DNA from: Aulosira sp. ZfuVER01 | GTDB taxonomy: Bacteria; Cyanobacteriota; Cyanobacteriia; Cyanobacteriales; Nostocaceae | Length of the DNA: 64,000 bases | Direction: 5' to 3' | Assembly (NCBI GenBank): GCA_034530615.2 | Contig: JAVRCV020000032.1 | Location: 1-64,000 of the forward strand | Shown here: positions 1-64,000 of the stretch, piece after piece | Layout of the letters: every line of letters starts with the position of its first letter | Position numbering within the stretch: position 1 is the first letter of the stretch | Made by a program: the position numbers and the translations under genes | The notes under the pieces: generated by a model | Told to the model about the DNA's origin: nothing | The model's input: only the letters and a program-made list of their open reading frames with translations | Databases searched by the model: none

Positions 1-64
1 CTTTTTCCTGAAGCTTTTAATTCCTCTTACCACCTCAAAATCAGCGAACGGACAGGTTTATCAC

Positions 65-72
65 GCGATCGC
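65..72. repeat. HIP1 octamer GCGATCGC (one example; recurs throughout the window)
   Basis: GCGATCGC at 65-72, 5283-5290 and many other coding and intergenic sites; hallmark of cyanobacterial genomes. Confidence 0.95.
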
Positions 73-156
73 GAAATTGCTATCCTGCAAACATTACATC
101 AATGAGCAATACAGATGCGGATAATGAGGGGTCTGATTTCTGATACTGACAGCCTG

Positions 157-438
157 TTAATTGTGCTGCAAAAACTCAACCTTGGGTAATAAAGGATCGT
201 TAACAATACCCACACCGTTAAAACCCCAGCGTTTGAGTAAACTACTCACCTGCGTCCCAGGAATAGATTCTACAGCAAAGCGGTTTGCCACCTCTGCGGC
301 GTGGGTGTTGAGATAGCTCAGAGCATCAAAGTTTTCTTTAAACAACAACAAATAACCCGATGCTTCAGCGTTAGGACGCGCTGTGAGATAACGACCATCA
401 GATTTTGAGCGCACCAGATAATATACTTCAGAGAGCAT
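157..438 (-). CDS. Conserved hypothetical protein
   Basis: 93-aa ORF with ATG start and globular composition, co-oriented with neighbours. Confidence 0.75.
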   Translation of the reverse strand: MLSEVYYLVRSKSDGRYLTARPNAEASGYLLLFKENFDALSYLNTHAAEVANRFAVESIPGTQVSSLLKRWGFNGVGIVNDPLLPKVEFLQHN

Positions 439-510
439 GGCGAAGAGATGAGGAGACGGGGATGAGACAAGGAGGAAAAGGAAGAAATAATGACTTTTCC
501 CTATCGCTTT

Positions 511-544
511 TTGACTGTTGACTGTTGACCCTTGACTGTTGACT
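511..544. repeat. STRR-type 7-bp tandem repeat (TTGACTG)n
   Basis: ttgactg ttgactg ttgaccc ttgactg ttgact; related arrays at about 1596-1697, 23107-23150 and 25517-25545. Confidence 0.85.
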
Positions 545-1589
545 AATTCAAATTTTCTAAGCGAATGCGTGGATCGGCAAGCTTCAGCATTAAGTCAGCA
601 GCTAAATTACCAATAATTAAGAGTACTGCTCCCATTACCAAGCTTGCCATTAATAAATACAAATCTTGAGCTTGTAAAGCTTGTAAAGTTAACCTACCTA
701 AACCTGGCCAGTTAAAGAACTGTTCGGCAATGAATGCACCGTTTAATAAACCAGCTAACTCAAAACCCAATAAGGTAATTAAAGGGTTGATAGCATTGCG
801 TAGAGCATGAACATAAATCACCCGGTTTTCTGGCAATCCTTTGGCACGAGCCGTTTGGATATAATCTTGACGCAGAACATCTAATAATTCGCCACGAGTA
901 ATGCGTTGCAAGCCAGCAAAACTTGTAATCGAAAGCGCGATCGTTGGTAAAATCATGTGCCAACCAAGATCGAGGAGTTTGCCAAACCAAGACAGTTCAG
1001 AGTTATTAATGCTAGTCATCCCACCCACGGGAAAAACAGGTGAGGTGACTTGAGCTAAGATCAGTAGAAATAGGGCAGTTATGAAACTAGGAAATCCTTG
1101 TCCGGTGTAGCTAATTACCTGTAATACGCGGTCAATTAACTTATTTTGCTTAACGGCGGCGATAATTCCTAAAGGGATAGCGATCGCCCAGGTGATAATT
1201 AAAGAAGCGATCGCTAACAGCAAAGTCGCTGGTATTCGCTCTCCCAACAGCGAAGCTACAGAGCGTTGGTACACAAAACTCGTACCAAAATCTCCTTTTG
1301 TAAAGATTCGCCACAGCCATAATCCAAATTGCTCTGGCCAAGACTTATCTAAACCAAACTGTCGCTTTATTTCCTCAATTCTTTCGGGAGAGATTTTTGG
1401 GTTTTGTCGCAATGTATCTACATAATCCCCTGGAGCCAGTTGAATAATGAAAAATGACAATGCCGACGCTAAGAATAAGGTCAACAGTGCCTGTAGTAGC
1501 CTTTTCATTACATAAATAAAAGTCTCACTCGTGACCAGCCTAACTAGCCAGTCCCTACTTGTCTCCAGAGAAATTCTTGTAGATGTCAT
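543..1589 (-). CDS. Peptide/nickel ABC transporter permease (OppB/DppB family)
   Basis: LAPGD, FGLDK, GDFGTS, EAA loop TARAKGL...HALRNA, WPGLG; ATG at 1589 preferred because the upstream extension lies in an STRR. Confidence 0.92.
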   Translation of the reverse strand: MTSTRISLETSRDWLVRLVTSETFIYVMKRLLQALLTLFLASALSFFIIQLAPGDYVDTLRQNPKISPERIEEIKRQFGLDKSWPEQFGLWLWRIFTKGDFGTSFVYQRSVASLLGERIPATLLLAIASLIITWAIAIPLGIIAAVKQNKLIDRVLQVISYTGQGFPSFITALFLLILAQVTSPVFPVGGMTSINNSELSWFGKLLDLGWHMILPTIALSITSFAGLQRITRGELLDVLRQDYIQTARAKGLPENRVIYVHALRNAINPLITLLGFELAGLLNGAFIAEQFFNWPGLGRLTLQALQAQDLYLLMASLVMGAVLLIIGNLAADLMLKLADPRIRLENLN

Positions 1590-1697
1590 ATGCAGTGAGT
1601 CAAGGGTCAACGATCAAGTGTCAAGAGTCATCGGTCATGAGTCAAGGGTCTTTAATTGGGACTTTTGACTATGGACTGTGGACTTTTGAACTCTTGA

Positions 1698-2216
1698 CTA
1701 ATATTCAATCAGGGAGATAATCGGCACATCTGGCAGATGTTTACGTCCTTGTAAATCCCGTAGCTCGATAATAAACCCAAAGCCCACTAATTCGCAGCCA
1801 ATTTTCTGTAATAACTTCGCAGTTGCACTCGCCGTTCCGCCTGTGGCAATTAAATCGTCCACAATTAAAACTCGGCTACCTGGGTGTAACGCATCCTGAT
1901 GTACTTCTAAGGAGTCTGTACCATACTCCAATTCATATTCGATGGAATGTACTGCTCCTGGTAACTTGCCTTTTTTGCGGGCGGGAATAAAACCAGATCC
2001 TAATTTATAAGCCAAAGGAGAACCAAAAATAAAGCCCCGTGACTCCATTCCCACAATGTAATCTGGGGTCATTTCACTGTCTATACACTGTTGAGCAAAA
2101 AAGTCAATAGTATAGCGCAGTCCTTGAGGATCGCGCAGTAGCGTAGTGATATCTCGAAATAAAATTCCAGGTTTGGGAAAATCTGGGATATCACGAATTA
2201 GCGACTTCAAATCCAT
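1698..2216 (-). CDS. apt: Adenine phosphoribosyltransferase
   Basis: [37 protein letters not shown] motif [10 protein letters not shown]; true start MDLKS at 2216. Confidence 0.97.
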
Positions 2217-2248
2217 AAAAATTGGTATTAGGGATTGATTATTAGGAA

Positions 2249-2290
2249 TTGGTGATTGGGCATTGGGCATTGGGTATTGGGCATTGGTCA
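2249..2290. repeat. STRR 7-bp repeat (ATTGGGC/ATTGGGT)
   Basis: attgggc attgggc attgggt attgggc attggtc; explains the spurious N-terminal extension of apt. Confidence 0.85.
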
Positions 2291-2726
2291 AGAGTCAAAA
2301 CTCAAGGGTCAACATTTTCCCCTGCTCCCCTGCTTTGTCTCCCTCATACTCCTTGTCCCTCCGAAGTTCAGATCGCCGTAAGCCGGCGCTCCGACTTCTC
2401 TCCTTGTCCCCCTTGTCCCCAATTCCCGATACCTGACAAATCGTACACTATAATGTCATACGCTGGGGATCGAAGCTCAAGTTTCGCCATCCATTGACGA
2501 TAACTTGAATCTAACTCAAGCTAGGGATGGAATTGCACTACCGAATGAGGCTGATACACTTATGTGTTAACAACTTAGATTTCAGTATACGGAAACTTTT
2601 GAGTAGAAGAAGTAATGTATATATCAAGCAGTACTAATACTGCTACAAGCCTCATGTTTTTTGTATGGCTATTTATCTTAAATTAGTTTTACCTAGTCTG
2701 TTGGAACCGCACAAGGTATCTATAGA

Positions 2727-3353
2727 ATGAATGTCTCCGCTAGTTTAACGCCTTTCAACAGTCCTACTCCCCCGTCATTGCCTATGATTCTGGATACCTT
2801 ACCCGATCCGGCGACCGAGGGGCAAGGATGTCCCCGCCGAACTCGGGTACAAATCGATCTGATTTTACTAGCAATTGAAGCTTTAGAACTGGGTGGTTCT
2901 GAAGCCATCCTAACTTTTGCTGAAGAATTGGATTTAAAAGGAATTATTAAAGATAGGGTGAATCTGTGGCGAATGCGTAGCTCTAACCCACTACGAAGAG
3001 CACATATGCGTCGCCCTTTAACCATCATGGAAGCGAAAGCTTTGGTGGTCATTGCTTGTTACATAGCGCGGCGTTTGACAGTGGTTATCCGCCAGTTGCT
3101 GATGATTTATCAACAAATGAATGAAAAGCAGATCCCATTGGAACAGAATTTGCGACTCTCTAATTATCTAGAGCGGTTTAGAACGCATTTTAAGAGTAGG
3201 ATGAGTTCCCGGCGTTATGGCGCACTAGCATTAAATTCTGACGAAAAATTAGACGGTCTGGCTATAGATTTGTTGGGACAACTACTCTTCTGTACTGGCA
3301 CGGCTGGAATGCAGCGGTTCTGGATCAGTCTTTTCGATGGAGAAGTAGAATGA
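2727..3353 (+). CDS. Conserved cyanobacterial protein (DUF3038-like)
   Basis: IDLILLAIEAL, NLWRMRSSNPLRR, LLFCTGTAGMQRFWISLFDGE; stop overlaps the next start (ATGA). Confidence 0.8.
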   Translation: MNVSASLTPFNSPTPPSLPMILDTLPDPATEGQGCPRRTRVQIDLILLAIEALELGGSEAILTFAEELDLKGIIKDRVNLWRMRSSNPLRRAHMRRPLTIMEAKALVVIACYIARRLTVVIRQLLMIYQQMNEKQIPLEQNLRLSNYLERFRTHFKSRMSSRRYGALALNSDEKLDGLAIDLLGQLLFCTGTAGMQRFWISLFDGEVE

Positions 3354-4840
3354 ATATTCAACGTAAATATAGTCTACCTAATTGCACGTTACTTTTAGAA
3401 GGTTTAAGTGATGCCAGCAGGGCTGCACACTTTCAAGAGCTACGTCCAGAATTATCAATATTGGTAAATGCAGAATGCTATTTATCTAGTTATAATCAGC
3501 CTTTAGCAGGTGGACGGGAGTTTTTTGAAAGCTTGGTGAGGGCTGTTAGTGCTTATGCTCAAGAATTTTTGAGTAATGTACCAAATCCTCAAGCACATAA
3601 TCGGGATTCAGAGTTAGTAGAGTTACAAAAAATAGACATCGATCGCCACAGATTGATTGTACATTCGGAGGGTGAAGCAGCAGGTTTTGATGCTAACCCT
3701 AGCCGGACTAAAGAGCCTATTCAAATAGATTTGAATACAGTACAGTTATTTGACTTAGTGGAAGCGGTGGATCAATTTTTTGCTGACACCCAAACTCTAC
3801 CAGAGCTATCACTGGAATTACAACCAGTTGCCAGACGCAGTAGTCTTGCTAGTCAAGCTGTGTTGAAGCAGGCAGTACCTGCTAGTGTTGGAGTTTCAAG
3901 TTTAGCAGTAGCAGCGCTTGCTTTAAGCCTGATTCCATCGCCTCAAGTACGTCCACCAGAGCCAAAGTCACAAGATCAAACTAACTCTACAACACCTAGT
4001 ACTACACCTAGCGCTACTCCTGCGGCGGTTGAGTCTACAGTTCCTGCATCGGCTATCACTCCCACTGCTAACCCAACTGTGACACCTACAGCTACAGCTG
4101 CTGCAACTCCTATAGCTAGCCCCACCCCGACAGCAACCCCCGCAGTTAAAGATTTAGAAGCACTTTTAACTACAGTCCCAGAAATTACCGATGCGTCTAA
4201 GCTACGTGCATTAAATCGCCAACTGTACAACCAAATTAATCCAGCTTGGACTAATCGCTCAGGATTACAAGAGGATTTAGTGTATCGTGTGGGTACGGCT
4301 GCGGATGGTGCGATTATTGGCTATAAGGCAGTGAATAAAAAGGCAAATGAGGATATACAAAAAACTCCTCTACCTAACTTACTTTACAATCCTGCTAACC
4401 GTAGTTCTATTAGTAACGAACCAATTGCCCAATTTAAAGTTGTCCTTACTAGATCGGGTGTACTGGAAGTTAGCCCTTGGCGAGGATATGCTAAGACACC
4501 AGAAGTTGTTGGGGCAAAAATTACTGACCCTAAAGCAGTTAAGGACTTAAGCCAGAAGCTTTACAATACAGTTCGCCAAAACTGGGCTGGTACACCCAAC
4601 TTTGAGAGATATTTGAAGTATCGGGTAGCGGTCAACAAAGATGGTACGATCGCCGATTATGAACCGCTTAACCAAGTTGCCTATGACTATGCTAGGGAAA
4701 CTCCCCTTCCCCAGATGTTACAAGCAGCTTACGGCTCCAATTTGGTTGCTCCCAACACCAAAGAGCCTCTTGCCCACTTCCAAGTAATATTTCAGCCGAG
4801 TGGGAAATTAGACATCGCTCCCTGGCGTGGATATCAATGA
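3350..4840 (+). CDS. DUF4335-like membrane-anchored protein with Pro/Thr linker and duplicated C-terminal domain
   Basis: YSLPNCTLLLEG N-terminus, QLFDLVEAVDQF, one TM, two repeats ending A(Q/H)F.V....G.L...PWRGY. Confidence 0.8.
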   Translation: MNIQRKYSLPNCTLLLEGLSDASRAAHFQELRPELSILVNAECYLSSYNQPLAGGREFFESLVRAVSAYAQEFLSNVPNPQAHNRDSELVELQKIDIDRHRLIVHSEGEAAGFDANPSRTKEPIQIDLNTVQLFDLVEAVDQFFADTQTLPELSLELQPVARRSSLASQAVLKQAVPASVGVSSLAVAALALSLIPSPQVRPPEPKSQDQTNSTTPSTTPSATPAAVESTVPASAITPTANPTVTPTATAAATPIASPTPTATPAVKDLEALLTTVPEITDASKLRALNRQLYNQINPAWTNRSGLQEDLVYRVGTAADGAIIGYKAVNKKANEDIQKTPLPNLLYNPANRSSISNEPIAQFKVVLTRSGVLEVSPWRGYAKTPEVVGAKITDPKAVKDLSQKLYNTVRQNWAGTPNFERYLKYRVAVNKDGTIADYEPLNQVAYDYARETPLPQMLQAAYGSNLVAPNTKEPLAHFQVIFQPSGKLDIAPWRGYQ

Positions 4841-4946
4841 TCGAGCAGGGAACGAGGACAAGGGGGACACGGGGACACGGGAGATAAGGGAGCAGAGGAG
4901 AAATAACTAATGACTATTGCCTTCTTGACAAATGACAACTGGCTAT

Positions 4947-7217
4947 TTACTTAACAATTCGCCCCATATAATTACCCCATAACTGAGCCGCTTGCGCACT
5001 ACTACCAGATGTGGGGGAGTTATTGTCGTTTCCTAGCCAAATCCCAGTAACCAACCGTCGACTGGGAATAAAGCCAATAAACCACAAGTCAACGTTATTA
5101 TTCGTTGTACCTGTTTTACCAGCTTCCCCTAATCCAATGGACGCACTGCGACCTGTACCCCTGGTTACTACCCCCCGCATTAAACTAGTCATTTCATCGG
5201 CTACATCATTTGATAGCACTCGTTTGTTGCCATCAGGATCTTGGTCGAAGGAGTAAATCACGCGGCAGGTTTTTAAATCTTTGCGATCGCGACAATCACC
5301 ACTGTCTAAAATCCGACTAATTGCATGGGGAGGATTCCATACCCCACGATTGCCAATTGCGCCAAAAGCTCCAGTCATTTCCAACACATTCACCACGCTT
5401 TGACCCAGAACCAAGCCAGGAACCGGATCGAGCGCCGATTTTATTCCCAAACGTTGGGCCATTGCTACTACTTTATCAAGCCCGATTTCTCGCGCCACTC
5501 GCAAGGCAATGGGGTTTTCCGACTGTGCTAAACCTGTAGCTATATCTAAACTAGTATCAGCACCAGCACGACAGGGTTTGTAAGTAAAGCCTTGCCAAGT
5601 TAGAGGAGCGCAGGAATAACTCCTAAATGGTGAAATTCCTTGCTGAATGGCAGCGGTGTAAGCAAAAATTTTAAAGGTTGAACCTGGTTGCCTTTTGGCT
5701 TGAACTGCACGATTAAATTGGCTTTTTTTGTAATCTGTGCCCCCTACCATAGCCAAGATACCGCCTGTGCTGGAATCTAAGGTAACGATCGCTCCTTGGG
5801 AAAAGCCAAAACTTGAGCCAGCGTTATTCACCGAATTCCGTAATGCTGCTTCTGCTTGCGTCTGAATTGCTGGATCTAGCTGGGTTTCGATAATATAATT
5901 GCCCTCTTTTGCTGCTCCTTCCCCCAAAATTGATTCGAGTTCTTGGAAGACATAGCTGTAAAAATAGGGACTGATGGTTTTGGCTTGCTGTTCGCAAACC
6001 TTAGGACTCACTTGGACAGTAGAACGCCTAGCACGGTTGGCATCCTCCGCTTTGATTTGCCCCATTTCTACCATTCGCTTAATCACGCGGTTGCGGTATT
6101 CAGCTGCTTCTAGCTTATTTTGACCATCGCCACAAAAATCGAAAGCGTTAGGGCCTGGTAAAATTCCTACCAAGGTTGCGGCTTCTGCCAAAGTTAATTC
6201 TTTAGCCGACTTTTCAAAGTAATATTTAGCAGCATCCTCAAAGCCAGAGGTATCCGCCCCTAAAAACACTCGATTTAAATAAGTCAGCAAAATGTCGTCT
6301 TTGCTGTAAAACGTCTCTAGCTTGAGAGCAACTACTGCTTCCCGCAATTTCCGCCCTAGGGAATCTTGTCTGCCTACATAATCGCGGAATAAACTGCGGG
6401 CAACTTGTTGAGTAACAGTACTAGCTCCTTGCTGGACATCACCACTGCGGCTATTAATCAGCACCGCACGCAAAATACCCAAGGGGTCAACCCCAAAGTG
6501 CCAATAATAGCGACTATCCTCAGAGGCGACCACAGCTTTTGCTAAATAAGGGCCAAAATCCTCCAACCGCTTCATGTCTACGTGCGATGTAGTTCTCGGC
6601 TCCCGTAGTGGAGTAGCGCCATCACGGGCGTAAACAATCACTGGGGCGCGAGTGGTTGTAGGTAGAGGTCTTACCGAGAATTTCAGCCATTCAACACCAA
6701 TTACCAAAGCCAATAAAGCACTGACCCCACCAACACCATAGGCTGTCCAAGTGGCTGCTTTCACATACCAAGCTGGTGGATCGACATATTGCAGGCGCAC
6801 GGAAGCAGCAAGTTCTGGCGGGCCTAAGGTGAGGATATCACCATGACGTAATTCCAAAGAAGTAACCCGTCGCTTGCCTCGGTAAATGCCATTAGTCGAG
6901 TTTTCGTCTTTGATGATGAAAACGGGGGTGCGTTGTGTAGAATCCCGCGATAGCGACAGATGAATTTGACTGACTACTGGGTTACGGATCACTATATCGC
7001 TAGATTTGGAACTGCGACCTAAAATATAGCGATCGCCTAACAACGGATATACCTCCGCCTTATCTGCCCCCGCATCCTGCACCCATAGTTCCGGTACTTT
7101 GGCATTAGGCTTAAGCGCTAGTTTGGAAAAATCAACTCTAGCTTGAATTGTGTGTACTGCTTGCGTCAGTTGACCAAGTATCGTTTGCGGCTTTTGAGGG
7201 GGTTGCGGGGAACTCAT
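4947..7217 (-). CDS. Class A penicillin-binding protein with N-terminal FHA domain
   Basis: FHA (LGRS, VSQIH, STNG); TM; transglycosylase (EDSRY, GASTVTQQ, RKLRE); transpeptidase STFK/SEN/KTG. Confidence 0.93.
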   Translation of the reverse strand: MSSPQPPQKPQTILGQLTQAVHTIQARVDFSKLALKPNAKVPELWVQDAGADKAEVYPLLGDRYILGRSSKSSDIVIRNPVVSQIHLSLSRDSTQRTPVFIIKDENSTNGIYRGKRRVTSLELRHGDILTLGPPELAASVRLQYVDPPAWYVKAATWTAYGVGGVSALLALVIGVEWLKFSVRPLPTTTRAPVIVYARDGATPLREPRTTSHVDMKRLEDFGPYLAKAVVASEDSRYYWHFGVDPLGILRAVLINSRSGDVQQGASTVTQQVARSLFRDYVGRQDSLGRKLREAVVALKLETFYSKDDILLTYLNRVFLGADTSGFEDAAKYYFEKSAKELTLAEAATLVGILPGPNAFDFCGDGQNKLEAAEYRNRVIKRMVEMGQIKAEDANRARRSTVQVSPKVCEQQAKTISPYFYSYVFQELESILGEGAAKEGNYIIETQLDPAIQTQAEAALRNSVNNAGSSFGFSQGAIVTLDSSTGGILAMVGGTDYKKSQFNRAVQAKRQPGSTFKIFAYTAAIQQGISPFRSYSCAPLTWQGFTYKPCRAGADTSLDIATGLAQSENPIALRVAREIGLDKVVAMAQRLGIKSALDPVPGLVLGQSVVNVLEMTGAFGAIGNRGVWNPPHAISRILDSGDCRDRKDLKTCRVIYSFDQDPDGNKRVLSNDVADEMTSLMRGVVTRGTGRSASIGLGEAGKTGTTNNNVDLWFIGFIPSRRLVTGIWLGNDNNSPTSGSSAQAAQLWGNYMGRIVK

Positions 7218-7656
7218 CGGCTATTTAAATTACGCCTATTAACGAAGAATCAGGAGAATTACAATCCTACTTCATGGTAGTCTTACACCATTTTAGTCAT
7301 AAGCCTAGGCAGAAATTGGTTGTACTGATTTTTTTCTGAATAGATTTTACATCTAAAAAATACTTAATCAGCATATTTACGTTATTCATCCTGAGCAGTT
7401 ATTTACCTAAGCAATTACTGAGATATTCCTTGTAGAATGCTTATTATATATAGTATTAACCGGAATAATGACTCAAGAGAGTAAATTTACTTTTGTAATT
7501 GTCAAAACTACCCACCAAGAAAAACAGGATGTAAATTTTAACGCTTTAATATATCCACATATATTGCAGCAAAAATATACATCCCCATTTAGACAGATTT
7601 TATAAATTATTTTGTTTGATTTAATGGGCGGAGTGTTCCGTTGAGGTTAATTCAGA

Positions 7657-8298
7657 ATGAAGGGAAAAACTCTGAGCCTGATTGGTACAGCCATCACTTT
7701 GGCGCTAACCACCAATGTTGCTGTTGCCGAATCAAGTAAGTCCTCTATAGCTCAATCCAATAGCTCATCCACTAGTTCACCAACGGAAATCAAGATGTCA
7801 CCAGAAGGTATGAAAATTCTGTGTGAGAGATCTCCGCTAAATTCTCGCTGTGCAGGTGGTACACCAGTCAACACCAGTACCCCTGATAGCGGTACAACAA
7901 CTAGTCCTACTCCTGATAGTACAACTCCAGGAAGCACTAGCACACCCGAGTCTAGCCCTTCTGGGACAATGACTCCAGCACCAGACACTACTACACCTGG
8001 TACTGCACCTTCTGATACTACTCCAGCACCAAGAAAACGCACTACCACACCTGATTCTGGTGCTCCCAGCAACATAACTCCAGCACCAGGCGGTACTAGC
8101 ATACCTGATTCTGGTAATCCTGGTAGTGTAGCGCCAGCACCAGCCAGCCCTGGCACTCCTGGTAGTGTAGCGCCAGCACCAGGAAGCATAACTGTGCCTG
8201 ATTCTAGTAACCCAGGTAGTACTACCGAACCAGGTGCTACTTCTCCAACTCCAGTTCCTGGTAGTGAGTTGCCAAAAGCTCCTTCTACTGGTAAATAA
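7657..8298 (+). CDS. Secreted Pro/Thr/Ser-rich low-complexity protein
   Basis: Signal peptide ending AVA, C-x7-C motif, PDS/PGS repeats. Confidence 0.8.
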   Translation: MKGKTLSLIGTAITLALTTNVAVAESSKSSIAQSNSSSTSSPTEIKMSPEGMKILCERSPLNSRCAGGTPVNTSTPDSGTTTSPTPDSTTPGSTSTPESSPSGTMTPAPDTTTPGTAPSDTTPAPRKRTTTPDSGAPSNITPAPGGTSIPDSGNPGSVAPAPASPGTPGSVAPAPGSITVPDSSNPGSTTEPGATSPTPVPGSELPKAPSTGK

Positions 8299-8460
8299 AA
8301 GCTGAGGCAGAATTCTGAGATTAATTTGTCAGCCATAGGATAGTCAGTCGATCTGACATCTTGCACCAGTTAATAAAATTACATACTGTGCAATGCAAAG
8401 TTACAAAAACCAATATCTCAAGTTCTGGTAAAATATCTTTGAATTAAAGATTCAGCTAAT

Positions 8461-8492
8461 TTAAGCCTGGGGGTAAAGACCTCCAGGCTTAA
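8461..8492. terminator. Hairpin between convergent genes (probable bidirectional terminator)
   Basis: TTAAGCCTGGGGGT-AAAG-ACCTCCAGGCTTAA. Confidence 0.7.
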
Positions 8493-8658
8493 TAGTTTCA
8501 AAGCTTGTTGTAGGTTTTTAAAATTCGTATAGTAGTGCGATCGCTGTTTTCACACAGATGAGATAAAGTAATTAACTCCAAAAACTTTATACTACTATTT
8601 TTCTATCCATTTAGCCTCAACTCAAGTATTAGCTAAATCAAAATTTGGATATTAATAA

Positions 8659-9135
8659 TTACCTCGACCTGGGACTTGAAGTTGGTGGTTTTTGCAAAGA
8701 AGCAATGAGCAAACAAACAATACCGATACTTATAAAGGAATCTGCCATATTAAATACAGCAAAGTTAATCAGCCGAAAATCGAGAAAATCAACAACGTAA
8801 CCTAAAATAAACCGATCGATACCATTGCCTACAGCTCCACCTAAAATCAAGCCATAGCCAAGCTGATCCCAGAAGTTTAATAATGGGCCAAATAATGCCA
8901 GTCCGATCAAGACCAAACTCACTCCCAAAGATAGCCAGCGCAACCACTCCACTTTTCCGCTTAAAAGGCTAAAAGCTGCACCAGTGTTGGTAACATAAGT
9001 AAAGTGAAAGACATCTTGTAAAAGTGGTAGTGTTTGTCCCAATTTAAAAGTTTGCACCACCCAGTATTTTGTCAGTTGGTCGATGAAAAAAGCTAGAAAA
9101 GCAGCGAGCCAGAACAGCTGATTTTTTAAACGCAT
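8659..9135 (-). CDS. lspA: Lipoprotein signal peptidase II
   Basis: DQLTK, NTGAAFS, GGAVGNGIDR, VVDF, FNMAD. Confidence 0.97.
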   Translation of the reverse strand: MRLKNQLFWLAAFLAFFIDQLTKYWVVQTFKLGQTLPLLQDVFHFTYVTNTGAAFSLLSGKVEWLRWLSLGVSLVLIGLALFGPLLNFWDQLGYGLILGGAVGNGIDRFILGYVVDFLDFRLINFAVFNMADSFISIGIVCLLIASLQKPPTSSPRSR

Positions 9136-9250
9136 GAAATTAGGAACTAAAGACTAGGAACTAAGGACTAGAGTTTGATACTCCTTCGGATAAAGCATGG
9201 TAGGGATGAGAAGAATAGTTTTTAATTTCCACTCTCTAGCCCCTGCATAA

Positions 9251-9838
9251 CTAGTAAAACATTAAATGTCTTAATACATATGCTATTACAGTAACGGCAC
9301 AAACTACTGTAAATTGTCCTGGTAGTACTGACCAGGAGTATTTCAGAATTGCTTGCATTAATGTCAAATCTTCTGTGCCTGACCACTGGAAAAAGTAGCT
9401 GATAGTCAAATAGGCAATACCGCAGATGTGGACAGATACCAAACCACAAATACAACTAAATGCGAGAGTTTCTACTTTCGGTCTAGCTTTAAATGCTAAC
9501 AGGCCACAAATCCAAGCTCCAGGAATAAAGCCTAGCAAGTAACCAAAGTGAGATAACTTTACATAACCGATACCCCCACCTTCGGAAAAAACTGGTAGCA
9601 ATGTTAAACCCATCACTAAATAAGCGATTTGCGAAAGCGCGCCAGCATTTTTGCCACCTAAACAGCCTACCAGAAGCACTGCACCAATTTGATAGCTGAC
9701 ACCTAAAGAAAAAGTTTGAATTCCGTGCTTACTCCAACTCCAAGGTAAGGTAATGCCATAGGCTTCTAGGAAAGTGCTACCCATTGTTAGGAGTAAGCCA
9801 ATCATGGACCATAGTAATTGATTGGAAGCAGCAAACAT
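9251..9838 (-). CDS. bioY: Biotin transporter BioY
   Basis: YLVMGLTLLPVFSEGGG, GYLLGF; ATG at 9838. Confidence 0.9.
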   Translation of the reverse strand: MFAASNQLLWSMIGLLLTMGSTFLEAYGITLPWSWSKHGIQTFSLGVSYQIGAVLLVGCLGGKNAGALSQIAYLVMGLTLLPVFSEGGGIGYVKLSHFGYLLGFIPGAWICGLLAFKARPKVETLAFSCICGLVSVHICGIAYLTISYFFQWSGTEDLTLMQAILKYSWSVLPGQFTVVCAVTVIAYVLRHLMFY

Positions 9839-10271
9839 TAATATAAAGTAAGAAGGAATAAGCAAGCGAAAGAAATTTTCACAACCAGTATAAGCATTAA
9901 TATTCAAACCAAATTTTTGCTAGCACATTAGATAGTAGATATTTTGATTGTGCAATCAGTACTTTCAAATTAACTCAGGCTCCCAATGCAGAATTTGCAA
10001 AGTCTATAAATAAAATGGTCAGCCGCTAGCGGCTACGCTCCCGTTAAAAATTGAAGCGTTTAATTATACCACCTTTATATTGATTGCAATAGTTTCTCCA
10101 TTACTTGAGCAACCAAAACTACACTAAGACAAACAGATTTTATAGATATGTACTAAATAATTTCTTCGGCATTATATATTACACACATAATTGAATGTAT
10201 AAATTGTATCCAAGAAATCAAGGAGTTCCCTTGAAAAAATTTATCTAAAAAAGACAAATATTTTTCACGTT

Positions 10272-10316
10272 GTTAACCTCTTGTTTACCTTCAAGTTTAC
10301 CTTTTAGAGGTATCTT
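10272..10316 (+). promoter_or_regulatory. Pho box (SphR/PhoB) and -10 element of the pst operon
   Basis: GTTAACCT/GTTTACCT/GTTTACCT at 10272, 10283 and 10295 (11-12 bp period), then TATCTT at 10311. Confidence 0.75.
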
Positions 10317-10355
10317 AGAAGCGCTCACTTGGAAGTTGACTAAAAATTGACAGCA

Positions 10356-11537
10356 ATGCTTTCACGCCTAAGTGCAATAAAAAATACTCGCTTCACAGCT
10401 TCGATTTCAGTGTTAGCACTGACAATTAGCCTAGCTGCTTGTGGCGGACAGCAAACTCCAGACAATACAGCTACCAACGAGACACCTGGTACTGCGACAG
10501 ATACTACTGCCTCTAATTCAGGCAAAAAATTGGATCTTGGTGGGAACATTTCCCTGACAGGGGCTGGCGCATCTTTTCCTGCACCCCTTTACACAAGTTG
10601 GTTCACTGATTTGAACAAAAAATATCCCAGCTTGCAAGTTAACTATCAGTCAGTTGGTAGCGGTGCTGGCGTTGAGCAATTTATCAAAGGTACTGTAGAC
10701 TTTGGTGCCAGCGATGTTGCTATGAAGGATGAAGAAATCCAGAAGGTGCCACAAGATAAGGGCGTACTCTTGCTGCCAGTAACTGCAGGTAGCATTGTTC
10801 TAGCTTACAACTTGCCCGATGTTCCAGAACTCAAGCTACCACGGACAGTTTACACCGATATTTTACTAGGCAAAATCAAGTCTTGGGACGATCCTCTAAT
10901 TGCTAAGGCTAACCCTGGCGCAAAACTTCCCAAGCAGCCAATCACAGTCGTATATCGTTCTGATGGTAGTGGAACCACGGGTGTGTTCACAAAACATCTG
11001 AGTGCTATCAGCCCAGAGTGGAAAACAAAAGTTGGGGATGGTAAGAGTGTAAAATGGCCTGTGGGTGTTGGTGCTAAAGGTAACGAAGGTGTTACTGCCC
11101 AAGTTCAACAAACTCAGGGTGCAATTGGTTACATTGAATATGGTTACGCCAAACAAAACAATCTCAAATTTGCGGCTTTAGAAAATAAAGCTGGTAAATT
11201 TATTGTATCTAGCGATCAGTCTGCATCTAAAACCCTAGAAGCCGTAACCCTGCCAGAAAATCTCCGTGCTTTTATCTCAGATCCAGAAGGAGCAGATTCC
11301 TATCCTATTGTTAGCTACACCTGGATTCTGGCTTACAAGAAATATGCAGACGCGGCAAAAGGTAAAGCAATGGAAGCCTTGATCGAGTACGCTTTAACAG
11401 AGGGTCAAAAGATTGCTCCTGAACTAGGGTATGTTCCTTTACCCCAACCTGTAATTTCTAAAGTAGCTGCTGCTGCCGATCAAATCAGTCCCGATTATAA
11501 GATTGCTGTTAGCGGCGGCCCTAGTGCTAGTAAATAG
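10356..11537 (+). CDS. pstS: Phosphate ABC transporter substrate-binding lipoprotein
   Basis: Lipobox LAAC, GAGASFPAPLY, YQSVGSGAG, DFGASD, RSDGSGTT. Confidence 0.97.
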   Translation: MLSRLSAIKNTRFTASISVLALTISLAACGGQQTPDNTATNETPGTATDTTASNSGKKLDLGGNISLTGAGASFPAPLYTSWFTDLNKKYPSLQVNYQSVGSGAGVEQFIKGTVDFGASDVAMKDEEIQKVPQDKGVLLLPVTAGSIVLAYNLPDVPELKLPRTVYTDILLGKIKSWDDPLIAKANPGAKLPKQPITVVYRSDGSGTTGVFTKHLSAISPEWKTKVGDGKSVKWPVGVGAKGNEGVTAQVQQTQGAIGYIEYGYAKQNNLKFAALENKAGKFIVSSDQSASKTLEAVTLPENLRAFISDPEGADSYPIVSYTWILAYKKYADAAKGKAMEALIEYALTEGQKIAPELGYVPLPQPVISKVAAAADQISPDYKIAVSGGPSASK

Positions 11538-11731
11538 CAACTTTGAGAGTAAAAATACAGCATAGGGAGCAATTAGTCAATCAATTTTTGACTAATTACT
11601 AGATTTGTCGCTTTCTTGGCGCTCCCATACTAAAATCCTAGTTTCAGGTTCAACAATTTATCTGGCGACAATTCTACTAAATCTGGTTCTCTCCCACATT
11701 TTTCTCGATCTAATTTTTAAAGTCAGTAGTC

Positions 11732-12682
11732 ATGACTACAAATACTCAGAATCTGCAATCAGCGATCAAAAATCGCTCAGAAATAGAAAAGTCGCTAGAT
11801 CGGAGCTTTATTTGGCTGACTCGAGTTTTTGCATTGGCGATCGCAGCTACGTTATTGTGGATTACGATCCAGGTTGGGATTGGGGCTTGGCCAGCCATCC
11901 AGCAGTTTGGTGTAGGCTTTTTAGCCGAAAGCACTTGGAATCCCGTTAATAATCAATATGGCGTACTACCACAAGTTTATGGGACTTTAGTAAGTTCTTT
12001 TATTGGTCTGTTGTTGGCTGTACCCATTGGAGTTGGCACCGCTGTTTTGTTGAGCGAAAATTTTCTCCCTGCAAAAGTGCGAATTGTATTAGTATTTTTG
12101 GTAGAACTGCTCGCAGCCATTCCTAGCGTTGTCTACGGAATCTGGGGCATTTTTGTTTTAGTGCCGATTGTCACTAACTTAGGAAAATGGCTGAATAGTT
12201 CCTTGGGCTTTTTACCAATTTTTAGCACCCCTCCCACAGGACCAGGAATGTTACCTGCGGGAATTATCTTAGCAATTATGACCTTGCCAATCATCACAGC
12301 CATATCTCGTGATGCTTTGATTTCTATCCCTCCAACTTTACGCCAAGCATCTGTAGGACTAGGTGCAACTCGTTGGGAAACAATTTTTCAAGTTTTAATT
12401 CCCGCAGCCTTTTCTGGCATTGTTAGTGCTGTAATGCTGGCACTGGGTCGGGCTATGGGAGAAACAATGGCTGTTACAATGTTAATAGGTAACTCCAACA
12501 ATATTAGTCTCTCACTTTTAGCACCAGCTAACACAATTTCTTCCCTACTGGCAAATCAATTTTCGGAAGCTAGCGGTCTGCAAGTAGCGGCTTTAATGTA
12601 CGCAGCTTTAGTTCTGTTTGTATTAACTCTCTTAGTTAATATTTTTGCAGAATTAATCGTTATCCGAATGAAGCGAATTTAG
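11732..12682 (+). CDS. pstC: Phosphate ABC transporter permease
   Basis: ELLAAIPSVVYGIWG, GRAMGETMAV. Confidence 0.96.
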   Translation: MTTNTQNLQSAIKNRSEIEKSLDRSFIWLTRVFALAIAATLLWITIQVGIGAWPAIQQFGVGFLAESTWNPVNNQYGVLPQVYGTLVSSFIGLLLAVPIGVGTAVLLSENFLPAKVRIVLVFLVELLAAIPSVVYGIWGIFVLVPIVTNLGKWLNSSLGFLPIFSTPPTGPGMLPAGIILAIMTLPIITAISRDALISIPPTLRQASVGLGATRWETIFQVLIPAAFSGIVSAVMLALGRAMGETMAVTMLIGNSNNISLSLLAPANTISSLLANQFSEASGLQVAALMYAALVLFVLTLLVNIFAELIVIRMKRI

Positions 12683-12701
12683 CATAGTTGTGGGATGAAT
12701 T

Positions 12702-13583
12702 ATGACTTCTAGTTATCCAGAAAGCAGCCTAACACGCGCTCCCATGTCTAAGAGGACGCTGTTTAACACAGCAATGACTGTCTTAGCATTTATTTGTGGG
12801 ATATTGGCGCTTTTACCTTTGCTGGCAGTGCTTTCTTACGTCATCATCCAAGGTTTCAGCAGTCTCAGTCCTAGCATATTTACAGAGTTGCCACCAGCAC
12901 CTCTGAGAAAGGGAGGCGGCTTTGGTAATGCCATTTTAGGAACGCTACTGATGGTAGGGATTGGTGCATTGATTAGCATCCCATTTGGTGTTTTAGGCGC
13001 GATTTATTTGACAGAATTTAGTTCTGGTAAAATAGCCAGATTGATCCGATTTGCTACTAATATTCTCAGTGGAGTTCCGTCTATTATTGCTGGGGTATTT
13101 GCCTATGGCATTGTAGTGTTGACTTTGGTCAAACTTAACTTAGGTTCTTACTCAGCCATAGGTGGTGGGTTTGCATTAGCGATTTTGATGTTGCCAATTA
13201 TTGTACGCACTACTGACGAAGCATTGCAGTTAGTATCACAAGATTTGCGGCAAGCATCTGTGGGTTTAGGAGCAACTAAATTTCAAACTGTAACGCAAGT
13301 GGTATTGCCAGCTGCTTTACCAGCGATTGCAACGGGAACCACGTTAGCGATCGCCCGGGCTGCTGGAGAAACTGCTCCTTTACTGTTTACTGCTTTATTC
13401 TCCCCGTTTTGGCCGAATAGCTTATTCAAACCAACAGCATCTTTGGCCGTTTTAGTTTATAACTTCGCGATTACTCCCTTTAAAAATTTACAGTCACTAG
13501 CTTGGGCAGCTTCTCTGATTTTAGTGTTGATGGTACTCATCACCAGTATCATTGCACGCTGGGCAACTCGCCAGAAAGCTTAG
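12702..13583 (+). CDS. pstA: Phosphate ABC transporter permease
   Basis: LSGVPSIIAG, ARAAGETAPLLFT. Confidence 0.96.
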   Translation: MTSSYPESSLTRAPMSKRTLFNTAMTVLAFICGILALLPLLAVLSYVIIQGFSSLSPSIFTELPPAPLRKGGGFGNAILGTLLMVGIGALISIPFGVLGAIYLTEFSSGKIARLIRFATNILSGVPSIIAGVFAYGIVVLTLVKLNLGSYSAIGGGFALAILMLPIIVRTTDEALQLVSQDLRQASVGLGATKFQTVTQVVLPAALPAIATGTTLAIARAAGETAPLLFTALFSPFWPNSLFKPTASLAVLVYNFAITPFKNLQSLAWAASLILVLMVLITSIIARWATRQKA

Positions 13584-13637
13584 TGCAGTATTGTCTTCAG
13601 GGCAAATTACTACCCCCAAACTTACACAAGACTATTT

Positions 13638-14444
13638 ATGGTTTCTAAAATTAGCACAGTGAATGGTACCGAAACTGTATTACGTACAGAAAACCTCAAT
13701 ATTTACTACGGCAATTTCCTAGCTGTGCGGGATATTTGGTTAAATATTCCCAAAAATCGGGTTACAGCTTTTATCGGGCCTTCTGGTTGTGGCAAAAGCA
13801 CATTACTGAGATGTTATAACCGTCTCAATGACCTGATTGAATCTTTTCGGGCAGAAGGTAAAGTTTATTATTACGATAAGAACCTATACGCATCAGACGT
13901 TGATCCAGTAGAAGTACGCCGTCGGATTGGGATGGTATTTCAAAAGCCGAACCCGTTTCCCAAATCAATTTACGACAATATCTCTTTTGGAGCGAAAATC
14001 AACGGCTACAAAGGGAATTTGGATGAATTAGTGGAGAGTTGTTTGCGCAAGGCGGCTTTGTGGGATGAAGTAAAAGATAAACTGCGGCAGAGTGGCCTAT
14101 CTTTATCTGGTGGACAACAACAGCGCTTATGTATTGCCAGAGCGATCGCTGTACAACCTGAAATTATACTAATGGATGAACCCTGCTCTGCTCTTGACCC
14201 CATCTCTACCCTGCGGATTGAAGAATTGATTCATGAACTTAAAGAGCAATACACCATTGTTATTGTGACTCACAATATGCAACAAGCCGCACGGGTTTCT
14301 GACATGACAGCCTTTTTCAATGTCCAACAGACAGAGAAAGGAGGTCGTAGCGGCTACCTAGTAGAATATGATGCGACTGAATTAATCTTCAACAATCCTA
14401 AGCAGGAAGATACTAGAGATTATGTCAGTGGCAGATTTGGTTAA
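13638..14444 (+). CDS. pstB: Phosphate ABC transporter ATPase
   Basis: [43 protein letters not shown]. Confidence 0.97.
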
Positions 14445-14601
14445 TAACTCACAAGCTGTGAGAAAAATTAAGTTCCTCTTGCTAAGGCTACTAATTAGTA
14501 GCTAATAAAATCATTAACTATAGCAATTTCAATTGAATTGCACAAAATTAGCGTGTGGCTGTTAATAGTTGACAGCCACGCAAAATTTTTCATTTTGCCT
14601 A

Positions 14602-14676
14602 TTGCGTTGGCGCTGCGCGTACCCCTACGGGGAAGCAAGCTACGCGAAGCGTCTGGCAGAGAAGCGCAACACGCAA
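14602..14676. repeat. GC-rich short dispersed palindromic repeat
   Basis: TTGCGT...gcgtacccctacggggaagcaagctacgc...ACGCAA; nested hairpins in an AT-rich intergenic region. Confidence 0.6.
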
Positions 14677-15079
14677 GTAAGTTCAAGAATCAAAGCGAAC
14701 TGCTATATTACGGGTTAACTTGTCAGAGAGTGTTAACGTCAAGCTGATAATAGAGCAGTTGATTCATATATATTTTTGCTATTTCTTGTTTTGGGTATTT
14801 GCCAAAACTTCACCGAATAAATAATTATTGGCAGCAGATGAAATTTTACTTACATAAGTTAATCTTTATAGAAAATTTTTACGGATACGCCTGAAATTCA
14901 AAGAAATTACTGATTCAGGTTAGTAAAAACTATTGATAAAATTTATGCTAATTGCTGCTAGTAGCGTTTCTTGATTAACTACATGACACAAGTCTGTAGA
15001 GATTGATACGTTAAACTTGCTTTGCGTGACTTTGATAAAAAGGGCAAATTTCTTCTAGTTTACATTAGTTAAATAAATA

Positions 15080-15694
15080 ATGGAATCTCATAAGACTGCA
15101 CTGATTCTCATTGGATATCAAAATGATTACTTCTCACCAAATGGAATTCTTTATGGAGTAATCGAGGAATCATCCAAAGTTACAAACGTCATAGCAAATA
15201 CAGTACATCTTCTTCAATGTCTGGCTTCTACACCAGCACTGATTATCACAACTCCTATATTCTTTACATCTAACTATGAAGAATTAATCGAGCCGATTGG
15301 TATTCTTAAAACTATTAAAGAAGTTAATGCTTTTCAGATGGGTACTCCAGGTTCAGAGCCGATTGAAGAGTTAAATTCTTTCCAAGACAGAATTCTGGAA
15401 GTACCTGGGAAACGAGGATTTAATGCATTTATCAATACTAATCTTGATGAAGTTCTCAAACAAAGAGGGATTACAGATGTTGTGATAGCGGGTGCTGTTA
15501 CATCTATATGTATTGATTCCACTGGGCGATCTGCTCATGAAAAAGGCTATCATGTAATAATACTCTCAGACTGCACTTCAGCTCGTACTGTATTTGAGCA
15601 AGGATTTTACTGTAGCAGTATTTTTCCGCTTTATGCAGAGGTAATGACTCACACAGAATTACTGAGCCATTTAGCAATAAAAGTTCCGGCTTGA
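15080..15694 (+). CDS. Isochorismatase-family cysteine hydrolase (first catalytic Asp replaced by Gly)
   Basis: ALILIGYQNDY, K in PGKRGFNAF, GAVTSICIDSTGRSAHEKGY, SDCT. Confidence 0.88.
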   Translation: MESHKTALILIGYQNDYFSPNGILYGVIEESSKVTNVIANTVHLLQCLASTPALIITTPIFFTSNYEELIEPIGILKTIKEVNAFQMGTPGSEPIEELNSFQDRILEVPGKRGFNAFINTNLDEVLKQRGITDVVIAGAVTSICIDSTGRSAHEKGYHVIILSDCTSARTVFEQGFYCSSIFPLYAEVMTHTELLSHLAIKVPA

Positions 15695-15968
15695 ACAACA
15701 AGCATATTCTAAAATAATTTTTGCGATAATTATTCTGGCATAAGTTACCAGGAATAATAACATATTAGATTTAGTCCAAAATTTTTTAAAACATTTTTTG
15801 AATGTAATTAAGTCTCAGACATCAATGTAAATAACACATTACTCTAAACCTTTATTAATCAATGATTGATTAATAAGATAAAGGTATTTAAAGTAAGTGT
15901 TTTAAATTAGGCATGATATCGAGACAGAATTCATTCAAACCTGTCATATCATCTGTTTATATATTTCT

Positions 15969-17423
15969 ATGAAACCCGATTTTTTAGCTGATAATGAACT
16001 GCATACTCAGATTCAATATCGTTTAATAGAACAGATTTCCGAGTCAGAAAGGCGTTATCGAGAGTTAGTGGAAAATCTACGGGAAATTGTATTTAAATGT
16101 GATAAATCAGGTAATCTTACCCTTTTAAATAAAGCTTGGACACTAACCTTGGGCTATAGTTCATCAGAATGCCTGAATCATCCAATAGATGACTATCTCC
16201 ATGCAGAAGATCGGCAGCTTTGGCTAAATTTTCTCACTCAAATGCATACTAAACAGGATCTTGCCTGTTGGGAATTACGGTTTCATCATAAAAGTTCAGA
16301 AATTATCTGGCTAGAATTATCAGCTCGTTCTGAGGATCAAGGAGAAATCAGTGGCTCTTTAACCAACATTACCGATCGCAAACGAGCACAAGCTGCGCTC
16401 AAAGAAGCAAACGAAGCATTACAAATGCGGATTGAGCAGTTACGGTTTGAGAATCACGAACGCAGACAAACAGAAGCAACTCTTTTGCAATCAAGAGAGC
16501 AATTAAAGCAACAGACCCAGCAGTTAGAAGCAACTTTACAAGAGCTTAAACAAACTCAAGCTAAACTGCTACATGCAGAAAAGATGTCGAGTTTAGGGCA
16601 GTTAGTAGCTGGAATTGCCCATGAAATCAACAATCCTGTTAATTTCATTTACGGGAATATAATTCATGCAAATGAGTATATCCAAGACTTGTTGGATTTA
16701 ATCGGTCTTTATCAGCAGTACTATTCCACTCCAGTTAAGGATATCCAAGACAAGGCACGTAAAATTGATCTGAGTTTTCTGCTAACTGACCTCCCTAGAC
16801 TCATGTCTTCTATGCAAATGGGAGCAGATCGAATTAGCGAAATTGTACTTTCACTGCGCAATTTCTCCCGTCTAGATGAGGCAGAGATTAAAGCTGTTGA
16901 TATCCATGAAGGAATTAACAGTACTTTGATGATTTTACAAAGTCGTCTCAAGGGAGGTAAAGACCGAACCGCTATTCAAGTAATTAAAGAGTACGGCGAA
17001 TTGCCACAAGTAGAGTGCTATGCAGGACAACTGAATCAGGTGTTTATGAACTTGCTGAGTAACGCCATTGATGCGGTTGTGACTCGCTGTAAAAGTGAAG
17101 CGATCCCGCATCGGATATCGCTTGAGAAGGATAAGGAAATAGTTTTATTCACACCAATGATTCGGATTCATACTGAAGTTGTTGGCGAGCTTTATGTGGC
17201 AATTCGGATTATTGACAATGGTATTGGTATGAATGAAATAACCAGAAAGCAAATATTTGACCCGTTTTTCACAACAAAACCCGTTGGGAAAGGAACAGGT
17301 TTAGGTCTTTCTATCAGCTATCAAATAATTGTGGAAAAGCATGGTGGAGTGTTGGAGTGTTCATCAGAGTTAGGCAAGGGAACAGAATTTCTAATTCATC
17401 TGCCGATTTCACTTTTACATTAA
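15969..17423 (+). CDS. Cytoplasmic PAS sensor histidine kinase
   Basis: PAS ending NITDRK, coiled coil, H-box AGIAHEINNP, NQVFMNLLSNA, DNGIG, PFFTTKPVGKGTGLGLS. Confidence 0.95.
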   Translation: MKPDFLADNELHTQIQYRLIEQISESERRYRELVENLREIVFKCDKSGNLTLLNKAWTLTLGYSSSECLNHPIDDYLHAEDRQLWLNFLTQMHTKQDLACWELRFHHKSSEIIWLELSARSEDQGEISGSLTNITDRKRAQAALKEANEALQMRIEQLRFENHERRQTEATLLQSREQLKQQTQQLEATLQELKQTQAKLLHAEKMSSLGQLVAGIAHEINNPVNFIYGNIIHANEYIQDLLDLIGLYQQYYSTPVKDIQDKARKIDLSFLLTDLPRLMSSMQMGADRISEIVLSLRNFSRLDEAEIKAVDIHEGINSTLMILQSRLKGGKDRTAIQVIKEYGELPQVECYAGQLNQVFMNLLSNAIDAVVTRCKSEAIPHRISLEKDKEIVLFTPMIRIHTEVVGELYVAIRIIDNGIGMNEITRKQIFDPFFTTKPVGKGTGLGLSISYQIIVEKHGGVLECSSELGKGTEFLIHLPISLLH

Positions 17424-17553
17424 AAACTGATTTTAAAATTGCAGTAGAAACCATTGGCTTAACTGGTGATAGCAATCTGATAAGAGTCTTTTGCTGAAAA
17501 ATTTAGCAGAAATATTTGGTTTAGCGATGGTTATTGAGTGAGGAGATAAAGCA

Positions 17554-20500
17554 ATGACACAATACCATATGGGAATAAATTTAGGGCATGAGCGCTCAGT
17601 CGCGATCGCGAAAGACGGTGAAATTGTGGTGGCGATCGAACAAGAACGACTCGATCGCCACAAATATAGCCCTGGTTATATGCTCCATGCGCCTGGTGTG
17701 GCTGCACAAATGCAGATTCCGGCAGAAGCCATGCGTTACTGTTTAGATACCTGCAATATCACATTGAGCGATTTGGCAACAATTACCGCCAATATGCCCG
17801 GTCACGATTGTGCACCCGACATTCTGCGTCGAGTACTACCTGCTGAAGTTGCAGATAAGGTGATGCGAATTCCCAGTCATCACTTAGCTCATGCCTACTC
17901 TGCCTATTGGCCTTCAGGATTTGATCGGGCGTTGATCTTGGCGTTAGATGCTACGGGTACTACAACTCCTACCCATTGTACTGAATCCTATACTCTCTAT
18001 GAAGGACGAGGGCAAACAATCACAACGCTGCATAGTGAGATGGTTGCAGCTCATTTAGCGCAACTCTCAACCCTCGGCTTTGTTTATGAGTACATTACCC
18101 GTAAAGCTGGGTTTGTCACCCAAGTAGGCGAGCGAATTCAGCACGCGGAAGCAGGGAAACTCATGGGTTTAGCTCCCTTTGGAGGAGAGCAACCTAATTG
18201 GCACCGTTGGATTCAGACAACAGAAGATTCTTTGAGCCTGAAAATTTCTGCCTACGATATCTTTTTGGAAGTCGCTGCCTTAGAAAAGTGCTATGACAAT
18301 GGCGAAGGTAAACCCTACCTACGTCCTTATTTAGTTGACCTAGCCTATAAGGTACAGAAAGAGCTAGAACAAGCATTACAGCATATTGTCAGTCTGGCAA
18401 TCAAACGCACTGGACTGAGAAAACTTTGCATTGCTGGTGGTGTGGGCTTGAACTCCGTTGCCAACTACGAATTGTTGCGGCAGCTGAAACTGGATGATAT
18501 TTTTATTTTTCCCGCAGCAGGCGATAGTGGGATTGCCGCTGGTTGTGCGCTATGGGCATACAATACGGTAGGCGCTGGACAAAAGCGAGTTGCCCTAACT
18601 CGGGCAACACTGGGTCGTCATTACAATGAAGAGCAAGTCTCTCAGGCAATTCAACACTTCCAAGACTCAATCGCGATTGAGCAGTTGACGACAGAGGAAA
18701 TGATGGCTCGGACTGCTAAAGTCTTAGCACAAGGCAGTATTGTCGCTCGCTTTGAAAGTGGTGCGGAGTATGGCCCGCGAGCTTTGGGACATCGCTCCAT
18801 CATGGCCGACCCTACTTTTAAACGGATGAAAGATATCTTAAATCTGAGGGTCAAGTTCCGTGAAGCATTTCGTCCATTCGCACCAGTAATTCCCCTAGAA
18901 GCTGTTTCTCAAGTGTTTGAACAGGAAGTCGCAGCGCCTTTCATGCTGCTCGTATCGCCCATCAAGAGTGAATATCACGATCTCATTCCTGCTGTTACCC
19001 ATGTGGATGGTACAGGGCGAGTGCAAACGGTTACAAAGCAAGACAATCCATACTTTTACCAACTGTGCTACAAACTAATCGAAGAACGACAGGGTCCGCC
19101 TGTGTTGCTGAATACCAGCTTTAATGTGGCAGGACAACCAATTGTGGAGACGCCATTGGAAGCGATCGCCACTTTTTTAGGTACAGATATTGATTATTTA
19201 GCAATTGAGAACGTTTGGATCTCTAAACGCCATGTCCCCGTTCGTAGCTATGAAGAGCATTTGACAAAAGTGGGCGAGGTTGTGCTGCCACATGGGCTTC
19301 CCCCACGTGCGCCTAGTGTCACTGATTTAATGGCAGAGTTAGATCGGGCATTATTCTTTGGTCATACTGTTGGCTGTCCTTGGTCTTTAGAAGAGTTGCA
19401 ACTCCTCTCTAATCAAGGCGCTCAGTACAAAGAAACAAGTGTACTCTTCCCTGAGACTCCTTTTTATGGGAACTTGCAGACAAAGCTTTCTAGAGATGTA
19501 ATTTTACTACTAAACCCTCTCAGTAAATCTACCCTAGTAGATCTTAAGCAACAAGTACCTCCCGCAACTTATTCTTTTGAGGAAGTTAAGCTGTTGTTAG
19601 CTGTTCTCAACGCACCTGAGAGTTGGCTAGAACAAATGCGAATTGAGCTACGCCTGACTCACTTTGAATTTACACAACGGATTGAATGGGCGAATCAACA
19701 ACTCCGCATTTATCGCCTAGAACCTGCATACTCCTACATCAAACCGTTACCTGAAGATTCAGCATTACCCCCAACCTCAGACCAAACTTTTGCACCTTTT
19801 GAGAATGAAAATTTCTCGGCTCGACGTATTCTTCGTAATTTTTACCAGTTTTTACAGCAAGCAGGTTATAACGAAGCTAATATCTGTAAGTTGCTAGATA
19901 TTAGCTCACAGCAACAAATTGAGCCGACATATCTCCACTACTACAATCGCTATCAACTCCCCCAATCCACATTGGCAGATCTGATTCGTCTGTTCTTGCT
20001 GCGGGGTGTATTGACGCAAGTCAGATTGCGAGAAATCTTTGGAGATGAGGTATTCTCAACCCTATGTAGCTTGGGTGTGTTAATTCAGCGTGGTGAAGAT
20101 TGGGCTTCACGAGTCGATTTATTTGCTGTTGCTGGACTATATGTGGCTACAGATCATCGCTACATAATCTTGCCAGAAGATCGGGTTGATGAAGACGTTG
20201 TGATGTACGTAGGTATGGATAGTATGGGGCTAGTTTACACAGCTCCTCAATATCCAGCCAATCGAGTTTTAGATCTCTGCTGTGGTAGCGGCGTTCAAAG
20301 TTTAATAGCAAGTCGTTATACAAAAGAAGCGATCGGAGTTGATATTAACCCACGGGCAATTCGCTTTGCTCGGTTTAACGCTCAACTCAATGGCATATCT
20401 AATACTCACTTCTATCTAGGCAATCTCTACGAAGCTGCTTCTGGCTACTTTGATACAATTCTGGCAAATCCTCCCTTTGTTCCCAGTCCTAGTCAGGAAT

Positions 20501-21336
20501 GTCGCTTCCGGGATGGCGGTGCAACTGGTGAAGAAATTCTCGCTCAAATCATTACTGAGAGTGCAAAACACTTGACACCTAATGGCAGGCTGTTTATTGT
20601 TTCCGACTTGGTAAATATCCAACAGTATGAGTCTAAGCTGAATCAATGGTGGCAAGGAGGCTCGGCTCATAAGTTAGTACTGAGTACTGCCGATCGCAAT
20701 GATATTCTGTTTTCAGTTCCCCACTGTCATACAGCTTTTAATCAAACATGGGAACAATACAACATCGAGTTAGACCAGTGGCTACAGAACTTTTATACTA
20801 GTGGTCTACGCACAGTTAATTTTGGCTATATCTTGATCTGTCAGGTTGATAGTACTGGTACAGGCTCTTATTACAGCCGCACAATCCACAATCCGAATCA
20901 GCCAATTCATCAGGATGTACAACAATATTTTCAGCAAAGGCAGTTACTAGAAGAACAGCAAATTAGCGATCGCTTTTTGACTATGTCTCCTGATTTGCGA
21001 TTTCGCCTCGAAACTAGTCCCACAACGGGAGAGCGCGAAATCGAGTTATTTTCTCCCAATAACCCCTATTTCACAACTTACCCAATCAGCGAACAAATGT
21101 ATCGCCTGTTGCAAGATATCAATCGCTCCCAACCTAAATGGGTAGCCTATGCAACGGCACTTAATCAAGATTGGCTCTATGAATTGATTTATAAGGGTAT
21201 CCTTTACTTAACTCTCGAAGCTCCCACTGTTAACCGGAACCGACGATTGAACGATCCGCCTCCCACAGAAGGATTAAAAATCGAAGAGTTAGAAACTAAA
21301 ACAACTCCAACCTGCATCTCGTCGTATTTACGTTAA
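17554..21336 (+). CDS. NodU/CmcH-family carbamoyltransferase fused to a class I SAM methyltransferase
   Basis: HHLAHA, GKLMGLA, GGVGLN, GDSG, EYGPRALGHRS, FRPFAP, HVDGTGRVQTV, LNTSFN; then VLDLCCGSG, VDINPRA, ANPPF, DGG. Confidence 0.92.
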   Translation: MTQYHMGINLGHERSVAIAKDGEIVVAIEQERLDRHKYSPGYMLHAPGVAAQMQIPAEAMRYCLDTCNITLSDLATITANMPGHDCAPDILRRVLPAEVADKVMRIPSHHLAHAYSAYWPSGFDRALILALDATGTTTPTHCTESYTLYEGRGQTITTLHSEMVAAHLAQLSTLGFVYEYITRKAGFVTQVGERIQHAEAGKLMGLAPFGGEQPNWHRWIQTTEDSLSLKISAYDIFLEVAALEKCYDNGEGKPYLRPYLVDLAYKVQKELEQALQHIVSLAIKRTGLRKLCIAGGVGLNSVANYELLRQLKLDDIFIFPAAGDSGIAAGCALWAYNTVGAGQKRVALTRATLGRHYNEEQVSQAIQHFQDSIAIEQLTTEEMMARTAKVLAQGSIVARFESGAEYGPRALGHRSIMADPTFKRMKDILNLRVKFREAFRPFAPVIPLEAVSQVFEQEVAAPFMLLVSPIKSEYHDLIPAVTHVDGTGRVQTVTKQDNPYFYQLCYKLIEERQGPPVLLNTSFNVAGQPIVETPLEAIATFLGTDIDYLAIENVWISKRHVPVRSYEEHLTKVGEVVLPHGLPPRAPSVTDLMAELDRALFFGHTVGCPWSLEELQLLSNQGAQYKETSVLFPETPFYGNLQTKLSRDVILLLNPLSKSTLVDLKQQVPPATYSFEEVKLLLAVLNAPESWLEQMRIELRLTHFEFTQRIEWANQQLRIYRLEPAYSYIKPLPEDSALPPTSDQTFAPFENENFSARRILRNFYQFLQQAGYNEANICKLLDISSQQQIEPTYLHYYNRYQLPQSTLADLIRLFLLRGVLTQVRLREIFGDEVFSTLCSLGVLIQRGEDWASRVDLFAVAGLYVATDHRYIILPEDRVDEDVVMYVGMDSMGLVYTAPQYPANRVLDLCCGSGVQSLIASRYTKEAIGVDINPRAIRFARFNAQLNGISNTHFYLGNLYEAASGYFDTILANPPFVPSPSQECRFRDGGATGEEILAQIITESAKHLTPNGRLFIVSDLVNIQQYESKLNQWWQGGSAHKLVLSTADRNDILFSVPHCHTAFNQTWEQYNIELDQWLQNFYTSGLRTVNFGYILICQVDSTGTGSYYSRTIHNPNQPIHQDVQQYFQQRQLLEEQQISDRFLTMSPDLRFRLETSPTTGEREIELFSPNNPYFTTYPISEQMYRLLQDINRSQPKWVAYATALNQDWLYELIYKGILYLTLEAPTVNRNRRLNDPPPTEGLKIEELETKTTPTCISSYLR

Positions 21337-21841
21337 ATGGGAAGATATTGGCTGATTGTCTTATTCTTAGTTATAGCAAATTGTATAAATTCTGCATCAG
21401 TAACGCTGGCTATCTAAATTTGTATCCCACATTCCGCAGATATTAAAGCAAATTGAATAATTATTAATTTGGATAAAAAAAGCTTGAAATGATTGTCTAG
21501 AAATCATTTCAGGCTTTTTTCTGTAAAATAATCTAGTCAAGTAGAGAGAAGAAAAAACCATCAATGAGCCAAAAGAACCAATAAAAGTCTTAGATCGCAC
21601 ATTCCGCAGGTATCTTAGGTAATACCAAAAATACTGTATTTTGCGATCGCACCTGTGGAATGTTGGTTTGACAAGTATTCAAAGACAAAATTTCATCATC
21701 CACATCCAAATCTCAAATTGTATGAAGAATCAGCAATAGCGTCCCATGAAAACCAAATCTGTATAAATTGATTCTGAATTAGGCCCCTTTCAGAGTTAAG
21801 ATTGCAAAATTGCGTTAAATTGTGGTTAAAGCTACAAAAAA

Positions 21842-23110
21842 TTGTCAAAACAACAACTTATTAATTCCGTGTTTCCAGCCTCGGTTTTCTATCTAGACAA
21901 TGGTTTAACGTTGATTCATCAAGAGATTCCAACTACCCCTGTAGTTGTGGCGGATGTGTGGGTGCGTGCTGGAGCAACCCTAGAGCCAGAACCCTGGTTT
22001 GGGATGGCTCACTTTTTAGAACACATGATCTTTAAAGGTACAGCAACATTACCGCCTGGGGTCTTTGATTATAACATTGAAAATAATGGTGGAGTGAGTA
22101 ATGCGGCTACAAGTTATGATTATGCCCATTATTCCCTGACTACAGCGGCTCCTTACCTGGAAGAGACTTTACCTCATTTGGGCGAGATGTTGTTGAATGC
22201 TGCAATTCCAGAGGATGAATTTAGCCGCGAACGGGATGTGGTGCTAGAAGAAATTCGCTCTTATCATGACGATCCAGATTGGTTAGGATTTCAATCGCTA
22301 ATTCAGAGCGTCTATCAGAACCACCCTTATGGACGTTCTGTGCTGGGTACAGAGCAAGAACTGATGCAGCACTCACCAGAAGCGATGCGCTGTTTCCACC
22401 GCGCTCATTACCAACCGGAAAATATGACGGTGGTAATTGTCGGGGGAATTAATCAACATTCAGCCTTAGATTTGGTAAATTGCTCTTTTGGCAATTTTGC
22501 CGAACGTACTGAATGTCCCATATCACAAAAGATACAAAATCCAGTTATCAAAGGAATTCATCGCCAAGAACTGCATTTACCAAGACTAGAGCAAGGCCGG
22601 TTGCTGATGGCGTGGCTAGCACCAGGCGTAGAAGAACTCCGCACTGCTTATGGTTTAGATTTACTCTCAGTGTTACTAGCAGAAGGGAGAACCTCACGCT
22701 TAGTGCGCGATCTGCGGGAAGAACGGCAACTAGTACAAGGTATTTGTAGTAATTTTGCCTTACAGCGGGAATCGAGTTTATTTACAATTACTGCTTGGGT
22801 GGAACCAGAACACCTAGAGAAAGTTGAGTTCTTGATTCGCGCTCATTTGGAAGATTTGCAGAATACGACAATCACCCAGCATGAACTCGCCCGCACGCGC
22901 AGGCTGCTATGTAATGAGTATGCTTTTTCCACAGAAACGCCAAATCAACTCACTGGACTGTATGGCTACTACAACACGATCGCTCAAGCAGAATTAGCAG
23001 TTACATATCCTCAACAAGTTTTATCTTTTGATGCCCAAGAACTGCAACAATTAGCTAAACAGTATCTTTCACCCCAAAATTACGCTGTTACTATCCTTAA
23101 ACCCTGTTAG
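21842..23110 (+). CDS. M16 zinc peptidase, catalytic subunit
   Basis: HFLEH (HxxEH), NAATSYD, ERDVVLEE. Confidence 0.93.
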   Translation: MSKQQLINSVFPASVFYLDNGLTLIHQEIPTTPVVVADVWVRAGATLEPEPWFGMAHFLEHMIFKGTATLPPGVFDYNIENNGGVSNAATSYDYAHYSLTTAAPYLEETLPHLGEMLLNAAIPEDEFSRERDVVLEEIRSYHDDPDWLGFQSLIQSVYQNHPYGRSVLGTEQELMQHSPEAMRCFHRAHYQPENMTVVIVGGINQHSALDLVNCSFGNFAERTECPISQKIQNPVIKGIHRQELHLPRLEQGRLLMAWLAPGVEELRTAYGLDLLSVLLAEGRTSRLVRDLREERQLVQGICSNFALQRESSLFTITAWVEPEHLEKVEFLIRAHLEDLQNTTITQHELARTRRLLCNEYAFSTETPNQLTGLYGYYNTIAQAELAVTYPQQVLSFDAQELQQLAKQYLSPQNYAVTILKPC

Positions 23111-23164
23111 TCATTAGTCATTAGCTAAGGACTGTTGACTGTTGACTGCTTCATTTCTTGACTA

Positions 23165-24448
23165 ATGACTCAAACTGTGAACTCATCTCTATCTCATTCC
23201 CCTATCCACCGTACTGTATTAAGCAATGGCATTGTCGTATTGGTAGCAGAAAATCCGGCGGCAGATATCATTGCAGCGCGAATTTTTGTCCGAGCCGGAA
23301 GTTGTGCTGAAAGCCGGGAACAGGCCGGAGTCGCACATCTACTCTCAGCAGTGATGACAAAAGGATGCGATGGACTCTCCAGCTTGGAAATTGCCGAAAG
23401 AGTCGAATCAGTCGGGGCGAGTTTAAGTACAGATACTGGCAATGATTATTTTTTGCTGTCCCTGAAGACTGTGACATCAGATTTTCAGGAAATTTTAGCA
23501 TTGGCAGGGCTGATGTTGCGATCGCCTACATTTCCGGAAACCCAAGTCGAACTAGAACGGCGTTTAGCACTACAAGATATTCGCTCTCAAAAAGAGCAGC
23601 CGTTTACCATTGCCTTCGACCAACTGCGCCAAGCAATGTACCAAAATCATCCCTATGCGATGTCGGTACTGGGCGATGAAACAACTATGGGTCGCTTAAC
23701 TCGTGAGGATTTAGTTAATTATCACCAAACTCATTTTCGCCCAGATCGTGTAGTAATTAGTATTGCGGGACGAATTACACCAAGGGATGCTGTAAATCTG
23801 GTGGCAGAAGTATTTGGTGATTGGCAACAGCCAACCGAAAAGCCAGCAATATTGAATCTACCCGAAATTCAGGTGCAACCCCAGCAACAGCTTCAGCCTC
23901 TACAGACACAGCAATCTATTGTTATGCTCGGTTACTTGGGGCCTGCTGTCAGTTCTGCTGACTATGCTGCGTTGAAATTGCTGTCTACCTACTTAGGTAA
24001 TGGGCTTTCTAGCCGCTTGTTTGTGGAATTGCGAGAAAAGCAAGGTTTAGCTTACGAAGTATCTGCATTCTATCCCACCAGGTTGTATGCCGGGTCGTTT
24101 GTAGTTTACATGGGTACAGCACCAGAAAATACCAGCATTGCACTCCAAGGGCTGAGGAAAGAAGTAGATTTACTCTGTACTACTGAGATATCTGCCAACG
24201 CACTCCAGGCTGCTAAGAACAAGATATTGGGACAGTACGCCTTAGGTAAACAAACTAACGGGCAAATTGCTCAGATATATGGCTGGTATGAAACTTTGGG
24301 GTTAGGAATTGAATTTGACCGCAAATTTCAGGAGCTAATTGCCGCTGTGAATGTAGCAGATGCGATGGCAGCAGCTTGTCGATATTTACAGGAACCTTAC
24401 TTGTCTTTAGTAGGTCCAGAAGAAGCAATTAATAGTGCAATTGCTTAG
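23165..24448 (+). CDS. M16 peptidase, non-catalytic partner subunit
   Basis: M16 fold with HLLSA instead of HxxEH; SSRLFVELREKQGLAY. Confidence 0.92.
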   Translation: MTQTVNSSLSHSPIHRTVLSNGIVVLVAENPAADIIAARIFVRAGSCAESREQAGVAHLLSAVMTKGCDGLSSLEIAERVESVGASLSTDTGNDYFLLSLKTVTSDFQEILALAGLMLRSPTFPETQVELERRLALQDIRSQKEQPFTIAFDQLRQAMYQNHPYAMSVLGDETTMGRLTREDLVNYHQTHFRPDRVVISIAGRITPRDAVNLVAEVFGDWQQPTEKPAILNLPEIQVQPQQQLQPLQTQQSIVMLGYLGPAVSSADYAALKLLSTYLGNGLSSRLFVELREKQGLAYEVSAFYPTRLYAGSFVVYMGTAPENTSIALQGLRKEVDLLCTTEISANALQAAKNKILGQYALGKQTNGQIAQIYGWYETLGLGIEFDRKFQELIAAVNVADAMAAACRYLQEPYLSLVGPEEAINSAIA

Positions 24449-24522
24449 TTTGTTTGTAAAAAAAACTTACCAGCTTTTTTTCTAGGCTCAAGCGGCTGTA
24501 CTATTAGCATCAGAAGATTCCG

Positions 24523-25443
24523 GTGGCATATACCATGAAAGGCAGCCTATTAATAAGTATCTTGAGCTACTTAGACTCACGAAAATCCTTTAGCATCAAC
24601 AAGTTTAATTGGTTACTTCTGTCGTCTTCTGTGCCTGTGTTCATTGCTGCCTCTGCTCTGGTAACAATTGCAGCGCCACAGAAAATTTCCCAAGCAACTC
24701 CGGGAGTTAGCATCAACCGCCCTAACCTGGGTATTGGTAGCCAAGGAGAACGGGTATCTGAACTTCAGGCAGCTCTAAAACTGTTGGGCTTTTATACAGG
24801 TGCAGTGGATGGCAATTATAACAATACTACCGCTAGTGCCGTTTCCCAGTTTAAGCAAGCAGCAGGCTTAAAACCAGATGGTATTGTTGATGCCGCCACT
24901 TGGCAAAGATTGTTCCCCAGTCAGCCAATAGCGACATCGACAGTTCCTGCACCTAAGCCAACTCCTACCTCAAAACCGACAGTCATCGTTCCTGCTCAAG
25001 CGAATAACACCAGAAGGATTATTCCTCAACCTGAGCCAAAACCTGCACAACCCAGGCAAACTACAACCCCTGAGCCAAGACCTGCACAGCCCAGGCAAAC
25101 TACAATTCCTAAGCCACAAAGGACTACTACTGCTCGTCCGACAACAAGAACTACACCAACTCGTACTCCACAAATTCCTCGTTTTGAACGTACCCCTGGT
25201 ATTCAATACACAGCAGAAGGATTGCCGATTTTGCGTTTAGGGAACCGTGGGTCTGAAGTAGGTAAATTGCAAGAAGTTTTGAAAAAGCTGGGTTTCCTGA
25301 ACGGTGATATAGATGGAGACTTTGGCCCAACAACAGAAACAGCAGTCAAAGCTGCACAAAGCCGCTATGGTTTAGAGGCTGATGGCGTCGCTGGTGGCGG
25401 TACGTGGGAGGTGCTGTTAGGACGATTACAGCGACAGCGTTAA
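24523..25443 (+). CDS. Protein with two peptidoglycan-binding domains
   Basis: Two PG_binding_1-like repeats (LQAALKLLGF...DGIV; LQEVLKKLGF...DGVAG) around a Pro/Thr linker. Confidence 0.88.
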   Translation: MAYTMKGSLLISILSYLDSRKSFSINKFNWLLLSSSVPVFIAASALVTIAAPQKISQATPGVSINRPNLGIGSQGERVSELQAALKLLGFYTGAVDGNYNNTTASAVSQFKQAAGLKPDGIVDAATWQRLFPSQPIATSTVPAPKPTPTSKPTVIVPAQANNTRRIIPQPEPKPAQPRQTTTPEPRPAQPRQTTIPKPQRTTTARPTTRTTPTRTPQIPRFERTPGIQYTAEGLPILRLGNRGSEVGKLQEVLKKLGFLNGDIDGDFGPTTETAVKAAQSRYGLEADGVAGGGTWEVLLGRLQRQR

Positions 25444-25578
25444 CGGCAAAGAGGACAAGGGAGCAGGGGAGCAGGAGGAAGACAAAGAGACGCAAAGACG
25501 CGGGGACGCGGAGAAATGACTGTTGACTGTTGACTCTGGACTCTTAACAAAAGACAAATGACCAATGACAACTTGCTT

Positions 25579-25932
25579 ATGAAACACTTTTTTTTAACTT
25601 GGCTCGGTACTGCCGTGGCTTTATTAATCACCTCTAAAATCGTGTATGGATTCGAGATCAAGACATTTGTGGCTGCTCTGGTTGCCGCTGTTGTTATCGG
25701 GCTAGTTAATGCCTTTATTCGACCTATTTTGCGTGTTTTAGCATTTCCAATTACCTTACTCACGTTTGGTTTATTCACATTTGTGATCAATGCTTTGACT
25801 CTCTGGTTAGCTAGTGCGCTGACTCCTGGTTCAGGTTTTGAAATTAAGGGCTTCTTACCTGCTTTGTTGGGATCGATTGTGCTAGCGATTGTTTCTAGCG
25901 TGATTAACTATTTTCTGAGAGTGGTTGAATAA
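25579..25932 (+). CDS. YvlD/phage-holin-4-like membrane protein
   Basis: GLVNAFIRPIL...PITLLTFGLF...INA; start MKHFF. Confidence 0.85.
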   Translation: MKHFFLTWLGTAVALLITSKIVYGFEIKTFVAALVAAVVIGLVNAFIRPILRVLAFPITLLTFGLFTFVINALTLWLASALTPGSGFEIKGFLPALLGSIVLAIVSSVINYFLRVVE

Positions 25933-25945
25933 TACTCGCCATTGT

Positions 25946-26494
25946 TTAAACTTCTTGAGCAACGGCTATTGTAACTGCTCCTGGTTCCTCCTCTACCCGA
26001 AAAATTTGTTTAGGAACTAAGCACCTTACTCCTACAGCAGTCAAAGACGGAGTGAGGTTAAATGCATTTGTGTTCAGTTTGAGAAACTGATGAGTTGAAC
26101 ATATCTCATTTACTGTCTTAGTTTGCCACTCGATATTAGCAGCTGCCAAAATAGCAGCGGCTTCGGCTACGCTAGGAGTTCCCATTGCTTGCTCGGTGAT
26201 TTTAGCTGGGTTAGGGACACTGACGAGACGAAGAATTTCTGCTGGGAAGGTTTTTAAAGATAAATTGTGTAGCTGGCAAAATTCTATTAAACCGACTTCT
26301 GAGGCTTTATTGTCGATGGTAGCAATACCTGCGATCGCACTTTGCTCGAGTTGATTGTCTTTAAATACTTGCTGAATTGCCTTTTCAATCAACTGTGTTG
26401 ATGTCCCTCGCTGACAACCAATTCCCACCCACAAATCTTTTTTATTCACATCAGCTTTCTCCTGAGTTAAATTTAAAATTTTTATTGTCCTCAA
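25946..26494 (-). CDS. CbiG C-terminal-domain protein (cobalamin biosynthesis)
   Basis: VGIGCQRG, IATIDNKASE, GTPSVAEAAA, VTIAVA; start uncertain. Confidence 0.82.
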   Translation of the reverse strand: MRTIKILNLTQEKADVNKKDLWVGIGCQRGTSTQLIEKAIQQVFKDNQLEQSAIAGIATIDNKASEVGLIEFCQLHNLSLKTFPAEILRLVSVPNPAKITEQAMGTPSVAEAAAILAAANIEWQTKTVNEICSTHQFLKLNTNAFNLTPSLTAVGVRCLVPKQIFRVEEEPGAVTIAVAQEV

Positions 26495-26617
26495 ATTCCG
26501 GAAATTAGCGTGGATTAACCTTTTTGTATGAGTTGTATACTTTCAGGTTCAGTATTATACATAAAAAGTGATCGTTAGAATACTTTTACCCAAACTGAAA
26601 AACTATATATTGTGTAC

Positions 26618-26790
26618 ATCTAGCACAGTAGGAAACGCCGAGGGAGAGACAAGGTAAAAGGTAAATGTCCTAATTCATTTTTACTTTATTAATATGCTTG
26701 AGGCGCAAGCATTTTACCTTCTCTATCTTGGTGTTTCAATTTCTTCCTTCTTCGTTGCAGCATTGTTGTAAAAGTTGCGACGGAGTTTTG
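26618..26790 (+). ncRNA. Candidate small RNA
   Basis: TATATT -10 box at 26606; stem 26632-26659/26712-26737; CU-rich linker; hairpin 26750-26785 followed by TTTT; G-U wobbles work on the + strand. Confidence 0.6.
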
Positions 26791-27068
26791 CTCTCTCCAT
26801 TCTTGCTTAAAACTTTAAACTAAACTTGGTAATTTTATCTGTCTTTTAAACAAGGTTGAAAACTTCATTGATTAAAGACAATATAAAGTTTTTAATAATT
26901 GAGAATTAATTTTAAATAAAATCCCTTATTTATCTAATATTTATAAGTTTCGTATTAATTAATACCAATATAAATACAGAAATTTATCTCATGATTTAGA
27001 TACTCAAATAATAACTATTCAGTTATTAAGTAAATTTCCAGATGAGGAATATCTTTGCCAAAGCAAGT

Positions 27069-27731
27069 TCAGTTTTTCAACGCCAGCGTCAAACCATCAG
27101 CAATGGGTATTAGACTAAGAGTAATTCGCTGGTCTTGATGTAACTTCTGATTAAAGGCGCGAATTTTGCCAGTTCTGTTATCCTGCACTTGCGGATCGGC
27201 AACTCTTCCCGACCAGAGAACATTATCGATCGCAATCAGTCCACCTGGACGTACTAGTTGCAGCGATCGCTCATAATAAGCATCATAGTTGCTTTTGTCA
27301 GCATCAATAAACGCAAAATCAAAGGTTTCAGCTTCCCCTGCTGCTAACAAACTATCCAAAGTTTCTAACGCTGGTGCAATACACAGGTCAATTTTATCTG
27401 CCACCCCTGCTTGCTGCCAATAACGACGAGCGATCGCCGTAAACTCTTCGCTCACATCACAGGCTACTACCTTGCCATCAGCGGGTAAAGCTAAAGCTAC
27501 CACCAGCGTGCTGTATCCTGTAAATACTCCTAACTCTAAAGTCTTTTTAGCACCAATTAATTTCACCAACAACGCCATAAACTGCCCTTGTTCAGGAGAA
27601 ATCTGCATTCTAGCCATCGGATGCTGGGCTGTTTCTTGGCGCAATTGAGCCAGAATTTTTGGTTCTCGCAAAGATACAGAAAGTAAATAATTATAAAGAT
27701 GTGGGTCAAGTCCCTGTGTTTGATTTGTCAA
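27069..27731 (-). CDS. Caffeoyl-CoA/catechol O-methyltransferase family protein
   Basis: LELGVFTGYS, FDFAFIDADK, DNVLWSG. Confidence 0.93.
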   Translation of the reverse strand: MTNQTQGLDPHLYNYLLSVSLREPKILAQLRQETAQHPMARMQISPEQGQFMALLVKLIGAKKTLELGVFTGYSTLVVALALPADGKVVACDVSEEFTAIARRYWQQAGVADKIDLCIAPALETLDSLLAAGEAETFDFAFIDADKSNYDAYYERSLQLVRPGGLIAIDNVLWSGRVADPQVQDNRTGKIRAFNQKLHQDQRITLSLIPIADGLTLALKN

Positions 27732-27810
27732 TTACAGCAATTATCCTAGTTTGATTTCAAGTTGGCAGAGAGTATGGTTATTGCGGAAGTAAAAAGTTTT
27801 GAAGTGTCTA

Positions 27811-28215
27811 TTACTGCTTAGGCTTAACCTCAAATTCGAGCTTAGAACGATAGAAACAAACGTCAAATTCCAAGAAAAAGTTTGTTTGTCCGAGTATCAA
27901 CGGAGCATTACTGCTTCTTACCCAAGCAAATGCTAATCTTACTGGAGCAAACTCAGCTATCTCGGCAATAGCGAAGAATGGTATTGCTGGCTGGTTGCTA
28001 AGGTTTCCCGCTAATCGAAGAATAGCCCTGCGGTCATCCCAAACTCCACCAAGTTGGATACCACTTTCATAAGGCAATACGCTAATTGTCGCACCACTAT
28101 CTACCAAACCAACCACCTCAACTGATTGATTATTGCTGTGAAGAATCAACGGAATCCGTGGCAAACTGTCAAACTCGTTGTGAGATAGGTCGCTTGTTGA
28201 GTATCTAAATCACAT
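27811..28215 (-). pseudogene. Retropepsin-like aspartic protease; apparent start codon followed by an in-frame TGA
   Basis: GLVDSGA and ILGQTNFF motifs; ATG(28215)-TGA-TTT-AGA-TAC in frame with the TTG-start ORF at 28164. Confidence 0.55.
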
Positions 28216-28225
28216 CGTTCAATGC

Positions 28226-28438
28226 TTAATTGCCTTGCTCTGCTTGCGCCATCGCTTCCATCAGAACTTCTCCAACACCAAAATTATCATATGGGGTTGG
28301 CAAATCGTAAGTTTTATAGGGTTCTAGAGGAGAAATATCTTCATTGGTATCCAGTTCTTCTGCTAGGATACGGATTAACTTCAGCTTTTCTTTTGCAGAA
28401 AGTTGTTGAATTGCGGGAAGTAGTTCCGTTAAAGTCAT
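28226..28438 (-). CDS. Small antitoxin-like protein paired with the protease gene
   Basis: MTLTELLPAIQQLSAKEKLKLIRILAEEL helical motif; ends 10 bp before the protease ATG. Confidence 0.65.
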   Translation of the reverse strand: MTLTELLPAIQQLSAKEKLKLIRILAEELDTNEDISPLEPYKTYDLPTPYDNFGVGEVLMEAMAQAEQGN

Positions 28439-28599
28439 GTTTGGTTGACCTTTTTTGAGCGCAGGCTCGAATTTCTTCTACATCATATCCAATTTTCTAT
28501 TGTTCCTTAGTGTCGCATTTTCTAGAAATGTCGCTTTGTTGAGGATATGAGATGCGATCGCGTACCTTTCCTTCAAAAAGCAAAATCAAGGAATGGACT

Positions 28600-29034
28600 A
28601 TGCCAAACCTTAAAGATGATAACAAAGCCTTACGTGAAGTGTTAACTCATGCGAAAGCGATCGCTGTAGTTGGTCATTCGGATAGACCAAATCGTACCAG
28701 TTATCAAATTGCCCAATTCTTGAGACAAGTAGGTTACAACGTCTATCCCGTCAATCCAGTAGTTAAAGAAATTGATGGTCAACCTTGCTATCCTTCCCTG
28801 AGGGAGGTTCCAGGTAGTGTAGATATTGTGAATATTTTTCGTCGTTCTGAGTATCTACCAGAAATTATCGAAGCAGCAATTGCTATTAATGCCAAAACTG
28901 TGTGGGCACAATTAGGTATCTCGGATCAAGCATCAGCACAGAAAGCTTTAGATGCTGGGTTAAACGTCATCATGGATGCTTGTATCAAAATTGAGTATCT
29001 ACGGTTGGATGTGGGTACTACCAGAGGCGAGTAA
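28600..29034 (+). CDS. CoA-binding domain protein (YccU-like)
   Basis: IAVVGHSDRPNRTS, YPVNP, VDIVNIFR, WAQLG, MDAC. Confidence 0.9.
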   Translation: MPNLKDDNKALREVLTHAKAIAVVGHSDRPNRTSYQIAQFLRQVGYNVYPVNPVVKEIDGQPCYPSLREVPGSVDIVNIFRRSEYLPEIIEAAIAINAKTVWAQLGISDQASAQKALDAGLNVIMDACIKIEYLRLDVGTTRGE

Positions 29035-29457
29035 TAGTATTTAAATATGCAAATTAACCTCCGTATAACTTTGAGTTATAGATTGCTCTAAAGTCTTGTG
29101 AAATAACAATCTCTAGCTTGAAAATACTTTGTGTCTTTGTGGTAGTAAATCTGAAACCGCAGAGACACAGAGAGATTTTCATGCTTGGTTGTGTTTCAGT
29201 ATTTTTACTGCTACATTCTGTTATGAACTAGATTAAAAGCTAGCTCATATCAAGCAGAGTTAATAAAGCATCTCTGTAGATTATCCACAAAACACTTGTA
29301 GGAAAAATTTAACAGCCTATCTGGAATAGCACTTGACCGTGTTGTAAGAACTACATAACTGACCAAAAAAGATGGAAGGATGAATATTTTGCCACTTCTA
29401 AACTCATAGTTCACATTTCATCCTTGAGCTAACTTTTATCAATCAGAGGTTTCTGCA

Positions 29458-31458
29458 ATGGTTATTGATTTATTGAGCCGCAAAAAGACTCACTTTGTCT
29501 TGTGGCGTCCCAATTATTTAGCAACAGCTCCTACTCTCTACATTGGTAGCAGCAATCCCGAAGATTCTAGTCAAATCAATAAATTAGGAGAATTTCCGCT
29601 CCATCAATCTCCTGACTTTCCAGAACTGTGGGAAGTTTCACCGCAAGAGTGTGGACTCAAAGAAGGACAAGTCTACTTTTACTGGTTTAAAGTCCGTAAC
29701 ACAGACCCTTATGACCCCGCCAATGCTAACCAAATTCTTTACTGCACAGATCCTACAGCCACGACTATAGACCGACGGAAATCTGCGCCTACACCATCAG
29801 AACCAGGAGGAGTTGCTAGCTTCGATCCCGCAAGCGTAGTGCTATATCAAAATGGGACGCTGATTCCTTGCGATCCCGAAGGACAAACTGTGAATTGGGA
29901 AGGCGATACTTCTTTGGATAACCTCCCAACGAATAATCGCTTGGTGATCTATGAATTACCTACTCGGTGGACGAGGATTAATTCAAAAGGCTCGATTGAA
30001 GAAGGAAACGGTACATTTCGCGATATCCTGGCGTTGTTGATCCCAGAAGTAACTGCTCCCACATTTCGCACAGTCCGTACCTTAAATAACCGCGCGCATC
30101 TTGTGGAACTAGGAGTAAATGCTCTAGAACTCCTGCCGCCAGAAGATAGTGATGATAATCTAGAGTGGGGTTATGGTACAGCAAATTATTTTGCAGCAGA
30201 TTTTGACTTAGGACGCCCAGACAGTCAAATAGCACCGACGGCTTCCACGGATTTAGCTAACCTCATCAAAGTTTGCCATCAGCGTGGTTTGCGCTTTTTT
30301 GTTGACATTGTGATGGCATTTTCACGAAATAATCCTTACCATAACGTTAATTTTCTCGATTTTTACCTGAAATGGGGTAGCGGCGATCCTGAGCAAGGTA
30401 ATAGAGATGGCTTTGGCGGTGATTTATTTAAGTACAACTATTGGGTGGAGGGTTATCACCCGATTACTGGACAAAAATCATGGTTGGTTCCGGCTCGTGA
30501 ATACTTGAAAGCTCATATAGCTCACTGGTTAGAATACTATCGGGTTGATGGTTTGCGCTTGGATAGCGTGAACAATATTGCCAACTACGACTTTTTGCAA
30601 GAGTTTAAAGACTTCGCCCGCACTTTATGGGATAAAAGGGGAGGGACAGGCGATCGCTTTTTGGTAGTGGGAGAAGAGTTAAGTGTACCCTTATCTCTAG
30701 TGCATCAAAATCGTTTAGATGGACTTTGGAACGAAAAATTCAAACAAATCATTCGCCAGGTAATTTTAGGTAAGAATGCTTGGGATGAATCTAGTTTTGA
30801 ATGGAGTGTCCGCAAACTCATTGATTGTCGCAACTTAGGCTTTACAGATGGTTCTCAAGCGGTAAATTACCTGACTTCTCATGATGTTGGCGGTTATGGT
30901 AACGAACGTTTCTTCAACTACTTAGTTCATAACGGAATTAATCATACAGAACCACGCATTAAGCTGGCCTTTGTCTGCTTGCTCACTGCTGTAGGAATTC
31001 CGATGATTCTCGCTGGTGACGAATTTGCCGATCAACAGGATTTGGGGCTGACTGACGAACATGGCAATCATAAACAGATCGATCCAGTAAACTACAGCCG
31101 TGTAAAAGACGATTGGCGACAACGCATTTTCCAATATGTGGCTCGGTTGGTTCGCTTCCGCAAGTCTTCTGATGCTTTAGCTGTGAATGATACTCAGTTT
31201 ATTCATAGTGACTTCAATGATGGCAAACGAGTTCTAGTTTGGCAGCGTGGCAATCAAGCTGATAATTTAGTAGTTGTGGTAGCAAATTTCTCTGACTACG
31301 GCACTGCTGGGGGTTCTGAGTACAGAGTTCCCAATTGGCCTGCAACCCCAGCCGGCAAGCAATGGAAAGAAATTACTCAAGAGCGAATAGTCCCATCAGA
31401 ATGGGTAGGTAGAGAAGGTATCTTCCCTTGGGAAGCTAAAGTTTACACACTCGTTTAA
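29458..31458 (+). CDS. GH13 alpha-amylase-family enzyme
   Basis: WGY, catalytic motifs GLRLDSV, VGEE and SHD; GIPMILAGDE. Confidence 0.92.
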   Translation: MVIDLLSRKKTHFVLWRPNYLATAPTLYIGSSNPEDSSQINKLGEFPLHQSPDFPELWEVSPQECGLKEGQVYFYWFKVRNTDPYDPANANQILYCTDPTATTIDRRKSAPTPSEPGGVASFDPASVVLYQNGTLIPCDPEGQTVNWEGDTSLDNLPTNNRLVIYELPTRWTRINSKGSIEEGNGTFRDILALLIPEVTAPTFRTVRTLNNRAHLVELGVNALELLPPEDSDDNLEWGYGTANYFAADFDLGRPDSQIAPTASTDLANLIKVCHQRGLRFFVDIVMAFSRNNPYHNVNFLDFYLKWGSGDPEQGNRDGFGGDLFKYNYWVEGYHPITGQKSWLVPAREYLKAHIAHWLEYYRVDGLRLDSVNNIANYDFLQEFKDFARTLWDKRGGTGDRFLVVGEELSVPLSLVHQNRLDGLWNEKFKQIIRQVILGKNAWDESSFEWSVRKLIDCRNLGFTDGSQAVNYLTSHDVGGYGNERFFNYLVHNGINHTEPRIKLAFVCLLTAVGIPMILAGDEFADQQDLGLTDEHGNHKQIDPVNYSRVKDDWRQRIFQYVARLVRFRKSSDALAVNDTQFIHSDFNDGKRVLVWQRGNQADNLVVVVANFSDYGTAGGSEYRVPNWPATPAGKQWKEITQERIVPSEWVGREGIFPWEAKVYTLV

Positions 31459-31466
31459 TTTGAGTG

Positions 31467-31496
31467 GTGGAGGGTTTAGCATTGCTAAACCCCTAC
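31467..31496. repeat. REP-like palindrome (copy 1)
   Basis: GTGGAGGGTTTAGCA-T-TGCTAAACCCCTAC. Confidence 0.75.
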
Positions 31497-31593
31497 GAAA
31501 AATCTATCCGTATCAGGATTTTCGTGAATTGGTATAAGCTAAAACACATCAAAATGGCTTTGCTGATACTAACAATTAGCAAAGCTATTCTTT

Positions 31594-32949
31594 TTACCGC
31601 TTAATACCCTTAAATCTTTCTTGCGCTGCTTTGAAAGCTTCTTGCATTACAGATTGAATCTTTTTCGGATCGGGTTTTTTGCCACCCATCAAGTCACCAA
31701 AGTAGACACAGGCTGTTTCACCGAGTGACCAAGTGTAAGCAGCTGCCCAAGATGCAGCAATTACACTACCGAAACCAGGGACGAATTTTATCAACTCCCG
31801 TGCGATCGCCTGAGCCAAAAAACCCCCAGCGATCGCACTGACAACTCCACCTGCTTGAGATGGTGTCAATGTCTGTCCGTATAAGTTTCCCAGCGCCGTT
31901 ACCATAGATACTTGCAAAGCCGTTAGCACTGGCATTGTCGCAAAAGGCAATGGTACAGCTGCAACTGTCGCTGCCATGATGGAAAAGGGCAAAATGTAAC
32001 GCCGTCCCGTATCTCTGTAGAGGTTGCCAAGTTGCTTGCCAGTTTCTTCCCGATCCAATAACTGATAAATTGCTTGAGCTTCGGCTTCGGGAAGCAGTTC
32101 GGCTAAGTTATCTCGCAATGCTTCTAAGCCGTAAAATACTGGGTTGTAGCCGTCCTCTTCTAAAGTGAAGTCGATGAGAACAGAGCGATCGCATATTTTG
32201 ACAAAATCGTCCTGAATTGCCTCAAAAGCTCGATTAACTTCTTCGTAATCTGGCGGGTAAGTTGGGTGATCGGCTGTACTTGAAGGATAAACCTCATGCA
32301 AACAAGTAACAGCTAGTAAGCAGGGAATATCTGGATACTGCTGACGCAAATTCTGTGCAATTTGACGTAATGTGTCAGTAGCAAAATCGTTAATTTTCAC
32401 AGTTAAAATCAACACTCTGGCGCTGCGAGTTGATTGTTCTAAATCTCCAACTAACTCTTTAATAATTGCCTGAGTATCCTGCTTGACATCTCCCAACCCT
32501 ACAGTATCTGTAAAAATCAGCAAAGGTAGGTCAGCAGAAGGATAGGCGTAGCGCTGAGTATGTTGCGTGTGCGGGCGAAATCCTTGACCAACAATTTCCG
32601 CCGAAACTCCTGTTAATCCCCGCACAATCGAACTTTTACCTGCTTGGGGTTTGCCAATTAACAGAGCTTCAGTTGTTGGCAATTCTGCTCGAACTGTCTC
32701 TAAAATCTCCGCAATCTGAGTTTCGCTGACGCTAAACCATTTAACAACAGTTTGTGCTACTTGGTCTACAGGTAATAATTGCACTAGGCGAGGTGTTGCC
32801 TTTTGCCAAACATCAGCAATCCGATTTTTCCAAGAATCATCAGCAGGTGGCGCAGTCGGCAAATTTTCCGACTCCAGGCGATCGCCTTGAGATTCATTTA
32901 ACTGCTGAGAATTCGCTGACAATGAATCAGCATCACGTTGCTCAGTCAT
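31594..32949 (-). CDS. YcjF/DUF697-type GTPase
   Basis: G1 GKPQAGKSS, G3 DTVG, C-terminal AVPLP...KFVPGFG; start MTEQR. Confidence 0.85.
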   Translation of the reverse strand: MTEQRDADSLSANSQQLNESQGDRLESENLPTAPPADDSWKNRIADVWQKATPRLVQLLPVDQVAQTVVKWFSVSETQIAEILETVRAELPTTEALLIGKPQAGKSSIVRGLTGVSAEIVGQGFRPHTQHTQRYAYPSADLPLLIFTDTVGLGDVKQDTQAIIKELVGDLEQSTRSARVLILTVKINDFATDTLRQIAQNLRQQYPDIPCLLAVTCLHEVYPSSTADHPTYPPDYEEVNRAFEAIQDDFVKICDRSVLIDFTLEEDGYNPVFYGLEALRDNLAELLPEAEAQAIYQLLDREETGKQLGNLYRDTGRRYILPFSIMAATVAAVPLPFATMPVLTALQVSMVTALGNLYGQTLTPSQAGGVVSAIAGGFLAQAIARELIKFVPGFGSVIAASWAAAYTWSLGETACVYFGDLMGGKKPDPKKIQSVMQEAFKAAQERFKGIKR

Positions 32950-32979
32950 TGGTATAAAAACGGCAGATGGATGCCACAG

Positions 32980-33080
32980 AAACATACTCCCACGCTGATG
33001 CTAGCATACAGCGTGGGCTTCTCAACCAATCAGTCTAATGCTTAGGAAGCGTTGAGCTTTGTATGACTTAGGCATTCACA
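32980..33080 (-). mobile_element. Possible IS200/IS605 right-end remnant
   Basis: Minus strand reads GAAGCCCACGCTG-tatgctagcat-CAGCGTGGGAGTATGT, a subterminal hairpin; no transposase nearby. Confidence 0.45.
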
Positions 33081-33121
33081 GAAAATACCAAATATAAATT
33101 ACTGAGAAAACTACATCTGTC

Positions 33122-33150
33122 GTAAGAGTTTAGCATTGCTAAACTCTTAC
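33122..33150. repeat. REP-like perfect palindrome (copy 2)
   Basis: GTAAGAGTTTAGCA-T-TGCTAAACTCTTAC. Confidence 0.8.
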
Positions 33151-33244
33151 AGCGCGGCTGTTTGAAATTGGGCTAATTTTTGCAACTTATGCCAAACTTC
33201 TGTAGTGCATAAACTTATGAGTCTTGATAGGCTACAACATTTAT

Positions 33245-34474
33245 ATGAAACAGATTCAATGGCTGGTGGTTTGGAGCCTTAGTCTTTGGACATTATCATC
33301 AACTAAGTTACAAGCTGCTCAAGTATATGAAAGCGGCAAATTGTTTACAGAATTAACAACACCAGTGATTTCTAGAGACAATTTAGAAAACTTCAACCTT
33401 GAAACTATAAAAATCAATAACAATAACTCAAAAGTCCTACCCTCTCGATTCGAGCAAAGTCCTTTTTTAATTGCTGCACCTGAAAATTTTAATCCTGGTC
33501 TGCAAGTACCGCCACCATTACCAAAACTGCCGCCAAATCCTAGCCCACCATCAACTTCTGCTGAAACAATTGAGCCATTCGCAGTTTTAGACAGCATCCA
33601 AACTGACTTTCGTAATGATACAGATAACTTCGGTCAACATAATTTGTTCATCGAACCAACATTTCAGTTTCGGTTGCCTAATGGCAATAAACTACTTTTC
33701 ACAACAGGCTTTGACTTTTTTAAGCAACGGGGTGTGGAATCAATTACTAATATTCCTTTTCAAATTGGTTGGCAAGGAAAACTTGGAGAAGTAACTCTGC
33801 AAACAGCCGCAGGAGTTGATATGTTCAACCGTTTACCTATAGCGATAAATTTCAATGCTAAAGTTGAAGTCCCTATTGTAGCGCCGAGAGTTTCTGATTC
33901 GGGAAAATTACTTTCGGCTGTAATCATATCAGCAAACTTAGACCACAGTCCTTATAAATTTAATGCCCGAACTTTAGATAATCAAATTACGGCTTGGCGC
34001 TTTGGGCCTGATTTATATTGGCAGATTGATCGAAATACTAGCTTGTTTTCTTCATTGCGCTTGGGTAACTACAACGACGGTAATTCAGAAATTCAATCTT
34101 TTAGCAGACTAGAACGCAAGTTTGGACAATTTTCTGTGGCGGCTAACTTGTTCACCTGGAGTTACGATCGCAATGTAGAACGCACCAGTGGCTATTTTTC
34201 TCCACCAGATTTTTTAGTATACAACGCTGAGGTGGCTTGGGAGGGAGATATTGCCAATTTCTTGCGCTGTCGATTAGCTGCAAATTTAGGACAGCAGCGA
34301 CTTAACGGTGAATTTGATAATGCTAATGCTTATCAAACTCGCTGTACAGCCAAGCTTTCACCGGAAATAGAGGCAGATTTAGGCTATAGCTTTAGTAATG
34401 TGCGGAATCAAGACACGGGGGGGAGTGCTTACGGTGGTAACTCTTTAACAGGACAATTGCGGGTCAAATTTTAA
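33245..34474 (+). CDS. Outer-membrane beta-barrel, putative polysaccharide export pore
   Basis: Signal peptide, Pro-rich linker, amphipathic beta-strands, GYFSP motif, C-terminal Phe (GQLRVKF). Confidence 0.72.
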   Translation: MKQIQWLVVWSLSLWTLSSTKLQAAQVYESGKLFTELTTPVISRDNLENFNLETIKINNNNSKVLPSRFEQSPFLIAAPENFNPGLQVPPPLPKLPPNPSPPSTSAETIEPFAVLDSIQTDFRNDTDNFGQHNLFIEPTFQFRLPNGNKLLFTTGFDFFKQRGVESITNIPFQIGWQGKLGEVTLQTAAGVDMFNRLPIAINFNAKVEVPIVAPRVSDSGKLLSAVIISANLDHSPYKFNARTLDNQITAWRFGPDLYWQIDRNTSLFSSLRLGNYNDGNSEIQSFSRLERKFGQFSVAANLFTWSYDRNVERTSGYFSPPDFLVYNAEVAWEGDIANFLRCRLAANLGQQRLNGEFDNANAYQTRCTAKLSPEIEADLGYSFSNVRNQDTGGSAYGGNSLTGQLRVKF

Positions 34475-34513
34475 GCAGTAGGGCGACGCAGATAAAGCTA
34501 ACTGGCGGGGATC

Positions 34514-34590
34514 GTCATTTGTCATTTGTCCTTTGTCATTTGTCATTTGTCCTTTGTCATTTGTCATTTGTCCTTTGTCATTTGTCATTT
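34514..34590. repeat. STRR: 11 x 7 bp with 21-bp higher-order period
   Basis: (GTCATTT GTCATTT GTCCTTT)x3 + GTCATTT x2. Confidence 0.95.
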
Positions 34591-34768
34591 GTAATTAAAA
34601 ATCTAGCCGATCTGAGAGTAAGCGAATGCATTTATAAAATAAATCTAAAATTTAAAATCCAAAAGCCGAAATTGACTCACTGTGTGTTATTTGCATTTGC
34701 AAGCTGGGAAAAATGAGATGTTAAGGCTTCCAAAGTAACAGTGACTTCAAAAAAAGGCTTTTTACAAC

Positions 34769-36226
34769 ATGAGTTCTGATTTTCAACCGCCACCAAAAGG
34801 CTTATCCATACTTGCTTCTGTAGGAGGGGTAGTTACTGCAATAATTGCGATCGCTCTTTTAAATTTTTGGTCTGGTCGTCTTTCGCAAAATACACAAACA
34901 TCTGCAATATCAACATCTCAAACTGTTACTCCTACTCCTACTCCTACGGCAAACTTGGAACAACAAGCGCAAAAGGTGGCAAAACTTGATGCTGACTCTA
35001 TAGTTTTACAAGGAACAGTCATTACTCCTAGCGAACTAATCGACAAAACGCCATTTATTACGGCTGGAGACCAAAAACTGGATGCAGTTGACATGGCTGC
35101 TGCGCGTCTAGCTTGGTCATATTTTCAACGCAACTGGAACGATCAAACAGGCTTAGTTAACTCTGCTGATGGCTTTGCGGCTGTGACTATGTGGGATCAA
35201 GCAGCTGCGATCGCCGCTTTAGTTAGTGCGAGAGAACTCGATATCATCCCCGCCGCAGAATTTGAGGCGAAGATGACTAAGATGTTGCAGACTCTAGCAT
35301 CACTGCCTTTATATAAAGGTGAATTGCCTAACAAAGTCTACAATGCCAAAACTCTTATACCTGTTAATTACGGACAATTAGAGAAAAAGGAAGAAGTTGG
35401 TTGGTCAGCCATTGATTTGGGACGGATGGCAATATGGCTGAAGATTGTCGAAGCCAAGTATCCCAAAATGCGATCGCCTGTACAAGCTGTGTGGAAGCAT
35501 TGGCAAGTCAAGCGCCTCACCAAAAACGGGCAAATGTACGGTACTGCCGTTGTTAAAGATAAAGAACAGTATAACCAAGAAGGTCGCTTGGGCTACGAGA
35601 ATTATGCTGCCTACGGTTTGAAACTGTGGGGTTTAGATGTCAAGCAAGCCTTAGATCATAAATCTAATACCGCCTTTGTTAATCTTTACGGACAGGGAGT
35701 TCCCTACGATCGCCGCGACGCTAAAAACTCAGGTGCAAATAACTACGTTCTCAGCGAACCTTATATACTCGATGGCATAGAAACAGGATTTAAAGCCTTG
35801 CCTAAAGCTTATGCTGACAGAATTTTAGCTGCTCAAGAAGCGCGTTATCAAGCAACAAACGAATTAACTGCCCTCACAGAAGATAACTTAGATCGTCCGC
35901 CGTATTTTGTGTACAACAGCTTGTTTGTTAACGGCAAACCTTGGGCAACAATTACCGATACCCAAGAACAGCATAACAATTTACGATTCCTCAGTGCTAA
36001 AGCTGCGATCGGCTGGAATGTACTTTACAACACTGCTTACACCCATTCCCTAGCTGATACAGTCTTCAACAAACTGAAATCTGATAAAGGTTGGTACAAC
36101 GGATTGTACGAATCTCTGCGTCAGCCAAATAAATCTCTCACCGCTAACAATAATGGTGTAATTCTGGAAAGCTTTCTTTATAAACAAGTTGGTAAACCTC
36201 TTACCGTCTGGGCGGGAGTAAATTGA
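34769..36226 (+). CDS. DUF3131-like protein (putative glycoside hydrolase), N-terminal membrane anchor
   Basis: AWSYF..N...TGLV, TMWD, ELPNKVYN, WSAIDLGR, QEGRLGYENY, TEDNLD, TANNNGVILE. Confidence 0.82.
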   Translation: MSSDFQPPPKGLSILASVGGVVTAIIAIALLNFWSGRLSQNTQTSAISTSQTVTPTPTPTANLEQQAQKVAKLDADSIVLQGTVITPSELIDKTPFITAGDQKLDAVDMAAARLAWSYFQRNWNDQTGLVNSADGFAAVTMWDQAAAIAALVSARELDIIPAAEFEAKMTKMLQTLASLPLYKGELPNKVYNAKTLIPVNYGQLEKKEEVGWSAIDLGRMAIWLKIVEAKYPKMRSPVQAVWKHWQVKRLTKNGQMYGTAVVKDKEQYNQEGRLGYENYAAYGLKLWGLDVKQALDHKSNTAFVNLYGQGVPYDRRDAKNSGANNYVLSEPYILDGIETGFKALPKAYADRILAAQEARYQATNELTALTEDNLDRPPYFVYNSLFVNGKPWATITDTQEQHNNLRFLSAKAAIGWNVLYNTAYTHSLADTVFNKLKSDKGWYNGLYESLRQPNKSLTANNNGVILESFLYKQVGKPLTVWAGVN

Positions 36227-36247
36227 GGCGGCTGTTGCATTTTTTGC

Positions 36248-36300
36248 GATATTGAACCACAGATAAACACCGATATTTATCTGTGTTCATCTGTGGTTTT
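36248..36300. repeat. Palindromic dispersed repeat; inverted copy at 42602-42657
   Basis: GATATTGAACCACAGATAAACACCGAT (36248-36274) is the reverse complement of 42631-42657. Confidence 0.85.
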
Positions 36301-36319
36301 TTATTCTTGATCCCAACAA

Positions 36320-36688
36320 TCACTCAGTAGGTATTACTGTTTGCTTGACTGCTGGGCGTGCTTTCTTGCGATTTGACTTGCGCGTTCCCCCAGCCATCCC
36401 ATACTCATCACTATTTTTGCCATACTGAGATGCAACATTCAGCAGCATCTGTTCGGAATAACTATTTAACTCACGTTCGGCTTCTAGTAATGCATTCTGT
36501 GTTTTATCCACTATCGTTCGTGCTTGATTGTAAGTCGCTAGCTTCTCTCGGATATCCAGAATTTTGCTATTGTAACCAGCGATTGAGTATCCATTGCCAA
36601 AGTCTAACTGAGAATTAATCATCTGCATTCCTTCAATCCGTCGTTCAGCTTTGGTGAGTGCGGGGGAGTTGCGTTTGCGTTGCGCCAT
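36320..36688 (-). CDS. Small basic coiled-coil hypothetical protein
   Basis: 122 aa; basic ends (MAQRKR; RKSNRKKAR), LDFGNG, heptad helix, YGKNSDEYGMAGG. Confidence 0.85.
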   Translation of the reverse strand: MAQRKRNSPALTKAERRIEGMQMINSQLDFGNGYSIAGYNSKILDIREKLATYNQARTIVDKTQNALLEAERELNSYSEQMLLNVASQYGKNSDEYGMAGGTRKSNRKKARPAVKQTVIPTE

Positions 36689-36900
36689 AAAGTTTTCCTT
36701 TTGGGATTTGAAGATAAAGAACCTAAAAAACCATACTTAGTTCTTTGTATACAACTACAATACGCACTAAGCAGATGCAGTAGCCTGAGTGAAGCTACAG
36801 AATCTTTGAAAGCATAAAGAATAGCAAATTGGATAAATGCGGGTATTTTTGCGGAAATAAGTCTACAAAAACAGGTTTATGAGTTGTGAAGCTAAAATAC

Positions 36901-37041
36901 GAATCAAAAACTTAATTTGCGAATCAGAAACTTAATTTGCGAATCAAAAACTTAATTTGCGAATCAAAAACTTAATTTGCGAATCGCAAAACTTGATTTG
37001 CGAATCAGAAACTTAATTTGCGAATCAGAAACTTGATTTGC
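36901..37041. repeat. Tandem array of 7 units, 20 bp (one unit 21 bp)
   Basis: GAATCA(A/G)AAACTT(A/G)ATTTGC at 36901, 36921, 36941, 36961, 36981 (21 bp), 37002 and 37022. Confidence 0.95.
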
Positions 37042-37096
37042 GAAGCGATCGCTATCATTGTTGTTATTCCACAGCAAATATCTTAAGCTTTGGCTC

Positions 37097-37447
37097 TCAC
37101 AAAGGTAAATACAACACAACTCCATTCCATTCTGCTTGTTCACTAAAATCGATCAGTAGTAACAACTCGTCAATTGCCTGTCGAATTGGCATCCGATCGT
37201 TGACCACAAACATCCCTGCCATCGCTTCTCCTCCAACCAAACGCTCATAAGCAAAATCTGGCATCATTGCACGATCGTGAGTCAGAAGGATACGCTGATT
37301 AATTGCTGCCCAAGCTAAAATTGCTGGATCGTCTACTTCTCGCAAACCAACATCTTGAACTCGAAGTAGATCGAGATTAGGTTGACGCAAAAACAGTCCT
37401 CGAACAATGTCACCGTTGAAGTTCTCATCGCTTAACAAACTCAGCAT
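37097..37447 (-). CDS. DUF5615 PIN-like toxin
   Basis: LLSDEN, DDPAILAWA, ILLTHD. Confidence 0.85.
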   Translation of the reverse strand: MLSLLSDENFNGDIVRGLFLRQPNLDLLRVQDVGLREVDDPAILAWAAINQRILLTHDRAMMPDFAYERLVGGEAMAGMFVVNDRMPIRQAIDELLLLIDFSEQAEWNGVVLYLPL

Positions 37448-37455
37448 AATCGGTG

Positions 37456-37785
37456 CTACTGATTCTGCTGAGATAGTAAACGAGTACGAATTAGGCTGAG
37501 ATCGGGTTGAATACTAGACAAACGTTGCTGCACTGATTCAGCTAACTGCTCTCTCTGATTTAAGTATGCTTGTACAGCATCTTGGTGTCGAAGATAGTAA
37601 CCAATTGTGTTGTAGACATCAGACAAAGATAGAGTTGAGTATCGATGAACAATAGACTCAGGGGATGCACCATCATGAAACGCTCGGATCACAGTCTCCA
37701 GCAAAACCCTTGAATTCCCAACTCGAATTGCTCCGGTTTCATCTTCCCATAGAGGCGGTGTCTCACGTTCCAAAACAAGGCTCAT
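37456..37785 (-). CDS. DUF433 antitoxin
   Basis: IRVGNSRVLLETVI, GASPESI...Y.TLSLSDVY..IGYY; directly upstream of the DUF5615 gene. Confidence 0.85.
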   Translation of the reverse strand: MSLVLERETPPLWEDETGAIRVGNSRVLLETVIRAFHDGASPESIVHRYSTLSLSDVYNTIGYYLRHQDAVQAYLNQREQLAESVQQRLSSIQPDLSLIRTRLLSQQNQ

Positions 37786-37917
37786 GAATTAACTTTCCTA
37801 GATCCAGTACAAAACGATCGTAACTTAATGCAGAGCGCAATTGCTTTGTTGAGTGGCTGAAAGAGCCTTGCATAATAAAGTATGAATTGAGCGATCGCGC
37901 ATTCCTGCATTACAATT

Positions 37918-38124
37918 TTACTCCCCACGTCCTGGTTTGCAATCTGCAAAACCTAATGCCTCAGTATCAAGAAAACTGGCGATCGCCATCTCAATTACTG
38001 CTTCGATGGGATATTCAATTTCAGTAGCACGAGCAACCAAAGCTTCTCGAATTCTTTCAGGCAAACGTTCCAAGATAACTTCGGCATCAGAGGGAGAAAG
38101 TTGCTCTTGAAATTTAGCTTGCAT
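37918..38124 (-). CDS. Small hypothetical protein (possibly ribbon-helix-helix-like)
   Basis: 68 aa with purine-rich RBS; LPERIREAL...YPIEAVIEMAIASFL. Confidence 0.7.
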   Translation of the reverse strand: MQAKFQEQLSPSDAEVILERLPERIREALVARATEIEYPIEAVIEMAIASFLDTEALGFADCKPGRGE

Positions 38125-38262
38125 AACTTTACCTTCCCCTAAATTTTCTCACAGCCTAACATCATGGCTTGTTGTCAGTTGTTTTAATAACCTTTTTAGC
38201 CTATGCCTAAGCGATCGCCCATGACTGCTATCGCTAGCTGTATCCTAATTTCGCTAAACTTT

Positions 38263-38349
38263 TGGTAACGTTCCCCATCAGCGGCGACAGAATATAACTG
38301 AAACGAAGTGAGAATACTCTGTAAGTCCACTGCATTAGGGTTGTTATGC
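38263..38349 (-). mobile_element. attC-like recombination site
   Basis: Minus strand GCATAAC-AACCCTA-ATGCAGTGGAC...GTCGCCGCTGAT-GGGGAAC-GTTACCA; 87 bp, starts 32 bp after the vapC stop. Confidence 0.6.
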
Positions 38350-38381
38350 CGCAATTAACACGACTTATTTCTATTGACGCT

Positions 38382-38810
38382 TCAAACCGTCCAATCTTCA
38401 GTCACTAACCCCTCCACTTTACTAAAATCTCGAAGATTACGGGTTAACAAAATCAATCCACGGGATAGCGTAATGGCTGCGATCCTAGCATCCATCTTTG
38501 CAAGTTGAATCCGTTGCGACTGTAATTGACTCAATGCCGTAGCTGCACCTGCATCAAACGAAACGAGGGGTAACACCTTGAAGTCGCGGACGAGTCGCGT
38601 CATCATTTCATACCCCTTCACGATGTCATTTAAGTAACGAGCGCGATTGATATAAGTGTGGCTGCCAAGCATCTGCTCGTGAAATGTTACTGTCGATACA
38701 GCAAAATCTGATAGTGGATAGTGAGCCATGCGTGTTGAAAGGTTAGTGTAATCCTGTCCTGCTTGTCGCTGAAGAATGCTCAGATGATCCGTATCTAATA
38801 AATACTTCAT
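38382..38810 (-). CDS. vapC: VapC-family PIN toxin
   Basis: YLLDTD, TFHEQ, MDARIAA, LLTRNLRDF. Confidence 0.9.
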   Translation of the reverse strand: MKYLLDTDHLSILQRQAGQDYTNLSTRMAHYPLSDFAVSTVTFHEQMLGSHTYINRARYLNDIVKGYEMMTRLVRDFKVLPLVSFDAGAATALSQLQSQRIQLAKMDARIAAITLSRGLILLTRNLRDFSKVEGLVTEDWTV

Positions 38811-39022
38811 GGCTCGTCTTGCGCTTCGAGAATAGATTCATCGCCTTGACGAATCGCTCGACCATAAGCAAGTACCTCTTCAAAAGCAGGTTCATCCTTA
38901 AAAGACCCTGTAATTTGTTGCAGCCAATTGGTTGCTTGAGGAGTCGCAACTTGCTTCTGCAATTCAGCAATCGCTGCTTCGACTGCTGCTAGCCGTTCCT
39001 CTAAAGAAGTGTTAGTTGCCAT
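38807..39022 (-). CDS. Cognate antitoxin
   Basis: 71 aa, acidic; ATGA overlap with vapC; WLQQITGSFKDEPAFEEV. Confidence 0.82.
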   Translation of the reverse strand: MATNTSLEERLAAVEAAIAELQKQVATPQATNWLQQITGSFKDEPAFEEVLAYGRAIRQGDESILEAQDEP

Positions 39023-39211
39023 TTGATTTTCCTCATCATCACTTAATTAGTTGTTTTTGTCTGAAGAATAGCGCGTCTGGTTTTGTAATTTCTGCAACGT
39101 CATCGGCCTTTCTCCAAAGCTCTCTAGGCTCATTGTAAATTGCTGCTGAGGCTTTATCCTCTAGATTTTCTGCTAGCCTGTTGGTGCTATAACGCTCACC
39201 TATTATCACCT

Positions 39212-39580
39212 TCAAAGCGTTGCCTTATCATCGAAAGACAAAATGATCTGTCCGTCTTGCAGTGAAGCTCGAATCGTAATCTGTTCGTCATCACGTATCT
39301 CTATGTGGAGCGTATTCGACTCCATCCGGTCTGGCTTACTTACATTATGCTCTCGCAAGACTACGCTGTAATTTCCTGCTTTGAGACGGGTGTAAACGCT
39401 ATTCGGTGGTGCTAAATGGGCAAATCTTGCTCCTGTTCCATAAACATTGCGATTGATGTAAAGCTTGTAAGCACATATACCACCGACCAAAGAAGTATCG
39501 CCCTGCACAATCAATGTGGAGCGGTTTGCTGCGTCCCACTCTTTGTTAAATTTCTCCCAGAAACCGAAAATGGATCTCAT
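39212..39580 (-). CDS. Hypothetical beta-rich protein
   Basis: 122-aa ORF with ATG start; no recognised family. Confidence 0.6.
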   Translation of the reverse strand: MRSIFGFWEKFNKEWDAANRSTLIVQGDTSLVGGICAYKLYINRNVYGTGARFAHLAPPNSVYTRLKAGNYSVVLREHNVSKPDRMESNTLHIEIRDDEQITIRASLQDGQIILSFDDKATL

Positions 39581-39660
39581 GCGTGCAATGTCATCAAAGC
39601 TCGATTTACGGATATAACTGTACAGACGGGCTACGACCCTCCTAACTCCTTCTGTGCATT

Positions 39661-42429
39661 ATGATATACAAGCACCATCAACAAAAGCTGTTGAGATGGA
39701 TTGCATTGTTCCTAGTTGGGACAGTGCTGCAATTGTTCTTTTACATCCCGACACCAGTCTTATCCCAAAATTCTAGTAGTTGTAGCAATATTACTGCCCC
39801 GCTCACGCCCGAAGAACAAACTTATGCTCGTGCGGCTTGGCAATATTTTGTCAAAAATTATCAGCCAGCGACAGGATTTACTAATTCTACTGGGGGTTAT
39901 CCTTCGGGTACGCTTTGGGATATGGGGAATTACTTGATGGCGTTGAATGCGGCGCGATCGCTAAATCTCACAGATCAAGCAGACTTTGATGGGCGTCTCA
40001 ACAAGTTTTTGACGACTCTCAGCAGCCTAAAGCTGTTTGAAGATGCCTTACCTAATAAAGTCTACAACGCAGCCACCGGACAAATGGTTGATTATGGTAA
40101 CAATCCCAACGAACGGGGGATTGGCTGGTCTGCTTTAGATGTAGGTCGGATACTAGCGGCGTTTGATGTGATTCGTACTTGTCACCCGCAATATAATGAT
40201 TGGCTCAAAGGAATTGTAGCCAAGTGGCAAGTAGGGCGATCGCTCAAAGATGAACAACTTTACGGTGCTATGGTTCTCCCAGATAAAAAAACATTACTAG
40301 TACAAGAAGGACGACTCGGCTACGAAGAATACGGCGCTAGAGGTTATCAACTTTGGGGTTTTTCTGCACCAAAAGCTCTTGCCTTGCAACCATATAAGAT
40401 GGTTGAAGTTAACGGTGTGCAAATTCCTGTTGATACTCGCGATTTCCAAAGCACCAACGCAAATAATTATGTTGTTAGTGAATCTTATATTCTTGATGGT
40501 ATTGAATTTGGCTTGCAAGGTGAGTTAGCAGATTTTGCAGCTAGAGTTTTAGATGTGCAGAAGCGGAGGTACGATGCTACAGGTCAGTTGACTGCGGTAA
40601 CAGAAGACAACATCGACCAACCACCTTATTTTCTTTACAATACTGTTTACTCTAACGGTAATGCCTGGGCGACAATTACAGACGAAAACAAACCTTACCC
40701 CCAGTTTCGCAGTCTTAGTACAAAAGCAGCTTTTGGCTGGCGTTATCTTTTTCCAGATAATGCTTATGCGCAAAAGATTTTTGATGCAGTTAAGGATCTT
40801 CGCAGTCCTAATAATGATGGTTACTACGCTGGCATTTATGAAGAATCGAAGCAGCCGAATAAAGCTTTAACTGGCAATACCAACGGGTTAATTTTAGAAA
40901 TTCTGTACTACAAAGCTAGAGGAAATCGGCCTTTAATTGCCTCTGCTGCTACCAGTACACCAACTAAACCGCCTAGCAATCATACTTCTGCAACTCCACC
41001 AAATTCTAGTGTTCCGGCTCCACCTCCTGCGGATACTTCTAAGGTTGATGAGGTGGCTGTCGCACCCATTCCACCAGTTGGTAATCCAGAGTCATCGTCT
41101 AACTTAAAACTAACTCGACCTTTAACAGTAGTTGAACGTCGCTATGCAGAAGCCGCATGGAGATATTTTCAAGCAAATTATCATTCTAAAAGTGGGCTGA
41201 TAGACGATCGCAGTGATTTTAAAGGTGCAACTCTTTGGGGATTAGGAGATTATTTAGCAGCATTACACGCAGCGCGATCGCTTGATATTATTTCTGCGAA
41301 AGAATTTGACCAGCGCACCCGCCATTTGTTAGCAGCTTTAGGTAAACTGCCGTTATTTGCAGGGGAGTTACCAAATCGAGGATACGATACGCGATCGCTC
41401 CAAGCAATAGATTATGGCGGAAATCCTGTTCCCGACGGTAACGGCTGGTCAGCTTTAGATTTAGGTAGGATGCTGGCAGCACTTTACAACTTAAAAAGCC
41501 ATCATCCAGAATACGCCGCAGCCGTCGATCGAGTTGTCTTAGATTGGTCATACCTGCGGGTAGTGCGGGATGGTATTTTATCCAGTACTACAACCGCCAA
41601 AGATCAAGAAGGACGTACCCTTACCCGCGTCAACCCGGAAACCCGCTTAGGGTATGAAGAATATGCCGCGCGTGCTTTTCAATTATGGGGTTTTGATGTT
41701 GAGGGTTCGGCTGTTGGCGGTGAATATAAAACTGCTTTGGTGGAGGGAGTGAAAGTACCAATCCAGCGTCAGCGAACTGATACGAATTCCCAAGTTAATC
41801 AATATACAGTCAGCAATCCTTTCTTACTTTATGCGTTGGAATTTGGCTTAGATCCAAAAATGCGATCGCTCTTTGAGCCAATTTTTCAAGCACAAGCCGA
41901 ACGTTACCGTCATACCGGAACCCTGACAGCCTCAGCTACTACCCTAATAGACCGCAAGCCTTACACTGTTCACAGCGCAATTACTGCCAAAGATGAACCT
42001 TGGATCGCTGTAGGAGATGATGGGCAAACTGTACCGAAAGCGCGAATGGTGAGTACAGCAGTAGCTTTTGCTTATCATGCCTTACTTCCAGAACATCAAT
42101 ATAGTCAGAAGTTATTCCCAGCAACGACTGATTTATATAACCCACTGACAGGTTATTATGAAGGCTTTTATGAAACCACAGGTAAAACAGCAGTTGGTTT
42201 CACAGGCAGCACCAACAGCATGATATTGCAATCGTTGCTATATACAGTCATGAATCGCCAACCTTTAATTCGTCCTACTGCAATGAAATCTCCCTGGTGG
42301 GAGGCTGTAGCGCAAGGAAATTCTGGTCGCGGTTTACCCAGAATTCCCCAGTCAACAGCTAAGTTAATTTCTGATAGTAATGGCAGTTACTGGGTTTCTA
42401 GTAGCGAAAATCGGAGAGTTGCAAAATAG
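39661..42429 (+). CDS. Secreted protein with two DUF3131-like domains
   Basis: Signal peptide; two repeats of AW.YF..NY, LW, LPN..Y, WSALD.GR, RLGYEEY joined by a Pro/Ser/Thr linker. Confidence 0.85.
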   Translation: MIYKHHQQKLLRWIALFLVGTVLQLFFYIPTPVLSQNSSSCSNITAPLTPEEQTYARAAWQYFVKNYQPATGFTNSTGGYPSGTLWDMGNYLMALNAARSLNLTDQADFDGRLNKFLTTLSSLKLFEDALPNKVYNAATGQMVDYGNNPNERGIGWSALDVGRILAAFDVIRTCHPQYNDWLKGIVAKWQVGRSLKDEQLYGAMVLPDKKTLLVQEGRLGYEEYGARGYQLWGFSAPKALALQPYKMVEVNGVQIPVDTRDFQSTNANNYVVSESYILDGIEFGLQGELADFAARVLDVQKRRYDATGQLTAVTEDNIDQPPYFLYNTVYSNGNAWATITDENKPYPQFRSLSTKAAFGWRYLFPDNAYAQKIFDAVKDLRSPNNDGYYAGIYEESKQPNKALTGNTNGLILEILYYKARGNRPLIASAATSTPTKPPSNHTSATPPNSSVPAPPPADTSKVDEVAVAPIPPVGNPESSSNLKLTRPLTVVERRYAEAAWRYFQANYHSKSGLIDDRSDFKGATLWGLGDYLAALHAARSLDIISAKEFDQRTRHLLAALGKLPLFAGELPNRGYDTRSLQAIDYGGNPVPDGNGWSALDLGRMLAALYNLKSHHPEYAAAVDRVVLDWSYLRVVRDGILSSTTTAKDQEGRTLTRVNPETRLGYEEYAARAFQLWGFDVEGSAVGGEYKTALVEGVKVPIQRQRTDTNSQVNQYTVSNPFLLYALEFGLDPKMRSLFEPIFQAQAERYRHTGTLTASATTLIDRKPYTVHSAITAKDEPWIAVGDDGQTVPKARMVSTAVAFAYHALLPEHQYSQKLFPATTDLYNPLTGYYEGFYETTGKTAVGFTGSTNSMILQSLLYTVMNRQPLIRPTAMKSPWWEAVAQGNSGRGLPRIPQSTAKLISDSNGSYWVSSSENRRVAK

Positions 42430-42453
42430 ATCTTGCAAAAATCTAAGTAAGAA

Positions 42454-42599
42454 TAGACCTTTTGCACGAATGCGAAATTTGCCCTCATCCCCCAACCCCT
42501 TCTCCCAAATTGGGAGAAGGGGAGTAAATTTCAAAGTCCCTCTCCCAATCATGGGAGAGGGATTTAGGGTGAGGGCGATTGATTTATGCAAGAAGTCTA
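42454..42599. mobile_element. MITE-like element with imperfect TIRs and internal cruciform
   Basis: TAGACCTTTTGCA...TGCAAGAAGTCTA; internal CCCCTTCTCCC/GGGAGAAGGGG and CCCTCTCCC/GGGAGAGGG hairpins. Confidence 0.7.
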
Positions 42600-42674
42600 A
42601 TAAAAAAACCACAGATAAACATCAGTGTTCATCGGTGTTTATCTGTGGTTCAATATCCAAAATATTTACTAATG

Positions 42675-43322
42675 CTACTTTGCTAAACGCTGCTTCCGTT
42701 TCAACAGCATACCGCCGCCCAGTGCCACACCTATACCTAAGATGGTAGAGGGTTCGGGAACTTGGGCAACTTGAAAATCTAATTGATATTTTTCGATACC
42801 TTTGGTAGTTTCCTGAATCCAGAAAGTATACGTTCCTTCTGTCAGCACACCGCTAGGGAAGCCGACAAAAGAAAATCCCCGGATCGGATCTGCTTTACCC
42901 AAATCGTCTAAGACATTATCGCCAACACGTTTTCCTGGTTCTGCACCAATCGTAGCTGCACCAAGTAATGGAGGATTGTTATCGGTAACAGTGGTATTTT
43001 CAATCAGTGAACCTGCTTGTACTCCGAAAAATCCTTGATTGATCTGATCGTCATCTCGTCCCTGATAGTCAGCCAAAAGAATTTGGTTGAGTAGATAACC
43101 AGAGGGAATATTGATGGAAAAGAAATCTCGGTCAAGATTTGGGTTACCTGTTGTCGAGCCAATGATGAGGTTGGAACCAGTAGATAGGTTAAGTTTTGTT
43201 GGATTTAAGTTATCGCTAGAGAAGTCACCCTGAGAAGCTTCATTAAATGCAATGTTTGCTGCGTAGGCGTTCGGAGCAAATGCCAACATAGCCACTAACC
43301 CTAACACTAAGCTTTTCATCAA
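42675..43322 (-). CDS. PEP-CTERM sorting-domain surface protein
   Basis: Signal peptide (AYA), C-terminal VPEPST + TM + KRKQR. Confidence 0.92.
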   Translation of the reverse strand: MMKSLVLGLVAMLAFAPNAYAANIAFNEASQGDFSSDNLNPTKLNLSTGSNLIIGSTTGNPNLDRDFFSINIPSGYLLNQILLADYQGRDDDQINQGFFGVQAGSLIENTTVTDNNPPLLGAATIGAEPGKRVGDNVLDDLGKADPIRGFSFVGFPSGVLTEGTYTFWIQETTKGIEKYQLDFQVAQVPEPSTILGIGVALGGGMLLKRKQRLAK

Positions 43323-43658
43323 TTTACCTCTGTTTTAGGGGAAATCAGGTAATCGATACTCACTAACATCGATTCTCATTAATTATCCAATGTTCTCTAC
43401 TCCTAATCTTTTTTTATGAGGACATACCATAGAAGATTACACCCTTAAACTCACTTATCCATAAAGCCATTTGCCCTAGGTTGTTAGTTATGAATTTCAC
43501 TAGGGAATACTTAATTTTGAGTCAACGTAGATGATGGCAATCGCGATCGCAGCAATAACAAGTGTGCAAGCTCAAAAACCAATAGTTGTAGGAGGTAAAA
43601 AATAGTATCTGTTTATGGTTATTAAGTTAACTACTATAAATTTATTATTGGTTACACA

Positions 43659-45629
43659 ATGGCTTCTATATTTATTGATAATTCCCCAAATTTTTCGGGC
43701 AACAGCCGTTCAATTTTAAAAAAAAGAACACTATTATTTCGCTACTTAGCAGAAATAAATTTAATTTTTGGGATCTGGTATTTACAATGGCGCATCACTC
43801 ATTCAATCAATTTTGATGCGCTGTGGCTCTCGATACCCTTGCTATTAGCAGAAATCTATAGCTATTTTGGTGGTGTAATGTTTGTTATCGGGTTGTGGCG
43901 GCCTTTAGTTAGGCAGATTAAGTCACTCGATCTGATGACTCCACCTTTGCCAAAATCCGACTGGCCTAGTGTAGATGTATTTATCACTTGTTACAACGAA
44001 CCGCCGGAAATAGTAGAACAAACTGCTCAGGCGGCTCTAGCAATAGATTACCCTGCCAACAAATTGCGCGTTTATGTGCTAGATGATGGTAATTCTGCGG
44101 CTATGAGAGCCATGACAGAGAAGTTGTGTATTGCAGATTTGCAAACACCACTACTACAGCAAGAAGTTCATCGAATAGATGCAGAACGCTCTTTATTAGT
44201 AGAACGCCTGCAACAATTAGAAAATCTGACATCTAATACTCAAGCGGCCGAACAGTGGTTGCAAGAAAGTTTGGAAGAAAATACTGTCGGCTCGTTTGTC
44301 CAAAGTCTGCGAGAGTTGATTCTTTGGCTACCTCCCACTCATCAAAGTATAAGCGATCGCCTCAAAACTGAAAGGCAAGCTTTAGAAGCAGCTATTCATC
44401 AAAAAGAATTGGAATTAGTTGAACTGGCTCGATTCCGTTACATTGCTCGTCCCAAACCTGCTGGCGTACCCCACCACGCTAAAGCAGGCAATCTCAATTA
44501 TGCAATGTTCTCTGGCGAAACTTCTGGAGAATTTATTTTAACTTTAGACGCAGACCATATACCCAAACCACAATTTCTCAAACGAGTTTTGCCATATTTC
44601 TACAACTACAATCTGTTCACAGGTAAATATGAGCAAAATCGTATTGCTTTTGTCCAGACACCCCAAGATTTTTATAATATTCCTGCGGGCGATCCTTTTG
44701 GACATCGAGCAAGTTTATTTTATGGGCCGCTGCAACAAGGCAAAGATGGCATGAATGCCGCTTTTTATACAGGAACAAATGCGATTCTTCGCCGAGAAGC
44801 ATTAATTAATGTTGGATTACAATATTTTGCTGATGATTTTGCCAAAGATGAAAAACGCTTAGATGAATTTCAGTTAGTAGGTGGCGTATCCAGCAACAGT
44901 ATTACAGAAGATATGAATACAGCCATGCGTCTACATGGTGCTGGTTGGAAATCTATTTATCACAACGAACTTTTGGCAGAAGGTTTAGCACCGGATGACC
45001 TCAGTTCTACTTTGAAACAACGATTACGTTGGGCGCAAGGAACTATCCAAGTACTACTGCGAGAAAATCCCCTCACAAAATCAGGGCTAACATTTTGGCA
45101 ACGTCTGCAATATTTTAAGACGATGTATAGTTATTTTTCTGGTTTTGCTACTCTAATTTTTATTGCTTGCCCAATTATTTACTTTTTTACAGAAATTGTT
45201 CCAGTTAAAACCTATGGCTCTGATTTTGCTCTACACTTTTTCCCAGCATTTATTATTAATCGCCTGACATTTTTAGCAGCTACTTGGGGAATTCCTGCTA
45301 GTGAAGTTTGGCGCTCTGAACAATATGCGATCGCATTATTTCCTTTGTTAATCCAAGCTGTTTGGAGTGTATTTACAGGACAAAAAATAAACTTTCAAGT
45401 TACACCCAAACAAAGGCAAGCGGGAATTTATTTGCGGCTAGTTTGGCCGCAACTAGTTATATTTAGCTTGACAATATTAGGAATACTTTGGAGCGTTTAC
45501 CGCTTTGCCATTGGTCATCTTCACAATCCTTGGGTTCACTTACTCAATAGTGCTTGGGCTGTTTATAATTTACTGCTTTTGTGGGCTATTATTCGTGCAT
45601 CTGTTTGGCAGCCTGCAAAGGAGTCATAA
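43659..45629 (+). CDS. Cellulose-synthase-like processive GT2 (no PilZ, coiled-coil insertion)
   Basis: YNEP, DDG, HAKAGNLN, DADH, QTPQ, TED, QRLRW, FQVTPK; TM helices at both ends. Confidence 0.92.
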   Translation: MASIFIDNSPNFSGNSRSILKKRTLLFRYLAEINLIFGIWYLQWRITHSINFDALWLSIPLLLAEIYSYFGGVMFVIGLWRPLVRQIKSLDLMTPPLPKSDWPSVDVFITCYNEPPEIVEQTAQAALAIDYPANKLRVYVLDDGNSAAMRAMTEKLCIADLQTPLLQQEVHRIDAERSLLVERLQQLENLTSNTQAAEQWLQESLEENTVGSFVQSLRELILWLPPTHQSISDRLKTERQALEAAIHQKELELVELARFRYIARPKPAGVPHHAKAGNLNYAMFSGETSGEFILTLDADHIPKPQFLKRVLPYFYNYNLFTGKYEQNRIAFVQTPQDFYNIPAGDPFGHRASLFYGPLQQGKDGMNAAFYTGTNAILRREALINVGLQYFADDFAKDEKRLDEFQLVGGVSSNSITEDMNTAMRLHGAGWKSIYHNELLAEGLAPDDLSSTLKQRLRWAQGTIQVLLRENPLTKSGLTFWQRLQYFKTMYSYFSGFATLIFIACPIIYFFTEIVPVKTYGSDFALHFFPAFIINRLTFLAATWGIPASEVWRSEQYAIALFPLLIQAVWSVFTGQKINFQVTPKQRQAGIYLRLVWPQLVIFSLTILGILWSVYRFAIGHLHNPWVHLLNSAWAVYNLLLLWAIIRASVWQPAKES

Positions 45630-45636
45630 AATATAC

Positions 45637-45669
45637 AGATCTCCGACTTCTTAAAGAGGTCGAGGATCT
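45637..45669. repeat. Palindromic short dispersed repeat / possible terminator
   Basis: AGATCTCCGACTTCT-TAA-AGAGGTCGAGGATCT. Confidence 0.65.
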
Positions 45670-45769
45670 AATAGCACCTTATTTCCGAATTAAGATAACT
45701 TGCCGTTTCAATTTACAAATGCCAAAATATAAAGTATAAATTTTGACGTACTAATAAGGTAAATAATTT

Positions 45770-46099
45770 ATGCCTGCAAACATGAGAACAATTGAATTGA
45801 CTGGAATATTAGATGGAATTAAAGGTAATGAATTACGTCGTGAAATTAACGATAGTTTAGCTGACGGGATTGATATTTTATTAATAGATATGAAAGCAGT
45901 TAGCTTTGTCAATAGTTCAGGTTTAGGTTCTTTAGTATCAGCAATGCAAGTAGTACGTAATGCTAATGCTAAACTTTTCCTCTGTTCTATTAATGACCAA
46001 GTTAGGATGTTATTTGAGCTTACAAAACTGGACAGAATTTTTCAAACATTTGTCGATAAAGATGACTTCAATCGTCAGTTTTTAGCTGCAACAGAGTAA
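45770..46099 (+). CDS. STAS anti-anti-sigma factor (RsbV/SpoIIAA-like)
   Basis: LIDMKAVSFVNSSGLGSL with phospho-acceptor Ser; LFELTKLD. Confidence 0.92.
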   Translation: MPANMRTIELTGILDGIKGNELRREINDSLADGIDILLIDMKAVSFVNSSGLGSLVSAMQVVRNANAKLFLCSINDQVRMLFELTKLDRIFQTFVDKDDFNRQFLAATE

Positions 46100-46105
46100 G
46101 TGAGT

Positions 46106-47296
46106 TTAATTAAAGAATATTTTTAACAACGAAAAATCATCTTCCAGATTTTGTTGGTGATTTAATGCCATAATCTGTTCTAAAACAAGATTTAGATAAC
46201 AGTTATTGACATTGCTATATTTGATTAGTAAATCAATAAAAGCATCAACTCCCCAAATCTTTCCATCTGGCTGACTTATTTCATAAACTCCATCACTAAA
46301 GATGTAGAGAGTGCTGTCTTGTTCAATATCAAATACAGCATCCTCAAAATCAACATCAGGTAAAAAGCCTATTGGTAAATCTAGAGAACTGAGTTTTCTA
46401 ACTTGAAAGCTGGTTGCAGATGTACCAGATAAAAGTAAAGCTGGAGGATGTCCGGCGTTAGCGTAAACAAGTTGGCGTTTGACGCGGTGATAAACTCCAT
46501 ACCAAATTGTGAAGTATTTATCACCGTGATTTTTCATTTGAAAAGCATGATTAAGTGCTTTGAGAACTTCGCTAGGTTGGTAAAAGTTAGTGTTGGATAG
46601 GGATTGCGATCGCAAAATATTTAATACAGATACAGATAGCAAAGCAGAACCTACCCCATGTCCTGATACATCTAACAAATAAATTGCTAAATGCTCGTTA
46701 TCCAACCAGTAATAGTCGAAGCAATCACCGCCTAACTGTGCTGAGGGAACAAACAATGCTTCTGTAGTTACTGTTCCTTGAAGGGGCGAAGGTAAAAGCG
46801 ATCGCACATAATCAGCCGCCTCAGCCAATTCTGCCTCTAAAATTTGCTTTTGGGTTTGCAAATTCTGATTGAGTATTTCTAAAGCTTGTTTTTTACTTTG
46901 TAAATCTTGATTTAGTTGATATAACCTTAACCCTGCTCTTACTCTCGCCTTTAATTCACTCATTTGGATTGGCTTAGAAACAAACTCATCTGCTCCCGCA
47001 TCTAATCCTCTTACTCTATCTTCCTCCTCACCCGGAGCCGCGCCTTTAGCAGTCAGCAGAATAAAAAAAGTAGTAGCTAACTCTGGATCTGCCTTAATTT
47101 GACGACATACTTCTAATCCATCTAACTGTGACATCACCCAATCACAGATAATTAAAGCCGGACGTAGCAATCGAGCTTGTGCAATTCCTTCCTCTCCATT
47201 ACTAGCAACAGTAGTCTCATAACCCTGTTTTTGGAGAGTTCTATTTAGTGCGGCTCTAACAATCGGATCGTCATCAATAACTAAAATTTTTACCAT
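46106..47296 (-). CDS. Receiver-PP2C phosphatase (RsbU/SpoIIE-like)
   Basis: REC (VIDDD, ICDW, KP), coiled coil, GGDCFD, DVSGHG, NAGHPP, FSDG, DDFS. Confidence 0.94.
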   Translation of the reverse strand: MVKILVIDDDPIVRAALNRTLQKQGYETTVASNGEEGIAQARLLRPALIICDWVMSQLDGLEVCRQIKADPELATTFFILLTAKGAAPGEEEDRVRGLDAGADEFVSKPIQMSELKARVRAGLRLYQLNQDLQSKKQALEILNQNLQTQKQILEAELAEAADYVRSLLPSPLQGTVTTEALFVPSAQLGGDCFDYYWLDNEHLAIYLLDVSGHGVGSALLSVSVLNILRSQSLSNTNFYQPSEVLKALNHAFQMKNHGDKYFTIWYGVYHRVKRQLVYANAGHPPALLLSGTSATSFQVRKLSSLDLPIGFLPDVDFEDAVFDIEQDSTLYIFSDGVYEISQPDGKIWGVDAFIDLLIKYSNVNNCYLNLVLEQIMALNHQQNLEDDFSLLKIFFN

Positions 47297-47447
47297 AAAT
47301 CAGAAAGGTATCTAATACAATGAGAATTAAATAATTTCTTTATTTCAAATTACATATATTTTTGTGAATAATATATAGTAAAAATACGTAAATTAAATGA
47401 ATTAGTTTTCGATTATGATAAAACTAAATTTTTGAATACTTAATCAA

Positions 47448-47864
47448 GTGGATAATAAAATTTCTTTAAAAATCAATACAGATATTACAGCTTTATCTTC
47501 TGTTTTATCTTGGTTTGAGCAAATAAATCAACCGCCCATAACTAAACCAGAAATTTGGTGGCAATGCCAAACCTTACTGGCAGAAGGTTTTACTAATATT
47601 GTTGAACACGCCCACAAAAATTTATCAGCACAAACCCCTATTACTATAGAAGTTTGCCGTTATGCTCAATCTATAGAAATACGTATATTTTCTCAAGGTA
47701 AACCTTTCAATTTAGAAGAAAAATTACAAGAAGTATCTGAATTTGAAGAAAACAATCGAGAACGTGGACGTGGTTTAAAAATAATGTCAAGTCTCGCTGA
47801 CAAGTTAAGTTATGAACAGATAGCAGAAAATAGCTACTGTTTATTTATAAGTAAATTATATTAA
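47448..47864 (+). CDS. Anti-sigma factor / Ser kinase (RsbW-like)
   Basis: EGFTNIVEHA, ERGRGLKIM..LAD. Confidence 0.9.
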   Translation: MDNKISLKINTDITALSSVLSWFEQINQPPITKPEIWWQCQTLLAEGFTNIVEHAHKNLSAQTPITIEVCRYAQSIEIRIFSQGKPFNLEEKLQEVSEFEENNRERGRGLKIMSSLADKLSYEQIAENSYCLFISKLY

Positions 47865-48043
47865 TTTACTTGACTGTTTATTCGCATGAAAAATTAGACT
47901 AAACCATAAAATTATTAAAGTAAATAATAAGAAAAAATATATATTGTTAATGTTTGTTTACCATTAAAACAAAAATTTTAAAGCTAAAAATCTCTTGCCA
48001 TATCTATCTACTTAATTATTTTTTCTATAGATAAATCCTAAAA

Positions 48044-51000
48044 ATGACAGCACCATTACCTGATAACGAAGCACAGAGAATTGAAGCTCTTTTAGAATAC
48101 AAAGTTCTCGATACTCCATCTGAAGCAGCATTTGACGATCTCACACGTTTAGCATCATATATTTGTGGAACTCCCATTGCTTTAGTCAGTTTAGTTGAAA
48201 AAAATCGTCAGTGGTTTAAATCAAAAATTGGGCTAGATGCGCTAGAAACACCTAGAGATATAGCATTTTGCGCCCATGCAATTGTGCAATCTGATGTTTT
48301 TACTGTACCCGACGCTACAGCCGACGAAAGGTTTGCGGCAAATCCATTAGTTACCTCTGACCCTAATATTCGCTTTTATGCTGGTGTACCTTTAACTAAC
48401 CCTGAAGGCTATGCTTTAGGAACACTTTGCGTCATTGACTACGTACCGAGAAACCTCACCCCAGAACAAGTTGAAGCTTTAAAAATTCTCGGTCGCCAAG
48501 TTATTAAACAAATGGAACTACGACGTAATTTAGCAAATTTGGTACTTGTAACTAATCGACGTAAACAGGTAGAAAAGATACGTAAGCATTTTTTTAAAAG
48601 AGTTGCGGGTGGCTTTGGATTAGCATCAGTAATTTTAGTATTGATTGGCTTAGTTTCTTATCGCAGCACGACAGTTTTAATTAATAGCAATAACCAAGTT
48701 AAAACAACTCAAGAAACAATCAATAGTTTAGAAGCATTGCTATCCCATATCCAAGATGCTGAAACTGGGCAACGCGGTTACATCTTGACGGGACAAGAGC
48801 GTTATCTTAAACCTTATCAGGCTACACTTGCAGAAGTGGAGCAAGAAATTGAAAATCTGAGAAATTTAACAGCCGATAAATATCAACAACAACAAATTGA
48901 AGTACTCAAACCACTATTAGCCGCTAAACTTAACGAACTCAAGCAAACTATCGAGTTGCGTCAGCAAAAAGGATTTGATGCAGCATTGCAACTAATCCTC
49001 ACAGATCGGGGGAAAAACCTGATGGATGATATCCGCAAGGTTATCTCTGATATGGAACAGCAAGAAAGGAAGCTACTGCAACAGCGATCGCTAATTGTCA
49101 AAGCCAGTGCTAATAATACAATCTCGATCATAGCGATCGCTATCTGCTCAAGTTTTCTCACTCTGGGCGTAATTTACTATTTAATTTATCGTGAGTTCAC
49201 CCAGCGCAAGGTTGTAGAAGATACACTGCACGAAGAGCGGAACTTTATCTCAGCAGTGCTAGATACAGTCAGTGCTTTAGTTATAGTTCTCAACCCACAA
49301 GGACAAATTGTTCGCTTCAATCAAGCTTGCGAGCAAATAACTGGTTACTCCTTCGATGAAGTCAGGGATAGATATTTCTGGAATTTGTTTTTAGTTCCTG
49401 AAGAAGTAGAGCCAGTCAAAGCAATTTTTGAGAAATTAAGAGCAGGGCACATAACTCCCAACTCTCAAAACTATGAAAACTATTGGAAAACTAAAGATGG
49501 TAGCCTACGGCTGATTTCTTGGTCAAATACCATTCTTCAAGACTACGAAGGCTCTGTAGAATACCTTATTGGTACAGGTATAGACATCACCGAGAGCAAA
49601 CAAGCAGAAGTTGCATTGCGTGAAAGTAAACGTTTTGCTGAGAGTGTCACAGAAAACACCACCAGCATGATCTATGTATTAGACTTAGACACCTTAACAG
49701 GGGTTTATGCAAATAAAAACCTGGCCGAATTTGTAGGTTATAACCCAGAAGATGCTGCGAAAATAGGTGCAAACCTTTTACCGACTATTATTCATCCTGA
49801 CGATCTACAGATTAGGATGGTTTATTACCAGCAGTTCCCGAATATCCCAGACGGTGAAATAGTAGAATTTGAGCAACGAGTCAAGCACATCAATGGTGAG
49901 TGGCGTTGGCTTTGGCATCGTGAAACTGTTTTTAAACGTCGAGCAGATGGTACACCACATCAAGTTATGGGAACTGCTCAGGATATTACTGAGCGCAAAC
50001 GCGCCCAAAAACATCTCACAGCACAATATGCTATTACTCGCGTTTTAGCAGAATCTAATTCAATCTCCGAAGCCACTCCCCAAATACTCCAAGCAATTTG
50101 TGAAAGTTTGGGATGGGATGTGAGCGAAATTTGGATGGTAAACCAGCAAGCAAATGTACTTGATTTTCTTGATTTGTGGCATCGTGCATCTTTGGAAATG
50201 CAAGTGTTTAAAACACTGAGTCAAGAAATCACGTTTGCACCAGGAATCGGATTACCTGGCCATGTTTGGGCTAGTGGTGAACCTGTTTGGCTAATTGATG
50301 TCGTTAGCGATATTAACTTTTTGCGAAACCAGATTGCTCAACAAATAGGATTACATGGTGCTTTTGGTTTCCCAATTCGTAGCGAAAAGAAAATTCTTGG
50401 CGTAATTACCTGCTTCAGCCATCAGATTCAGCAATATGACCAAGATTTGGCAAAAATCATGAATTCTATTGGCGAATTAGTAGGGCAGTTTATTCAGCGC
50501 AAGCAGGCAAAAGAAGAATTGCAACGCCAAAACTTGCGATCGCAATTATTTACAGAAATCACCCTCAAAATTCGCCAATCTTTGCAAATTGAAGAAATTC
50601 TGCAAATCACTGTTACAGAAGTTCAAAAAATTCTTCAAACTGACCGAGTTTTAATTTATCAGCTGTCGCCAGATGGATGCGGAAGTATTTTGATTGAGGC
50701 AGTAGTTGCTGACTGGCCAGCAATTAAAGCACAAAATAGCGCTGACTCTTATCTGCAAACAGAATATCAGCAACAATACAGTCTACAACAGTACCGACAA
50801 AAGCAAATTGACGCGATCGCTGATTTGGATGCGATCGTTATTCAACAAAGTCATCTAGAATTCCTGCAAAAGCTTGGGGTTAAAGCCAATTTAGTCATCC
50901 CCATACTCGTCAAAGAAGAACTCTGCGGTTTGTTAATTGTCCATCAGTGTGCCTCTCCCCGCCAATGGTCAAGTTTTGAAACTCATCTTTTACGCCAAAT

Positions 51001-53101
51001 CGCCGATCAAGTAGGCATTGCGATCGCCCAAGCCCAATTATTAGAAGTAGAAACTCAACAGCGACAAGAATTAGAAGTGGCTCGTCGTCAAGCAGAGTTG
51101 GCTTCTCAAGCCAAAAGTGCTTTTTTAGCCAATATGAGTCATGAAATCCGAACTCCCATGAATGCTGTATTGGGGATGACTGGCTTGATGTTGGAAACTC
51201 CCCTCAACCAAGAACAGCGAGATTTCATGGAGACAATTCGCATTAGCGGCGATGCTCTTTTAAGCCTGATTAACGAGATTTTGGATCTATCCAAACTTGA
51301 AGCTGGGGAAATGGCTTTAGAAACTCTGAATTTTGATTTATCAACTTGTGTGGAAGAGGTGTTAGATTTATTAGCCCCCCAAGCTCATAAGAAGGGATTA
51401 GAAATTGCCGCGTTGATTTATCGCAACGTTCCGACTCACCTGCAAGGCGATGCTACCCGTCTCCGACAAATTTTGATGAACCTGATTAGTAATGCGATCA
51501 AGTTCACCAGTAATGGAGAGGTAGTAGTACGAGCCGAATTGCGATCGGAAACTACCACTACAGCTAATATCCGCTTTACCATCACCGATACTGGTCTTGG
51601 CATTACCACCAAAGACCAAAGCAAACTGTTTACCCCATTTACCCAGGTAGATGCTTCTACTACTCGCAAGTATGGTGGCACTGGTTTGGGATTGGCTATC
51701 TGTAAACAATTAGTAACTTTGATGGGAGGAGAAATTGGAGTAGAAAGTCAGTTAGGCGAAGGCTCGAAGTTTTGGTTTGAGATTCCTTTTGCCAAGCAAC
51801 AAGAGCCTGTTACTACGATAGATGACTGTGGAATACTGAGCGATCGCCGTTTGTTAGTGGTTGATGACAATGCCACTAATCGCAAAATTATTTACCATCA
51901 AGCTACCCGTTGGGGAATGCAAGTAGATAAAGCTGATAGTGCTGAGGCTGCCTTGAGCGCTATGCTAACAGCTTGCCAGCAAAACAAACCTTATGATGTT
52001 GTCTTAATTGATATGCAGATGCCCCGAATAAATGGTCTGGAATTGGGAGAACAAATTAAGGCCAATTTTGCTATTGCTAAAACACCTTTAATTATGCTTA
52101 CTTCTACTAATCAACGAGATGAAGTACATCGGGCGCTCAACATAGGATTTGCTGCTTATTTAGTCAAACCCATTAAAGCATCACGACTCCTCGATACGAT
52201 TATGAATGTTTTAGAAACTAAAGGTGAACTGGTACAAGAGGAATTGAAAGTTATAATTCAGGAGTGTGGAATGAAAAATTTAGACAAAAAAAATGAGCCT
52301 TTTGCTAGCTCGCCTAAGTTAAGAATCTTACTAGCTGAAGATAATTTAGTAAATCAAAAAGTAGCATTAAAGCAACTACAAAGTCTTGGCTATACTGCTG
52401 ATGTAGCTGCCAATGGTCAAGAAGTTCTGCAACTATTAGAAATAGTTCCTTACGATTTGATTTTAATGGATTGCCAAATGCCAGTCCTCGACGGTTTGGA
52501 AACTACAAAAGAAATTCATCGTCGGCAAGAGAGCTTCTTTGCCAACCATCGTCGTCCTATAGTAATTGCGATGACTGCTAATGCCATGAAAGAAGACAGA
52601 CAAATGTGCCTAGATGCAGGAATGGATGACTATATAAGTAAGCCTGTCATCAAAGAAAATTTGGCAATAAAATTAGAACATTGGAACCAGTTTCTCCTAG
52701 AGACACGAGAGGTAATTACGTTAGAGAATCCAGTTTCTCCGATAGAAGAAATTGATATACACAATCTACCAATTGATTGGCAACACTTACATCAAATTTC
52801 CGAAAATGATGCCGAATTTGAATTACATTTGTTGCAATTATTTGTAGAAGATGTTACATCTCGTTTGGACTTAATTAAAGTGGCGATCGCTGCTCGTGAT
52901 TTTCCGCAAATGGCGAAAGAAGCCCATCAGATTAAAGGTGCTAGCGCCAATATAGGGGCTACAACTATGTATCTAGCTGCTGACAAACTAGAACAATTAG
53001 CTCACAAGCAAGAGCGTAGAGGCACTACCGAATTAATCACAGAGATAGAAGAAGTTTTTAATCATATTCAAAGCTTTGTCATAGCAAGCCAGAAGCTGTA
53101 A
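48044..53101 (+). CDS. Hybrid histidine kinase GAF-CHASE3-PAS-PAS-GAF-GAF-HK-REC-REC-Hpt
   Basis: [23 protein letters not shown]3, [15 protein letters not shown], two REC domains, AHQIKGAS Hpt. Confidence 0.95.
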
Positions 53102-53154
53102 GTTACATATTGAATTAAGGTATTAGTGACAAGTTAAGAATTACTAGAAATAAT

Positions 53155-55764
53155 CTACAGCCAGTTCCCAACTAAAATATAAGGTGCCCAGTAAACTGGA
53201 TGCTCATATTGGGGATCTTTTAAAAGAGCTATTTGGGAACGGCGTAAAGCTTCTGCTTTGGTTTGTTGGCTGCTGCTTAAATTCTTATAAAAATAACGCA
53301 TCAAATTGGCTGTGGCCTCATCATTGACAGACCATAATGTTGCTAAGGTGCTATTAGCTCCTGCTCTGACAGCTATTCCAGCTAATCCTAAAGCAGCTCG
53401 TTTATCTCCTGTTGCAGTTTCACAAGCACTAAGAACCAGCAGTTCGACTGTTTGCCGCTTTTTCTGTTCAGGTATTTGTAGTAGGTTATCTAATTCATTA
53501 ATCCTGATTCGTTCATCCCAAGCCAAAATAAATGTTTCCATTGCCTTCGAGCTAAACTTTCCATGAGTAGCAATGTGAACAATGGGGAAAAAAGAAGATT
53601 TCAGAGAATTTTTGAGATTATTGCTAGTAAATTCCTCATTTAATAGCACCGTGCTGGGTACTTCCGATTTGATTTCCTTGAGTTCCTCTTCCACATAATC
53701 TAAGGGAGAAAAGCCTTGTCGTGCTTCAGTTAAGCCAGCACTAAGTACTTTAAAGTTGCGCTGTTGCAACCTTTTAGGCGGTAGTAACTGTAGACTTGGT
53801 GTTAAAGCGATACTATATTTTTCAATCAAATATTGCTTTCCGTCGTGCAAAGCTGCAATCGGAATATTTCGTAATACACCGTCTGGTACAAACACTAAGG
53901 TTTTAATGCCACTTTTTGCTAGCTCGGTTTCTACTGGACGAATCAGCCAATCATATACTTGTTGAGATAACGGCAGAAAGTCTTGTTTGGAGCGAATGAC
54001 TAAATTTTTACGTAGTTTTTCTACAATGGTCTCTAGCTGATCTTCAGGCAAAATAGTCGCATAATGGCGTAGCGGTTGTTGCGGCAAGCTGAGAATTACT
54101 TCTAATCGATCTGCCAAAATGATGGGATAGATCACTCCTGCTAAAGGATCTAAGCGATCGATTTGAGTGTATTTTCTATCTAAACAAGCTTCACGAAGAA
54201 AATCATCCAGTTCTGCTAATTGTAAAGACTCAATAACTTGACGGGCTTGGGTGAGAGATTGTTGGCTGGGTTGTGAGTTGTCAGTTTTGAGAAGCAAACT
54301 GACTAGTTCCCGGTAAACAGGTTCTACACTATCCCGAAAACTAAATTGAATGTCTGGATCGATCGCAACCAGATCGCTACGCAAGGATTGTAGAGTATTT
54401 ACAGCTTGAGTATAAGCAGCGATTGCTCCTGGCATATCTCCTTGAACTTGCAAAAGTCGTCCTAACTGCCATTGCCAACGATAGGCAATTTCTGGTGTAT
54501 TAATAGCTTGGGCAAGTACAAGCGCTTGCTCAGTAAGTTCTTGGGCAATTTTCCACTGCTGATTTTGTTCGTAAAGCCTACCAAGTTTACCCAGTGCGTA
54601 AGCTTCTGCTTGCTTGTCTCCCAAACTTTTTGCTTGTTGTAGGTTATTTGCTACTAATTGGGCAATACTTGCTGCGGTGGGAACATCGGGAAGATTTGCT
54701 TGTTTGAGGCGAATTAGACTCTGGGCTAAGTTAAGTTGAGCATAAATCGCCCCACGACTTGGAGGTAAATTAGCTAATTGAGGTTGAATTTGATTCCAGA
54801 TTGTCTGAGCAGATGCCCATTTTTCTCGATCCAGTAAAATGCTCAGTTGATTCAATTGCGATCGCATTTTTAAGATTGGGGAAGGTGCAATCGCTGTAGC
54901 TTGTTGATAAAAAGCCAAAGCCGAATCGGAATCTTGGTTTGCACGGGCGACATTTCCCAAATCGATCAATGCCGCACTAATCTCTACTGGTAATTGTAAC
55001 TTTTGCGCGATCGCCAAGCTTTGTTGCAAAACCTGCTGTGCTTGTTCTAAATTTCCTACTAAGCGCAGGCTAGAACCCAAACTGCGTAAGCCAGCAGTTT
55101 TGAGTGCCGAATCAGGTTGTTTCTGGAGAATTTGATTTACCTGAGTCAAGGTAGATAAAGCTCGACGGTATAACCCTAAAGCCTTCAAAGCCTGAGATTG
55201 GTTAATCAGACTGCGAATCACGCCTGTTTCATTCTCTGCTTTAGTATATGTAGCAGTAGCTTTTTGCCAAGTGGCTAACGCTGCTTCAGATTTGCCAGTA
55301 GCTAACTCTAGACTTCCTTGATTGTTCAAGGTTTGAGCTAAGACGTTTAACTCTGCTTGTGTACTGCCACCTTTTGCGGGTAACAATTTTAGACTGGTAG
55401 AAATTGCTTGAGTAGCTTCCAACCACTGCCCTAATTGTTGATAACTTAACGAAAGATTATTTAGTACTCTAGCTTGGTTGAGCCAATTTCCTTGTGACTG
55501 ATAAATCTGTAAAACCTGTTGCCAGATTTTAATTGCTGCCAAAAACTGCCCAGCTTCGTAGTATTGTCTACCCTGCTGCTCTTGCTGTGCTGTATTGGAT
55601 AATTCCTCAACCATCAATGATGGTACAGAATCATGGGCAGCAACAGGAACTAATGTTCCTACTAAGGTAAACAGGCTGAAAACTAACCCTAAAAATATAC
55701 CAAGTAAAAATCCTATTAAACGAATGTGTATTCGTCTTAAATATCTTCGGAAATTAATGTGCAT
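53155..55764 (-). CDS. TPR-CHAT (caspase-like) protein
   Basis: TPRs, then VHIATHG, LVLSACET, ATLWSVND, HPVYWAPYILVGNW. Confidence 0.93.
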   Translation of the reverse strand: MHINFRRYLRRIHIRLIGFLLGIFLGLVFSLFTLVGTLVPVAAHDSVPSLMVEELSNTAQQEQQGRQYYEAGQFLAAIKIWQQVLQIYQSQGNWLNQARVLNNLSLSYQQLGQWLEATQAISTSLKLLPAKGGSTQAELNVLAQTLNNQGSLELATGKSEAALATWQKATATYTKAENETGVIRSLINQSQALKALGLYRRALSTLTQVNQILQKQPDSALKTAGLRSLGSSLRLVGNLEQAQQVLQQSLAIAQKLQLPVEISAALIDLGNVARANQDSDSALAFYQQATAIAPSPILKMRSQLNQLSILLDREKWASAQTIWNQIQPQLANLPPSRGAIYAQLNLAQSLIRLKQANLPDVPTAASIAQLVANNLQQAKSLGDKQAEAYALGKLGRLYEQNQQWKIAQELTEQALVLAQAINTPEIAYRWQWQLGRLLQVQGDMPGAIAAYTQAVNTLQSLRSDLVAIDPDIQFSFRDSVEPVYRELVSLLLKTDNSQPSQQSLTQARQVIESLQLAELDDFLREACLDRKYTQIDRLDPLAGVIYPIILADRLEVILSLPQQPLRHYATILPEDQLETIVEKLRKNLVIRSKQDFLPLSQQVYDWLIRPVETELAKSGIKTLVFVPDGVLRNIPIAALHDGKQYLIEKYSIALTPSLQLLPPKRLQQRNFKVLSAGLTEARQGFSPLDYVEEELKEIKSEVPSTVLLNEEFTSNNLKNSLKSSFFPIVHIATHGKFSSKAMETFILAWDERIRINELDNLLQIPEQKKRQTVELLVLSACETATGDKRAALGLAGIAVRAGANSTLATLWSVNDEATANLMRYFYKNLSSSQQTKAEALRRSQIALLKDPQYEHPVYWAPYILVGNWL

Positions 55765-55847
55765 AAATAGTTAATATGGATAGGCAGCAGGAGAGAATAA
55801 TTTGTTTGTAGTCAGGACTTTAGCACTTACTACATAATCCTCCCCTT

Positions 55848-55929
55848 ATACCAATTCGCCAAAATCAAGCAACAGATGCAAACCGTAAAACCCGATTGCA
55901 CCTAATGCCTCGTAATTTTGAATTGGTAT
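55848..55929. mobile_element. Short MITE-like repeat with ATACCAATTC terminal inverted repeats
   Basis: ATACCAATTC (55848) ... GAATTGGTAT (55920-55929); GAATTGGTAT also occurs near 31526. Confidence 0.6.
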
Positions 55930-56480
55930 TACCCTCTTTGATTATGTGGATGTTTCTCCCAATCAAAGATTTCTTTATCTGGAATACCAGACTTGCGCCA
56001 CGTTATCCTTCCCCGCAACGTATCGAGCAATGTTTGTTCGATCGCATTAGGTAAGTTTTCCCAGCACAAATCTGCATCTTGGAGTAAGATTTTAAGTTCT
56101 TGTAAAGCAGCTAGCGCTGCATTTTCTTCCTGAAAATCAAGAAAATCTTCTGCACGCAAGGGATCTTGTTGTACAGCGATAAGTGCCTGCCGTACAGCCG
56201 TGGCAACTTTCTGCTGAAACTCGGTTTTACCACGATGTAATTGTCGCTGCCAACCTCTTTTGCTAGTAGCATACAAAGCAGGAAGACGATTTAATGCGTA
56301 GGCAGTCACCTCAGATGGGTTGATGTATTTGGCAGTTTTAGCGGGTAAAGATTGGATCTGCAACTCCACCTCTGTAACCACTAACACTTCCATCACATTG
56401 CGAGAGTTTTTTAAGAATGCATGTCGTTTGGATGGCTGAATTGCAGAATCCACTGAAGAATCATCAAAGAAACTCCTCAT
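55929..56480 (-). CDS. ComFB-family protein
   Basis: NVMEVLV..EV, AYALNRLPALYATS..GW, V..DPLR. Confidence 0.85.
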   Translation of the reverse strand: MRSFFDDSSVDSAIQPSKRHAFLKNSRNVMEVLVVTEVELQIQSLPAKTAKYINPSEVTAYALNRLPALYATSKRGWQRQLHRGKTEFQQKVATAVRQALIAVQQDPLRAEDFLDFQEENAALAALQELKILLQDADLCWENLPNAIEQTLLDTLRGRITWRKSGIPDKEIFDWEKHPHNQRG

Positions 56481-56896
56481 AGAATCAAGATCGTTGAAAC
56501 TAAAGCTTATGGCTCTATATTGCCCGTTGTTTGCATTTAGCTAACACGTTGGCTTACTTTTTTTCAAGCTGGAAACCTGCCCACGATCCATTACAGTGTG
56601 TACACACATCTCAAAGCCTATCAGCCTAAAAGAATATCGTGGATAGGATTTGTATTTACACAATAGATGCATCCTCCGGGAACAAAATTACATAGGTGTA
56701 CATCTAAAAAATTGATTGATATAAATTTAATACGTGTATATACTGAAAACACGCATTTTCTCGCTAATAAATATCAAAATAAGGTTCGTATATTTGATAT
56801 GTAAAGTGCATATTTAAGTAGTTTAACTGGACTATTTAAAACTATGATGAATTAAACTAATTAAATGTACTATTTAGCTAAGATTTAGGCTATTTA

Positions 56897-57673
56897 TTGA
56901 ATAAGGAAACTTACATTTTAGTTGTTCAATTACCTATTTGGCTGATGCTAGATAAAAATCTGAAAAACCAGGCATTTACGGCTATTTGCTTAACATCGCT
57001 ATTGACATTCTCATGGGCAGTTCCCCAAACAGTTCTGGCATCTGAAGATAAGCCAAGAGAGGGTTTACCTGGACGCAGAATTGGAGGGGGAACACGTGGA
57101 GAATGTTTTAGTAATGTGGGGCGATTAATGGCATTAATCCCAGAAACTAATGTGGGATTTACCAAAAAAGCATATCCCAACTTTTTGTTCTATTTACCAC
57201 AAACCTCCGCACCAACAATGGTGGAGTTTGTTTTGCAAGATGAGAATCGTCATTCAGTTTATGAGACAACTTTCACCAAAACTAATGCTGGTGGAGTCAT
57301 AAATTTTAGCTTACCTGGTTCTAAGTCTTTACCGCCTCTTGCTACTGGTAAGAAATACAATTGGTATGTGTCAATGATTTGCGATCCTGAAAACAGAGCA
57401 AACGATATTGTCGTGCATGGTTGGGTTCAAAGAGTAGAACTAGACTCGAACCTGACTAAAAAGCTAGAGCAAACATCGCCTGTAGAGCGTGTTAATTTAT
57501 ATGCCAAAGCCGGACTTTGGCAAGATGCACTAGGGACACTAGCAGAACTCAGAACAACTCAACCTAATAATTTTAGGCTCACTGCTAATTGGACAGAGCT
57601 ATTAAAGTCAGAGAAATTAGATGCGATCGCACAAGAGCCTTTTTTGAATATTAAAGTCCAACCCAGCCCTTAA
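56897..57673 (+). CDS. DUF928 protein
   Basis: PGRRIGGGTRG, FLFYLP, GKKYNW...ICDP, GWVQR, YAKAGLWQDAL; true start may be at 56945. Confidence 0.88.
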   Translation: MNKETYILVVQLPIWLMLDKNLKNQAFTAICLTSLLTFSWAVPQTVLASEDKPREGLPGRRIGGGTRGECFSNVGRLMALIPETNVGFTKKAYPNFLFYLPQTSAPTMVEFVLQDENRHSVYETTFTKTNAGGVINFSLPGSKSLPPLATGKKYNWYVSMICDPENRANDIVVHGWVQRVELDSNLTKKLEQTSPVERVNLYAKAGLWQDALGTLAELRTTQPNNFRLTANWTELLKSEKLDAIAQEPFLNIKVQPSP

Positions 57674-57801
57674 TTATCAATAAACTAGGTTTTTTGAGAG
57701 TTCCTAATCTACTAAAAAATCTTTTTTGCTAGACCATCCAAAACCTAGATATCAGTTTTTAATCAATTTCAAACAATCCATTCTATGAATCTAATGTTTT
57801 T

Positions 57802-60369
57802 GTGATTGCTAAATATTCCCAAAAGTTCCGGTCATTAGTATACTTAGCGACTCAACACGGTAAGCGTCAAATTAATCTATCACTTACCACACTGAGTTTG
57901 AGGCAATCAGTTGTCATCGCTAGTATTCTCATTACAGGGCTGGTAATGGGTATGAGACAAGTTGGTTGGTTGCAGTTCCTAGAATTGGTCGCCTTTGACC
58001 AAATGGTACGCCTCCAAACTGATGCTGACCCTAACCCAAGACTATTATTAGTCACAATCACAGAAGCCGATCTTAAAGAACTGAAATGGCCAATTAACGA
58101 TCAAACTTTGTCTCAAGTACTAGCAAAGCTACAACAGGCCAAGCCCAAAGCTATTGGTTTAGACATTTATCGTAATCTTCCCCAACCTCCAGGTCATGAA
58201 GCACTGTTTGAGCAACTCCAGGCTCCCAATGTTGTGACCATTACGAAACTTGCAGATCCTGATGGAGAAGGAGTTTCCCCCATTCCCGGACTGCCAGCAG
58301 AACAAATCGGCTTCAACGACCTTGTGGTCGATCCAGATGGAGTTGTGCGTCGGAATTGGATGTATGCCCAAGCAGGGAAGGACAAGTTCTACTCTTTCTC
58401 TTTACAGTTGAGCCTCAAATATCTTGGAAAGTCGAGAGACGATCTAAAAGTTAAGTCAAATGCGCTGCTATTAGGTAACACTGTATTCCCGGCTTTAAGT
58501 ACTGATGCGGGTGGGTATCAAAATATTGATAATGCAGGCTATCAGGTGATGATTTCCTACCGTTCACCTGAAACATTGGCGCGAAAAGTGTCATTGACGC
58601 AAGTCCTGCGAGGTCAGTTTGACCCTAATTGGGTGAAAGACAAGGTAGTGCTAATTGGCACAACTGCTCCTAGTTTAAAGGATCTGTTTTTTACTCCTTA
58701 CAGTGCAGGTAAGACTACAAACCCAGGTATCCCTGGAGTGCTGCTTCATGCTCAACTGGTTAGCCAAATCTTAAACACAACCTTAGATCGACAATCCATA
58801 TTTTGGTTTTGGCCGGAATGGGCAGAATTTCTTTGGATATGGACATGGGCTTTGATTGGGGGTGTATTTGCATGGCGACTTCGCCATCCTCTGTTACTAG
58901 GAGTAGCTGGCGCAATTTCTGCGGTAATTCTATTTGGTATTTGCTTTGGTATATTTACGCAAGCGGGGTGGATACCTTTAGTAGCACCAACACTAGCCTT
59001 AGCGATCGCATCTGGAACTGTTCTAGGCTATAAGCTATTACACCATACATTGCGCGATACTCTAACCGATCTCCCGAATCGCAATCTATTTTTGCAACAA
59101 TTAGAATGGGTAATCGCTGACACGAAGCTTCAGAAAAACTCACGATTTGCCCTGCTATTTTTAGGTATTGACCGCTTTAAGGTAATTAACGAGGGTTTTG
59201 GGCATCAATTTGGCGATCTATTTTTACTCAATGTCAGTCAAAGATTAAAAGCCTGTCTAGGAAATAAAGGCATACTAGCGCGGGTTGGCGGAGATGAATT
59301 TGCTATTTTGCTGAAAAATATTACTGATACTAGCGAAGTAACTTTTATAGCCGACCAGTTACAAAAGGAAATGTCCTTACCCTTCAAGAACAACGGACAA
59401 GAAATATTTACTAGTATCAGCATTGGTATAGCTTTCAATCAAACTGAACTCGACTATCAACCAATAGCTTTGCTGCGAGATGCGCACACAGCTATGTATC
59501 GGGCTAAAGACTTAGGTAAAGGCCGTCATGAAGTCTTTGCCACAGGTATGCATACTCAAGTTGTGAAGCGGTTTCAGTTGGAGATAGATTTGCATCGTGC
59601 CATTGAACAGCAAGAATTTTTTCTCTGCTATCAACCAATTGTCTGCTTAAAAACTAGCAAAATTGTTGGGTTTGAAGCACTTGTGAGATGGCAACATCCT
59701 CAGCATAAATTTGTCTCACCAGCAGAATTTATTCCAGTTACAGAAGAAACGGGACTAATTATTCCTTTAGGGAAGTGGATTTTAAAAGAAGCTTGTCATC
59801 AGTTGTCTGTTTGGCAAGCTCAATTTCCGACAAATCCTCCACTAATGATGAGTATTAACCTATCTGGATATCAGTTGTCGGACGCTAATTTGGTGGAGTA
59901 TATTGAGCAGACTTTCAAGGAAACAGGAATAAATGGACACAGCTTAAAATTAGAAATTACCGAAACTGTAGCCATGAATGATGTTGAAGCTGCAATTAGC
60001 ATCATGCTACAACTGAGAACTTTAAATCTACAACTAAGTATTGATGATTTTGGTACAGGATACTCATCTTTAAGTTATTTGCATCGTTTTCCTGTAAATA
60101 CATTGAAGGTAGATCGCTCTTTTGTCAGTCGAATGGAAGAAACCGATGAAGATGCGTCGATTGTTCAAACCATTATCATGCTCAGTCATGCATTAGGTAT
60201 GAATGTAGTTGCAGAAGGTGTAGAAACTGCTGCACAGCAAGCTAAATTGCAAATTTTGGGTTGTGAGTATGGGCAAGGATATTTCTTTTCTAAGCCTCTA
60301 GATAGCAAAAGTGCAACCGCATTACTAGATAGCAAATTTACACAAAGTTTTCAAGAGGAAGCAGCTTAA
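57802..60369 (+). CDS. CHASE2-GGDEF-EAL protein
   Basis: CHASE2 (IGLDIYR, DPDGVVRR, PGVLLHA), TM helices, GGDEF, EALVRW, DDFGTGYSS, EGVE. Confidence 0.95.
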   Translation: MIAKYSQKFRSLVYLATQHGKRQINLSLTTLSLRQSVVIASILITGLVMGMRQVGWLQFLELVAFDQMVRLQTDADPNPRLLLVTITEADLKELKWPINDQTLSQVLAKLQQAKPKAIGLDIYRNLPQPPGHEALFEQLQAPNVVTITKLADPDGEGVSPIPGLPAEQIGFNDLVVDPDGVVRRNWMYAQAGKDKFYSFSLQLSLKYLGKSRDDLKVKSNALLLGNTVFPALSTDAGGYQNIDNAGYQVMISYRSPETLARKVSLTQVLRGQFDPNWVKDKVVLIGTTAPSLKDLFFTPYSAGKTTNPGIPGVLLHAQLVSQILNTTLDRQSIFWFWPEWAEFLWIWTWALIGGVFAWRLRHPLLLGVAGAISAVILFGICFGIFTQAGWIPLVAPTLALAIASGTVLGYKLLHHTLRDTLTDLPNRNLFLQQLEWVIADTKLQKNSRFALLFLGIDRFKVINEGFGHQFGDLFLLNVSQRLKACLGNKGILARVGGDEFAILLKNITDTSEVTFIADQLQKEMSLPFKNNGQEIFTSISIGIAFNQTELDYQPIALLRDAHTAMYRAKDLGKGRHEVFATGMHTQVVKRFQLEIDLHRAIEQQEFFLCYQPIVCLKTSKIVGFEALVRWQHPQHKFVSPAEFIPVTEETGLIIPLGKWILKEACHQLSVWQAQFPTNPPLMMSINLSGYQLSDANLVEYIEQTFKETGINGHSLKLEITETVAMNDVEAAISIMLQLRTLNLQLSIDDFGTGYSSLSYLHRFPVNTLKVDRSFVSRMEETDEDASIVQTIIMLSHALGMNVVAEGVETAAQQAKLQILGCEYGQGYFFSKPLDSKSATALLDSKFTQSFQEEAA

Positions 60370-60389
60370 TTTTAGGGATTTTTGCCTTT

Positions 60390-63300
60390 CTAAAACGAAT
60401 GCCAAACCCGATAAAACGCTAAATAATCCATATTCTCTGCACAGTGCCAGAGTAATTTATAACATTCACGACATAGTTCTAATTTAGAGTCTTGAGATTT
60501 ATCAAAACAGCAATTCTTCAAAGATGCAATTACTTTTGGTAACTGTTCATTTAACAGAATTTCTTTTAAATTATCTGCTGTTCGTTTGCGCAGGTTTAGA
60601 CTTTGGGTTGACTTAATTAGCTGCAATAAAGTGGTGAATGCTACTAAATTGCCTGGCTCAAGTTGTGCTAATTTATAAGCCTTGCGTCTTTTGGTATCTT
60701 CATCCTCTGTTGAGGCGATACCTCGGAGTAATTCGGCAATTTTGGTGTTGATAGAGTAATGAGTTGAGGGAGTAGATTGTTCTTTACCCTTACTTCTTAG
60801 ATTCCGGTTTGAAGGGAGAGAAGTAGTTTTGGAACTGCTTTTTAGCTTCCTATCAAAGTGAGATTCTTCACCATCAAGCGTGGCTAAATTTTCTAATGCT
60901 TGTCGTTTTTGGGATAAATCGATTGCAGATTCAGCGATTTTTTTGAGTGTGGAGATTGCAATTACATTATTAGCATCGATTTTTCCTAAACTATAAGCGG
61001 CTTTACGACGGGTAGATTCATTCTTGCTAGACTCGATAATTTCAATCAAAGCGGCGATCGCAATTTTGTTACCTGGATCGACTCTGCCTAAACTATATGC
61101 CGCCTGCCAGCGAATTGATTCGTAGCGGAGAGTGTTGGCGATTTGTTCTAATGCGGCGATCGCAATTTTGTTACCCGGCTCAAAAACCTTTCCCAAACTG
61201 TAAGCTGCATTCCAGGTGTCGAAGTCGTTTTGGCTAGATTTGATGAATTTTTCTAAAGCTGCGATCGCTTTTGGGCGATCGGTTTTTAATAATGCTACTC
61301 GCGCACATTCAACAATTGGTGGTGGATATCTCAATGGCTTTTGGTTTTTATCTTGGTCTTGAAACTCGCAATAGCCAAAACGCCACTCTACTAATTGTTC
61401 AACAATTTCATCGGCTTTTTGGCAATCTGCAAACTCGGCAATTCCTTGTGCAGCAATAAAATAAGCTTGATGGCGATAATATCCCCCACATTCGTCAGGA
61501 AAATCAATTAATGCTTGGATAAATTCTTCTTTGTGCGCCTGTGGGATGTCATCTCTACCCAACCACAGCAAAATTACTTCTCGCCACTCGGATGCAAAAA
61601 TGCGGTAACTGAGGTTATCTAATGTGTAATTTAAGAAAAAATGCCAATCACTAACAGCTTGTGCGGCAAAATATTCTTGAAACGTGGGATGGTAAAAAGC
61701 ATAAACTTTTTCCCCTTGAGTTTCTGATATACCAACTTGATTGAGCCAACCTAACTGTAATGCCAATTGAAATAAGCCATCATCAGGATGTCCCAAAACC
61801 TGACAAACAAAGCGATGTCGCAAACGAAACTTAGTTTTTTCTTGGGTTATGGCTAACAGTGCTAATTCTCCCAGTCCCCTATTTAACTGCTGTCGCTGGC
61901 TTAAAGTCGTAGGGAAGCGATCCTGTTTCCATTCGTAAATTGACTCTACAAACTGTTCATACAGCATTGCTTTGGTGTTAGGCAAATTGCCCCGTGCTAG
62001 CCCCCAAGTACGGCACAATAGAGCTAATCGCAGGGGATTTTTCACCGCATCCTTCAGCCGTCGCCGTTCCGGTTGATCTAACTCTGCTTGTAAACTCTCT
62101 CCACAAGCGGGATTATCTTGAAACCACCGCCGAATAAACTCTCCGACTTGATTGTATAAACTTTGGGAACGCCAGGAAAATTCTTTGCCATAACTAAAAT
62201 TTAGGTTGCGATAGGTGTTAAAAGATTGCAGCGCATTTTTACCCCCATCCCAAACATTCAGCCGACAAGTCAAAATTATCCTTGCATCTGCTACCCAACC
62301 TGTTAAATAACTAGCAATTTTACTTAAGGCTTGGCTAAATTCCAAAGCCATTTCATCCACTGCATCTAATAGCAGCCAAACCCGTCCTTGATTAAACTGT
62401 TCGCAGAATGCTTCCTCGATTTCTTCAGAAACACGTAGCTTGCGAAAAGCTGTAGGTAGCCAATCTTGAATTAAGTACTGTTCCAAAGTTTTACTTTGTA
62501 AGTCTGCCAAATCAATCCATACGGCTAAATCTTCAGTATTATCTAAAACCCATGCAGCAATTTTTTGTAGTAAAGTAGTTTTTCCGGCTCCTGGTTCTCC
62601 GACTATTGCAATGCGATGATTTTGTTGTTCCCCTAATAGTTGTTGGAGAAATTGCTCATGGTTGAAAGTCTCAGTAATTTCCGCATCTTCTGGTTCATAT
62701 AACCGCGAACCTTCTTGCGGAGTTACATCACCACGCTGACGCAGCCGATGTTTGCGTTCAACCAATCCCAAAGGCACATAAACTTGATCTAACTCAAAAC
62801 TGACACCATCAGCGCTAGTGAGAGGATTGGTTGTAAGTCGTTGGTGATTTTGCGCTTTTAAAGCATTACAGCAAAGCTTTTGCCAATCAAGTTGCGAAGA
62901 TGAGTCTCCCCCTTGTCCCCCTTGTCCCCCTTGTCCCCCTTGTCCCCCTTGTCCTCCCTGTCCCCTTGTCCCCCCATCATCCCCCGCCACCTGCTTCGAC
63001 TTCTCCGGCCTGCGGCGTTCCCATTCAAGATCGAATTTTTGTAAATTGGCTTCTATATCTTGGCGTTTATGCCAGATGTTGAGGGTAAAGTGCCAAGTTT
63101 CCGAACCGCCGCGAGATGGACGATTATCTTCGAGAATTTCTAAGAAATCTGCGAACCGCTTTAAAGCTTCTTTAATTTGTTCAGCGTTTAATTGCTCCTC
63201 CCTTAACGCTAAAGTTGTCAATGCTTGTAAAAATCGCACTTTTGTTCTGACAACCAGCCGATTTTCAGATAACCAACGAGTTTGGATTTGGGGACGCAAT

Positions 63301-63416
63301 GCATCTAAAGTTGCTTCATCCCTAGAGGCGATCGCATCATTAGCGTAAGCTAACAATACCTCTAATAAGCGCCGCGATCGCTTTTTTGCTTCTGGGCCAT
63401 AACTCGGTCTTGCCAT
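60390..63416 (-). CDS. NACHT (STAND) NTPase with C-terminal HEAT repeats
   Basis: Walker A GEPGAGKTT, Walker B LLLDAVDE, NPLRL, FYHPTFQEYFAA, repeats AAYSLG. Confidence 0.92.
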   Translation of the reverse strand: MARPSYGPEAKKRSRRLLEVLLAYANDAIASRDEATLDALRPQIQTRWLSENRLVVRTKVRFLQALTTLALREEQLNAEQIKEALKRFADFLEILEDNRPSRGGSETWHFTLNIWHKRQDIEANLQKFDLEWERRRPEKSKQVAGDDGGTRGQGGQGGQGGQGGQGGQGGDSSSQLDWQKLCCNALKAQNHQRLTTNPLTSADGVSFELDQVYVPLGLVERKHRLRQRGDVTPQEGSRLYEPEDAEITETFNHEQFLQQLLGEQQNHRIAIVGEPGAGKTTLLQKIAAWVLDNTEDLAVWIDLADLQSKTLEQYLIQDWLPTAFRKLRVSEEIEEAFCEQFNQGRVWLLLDAVDEMALEFSQALSKIASYLTGWVADARIILTCRLNVWDGGKNALQSFNTYRNLNFSYGKEFSWRSQSLYNQVGEFIRRWFQDNPACGESLQAELDQPERRRLKDAVKNPLRLALLCRTWGLARGNLPNTKAMLYEQFVESIYEWKQDRFPTTLSQRQQLNRGLGELALLAITQEKTKFRLRHRFVCQVLGHPDDGLFQLALQLGWLNQVGISETQGEKVYAFYHPTFQEYFAAQAVSDWHFFLNYTLDNLSYRIFASEWREVILLWLGRDDIPQAHKEEFIQALIDFPDECGGYYRHQAYFIAAQGIAEFADCQKADEIVEQLVEWRFGYCEFQDQDKNQKPLRYPPPIVECARVALLKTDRPKAIAALEKFIKSSQNDFDTWNAAYSLGKVFEPGNKIAIAALEQIANTLRYESIRWQAAYSLGRVDPGNKIAIAALIEIIESSKNESTRRKAAYSLGKIDANNVIAISTLKKIAESAIDLSQKRQALENLATLDGEESHFDRKLKSSSKTTSLPSNRNLRSKGKEQSTPSTHYSINTKIAELLRGIASTEDEDTKRRKAYKLAQLEPGNLVAFTTLLQLIKSTQSLNLRKRTADNLKEILLNEQLPKVIASLKNCCFDKSQDSKLELCRECYKLLWHCAENMDYLAFYRVWHSF

Positions 63417-63500
63417 CGCTGTATTTCTAGGACTGGAAGAAGTTCGCTTAATTATCCAAGTTTAGCAACTTCCCTGAAAGTCTCAACGCAGTCTGGTGCA

Positions 63501-63700
63501 TTGTTAATACATGGCGTCGTCTTGTTAATGCATCGGGTCGCATTGTTAATACATGGCGTCGTCTTGTTAATACATGGCGTCGTCTTGTTAATGCATCGGG
63601 TCGCATTGTTAATGCATGGCGTCGTTTTGTTAATGCATGGCGTCGTCTTGTTAATGCATCGGGTCGCATTGTTAATGCATCGGGTCGCATTGTTAATGTA
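63501..63700. repeat. 21-bp tandem array, 9 full units of two variants
   Basis: TTGTTAATRCAT + GGCGTCGTY (A) or CGGGTCGCA (B); order A B A A B A A B B, then a partial unit. Confidence 0.95.
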
Positions 63701-63754
63701 TTGTTTGTAGCGGAGACTAAGAGCCAATTTTCCTGGCGGATAATCTCAACAACG

Positions 63755-64000
63755 CTAAATTCCCTCACAAACGCTTTTAAGCATCTGTCGTAACCAACAA
63801 TTTGCTTGATCCCGATCTGTAAGTTTGCTCCACAGCATTGAAATCATCCACGGTTGTGTTTGTACAGGAAGTTCAAAAATTTTTAATGTGCCTTGACATA
63901 CAAACGGTGCTACTAATCGTGAAGGAACAGCAGCAACCAAGTCACTCGCAGAAATGATTGCAGGTAGCACTAGTAAATGAGGAGTCGTCAAAACAACTCG
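63755..64000 (-). CDS. LysR-family regulator, C-terminal part (runs off the window)
   Basis: PH...LP.II..SDLVAAVPSRL, ELP, MLW......DQANCWLR; frame open to the window edge. Confidence 0.85.
   Translation of the reverse strand, partial: RVVLTTPHLLVLPAIISASDLVAAVPSRLVAPFVCQGTLKIFELPVQTQPWMISMLWSKLTDRDQANCWLRQMLKSVCEGI

Follow-up and report, generated by a model that had tools for sequence, protein, structure and literature searches.

A cyanobacterial gene cluster joining a PilZ-less glucan synthase to DUF3131 proteins and a phosphorylation switch may make a beta-glucan other than plain cellulose

In the 64,000 nucleotides of Aulosira sp. ZfuVER01 analysed here (the window), a processive GT2 beta-glucan synthase is encoded together with two DUF3131 proteins, an outer-membrane barrel and a partner-switching module. 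We tentatively propose, with a probability of roughly 0.45, that this cluster makes a cell-envelope beta-glucan other than plain cellulose, with the DUF3131 domains rejoining beta-1,2 chains and a phosphorylation switch as control. As the predicted fold of DUF3131 is like that of enzymes rejoining beta-1,2-glucans, it points to a different glucan as the product of the cluster.

The cluster begins with an outer-membrane beta-barrel of 409 aa (positions 33245..34474, plus strand), a BcsC/PgaA-like pore without the TPR arm, followed by DUF3131 protein A (34769..36226, plus) with an N-terminal membrane helix (residues 9-36) and one predicted (alpha/alpha)6 domain. DUF3131 protein B (39661..42429, plus; 1071 bits in Pfam) has a signal-like N terminus and two domains, B1 and B2. 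Hydropathy, the basis used here, is consistent with the anchored A and secreted B of the original prediction. The synthase (43659..45629, plus; 656 aa) is preceded by a PEP-CTERM gene (42675..43322, minus), whose place is not conserved. Pfam assigned the downstream genes to a STAS protein with an NSSG motif (45770..46099, plus), a REC-SpoIIE (PP2C) phosphatase (46106..47296, minus), an RsbW-type Ser kinase (47448..47864, plus) and a hybrid histidine kinase of the architecture GAF-CHASE3-PAS-PAS-GAF-GAF-HisKA-HATPase-REC-REC-Hpt (48044..53101, plus). All four predicted regulators are present, with the phosphatase gene on the minus strand, where it converges on STAS and diverges from RsbW. The four structural genes are indeed co-oriented, but their contiguity is broken by minus-strand genes: 3.4 kb of small genes outside the cassette (36320..39580, minus; a 122-aa unknown, DUF5615, DUF433, a weak PIN match and a second 122-aa unknown, from ORFs and Pfam, with a 20-bp tandem repeat) separate the two DUF3131 genes. 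A single operon was ruled out, as opposite-strand inserts of at least five genes split the cluster. The small-gene insert is missing at the same place in the relative loci L001, L002 and L004, and in close relatives such as L004 the structural genes adjoin each other. Promoter and terminator scans of the window stayed at chance level (40 vs 37.2 and 13 vs 11.9, respectively). BcsB, GH8 and PilZ gave no match among the locus proteins scanned, as anticipated.

The barrel carries a GYFSP motif and a C-terminal Phe; its gene could also start further upstream, from an in-frame TTG at 33224. Its match to Pfam BCSC_C remained below the cut-off (E 2.6e-4, 20.8 bits; cut-off 23.5) and no PDB sequence match was obtained. 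Some homologues have BcsC-related names in their source annotation, and the atlas neighbours were BcsC-C-terminal, porin and PgaA-barrel clusters, in support of a resemblance to BcsC/PgaA pores. A 'hypothetical' gene on an N. flagelliforme plasmid, considered as another barrel, was ruled out as it is GH26-like.

The synthase shows the complete D,D,D,QxxRW signature (DDG142, DADH297, TED416, QRLRW454, FQVTPK579) and a cytoplasmic insert at about 150-255. It terminates right after the last helix, and scored 337 bits against the TIGR03030 CelA equivalog (cut-off 699). A 100/100 branch separates it from BcsA/BgsA/XcsA in a careful tree that retained 28 of 46 rows, with CrdS and plant CesA not included, OpgH dropped because of its long branch, and L142 assigned to BgsA not by name but by an HlyD-GT2 layout and its place on the S. 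meliloti symbiotic megaplasmid. In a core-only tree the support was 89/81, and the cyanobacterial catalytic core is comparably close to BcsA/BgsA/XcsA (41%) and to other cassette synthases (36%). Architecture and gene order suggest that the window synthase is an orthologue of alr3757 and SynPCC7002_A2118, which belong to the 'CesA with PCR domain' type already published for cyanobacteria; among cyanobacterial cellulose synthases this type is cited as the one closest to plant CesA. The idea of a 'cellulose synthase' in an uncharacterised pathway had overlooked this published type; for the cassette, no functional study was found in the literature searched, with subscription journals mostly beyond the search. 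The accessible parts of the literature treat the PCR-domain enzyme as a lone cellulose synthase, with no link to DUF3131, barrel or switch, and its mechanism and partners figure among the open questions of a 2025 review (PMC12430437, in the portion available).

Protein A matched PF11329 at E 1e-157. Its domain was represented by an alignment-based AlphaFold model (pLDDT 98; single-sequence folding gave only 37). When this model was compared with 48,161 chains, the top eight matches were all beta-1,2-glucan enzymes (Z 25.9-36.8), led by the GH189 chain 8wy1 (Z 36.8, rmsd 2.7, 348 aligned), whereas the best match outside the beta-1,2-glucanase clan reached a Z of 21.8 and a GH8 cellulase 18.9. 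Foldseek also placed DUF3131 in this clan, and a profile search of the PDB matched solely GH189/Cgs; identity to characterised clan enzymes is 9-14%. DUF3131 is predicted to be a clan-type (alpha/alpha)6 barrel of the SGL clan / GH-S (GH144, 162, 189, 192-194) closest to GH189, in agreement with the GH144/GH189-like fold suggested originally. At 50% identity 1,083 DUF3131-related clusters were collected (E up to 1e-10), which may include other clan members.

Candidate catalytic residues of protein A are D216, E277 and E371 (D112, E173 and E267 of the model), retained together in 190 of 248 domains; the roles of such residues in the clan are taken from PMC10834661 and PMC12102758. The model residue E267 aligns with the nucleophile E1442 in the WG(I/V)SE motif of GH189 at top column confidence, and a Glu in this register occurs in 122 of 133 family members. 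The underlying alignment of TAVSED on WGVSES (95% probability) was obtained after the insertion columns had been dropped; neither the global hhalign modes nor the C-terminal half by itself aligned DUF3131 with GH189 significantly. D112 aligns with the aspartate of the clan motif VDSG, and the candidate acid E173 (95% conserved) matches XcSGL E239 in spacing and helix position, as judged by eye in a region that hhalign leaves unresolved. Y278 is a plausible counterpart of the clan Tyr (Y367), and that of the clan Phe (F286) is not evident, its position apparently being Pro/Ser. The family motif EGRLGYE did not occur in four literature supplements on GH192/193/194/Group 4, in which line breaks could hide some instances. 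All candidate catalytic acids are retained in domain B1. In B2 a T replaces the E of the candidate nucleophile, and conserved residues nearby are lost too; B2 domains group on their own branch (support 100/100), and from these substitutions B2 looks catalytically dead. The expected glycanase partners were borne out as to the predicted glycoside hydrolase fold, but retaining transglycosylation seems a better description of the DUF3131 domains than simple hydrolysis, and one of the three is apparently inactive.

Full-length DUF3131 was found in 9 of 151 genomes of the phylum, the same nine that have a window-type synthase. Among 251 cyanobacterial class genomes, 24 contain the synthase, 24 DUF3131 and 23 both, in samples that overlap and include related, non-independent genomes; the sole synthase lacking DUF3131 has an internal stop. 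Both genes lie on one contig within 10 kb in 21 of the 251, and the same cassette was detected in Pantoea, Paracoccus, Vibrio and a distant phylum member, so that the anticipated synteny extends across cyanobacteria and beyond. Since the genome-contig scan covered close cyanobacterial loci only (the best 80 of 748), the cross-phylum counts come from plasmids and from 36 loci in metagenomes, several of them near-duplicates. OpgC acyltransferase genes are part of several cassettes (4 of 80 loci).

The control module comprises an RsbW-type kinase, a PP2C phosphatase and STAS with its phosphoacceptor Ser. In an alignment of 39 STAS proteins from the cassettes, Ser49 is invariant. In 5 of 36 full-length relatives RsbW is fused in frame within the synthase, and free RsbW is absent from those loci; a kinase inside the synthase reading frame ties the switch to the synthase. 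The insert of the window synthase itself gave no significant match as a decayed kinase. The Pantoea and Paracoccus cassettes also include the hybrid kinase.

For donor sugar, linkage, transglycosylation, export and direction of control we infer the following scheme. The GT2 would build a chain from glucose and extrude it to the periplasmic side. There A and B1 would cleave and religate chains with beta-1,2 linkages, so as to cyclise, resize or graft them, like the GH189 of cyclic glucan synthase. The apparently dead B2 may hold the chain or serve as its scaffold, and through the barrel some of the product would get to the surface. The phosphorylation switch would replace c-di-GMP and control the synthase directly, with the signal passing from the hybrid kinase via REC-PP2C to STAS and RsbW opposing it.

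A beta-1,4 (cellulose) or mixed beta-1,3/1,4 chain is a quite possible alternative product, which DUF3131, as a clan branch of changed linkage, would trim, rejoin or branch; the cassette would still be one new system. The synthase retains QRLRW and TED with a BcsA-like core identity, and the low identity of DUF3131 to characterised enzymes leaves room for another linkage. Likewise, a CelH-like GH26 gene (closest to CelH, E 2e-15) in 9 of 80 loci and GH16 accessory genes in Vibrio and Sphingobium point to beta-1,3/1,4 chains. Sphingobium, whose variant has a BcsS pore gene, and three long-flanked metagenome loci carry synthase and switch genes with DUF3131 not nearby, which also counts against beta-1,2, as does the clan member PgSGL4, which shares the fold without beta-1,2 activity. 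In PCC 7002, cellulase treatment takes away the CesA-dependent layer and a cellulose-binding domain labels it, results that favour beta-1,4. In the cesA mutant a periplasmic layer is missing and growth is slowed at low salinity only, as expected for an osmoprotective periplasmic glucan (both from the accessible part of PMC4851311). Against such chains, the active characterised clan enzymes in the literature covered are all beta-1,2-glucan-specific, GH26 is optional whereas DUF3131 is near-obligate, and a grouping of CcsA-type synthases with BcsA was rejected (p-AU 1e-62, for a group picked after the tree was seen). In addition, the genome has a separate canonical BcsB-GH8-TPR-BcsA(PilZ) operon (G000:C52; genes identified by eye, placement taken from the tree).

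If the product is a beta-1,2-glucan, the role of the DUF3131 domains might still be simple hydrolysis, to set chain length or to remove glucan from the periplasm, in the way that BcsZ acts on cellulose. GH144 hydrolases come first in the Foldseek ranking and the aspartate proposed as general base of GH144/192/194 is 97% conserved in DUF3131, but according to the clan literature this aspartate occurs in GH189 too, and with the prevalent Glu in the GH189-nucleophile register and GH189 as top structural match we consider this unlikely. We regard it as very unlikely that the synthase makes cellulose alone among unrelated hitchhikers, including a switch acting on a heterocyst sigma factor. Such a reading would fit the split genes of the window, the frequent detachment of protein A (the synthase lay within the fetched DNA in just 29 of 80 A-centred loci) and a paralogous STAS-PP2C pair elsewhere in the genome. 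It would also fit the STAS orthologue of PCC 7120, a HetR target in heterocysts with its own HetR-dependent promoter that has been interpreted as an anti-anti-sigma factor (PMC4192349); a short motif search found no HetR-like site upstream of STAS in the window. Co-occurrence in 23 of 24 genomes, the same gene set across phyla and the RsbW fusions speak against it, and no sigma-factor gene was found in the window locus or in the annotated Pantoea, Paracoccus, Nostoc and Sphingobium regions.

The cassette genes supply candidate partners for the PCR-domain synthase, whose product is directly testable in PCC 7120 and PCC 7002. DUF3131 suggests that the beta-1,2-glucanase clan has a branch not yet classified, and the kinase-synthase fusions suggest that a processive glucan synthase can be controlled by other means than c-di-GMP. 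Possibly, the BcsA-fold synthases including the Klebsiella, Pantoea, Vibrio, Paracoccus and Bacteroidota relatives represent a third, hitherto undescribed beta-1,2-glucan route, with GH189-like stand-alone transglycosylases as a new family, a dead partner subunit, an interchangeable pore and a Ser-phosphorylation switch at the synthase.

Among known systems, the cyanobacterial PCR-domain synthases (alr3757 of Nostoc PCC 7120, Npun_F1469, SynPCC7002_A2118; PMC12430437, PMC4851311) are likewise PilZ-less GT2 enzymes that have an insert separating U1 from U2, and the order alr3756-alr3757-alr3758(STAS)-alr3760(kinase)-alr3761(hybrid kinase) in PCC 7120 matches the window (PMC12267927, PMC4192349, PMC13555669). 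With Bcs (BcsA-B-C-Z) the cassette shares a processive GT2, a periplasmic partner of glycanase fold and a BcsC-like pore, but PilZ, BcsB, TPR and GH8 are missing, the synthase is on a separate branch and a phosphorylation switch takes the place of c-di-GMP. OpgGH/OpgD/OpgC similarly combines a GT2 with periplasmic enzymes of beta-1,2-glucan type and optional OpgC, and the PCC 7002 low-salinity phenotype is alike; here, however, the synthase is BcsA-like (no BLAST match to E. coli OpgH at E 1e-3), the periplasmic enzymes are predicted (alpha/alpha)6 barrels and not GH186, and no OpgG-family protein was matched in the window locus. The GH189 of cyclic glucan synthase is closest to the DUF3131 model, with the nucleophile-register Glu common to both, whereas the DUF3131 domains stand alone, are exported and occur in 2-4 copies with one apparently dead, and at 381 aa vs 574 aa lack a helical insertion of ~180 columns (long alpha-5, extra helices); the cassette polymerase is a GT2, an outer-membrane pore is added and a GH94 domain is absent. 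In the HenR-All4160-Alr3423 switch of Anabaena (PMC13555669) STAS phosphorylation likewise acts directly on a polysaccharide glycosyltransferase, with STAS fused to the enzyme there, whereas in the cassette STAS is free and the kinase sometimes fused. Finally, accessory block 3b of Klebsiella pneumoniae, whose ecological structuring is among the strongest for accessory loci in this species, has a cellulose synthase, three DUF3131, OpgC, a hybrid kinase and an anti-sigma factor with antagonist, i.e. the same cassette, though given as an annotation-only listing and with relatives that have QRFKY/SED motifs and another pore family (PMC12974863, in the part available).

The cassette is a real, widespread and unstudied synthase-dependent glucan system. 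All eight genes of the original prediction (outer-membrane barrel, DUF3131 proteins A and B with one and two such domains, GT2 synthase, STAS, REC-PP2C, RsbW and hybrid kinase) are present at their predicted places in window 33245..53101, with the correction that REC-PP2C lies on the minus strand. The structural genes are adjacent in close relatives but split in the window by opposite-strand genes. Those inserted at 37097-39020 (minus strand) are toxin-antitoxin-like: DUF5615 paired with DUF433, and a PIN-like gene preceded by small ORFs. They are bordered by a 20-bp tandem repeat of about 7 copies (36900-37044); 11 copies of the heptamer GTCATTT stand between the barrel and protein A genes (34514-34592). 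Behind the cassette (53155-60369) come three genes labelled by eye as CHAT, DUF928-like and CHASE2, the last of them with GGDEF/EAL-like domains (also by eye). The same families flank a Nostoc flagelliforme plasmid cassette (homologous locus L019:158-6876), and a tandem repeat region at window 63448-63768 gives repetitive ORFs on both strands. All three DUF3131 domains score far over the Pfam cut-off, and the GT2 has a complete processive signature with a cytoplasmic insert of ~105 residues and, by domain scan, no PilZ. The source genome is complete (8.0 Mb), with the window on contig C32, and the names of homologues point to a Nostoc-like cyanobacterium.

The proposed synteny was borne out across phyla and in the phylum sample, where a DUF3131 gene adjoins the synthase in 9/9 carriers. 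DUF3131 matched in 11 of 151 phylum genomes; two gave short fragments only, and the remaining nine are exactly those with the window's synthase type (eight at 74-100% identity, one at 38%), while GT2 matches in 25 further genomes reached <=40%. Among 251 class genomes, a sample overlapping the first, DUF3131 and the synthase occur in 24 each and together in 23, in 21 of which they lie <=10 kb apart on one contig. The exceptions are G379, whose synthase has an internal stop and where DUF3131 was not found, and G367, a 200-contig assembly with four DUF3131 domains where the orthologous synthase was not found. The barrel lies near the cassette in 8/8 cyanobacterial carriers of the phylum sample and was not found in genomes G300 or G367. 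Protein A is the loosest part, with the synthase inside the fetched DNA in 29/80 A-centred loci and in 18/43 with full flanks. An optional PIG-L deacetylase gene accompanies the STAS gene in 10/80 cyanobacterial loci (e.g. L001:12120-12842, L005:7580-8293, L007:13783-14334).

GT2, 2-3 DUF3131 genes, STAS, RsbW and REC-PP2C occur together on plasmids of Pantoea, Paracoccus, Vibrio and Nostoc, joined in Pantoea and Paracoccus by acyltransferase and hybrid kinase, and the cassette is listed as Klebsiella block 3b (PMC12974863). Outside cyanobacteria the pore slot is taken by another family of outer-membrane barrels, as yet without a name, in which the motif PW(N/D)PDFTY is repeated (L012:10465-11433, L015:8545-9552, L016:6221-7138). 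GH2-like sugar-binding proteins recur beside these cassettes (L016:17537-19702 by Pfam; L102:7727-9970, L124:929-3160 and L128:5988-9985 by eye). The non-cyanobacterial synthase occurs in 36 metagenome loci, 20 of which have DUF3131 within the fetched DNA; most of the rest are short, and three with long flanks lack it. None was found near the Sphingobium synthase locus, which has BcsS and GH16 instead, and on a Sulfitobacter plasmid the partner of a distant DUF3131 is a GT2 of another kind.

A predicted DUF3131 model built from 133 sequences (pLDDT 98) matched beta-1,2-glucan enzymes, in agreement with the fold originally suggested. The top eight of 48,161 chains are all such enzymes, led by GH189 8wy1 (Z 36.8, rmsd 2.7, 348 aligned), with Cgs at 33.8, GH144 at 31.7-32.6, GH192 and GH194 at 30.0 and GH162 at 25.9, compared with 21.8 for the best non-beta-1,2 chain and 18.9 for a GH8 cellulase. 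Foldseek puts GH144, the family of the PDB 'putative glucoamylases', first, and sequence profiles found only GH189/Cgs in the PDB. Family labels follow PMC12102758, whose consulted sections, like its four searched supplements, do not show the motif of the DUF3131 family. The nucleophile of GH189, E1442, belongs to the motif WGISE, and its acid/base, E1356, to ASEAR (PMC10834661, PMC12102758). With GH189 insertion columns dropped, hhalign (95%) set DUF3131 TAVSED on WGVSES with top confidence and D112 (model numbering; D216 in protein A) on VDSG, the acid/base region giving no resolved alignment; E173 (E277) is a candidate acid/base chosen by eye from spacing and helix position. The inverting clan members seen have no Glu at the nucleophile position (by eye), which favours a retaining transglycosylase, as a prediction only. 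D112, E173 and E267 (E371) are all kept in 190/248 domains. The candidate catalytic residues are intact in A and B1, the first domain of protein B; B2 and its orthologues have lost the candidate nucleophile and several neighbouring residues, and degenerate copies arose separately in other phyla, judging from the tree. Of the three Pantoea copies, two look degenerate, and one of these has a very long branch (L016:10508-11866). A fourth, lone DUF3131 gene of the Aulosira genome (contig C52:177668-179038; L014:9633-10976), ~70% identical to protein A, has Lys in place of the candidate nucleophile. BAB75454.1, a relative of protein A, is presumably alr3755.

In an unrooted 28-protein tree, the cyanobacterial synthases of this type and the non-cyanobacterial QRFKY type share one side of a 100/100 branch, opposite BcsA, BgsA-like and other cyanobacterial synthases; grouping with BcsA was rejected by topology test. 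Most of the signal lies in the membrane channel (37-38% vs 19-22%), and since the catalytic core is equally close to both groups and keeps QRLRW, linkage is not readable from that core. A canonical cellulose operon lies apart from the cassette (C52:262000-272300), comprising by eye a porin-like gene, a TPR protein, GH8-like, BcsB-like and BcsA with PilZ, this BcsA being placed by the tree. Our best reading of the cassette's product, with a probability of about 45%, is an envelope glucan containing beta-1,2 linkages and shaped by GH189-like transglycosylases. A beta-1,4 or mixed-linkage chain made with re-specified enzymes is a close and quite conceivable rival, in keeping with the GH26/GH16 accessory genes; the PDB 'Endoglucanase H' is a lichenase. 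The window's type corresponds to the published 'cellulose synthase with PCR domain' (PMC12430437), and synthase loss in PCC 7002 removed a periplasmic layer and slowed growth at low salinity only (PMC4851311). That layer is cellulase-sensitive and bound by a cellulose-binding domain, which favours the beta-1,4 or mixed chain.

STAS Ser49 is identical in 39/39 aligned copies. Of 36 full-length synthase ORFs, five have an in-frame RsbW domain inside the cytoplasmic insert, sharing 40-49% identity with the RsbW of the window, and none of these five loci has a free RsbW. Such fusions tie the switch to the enzyme, on which it would act directly; All4160 offers a precedent (PMC13555669). In length (788 aa) the PCC 7002 synthase resembles the fused forms, and our guess is that it too is fused. 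A paralogous convergent STAS/REC-PP2C pair (42% and 56% identical) occurs at contig C73:212815-214272. Among relatives, alr3756-alr3757 are listed as an operon of unknown protein and synthase (PMC12267927), alr3758 is a HetR target (PMC4192349) and Alr3760 is among five candidate Ser kinases (PMC13555669). Taken as a whole, the cassette acts like a cross of Bcs, OpgGH and Cgs, but belongs to none of the three.
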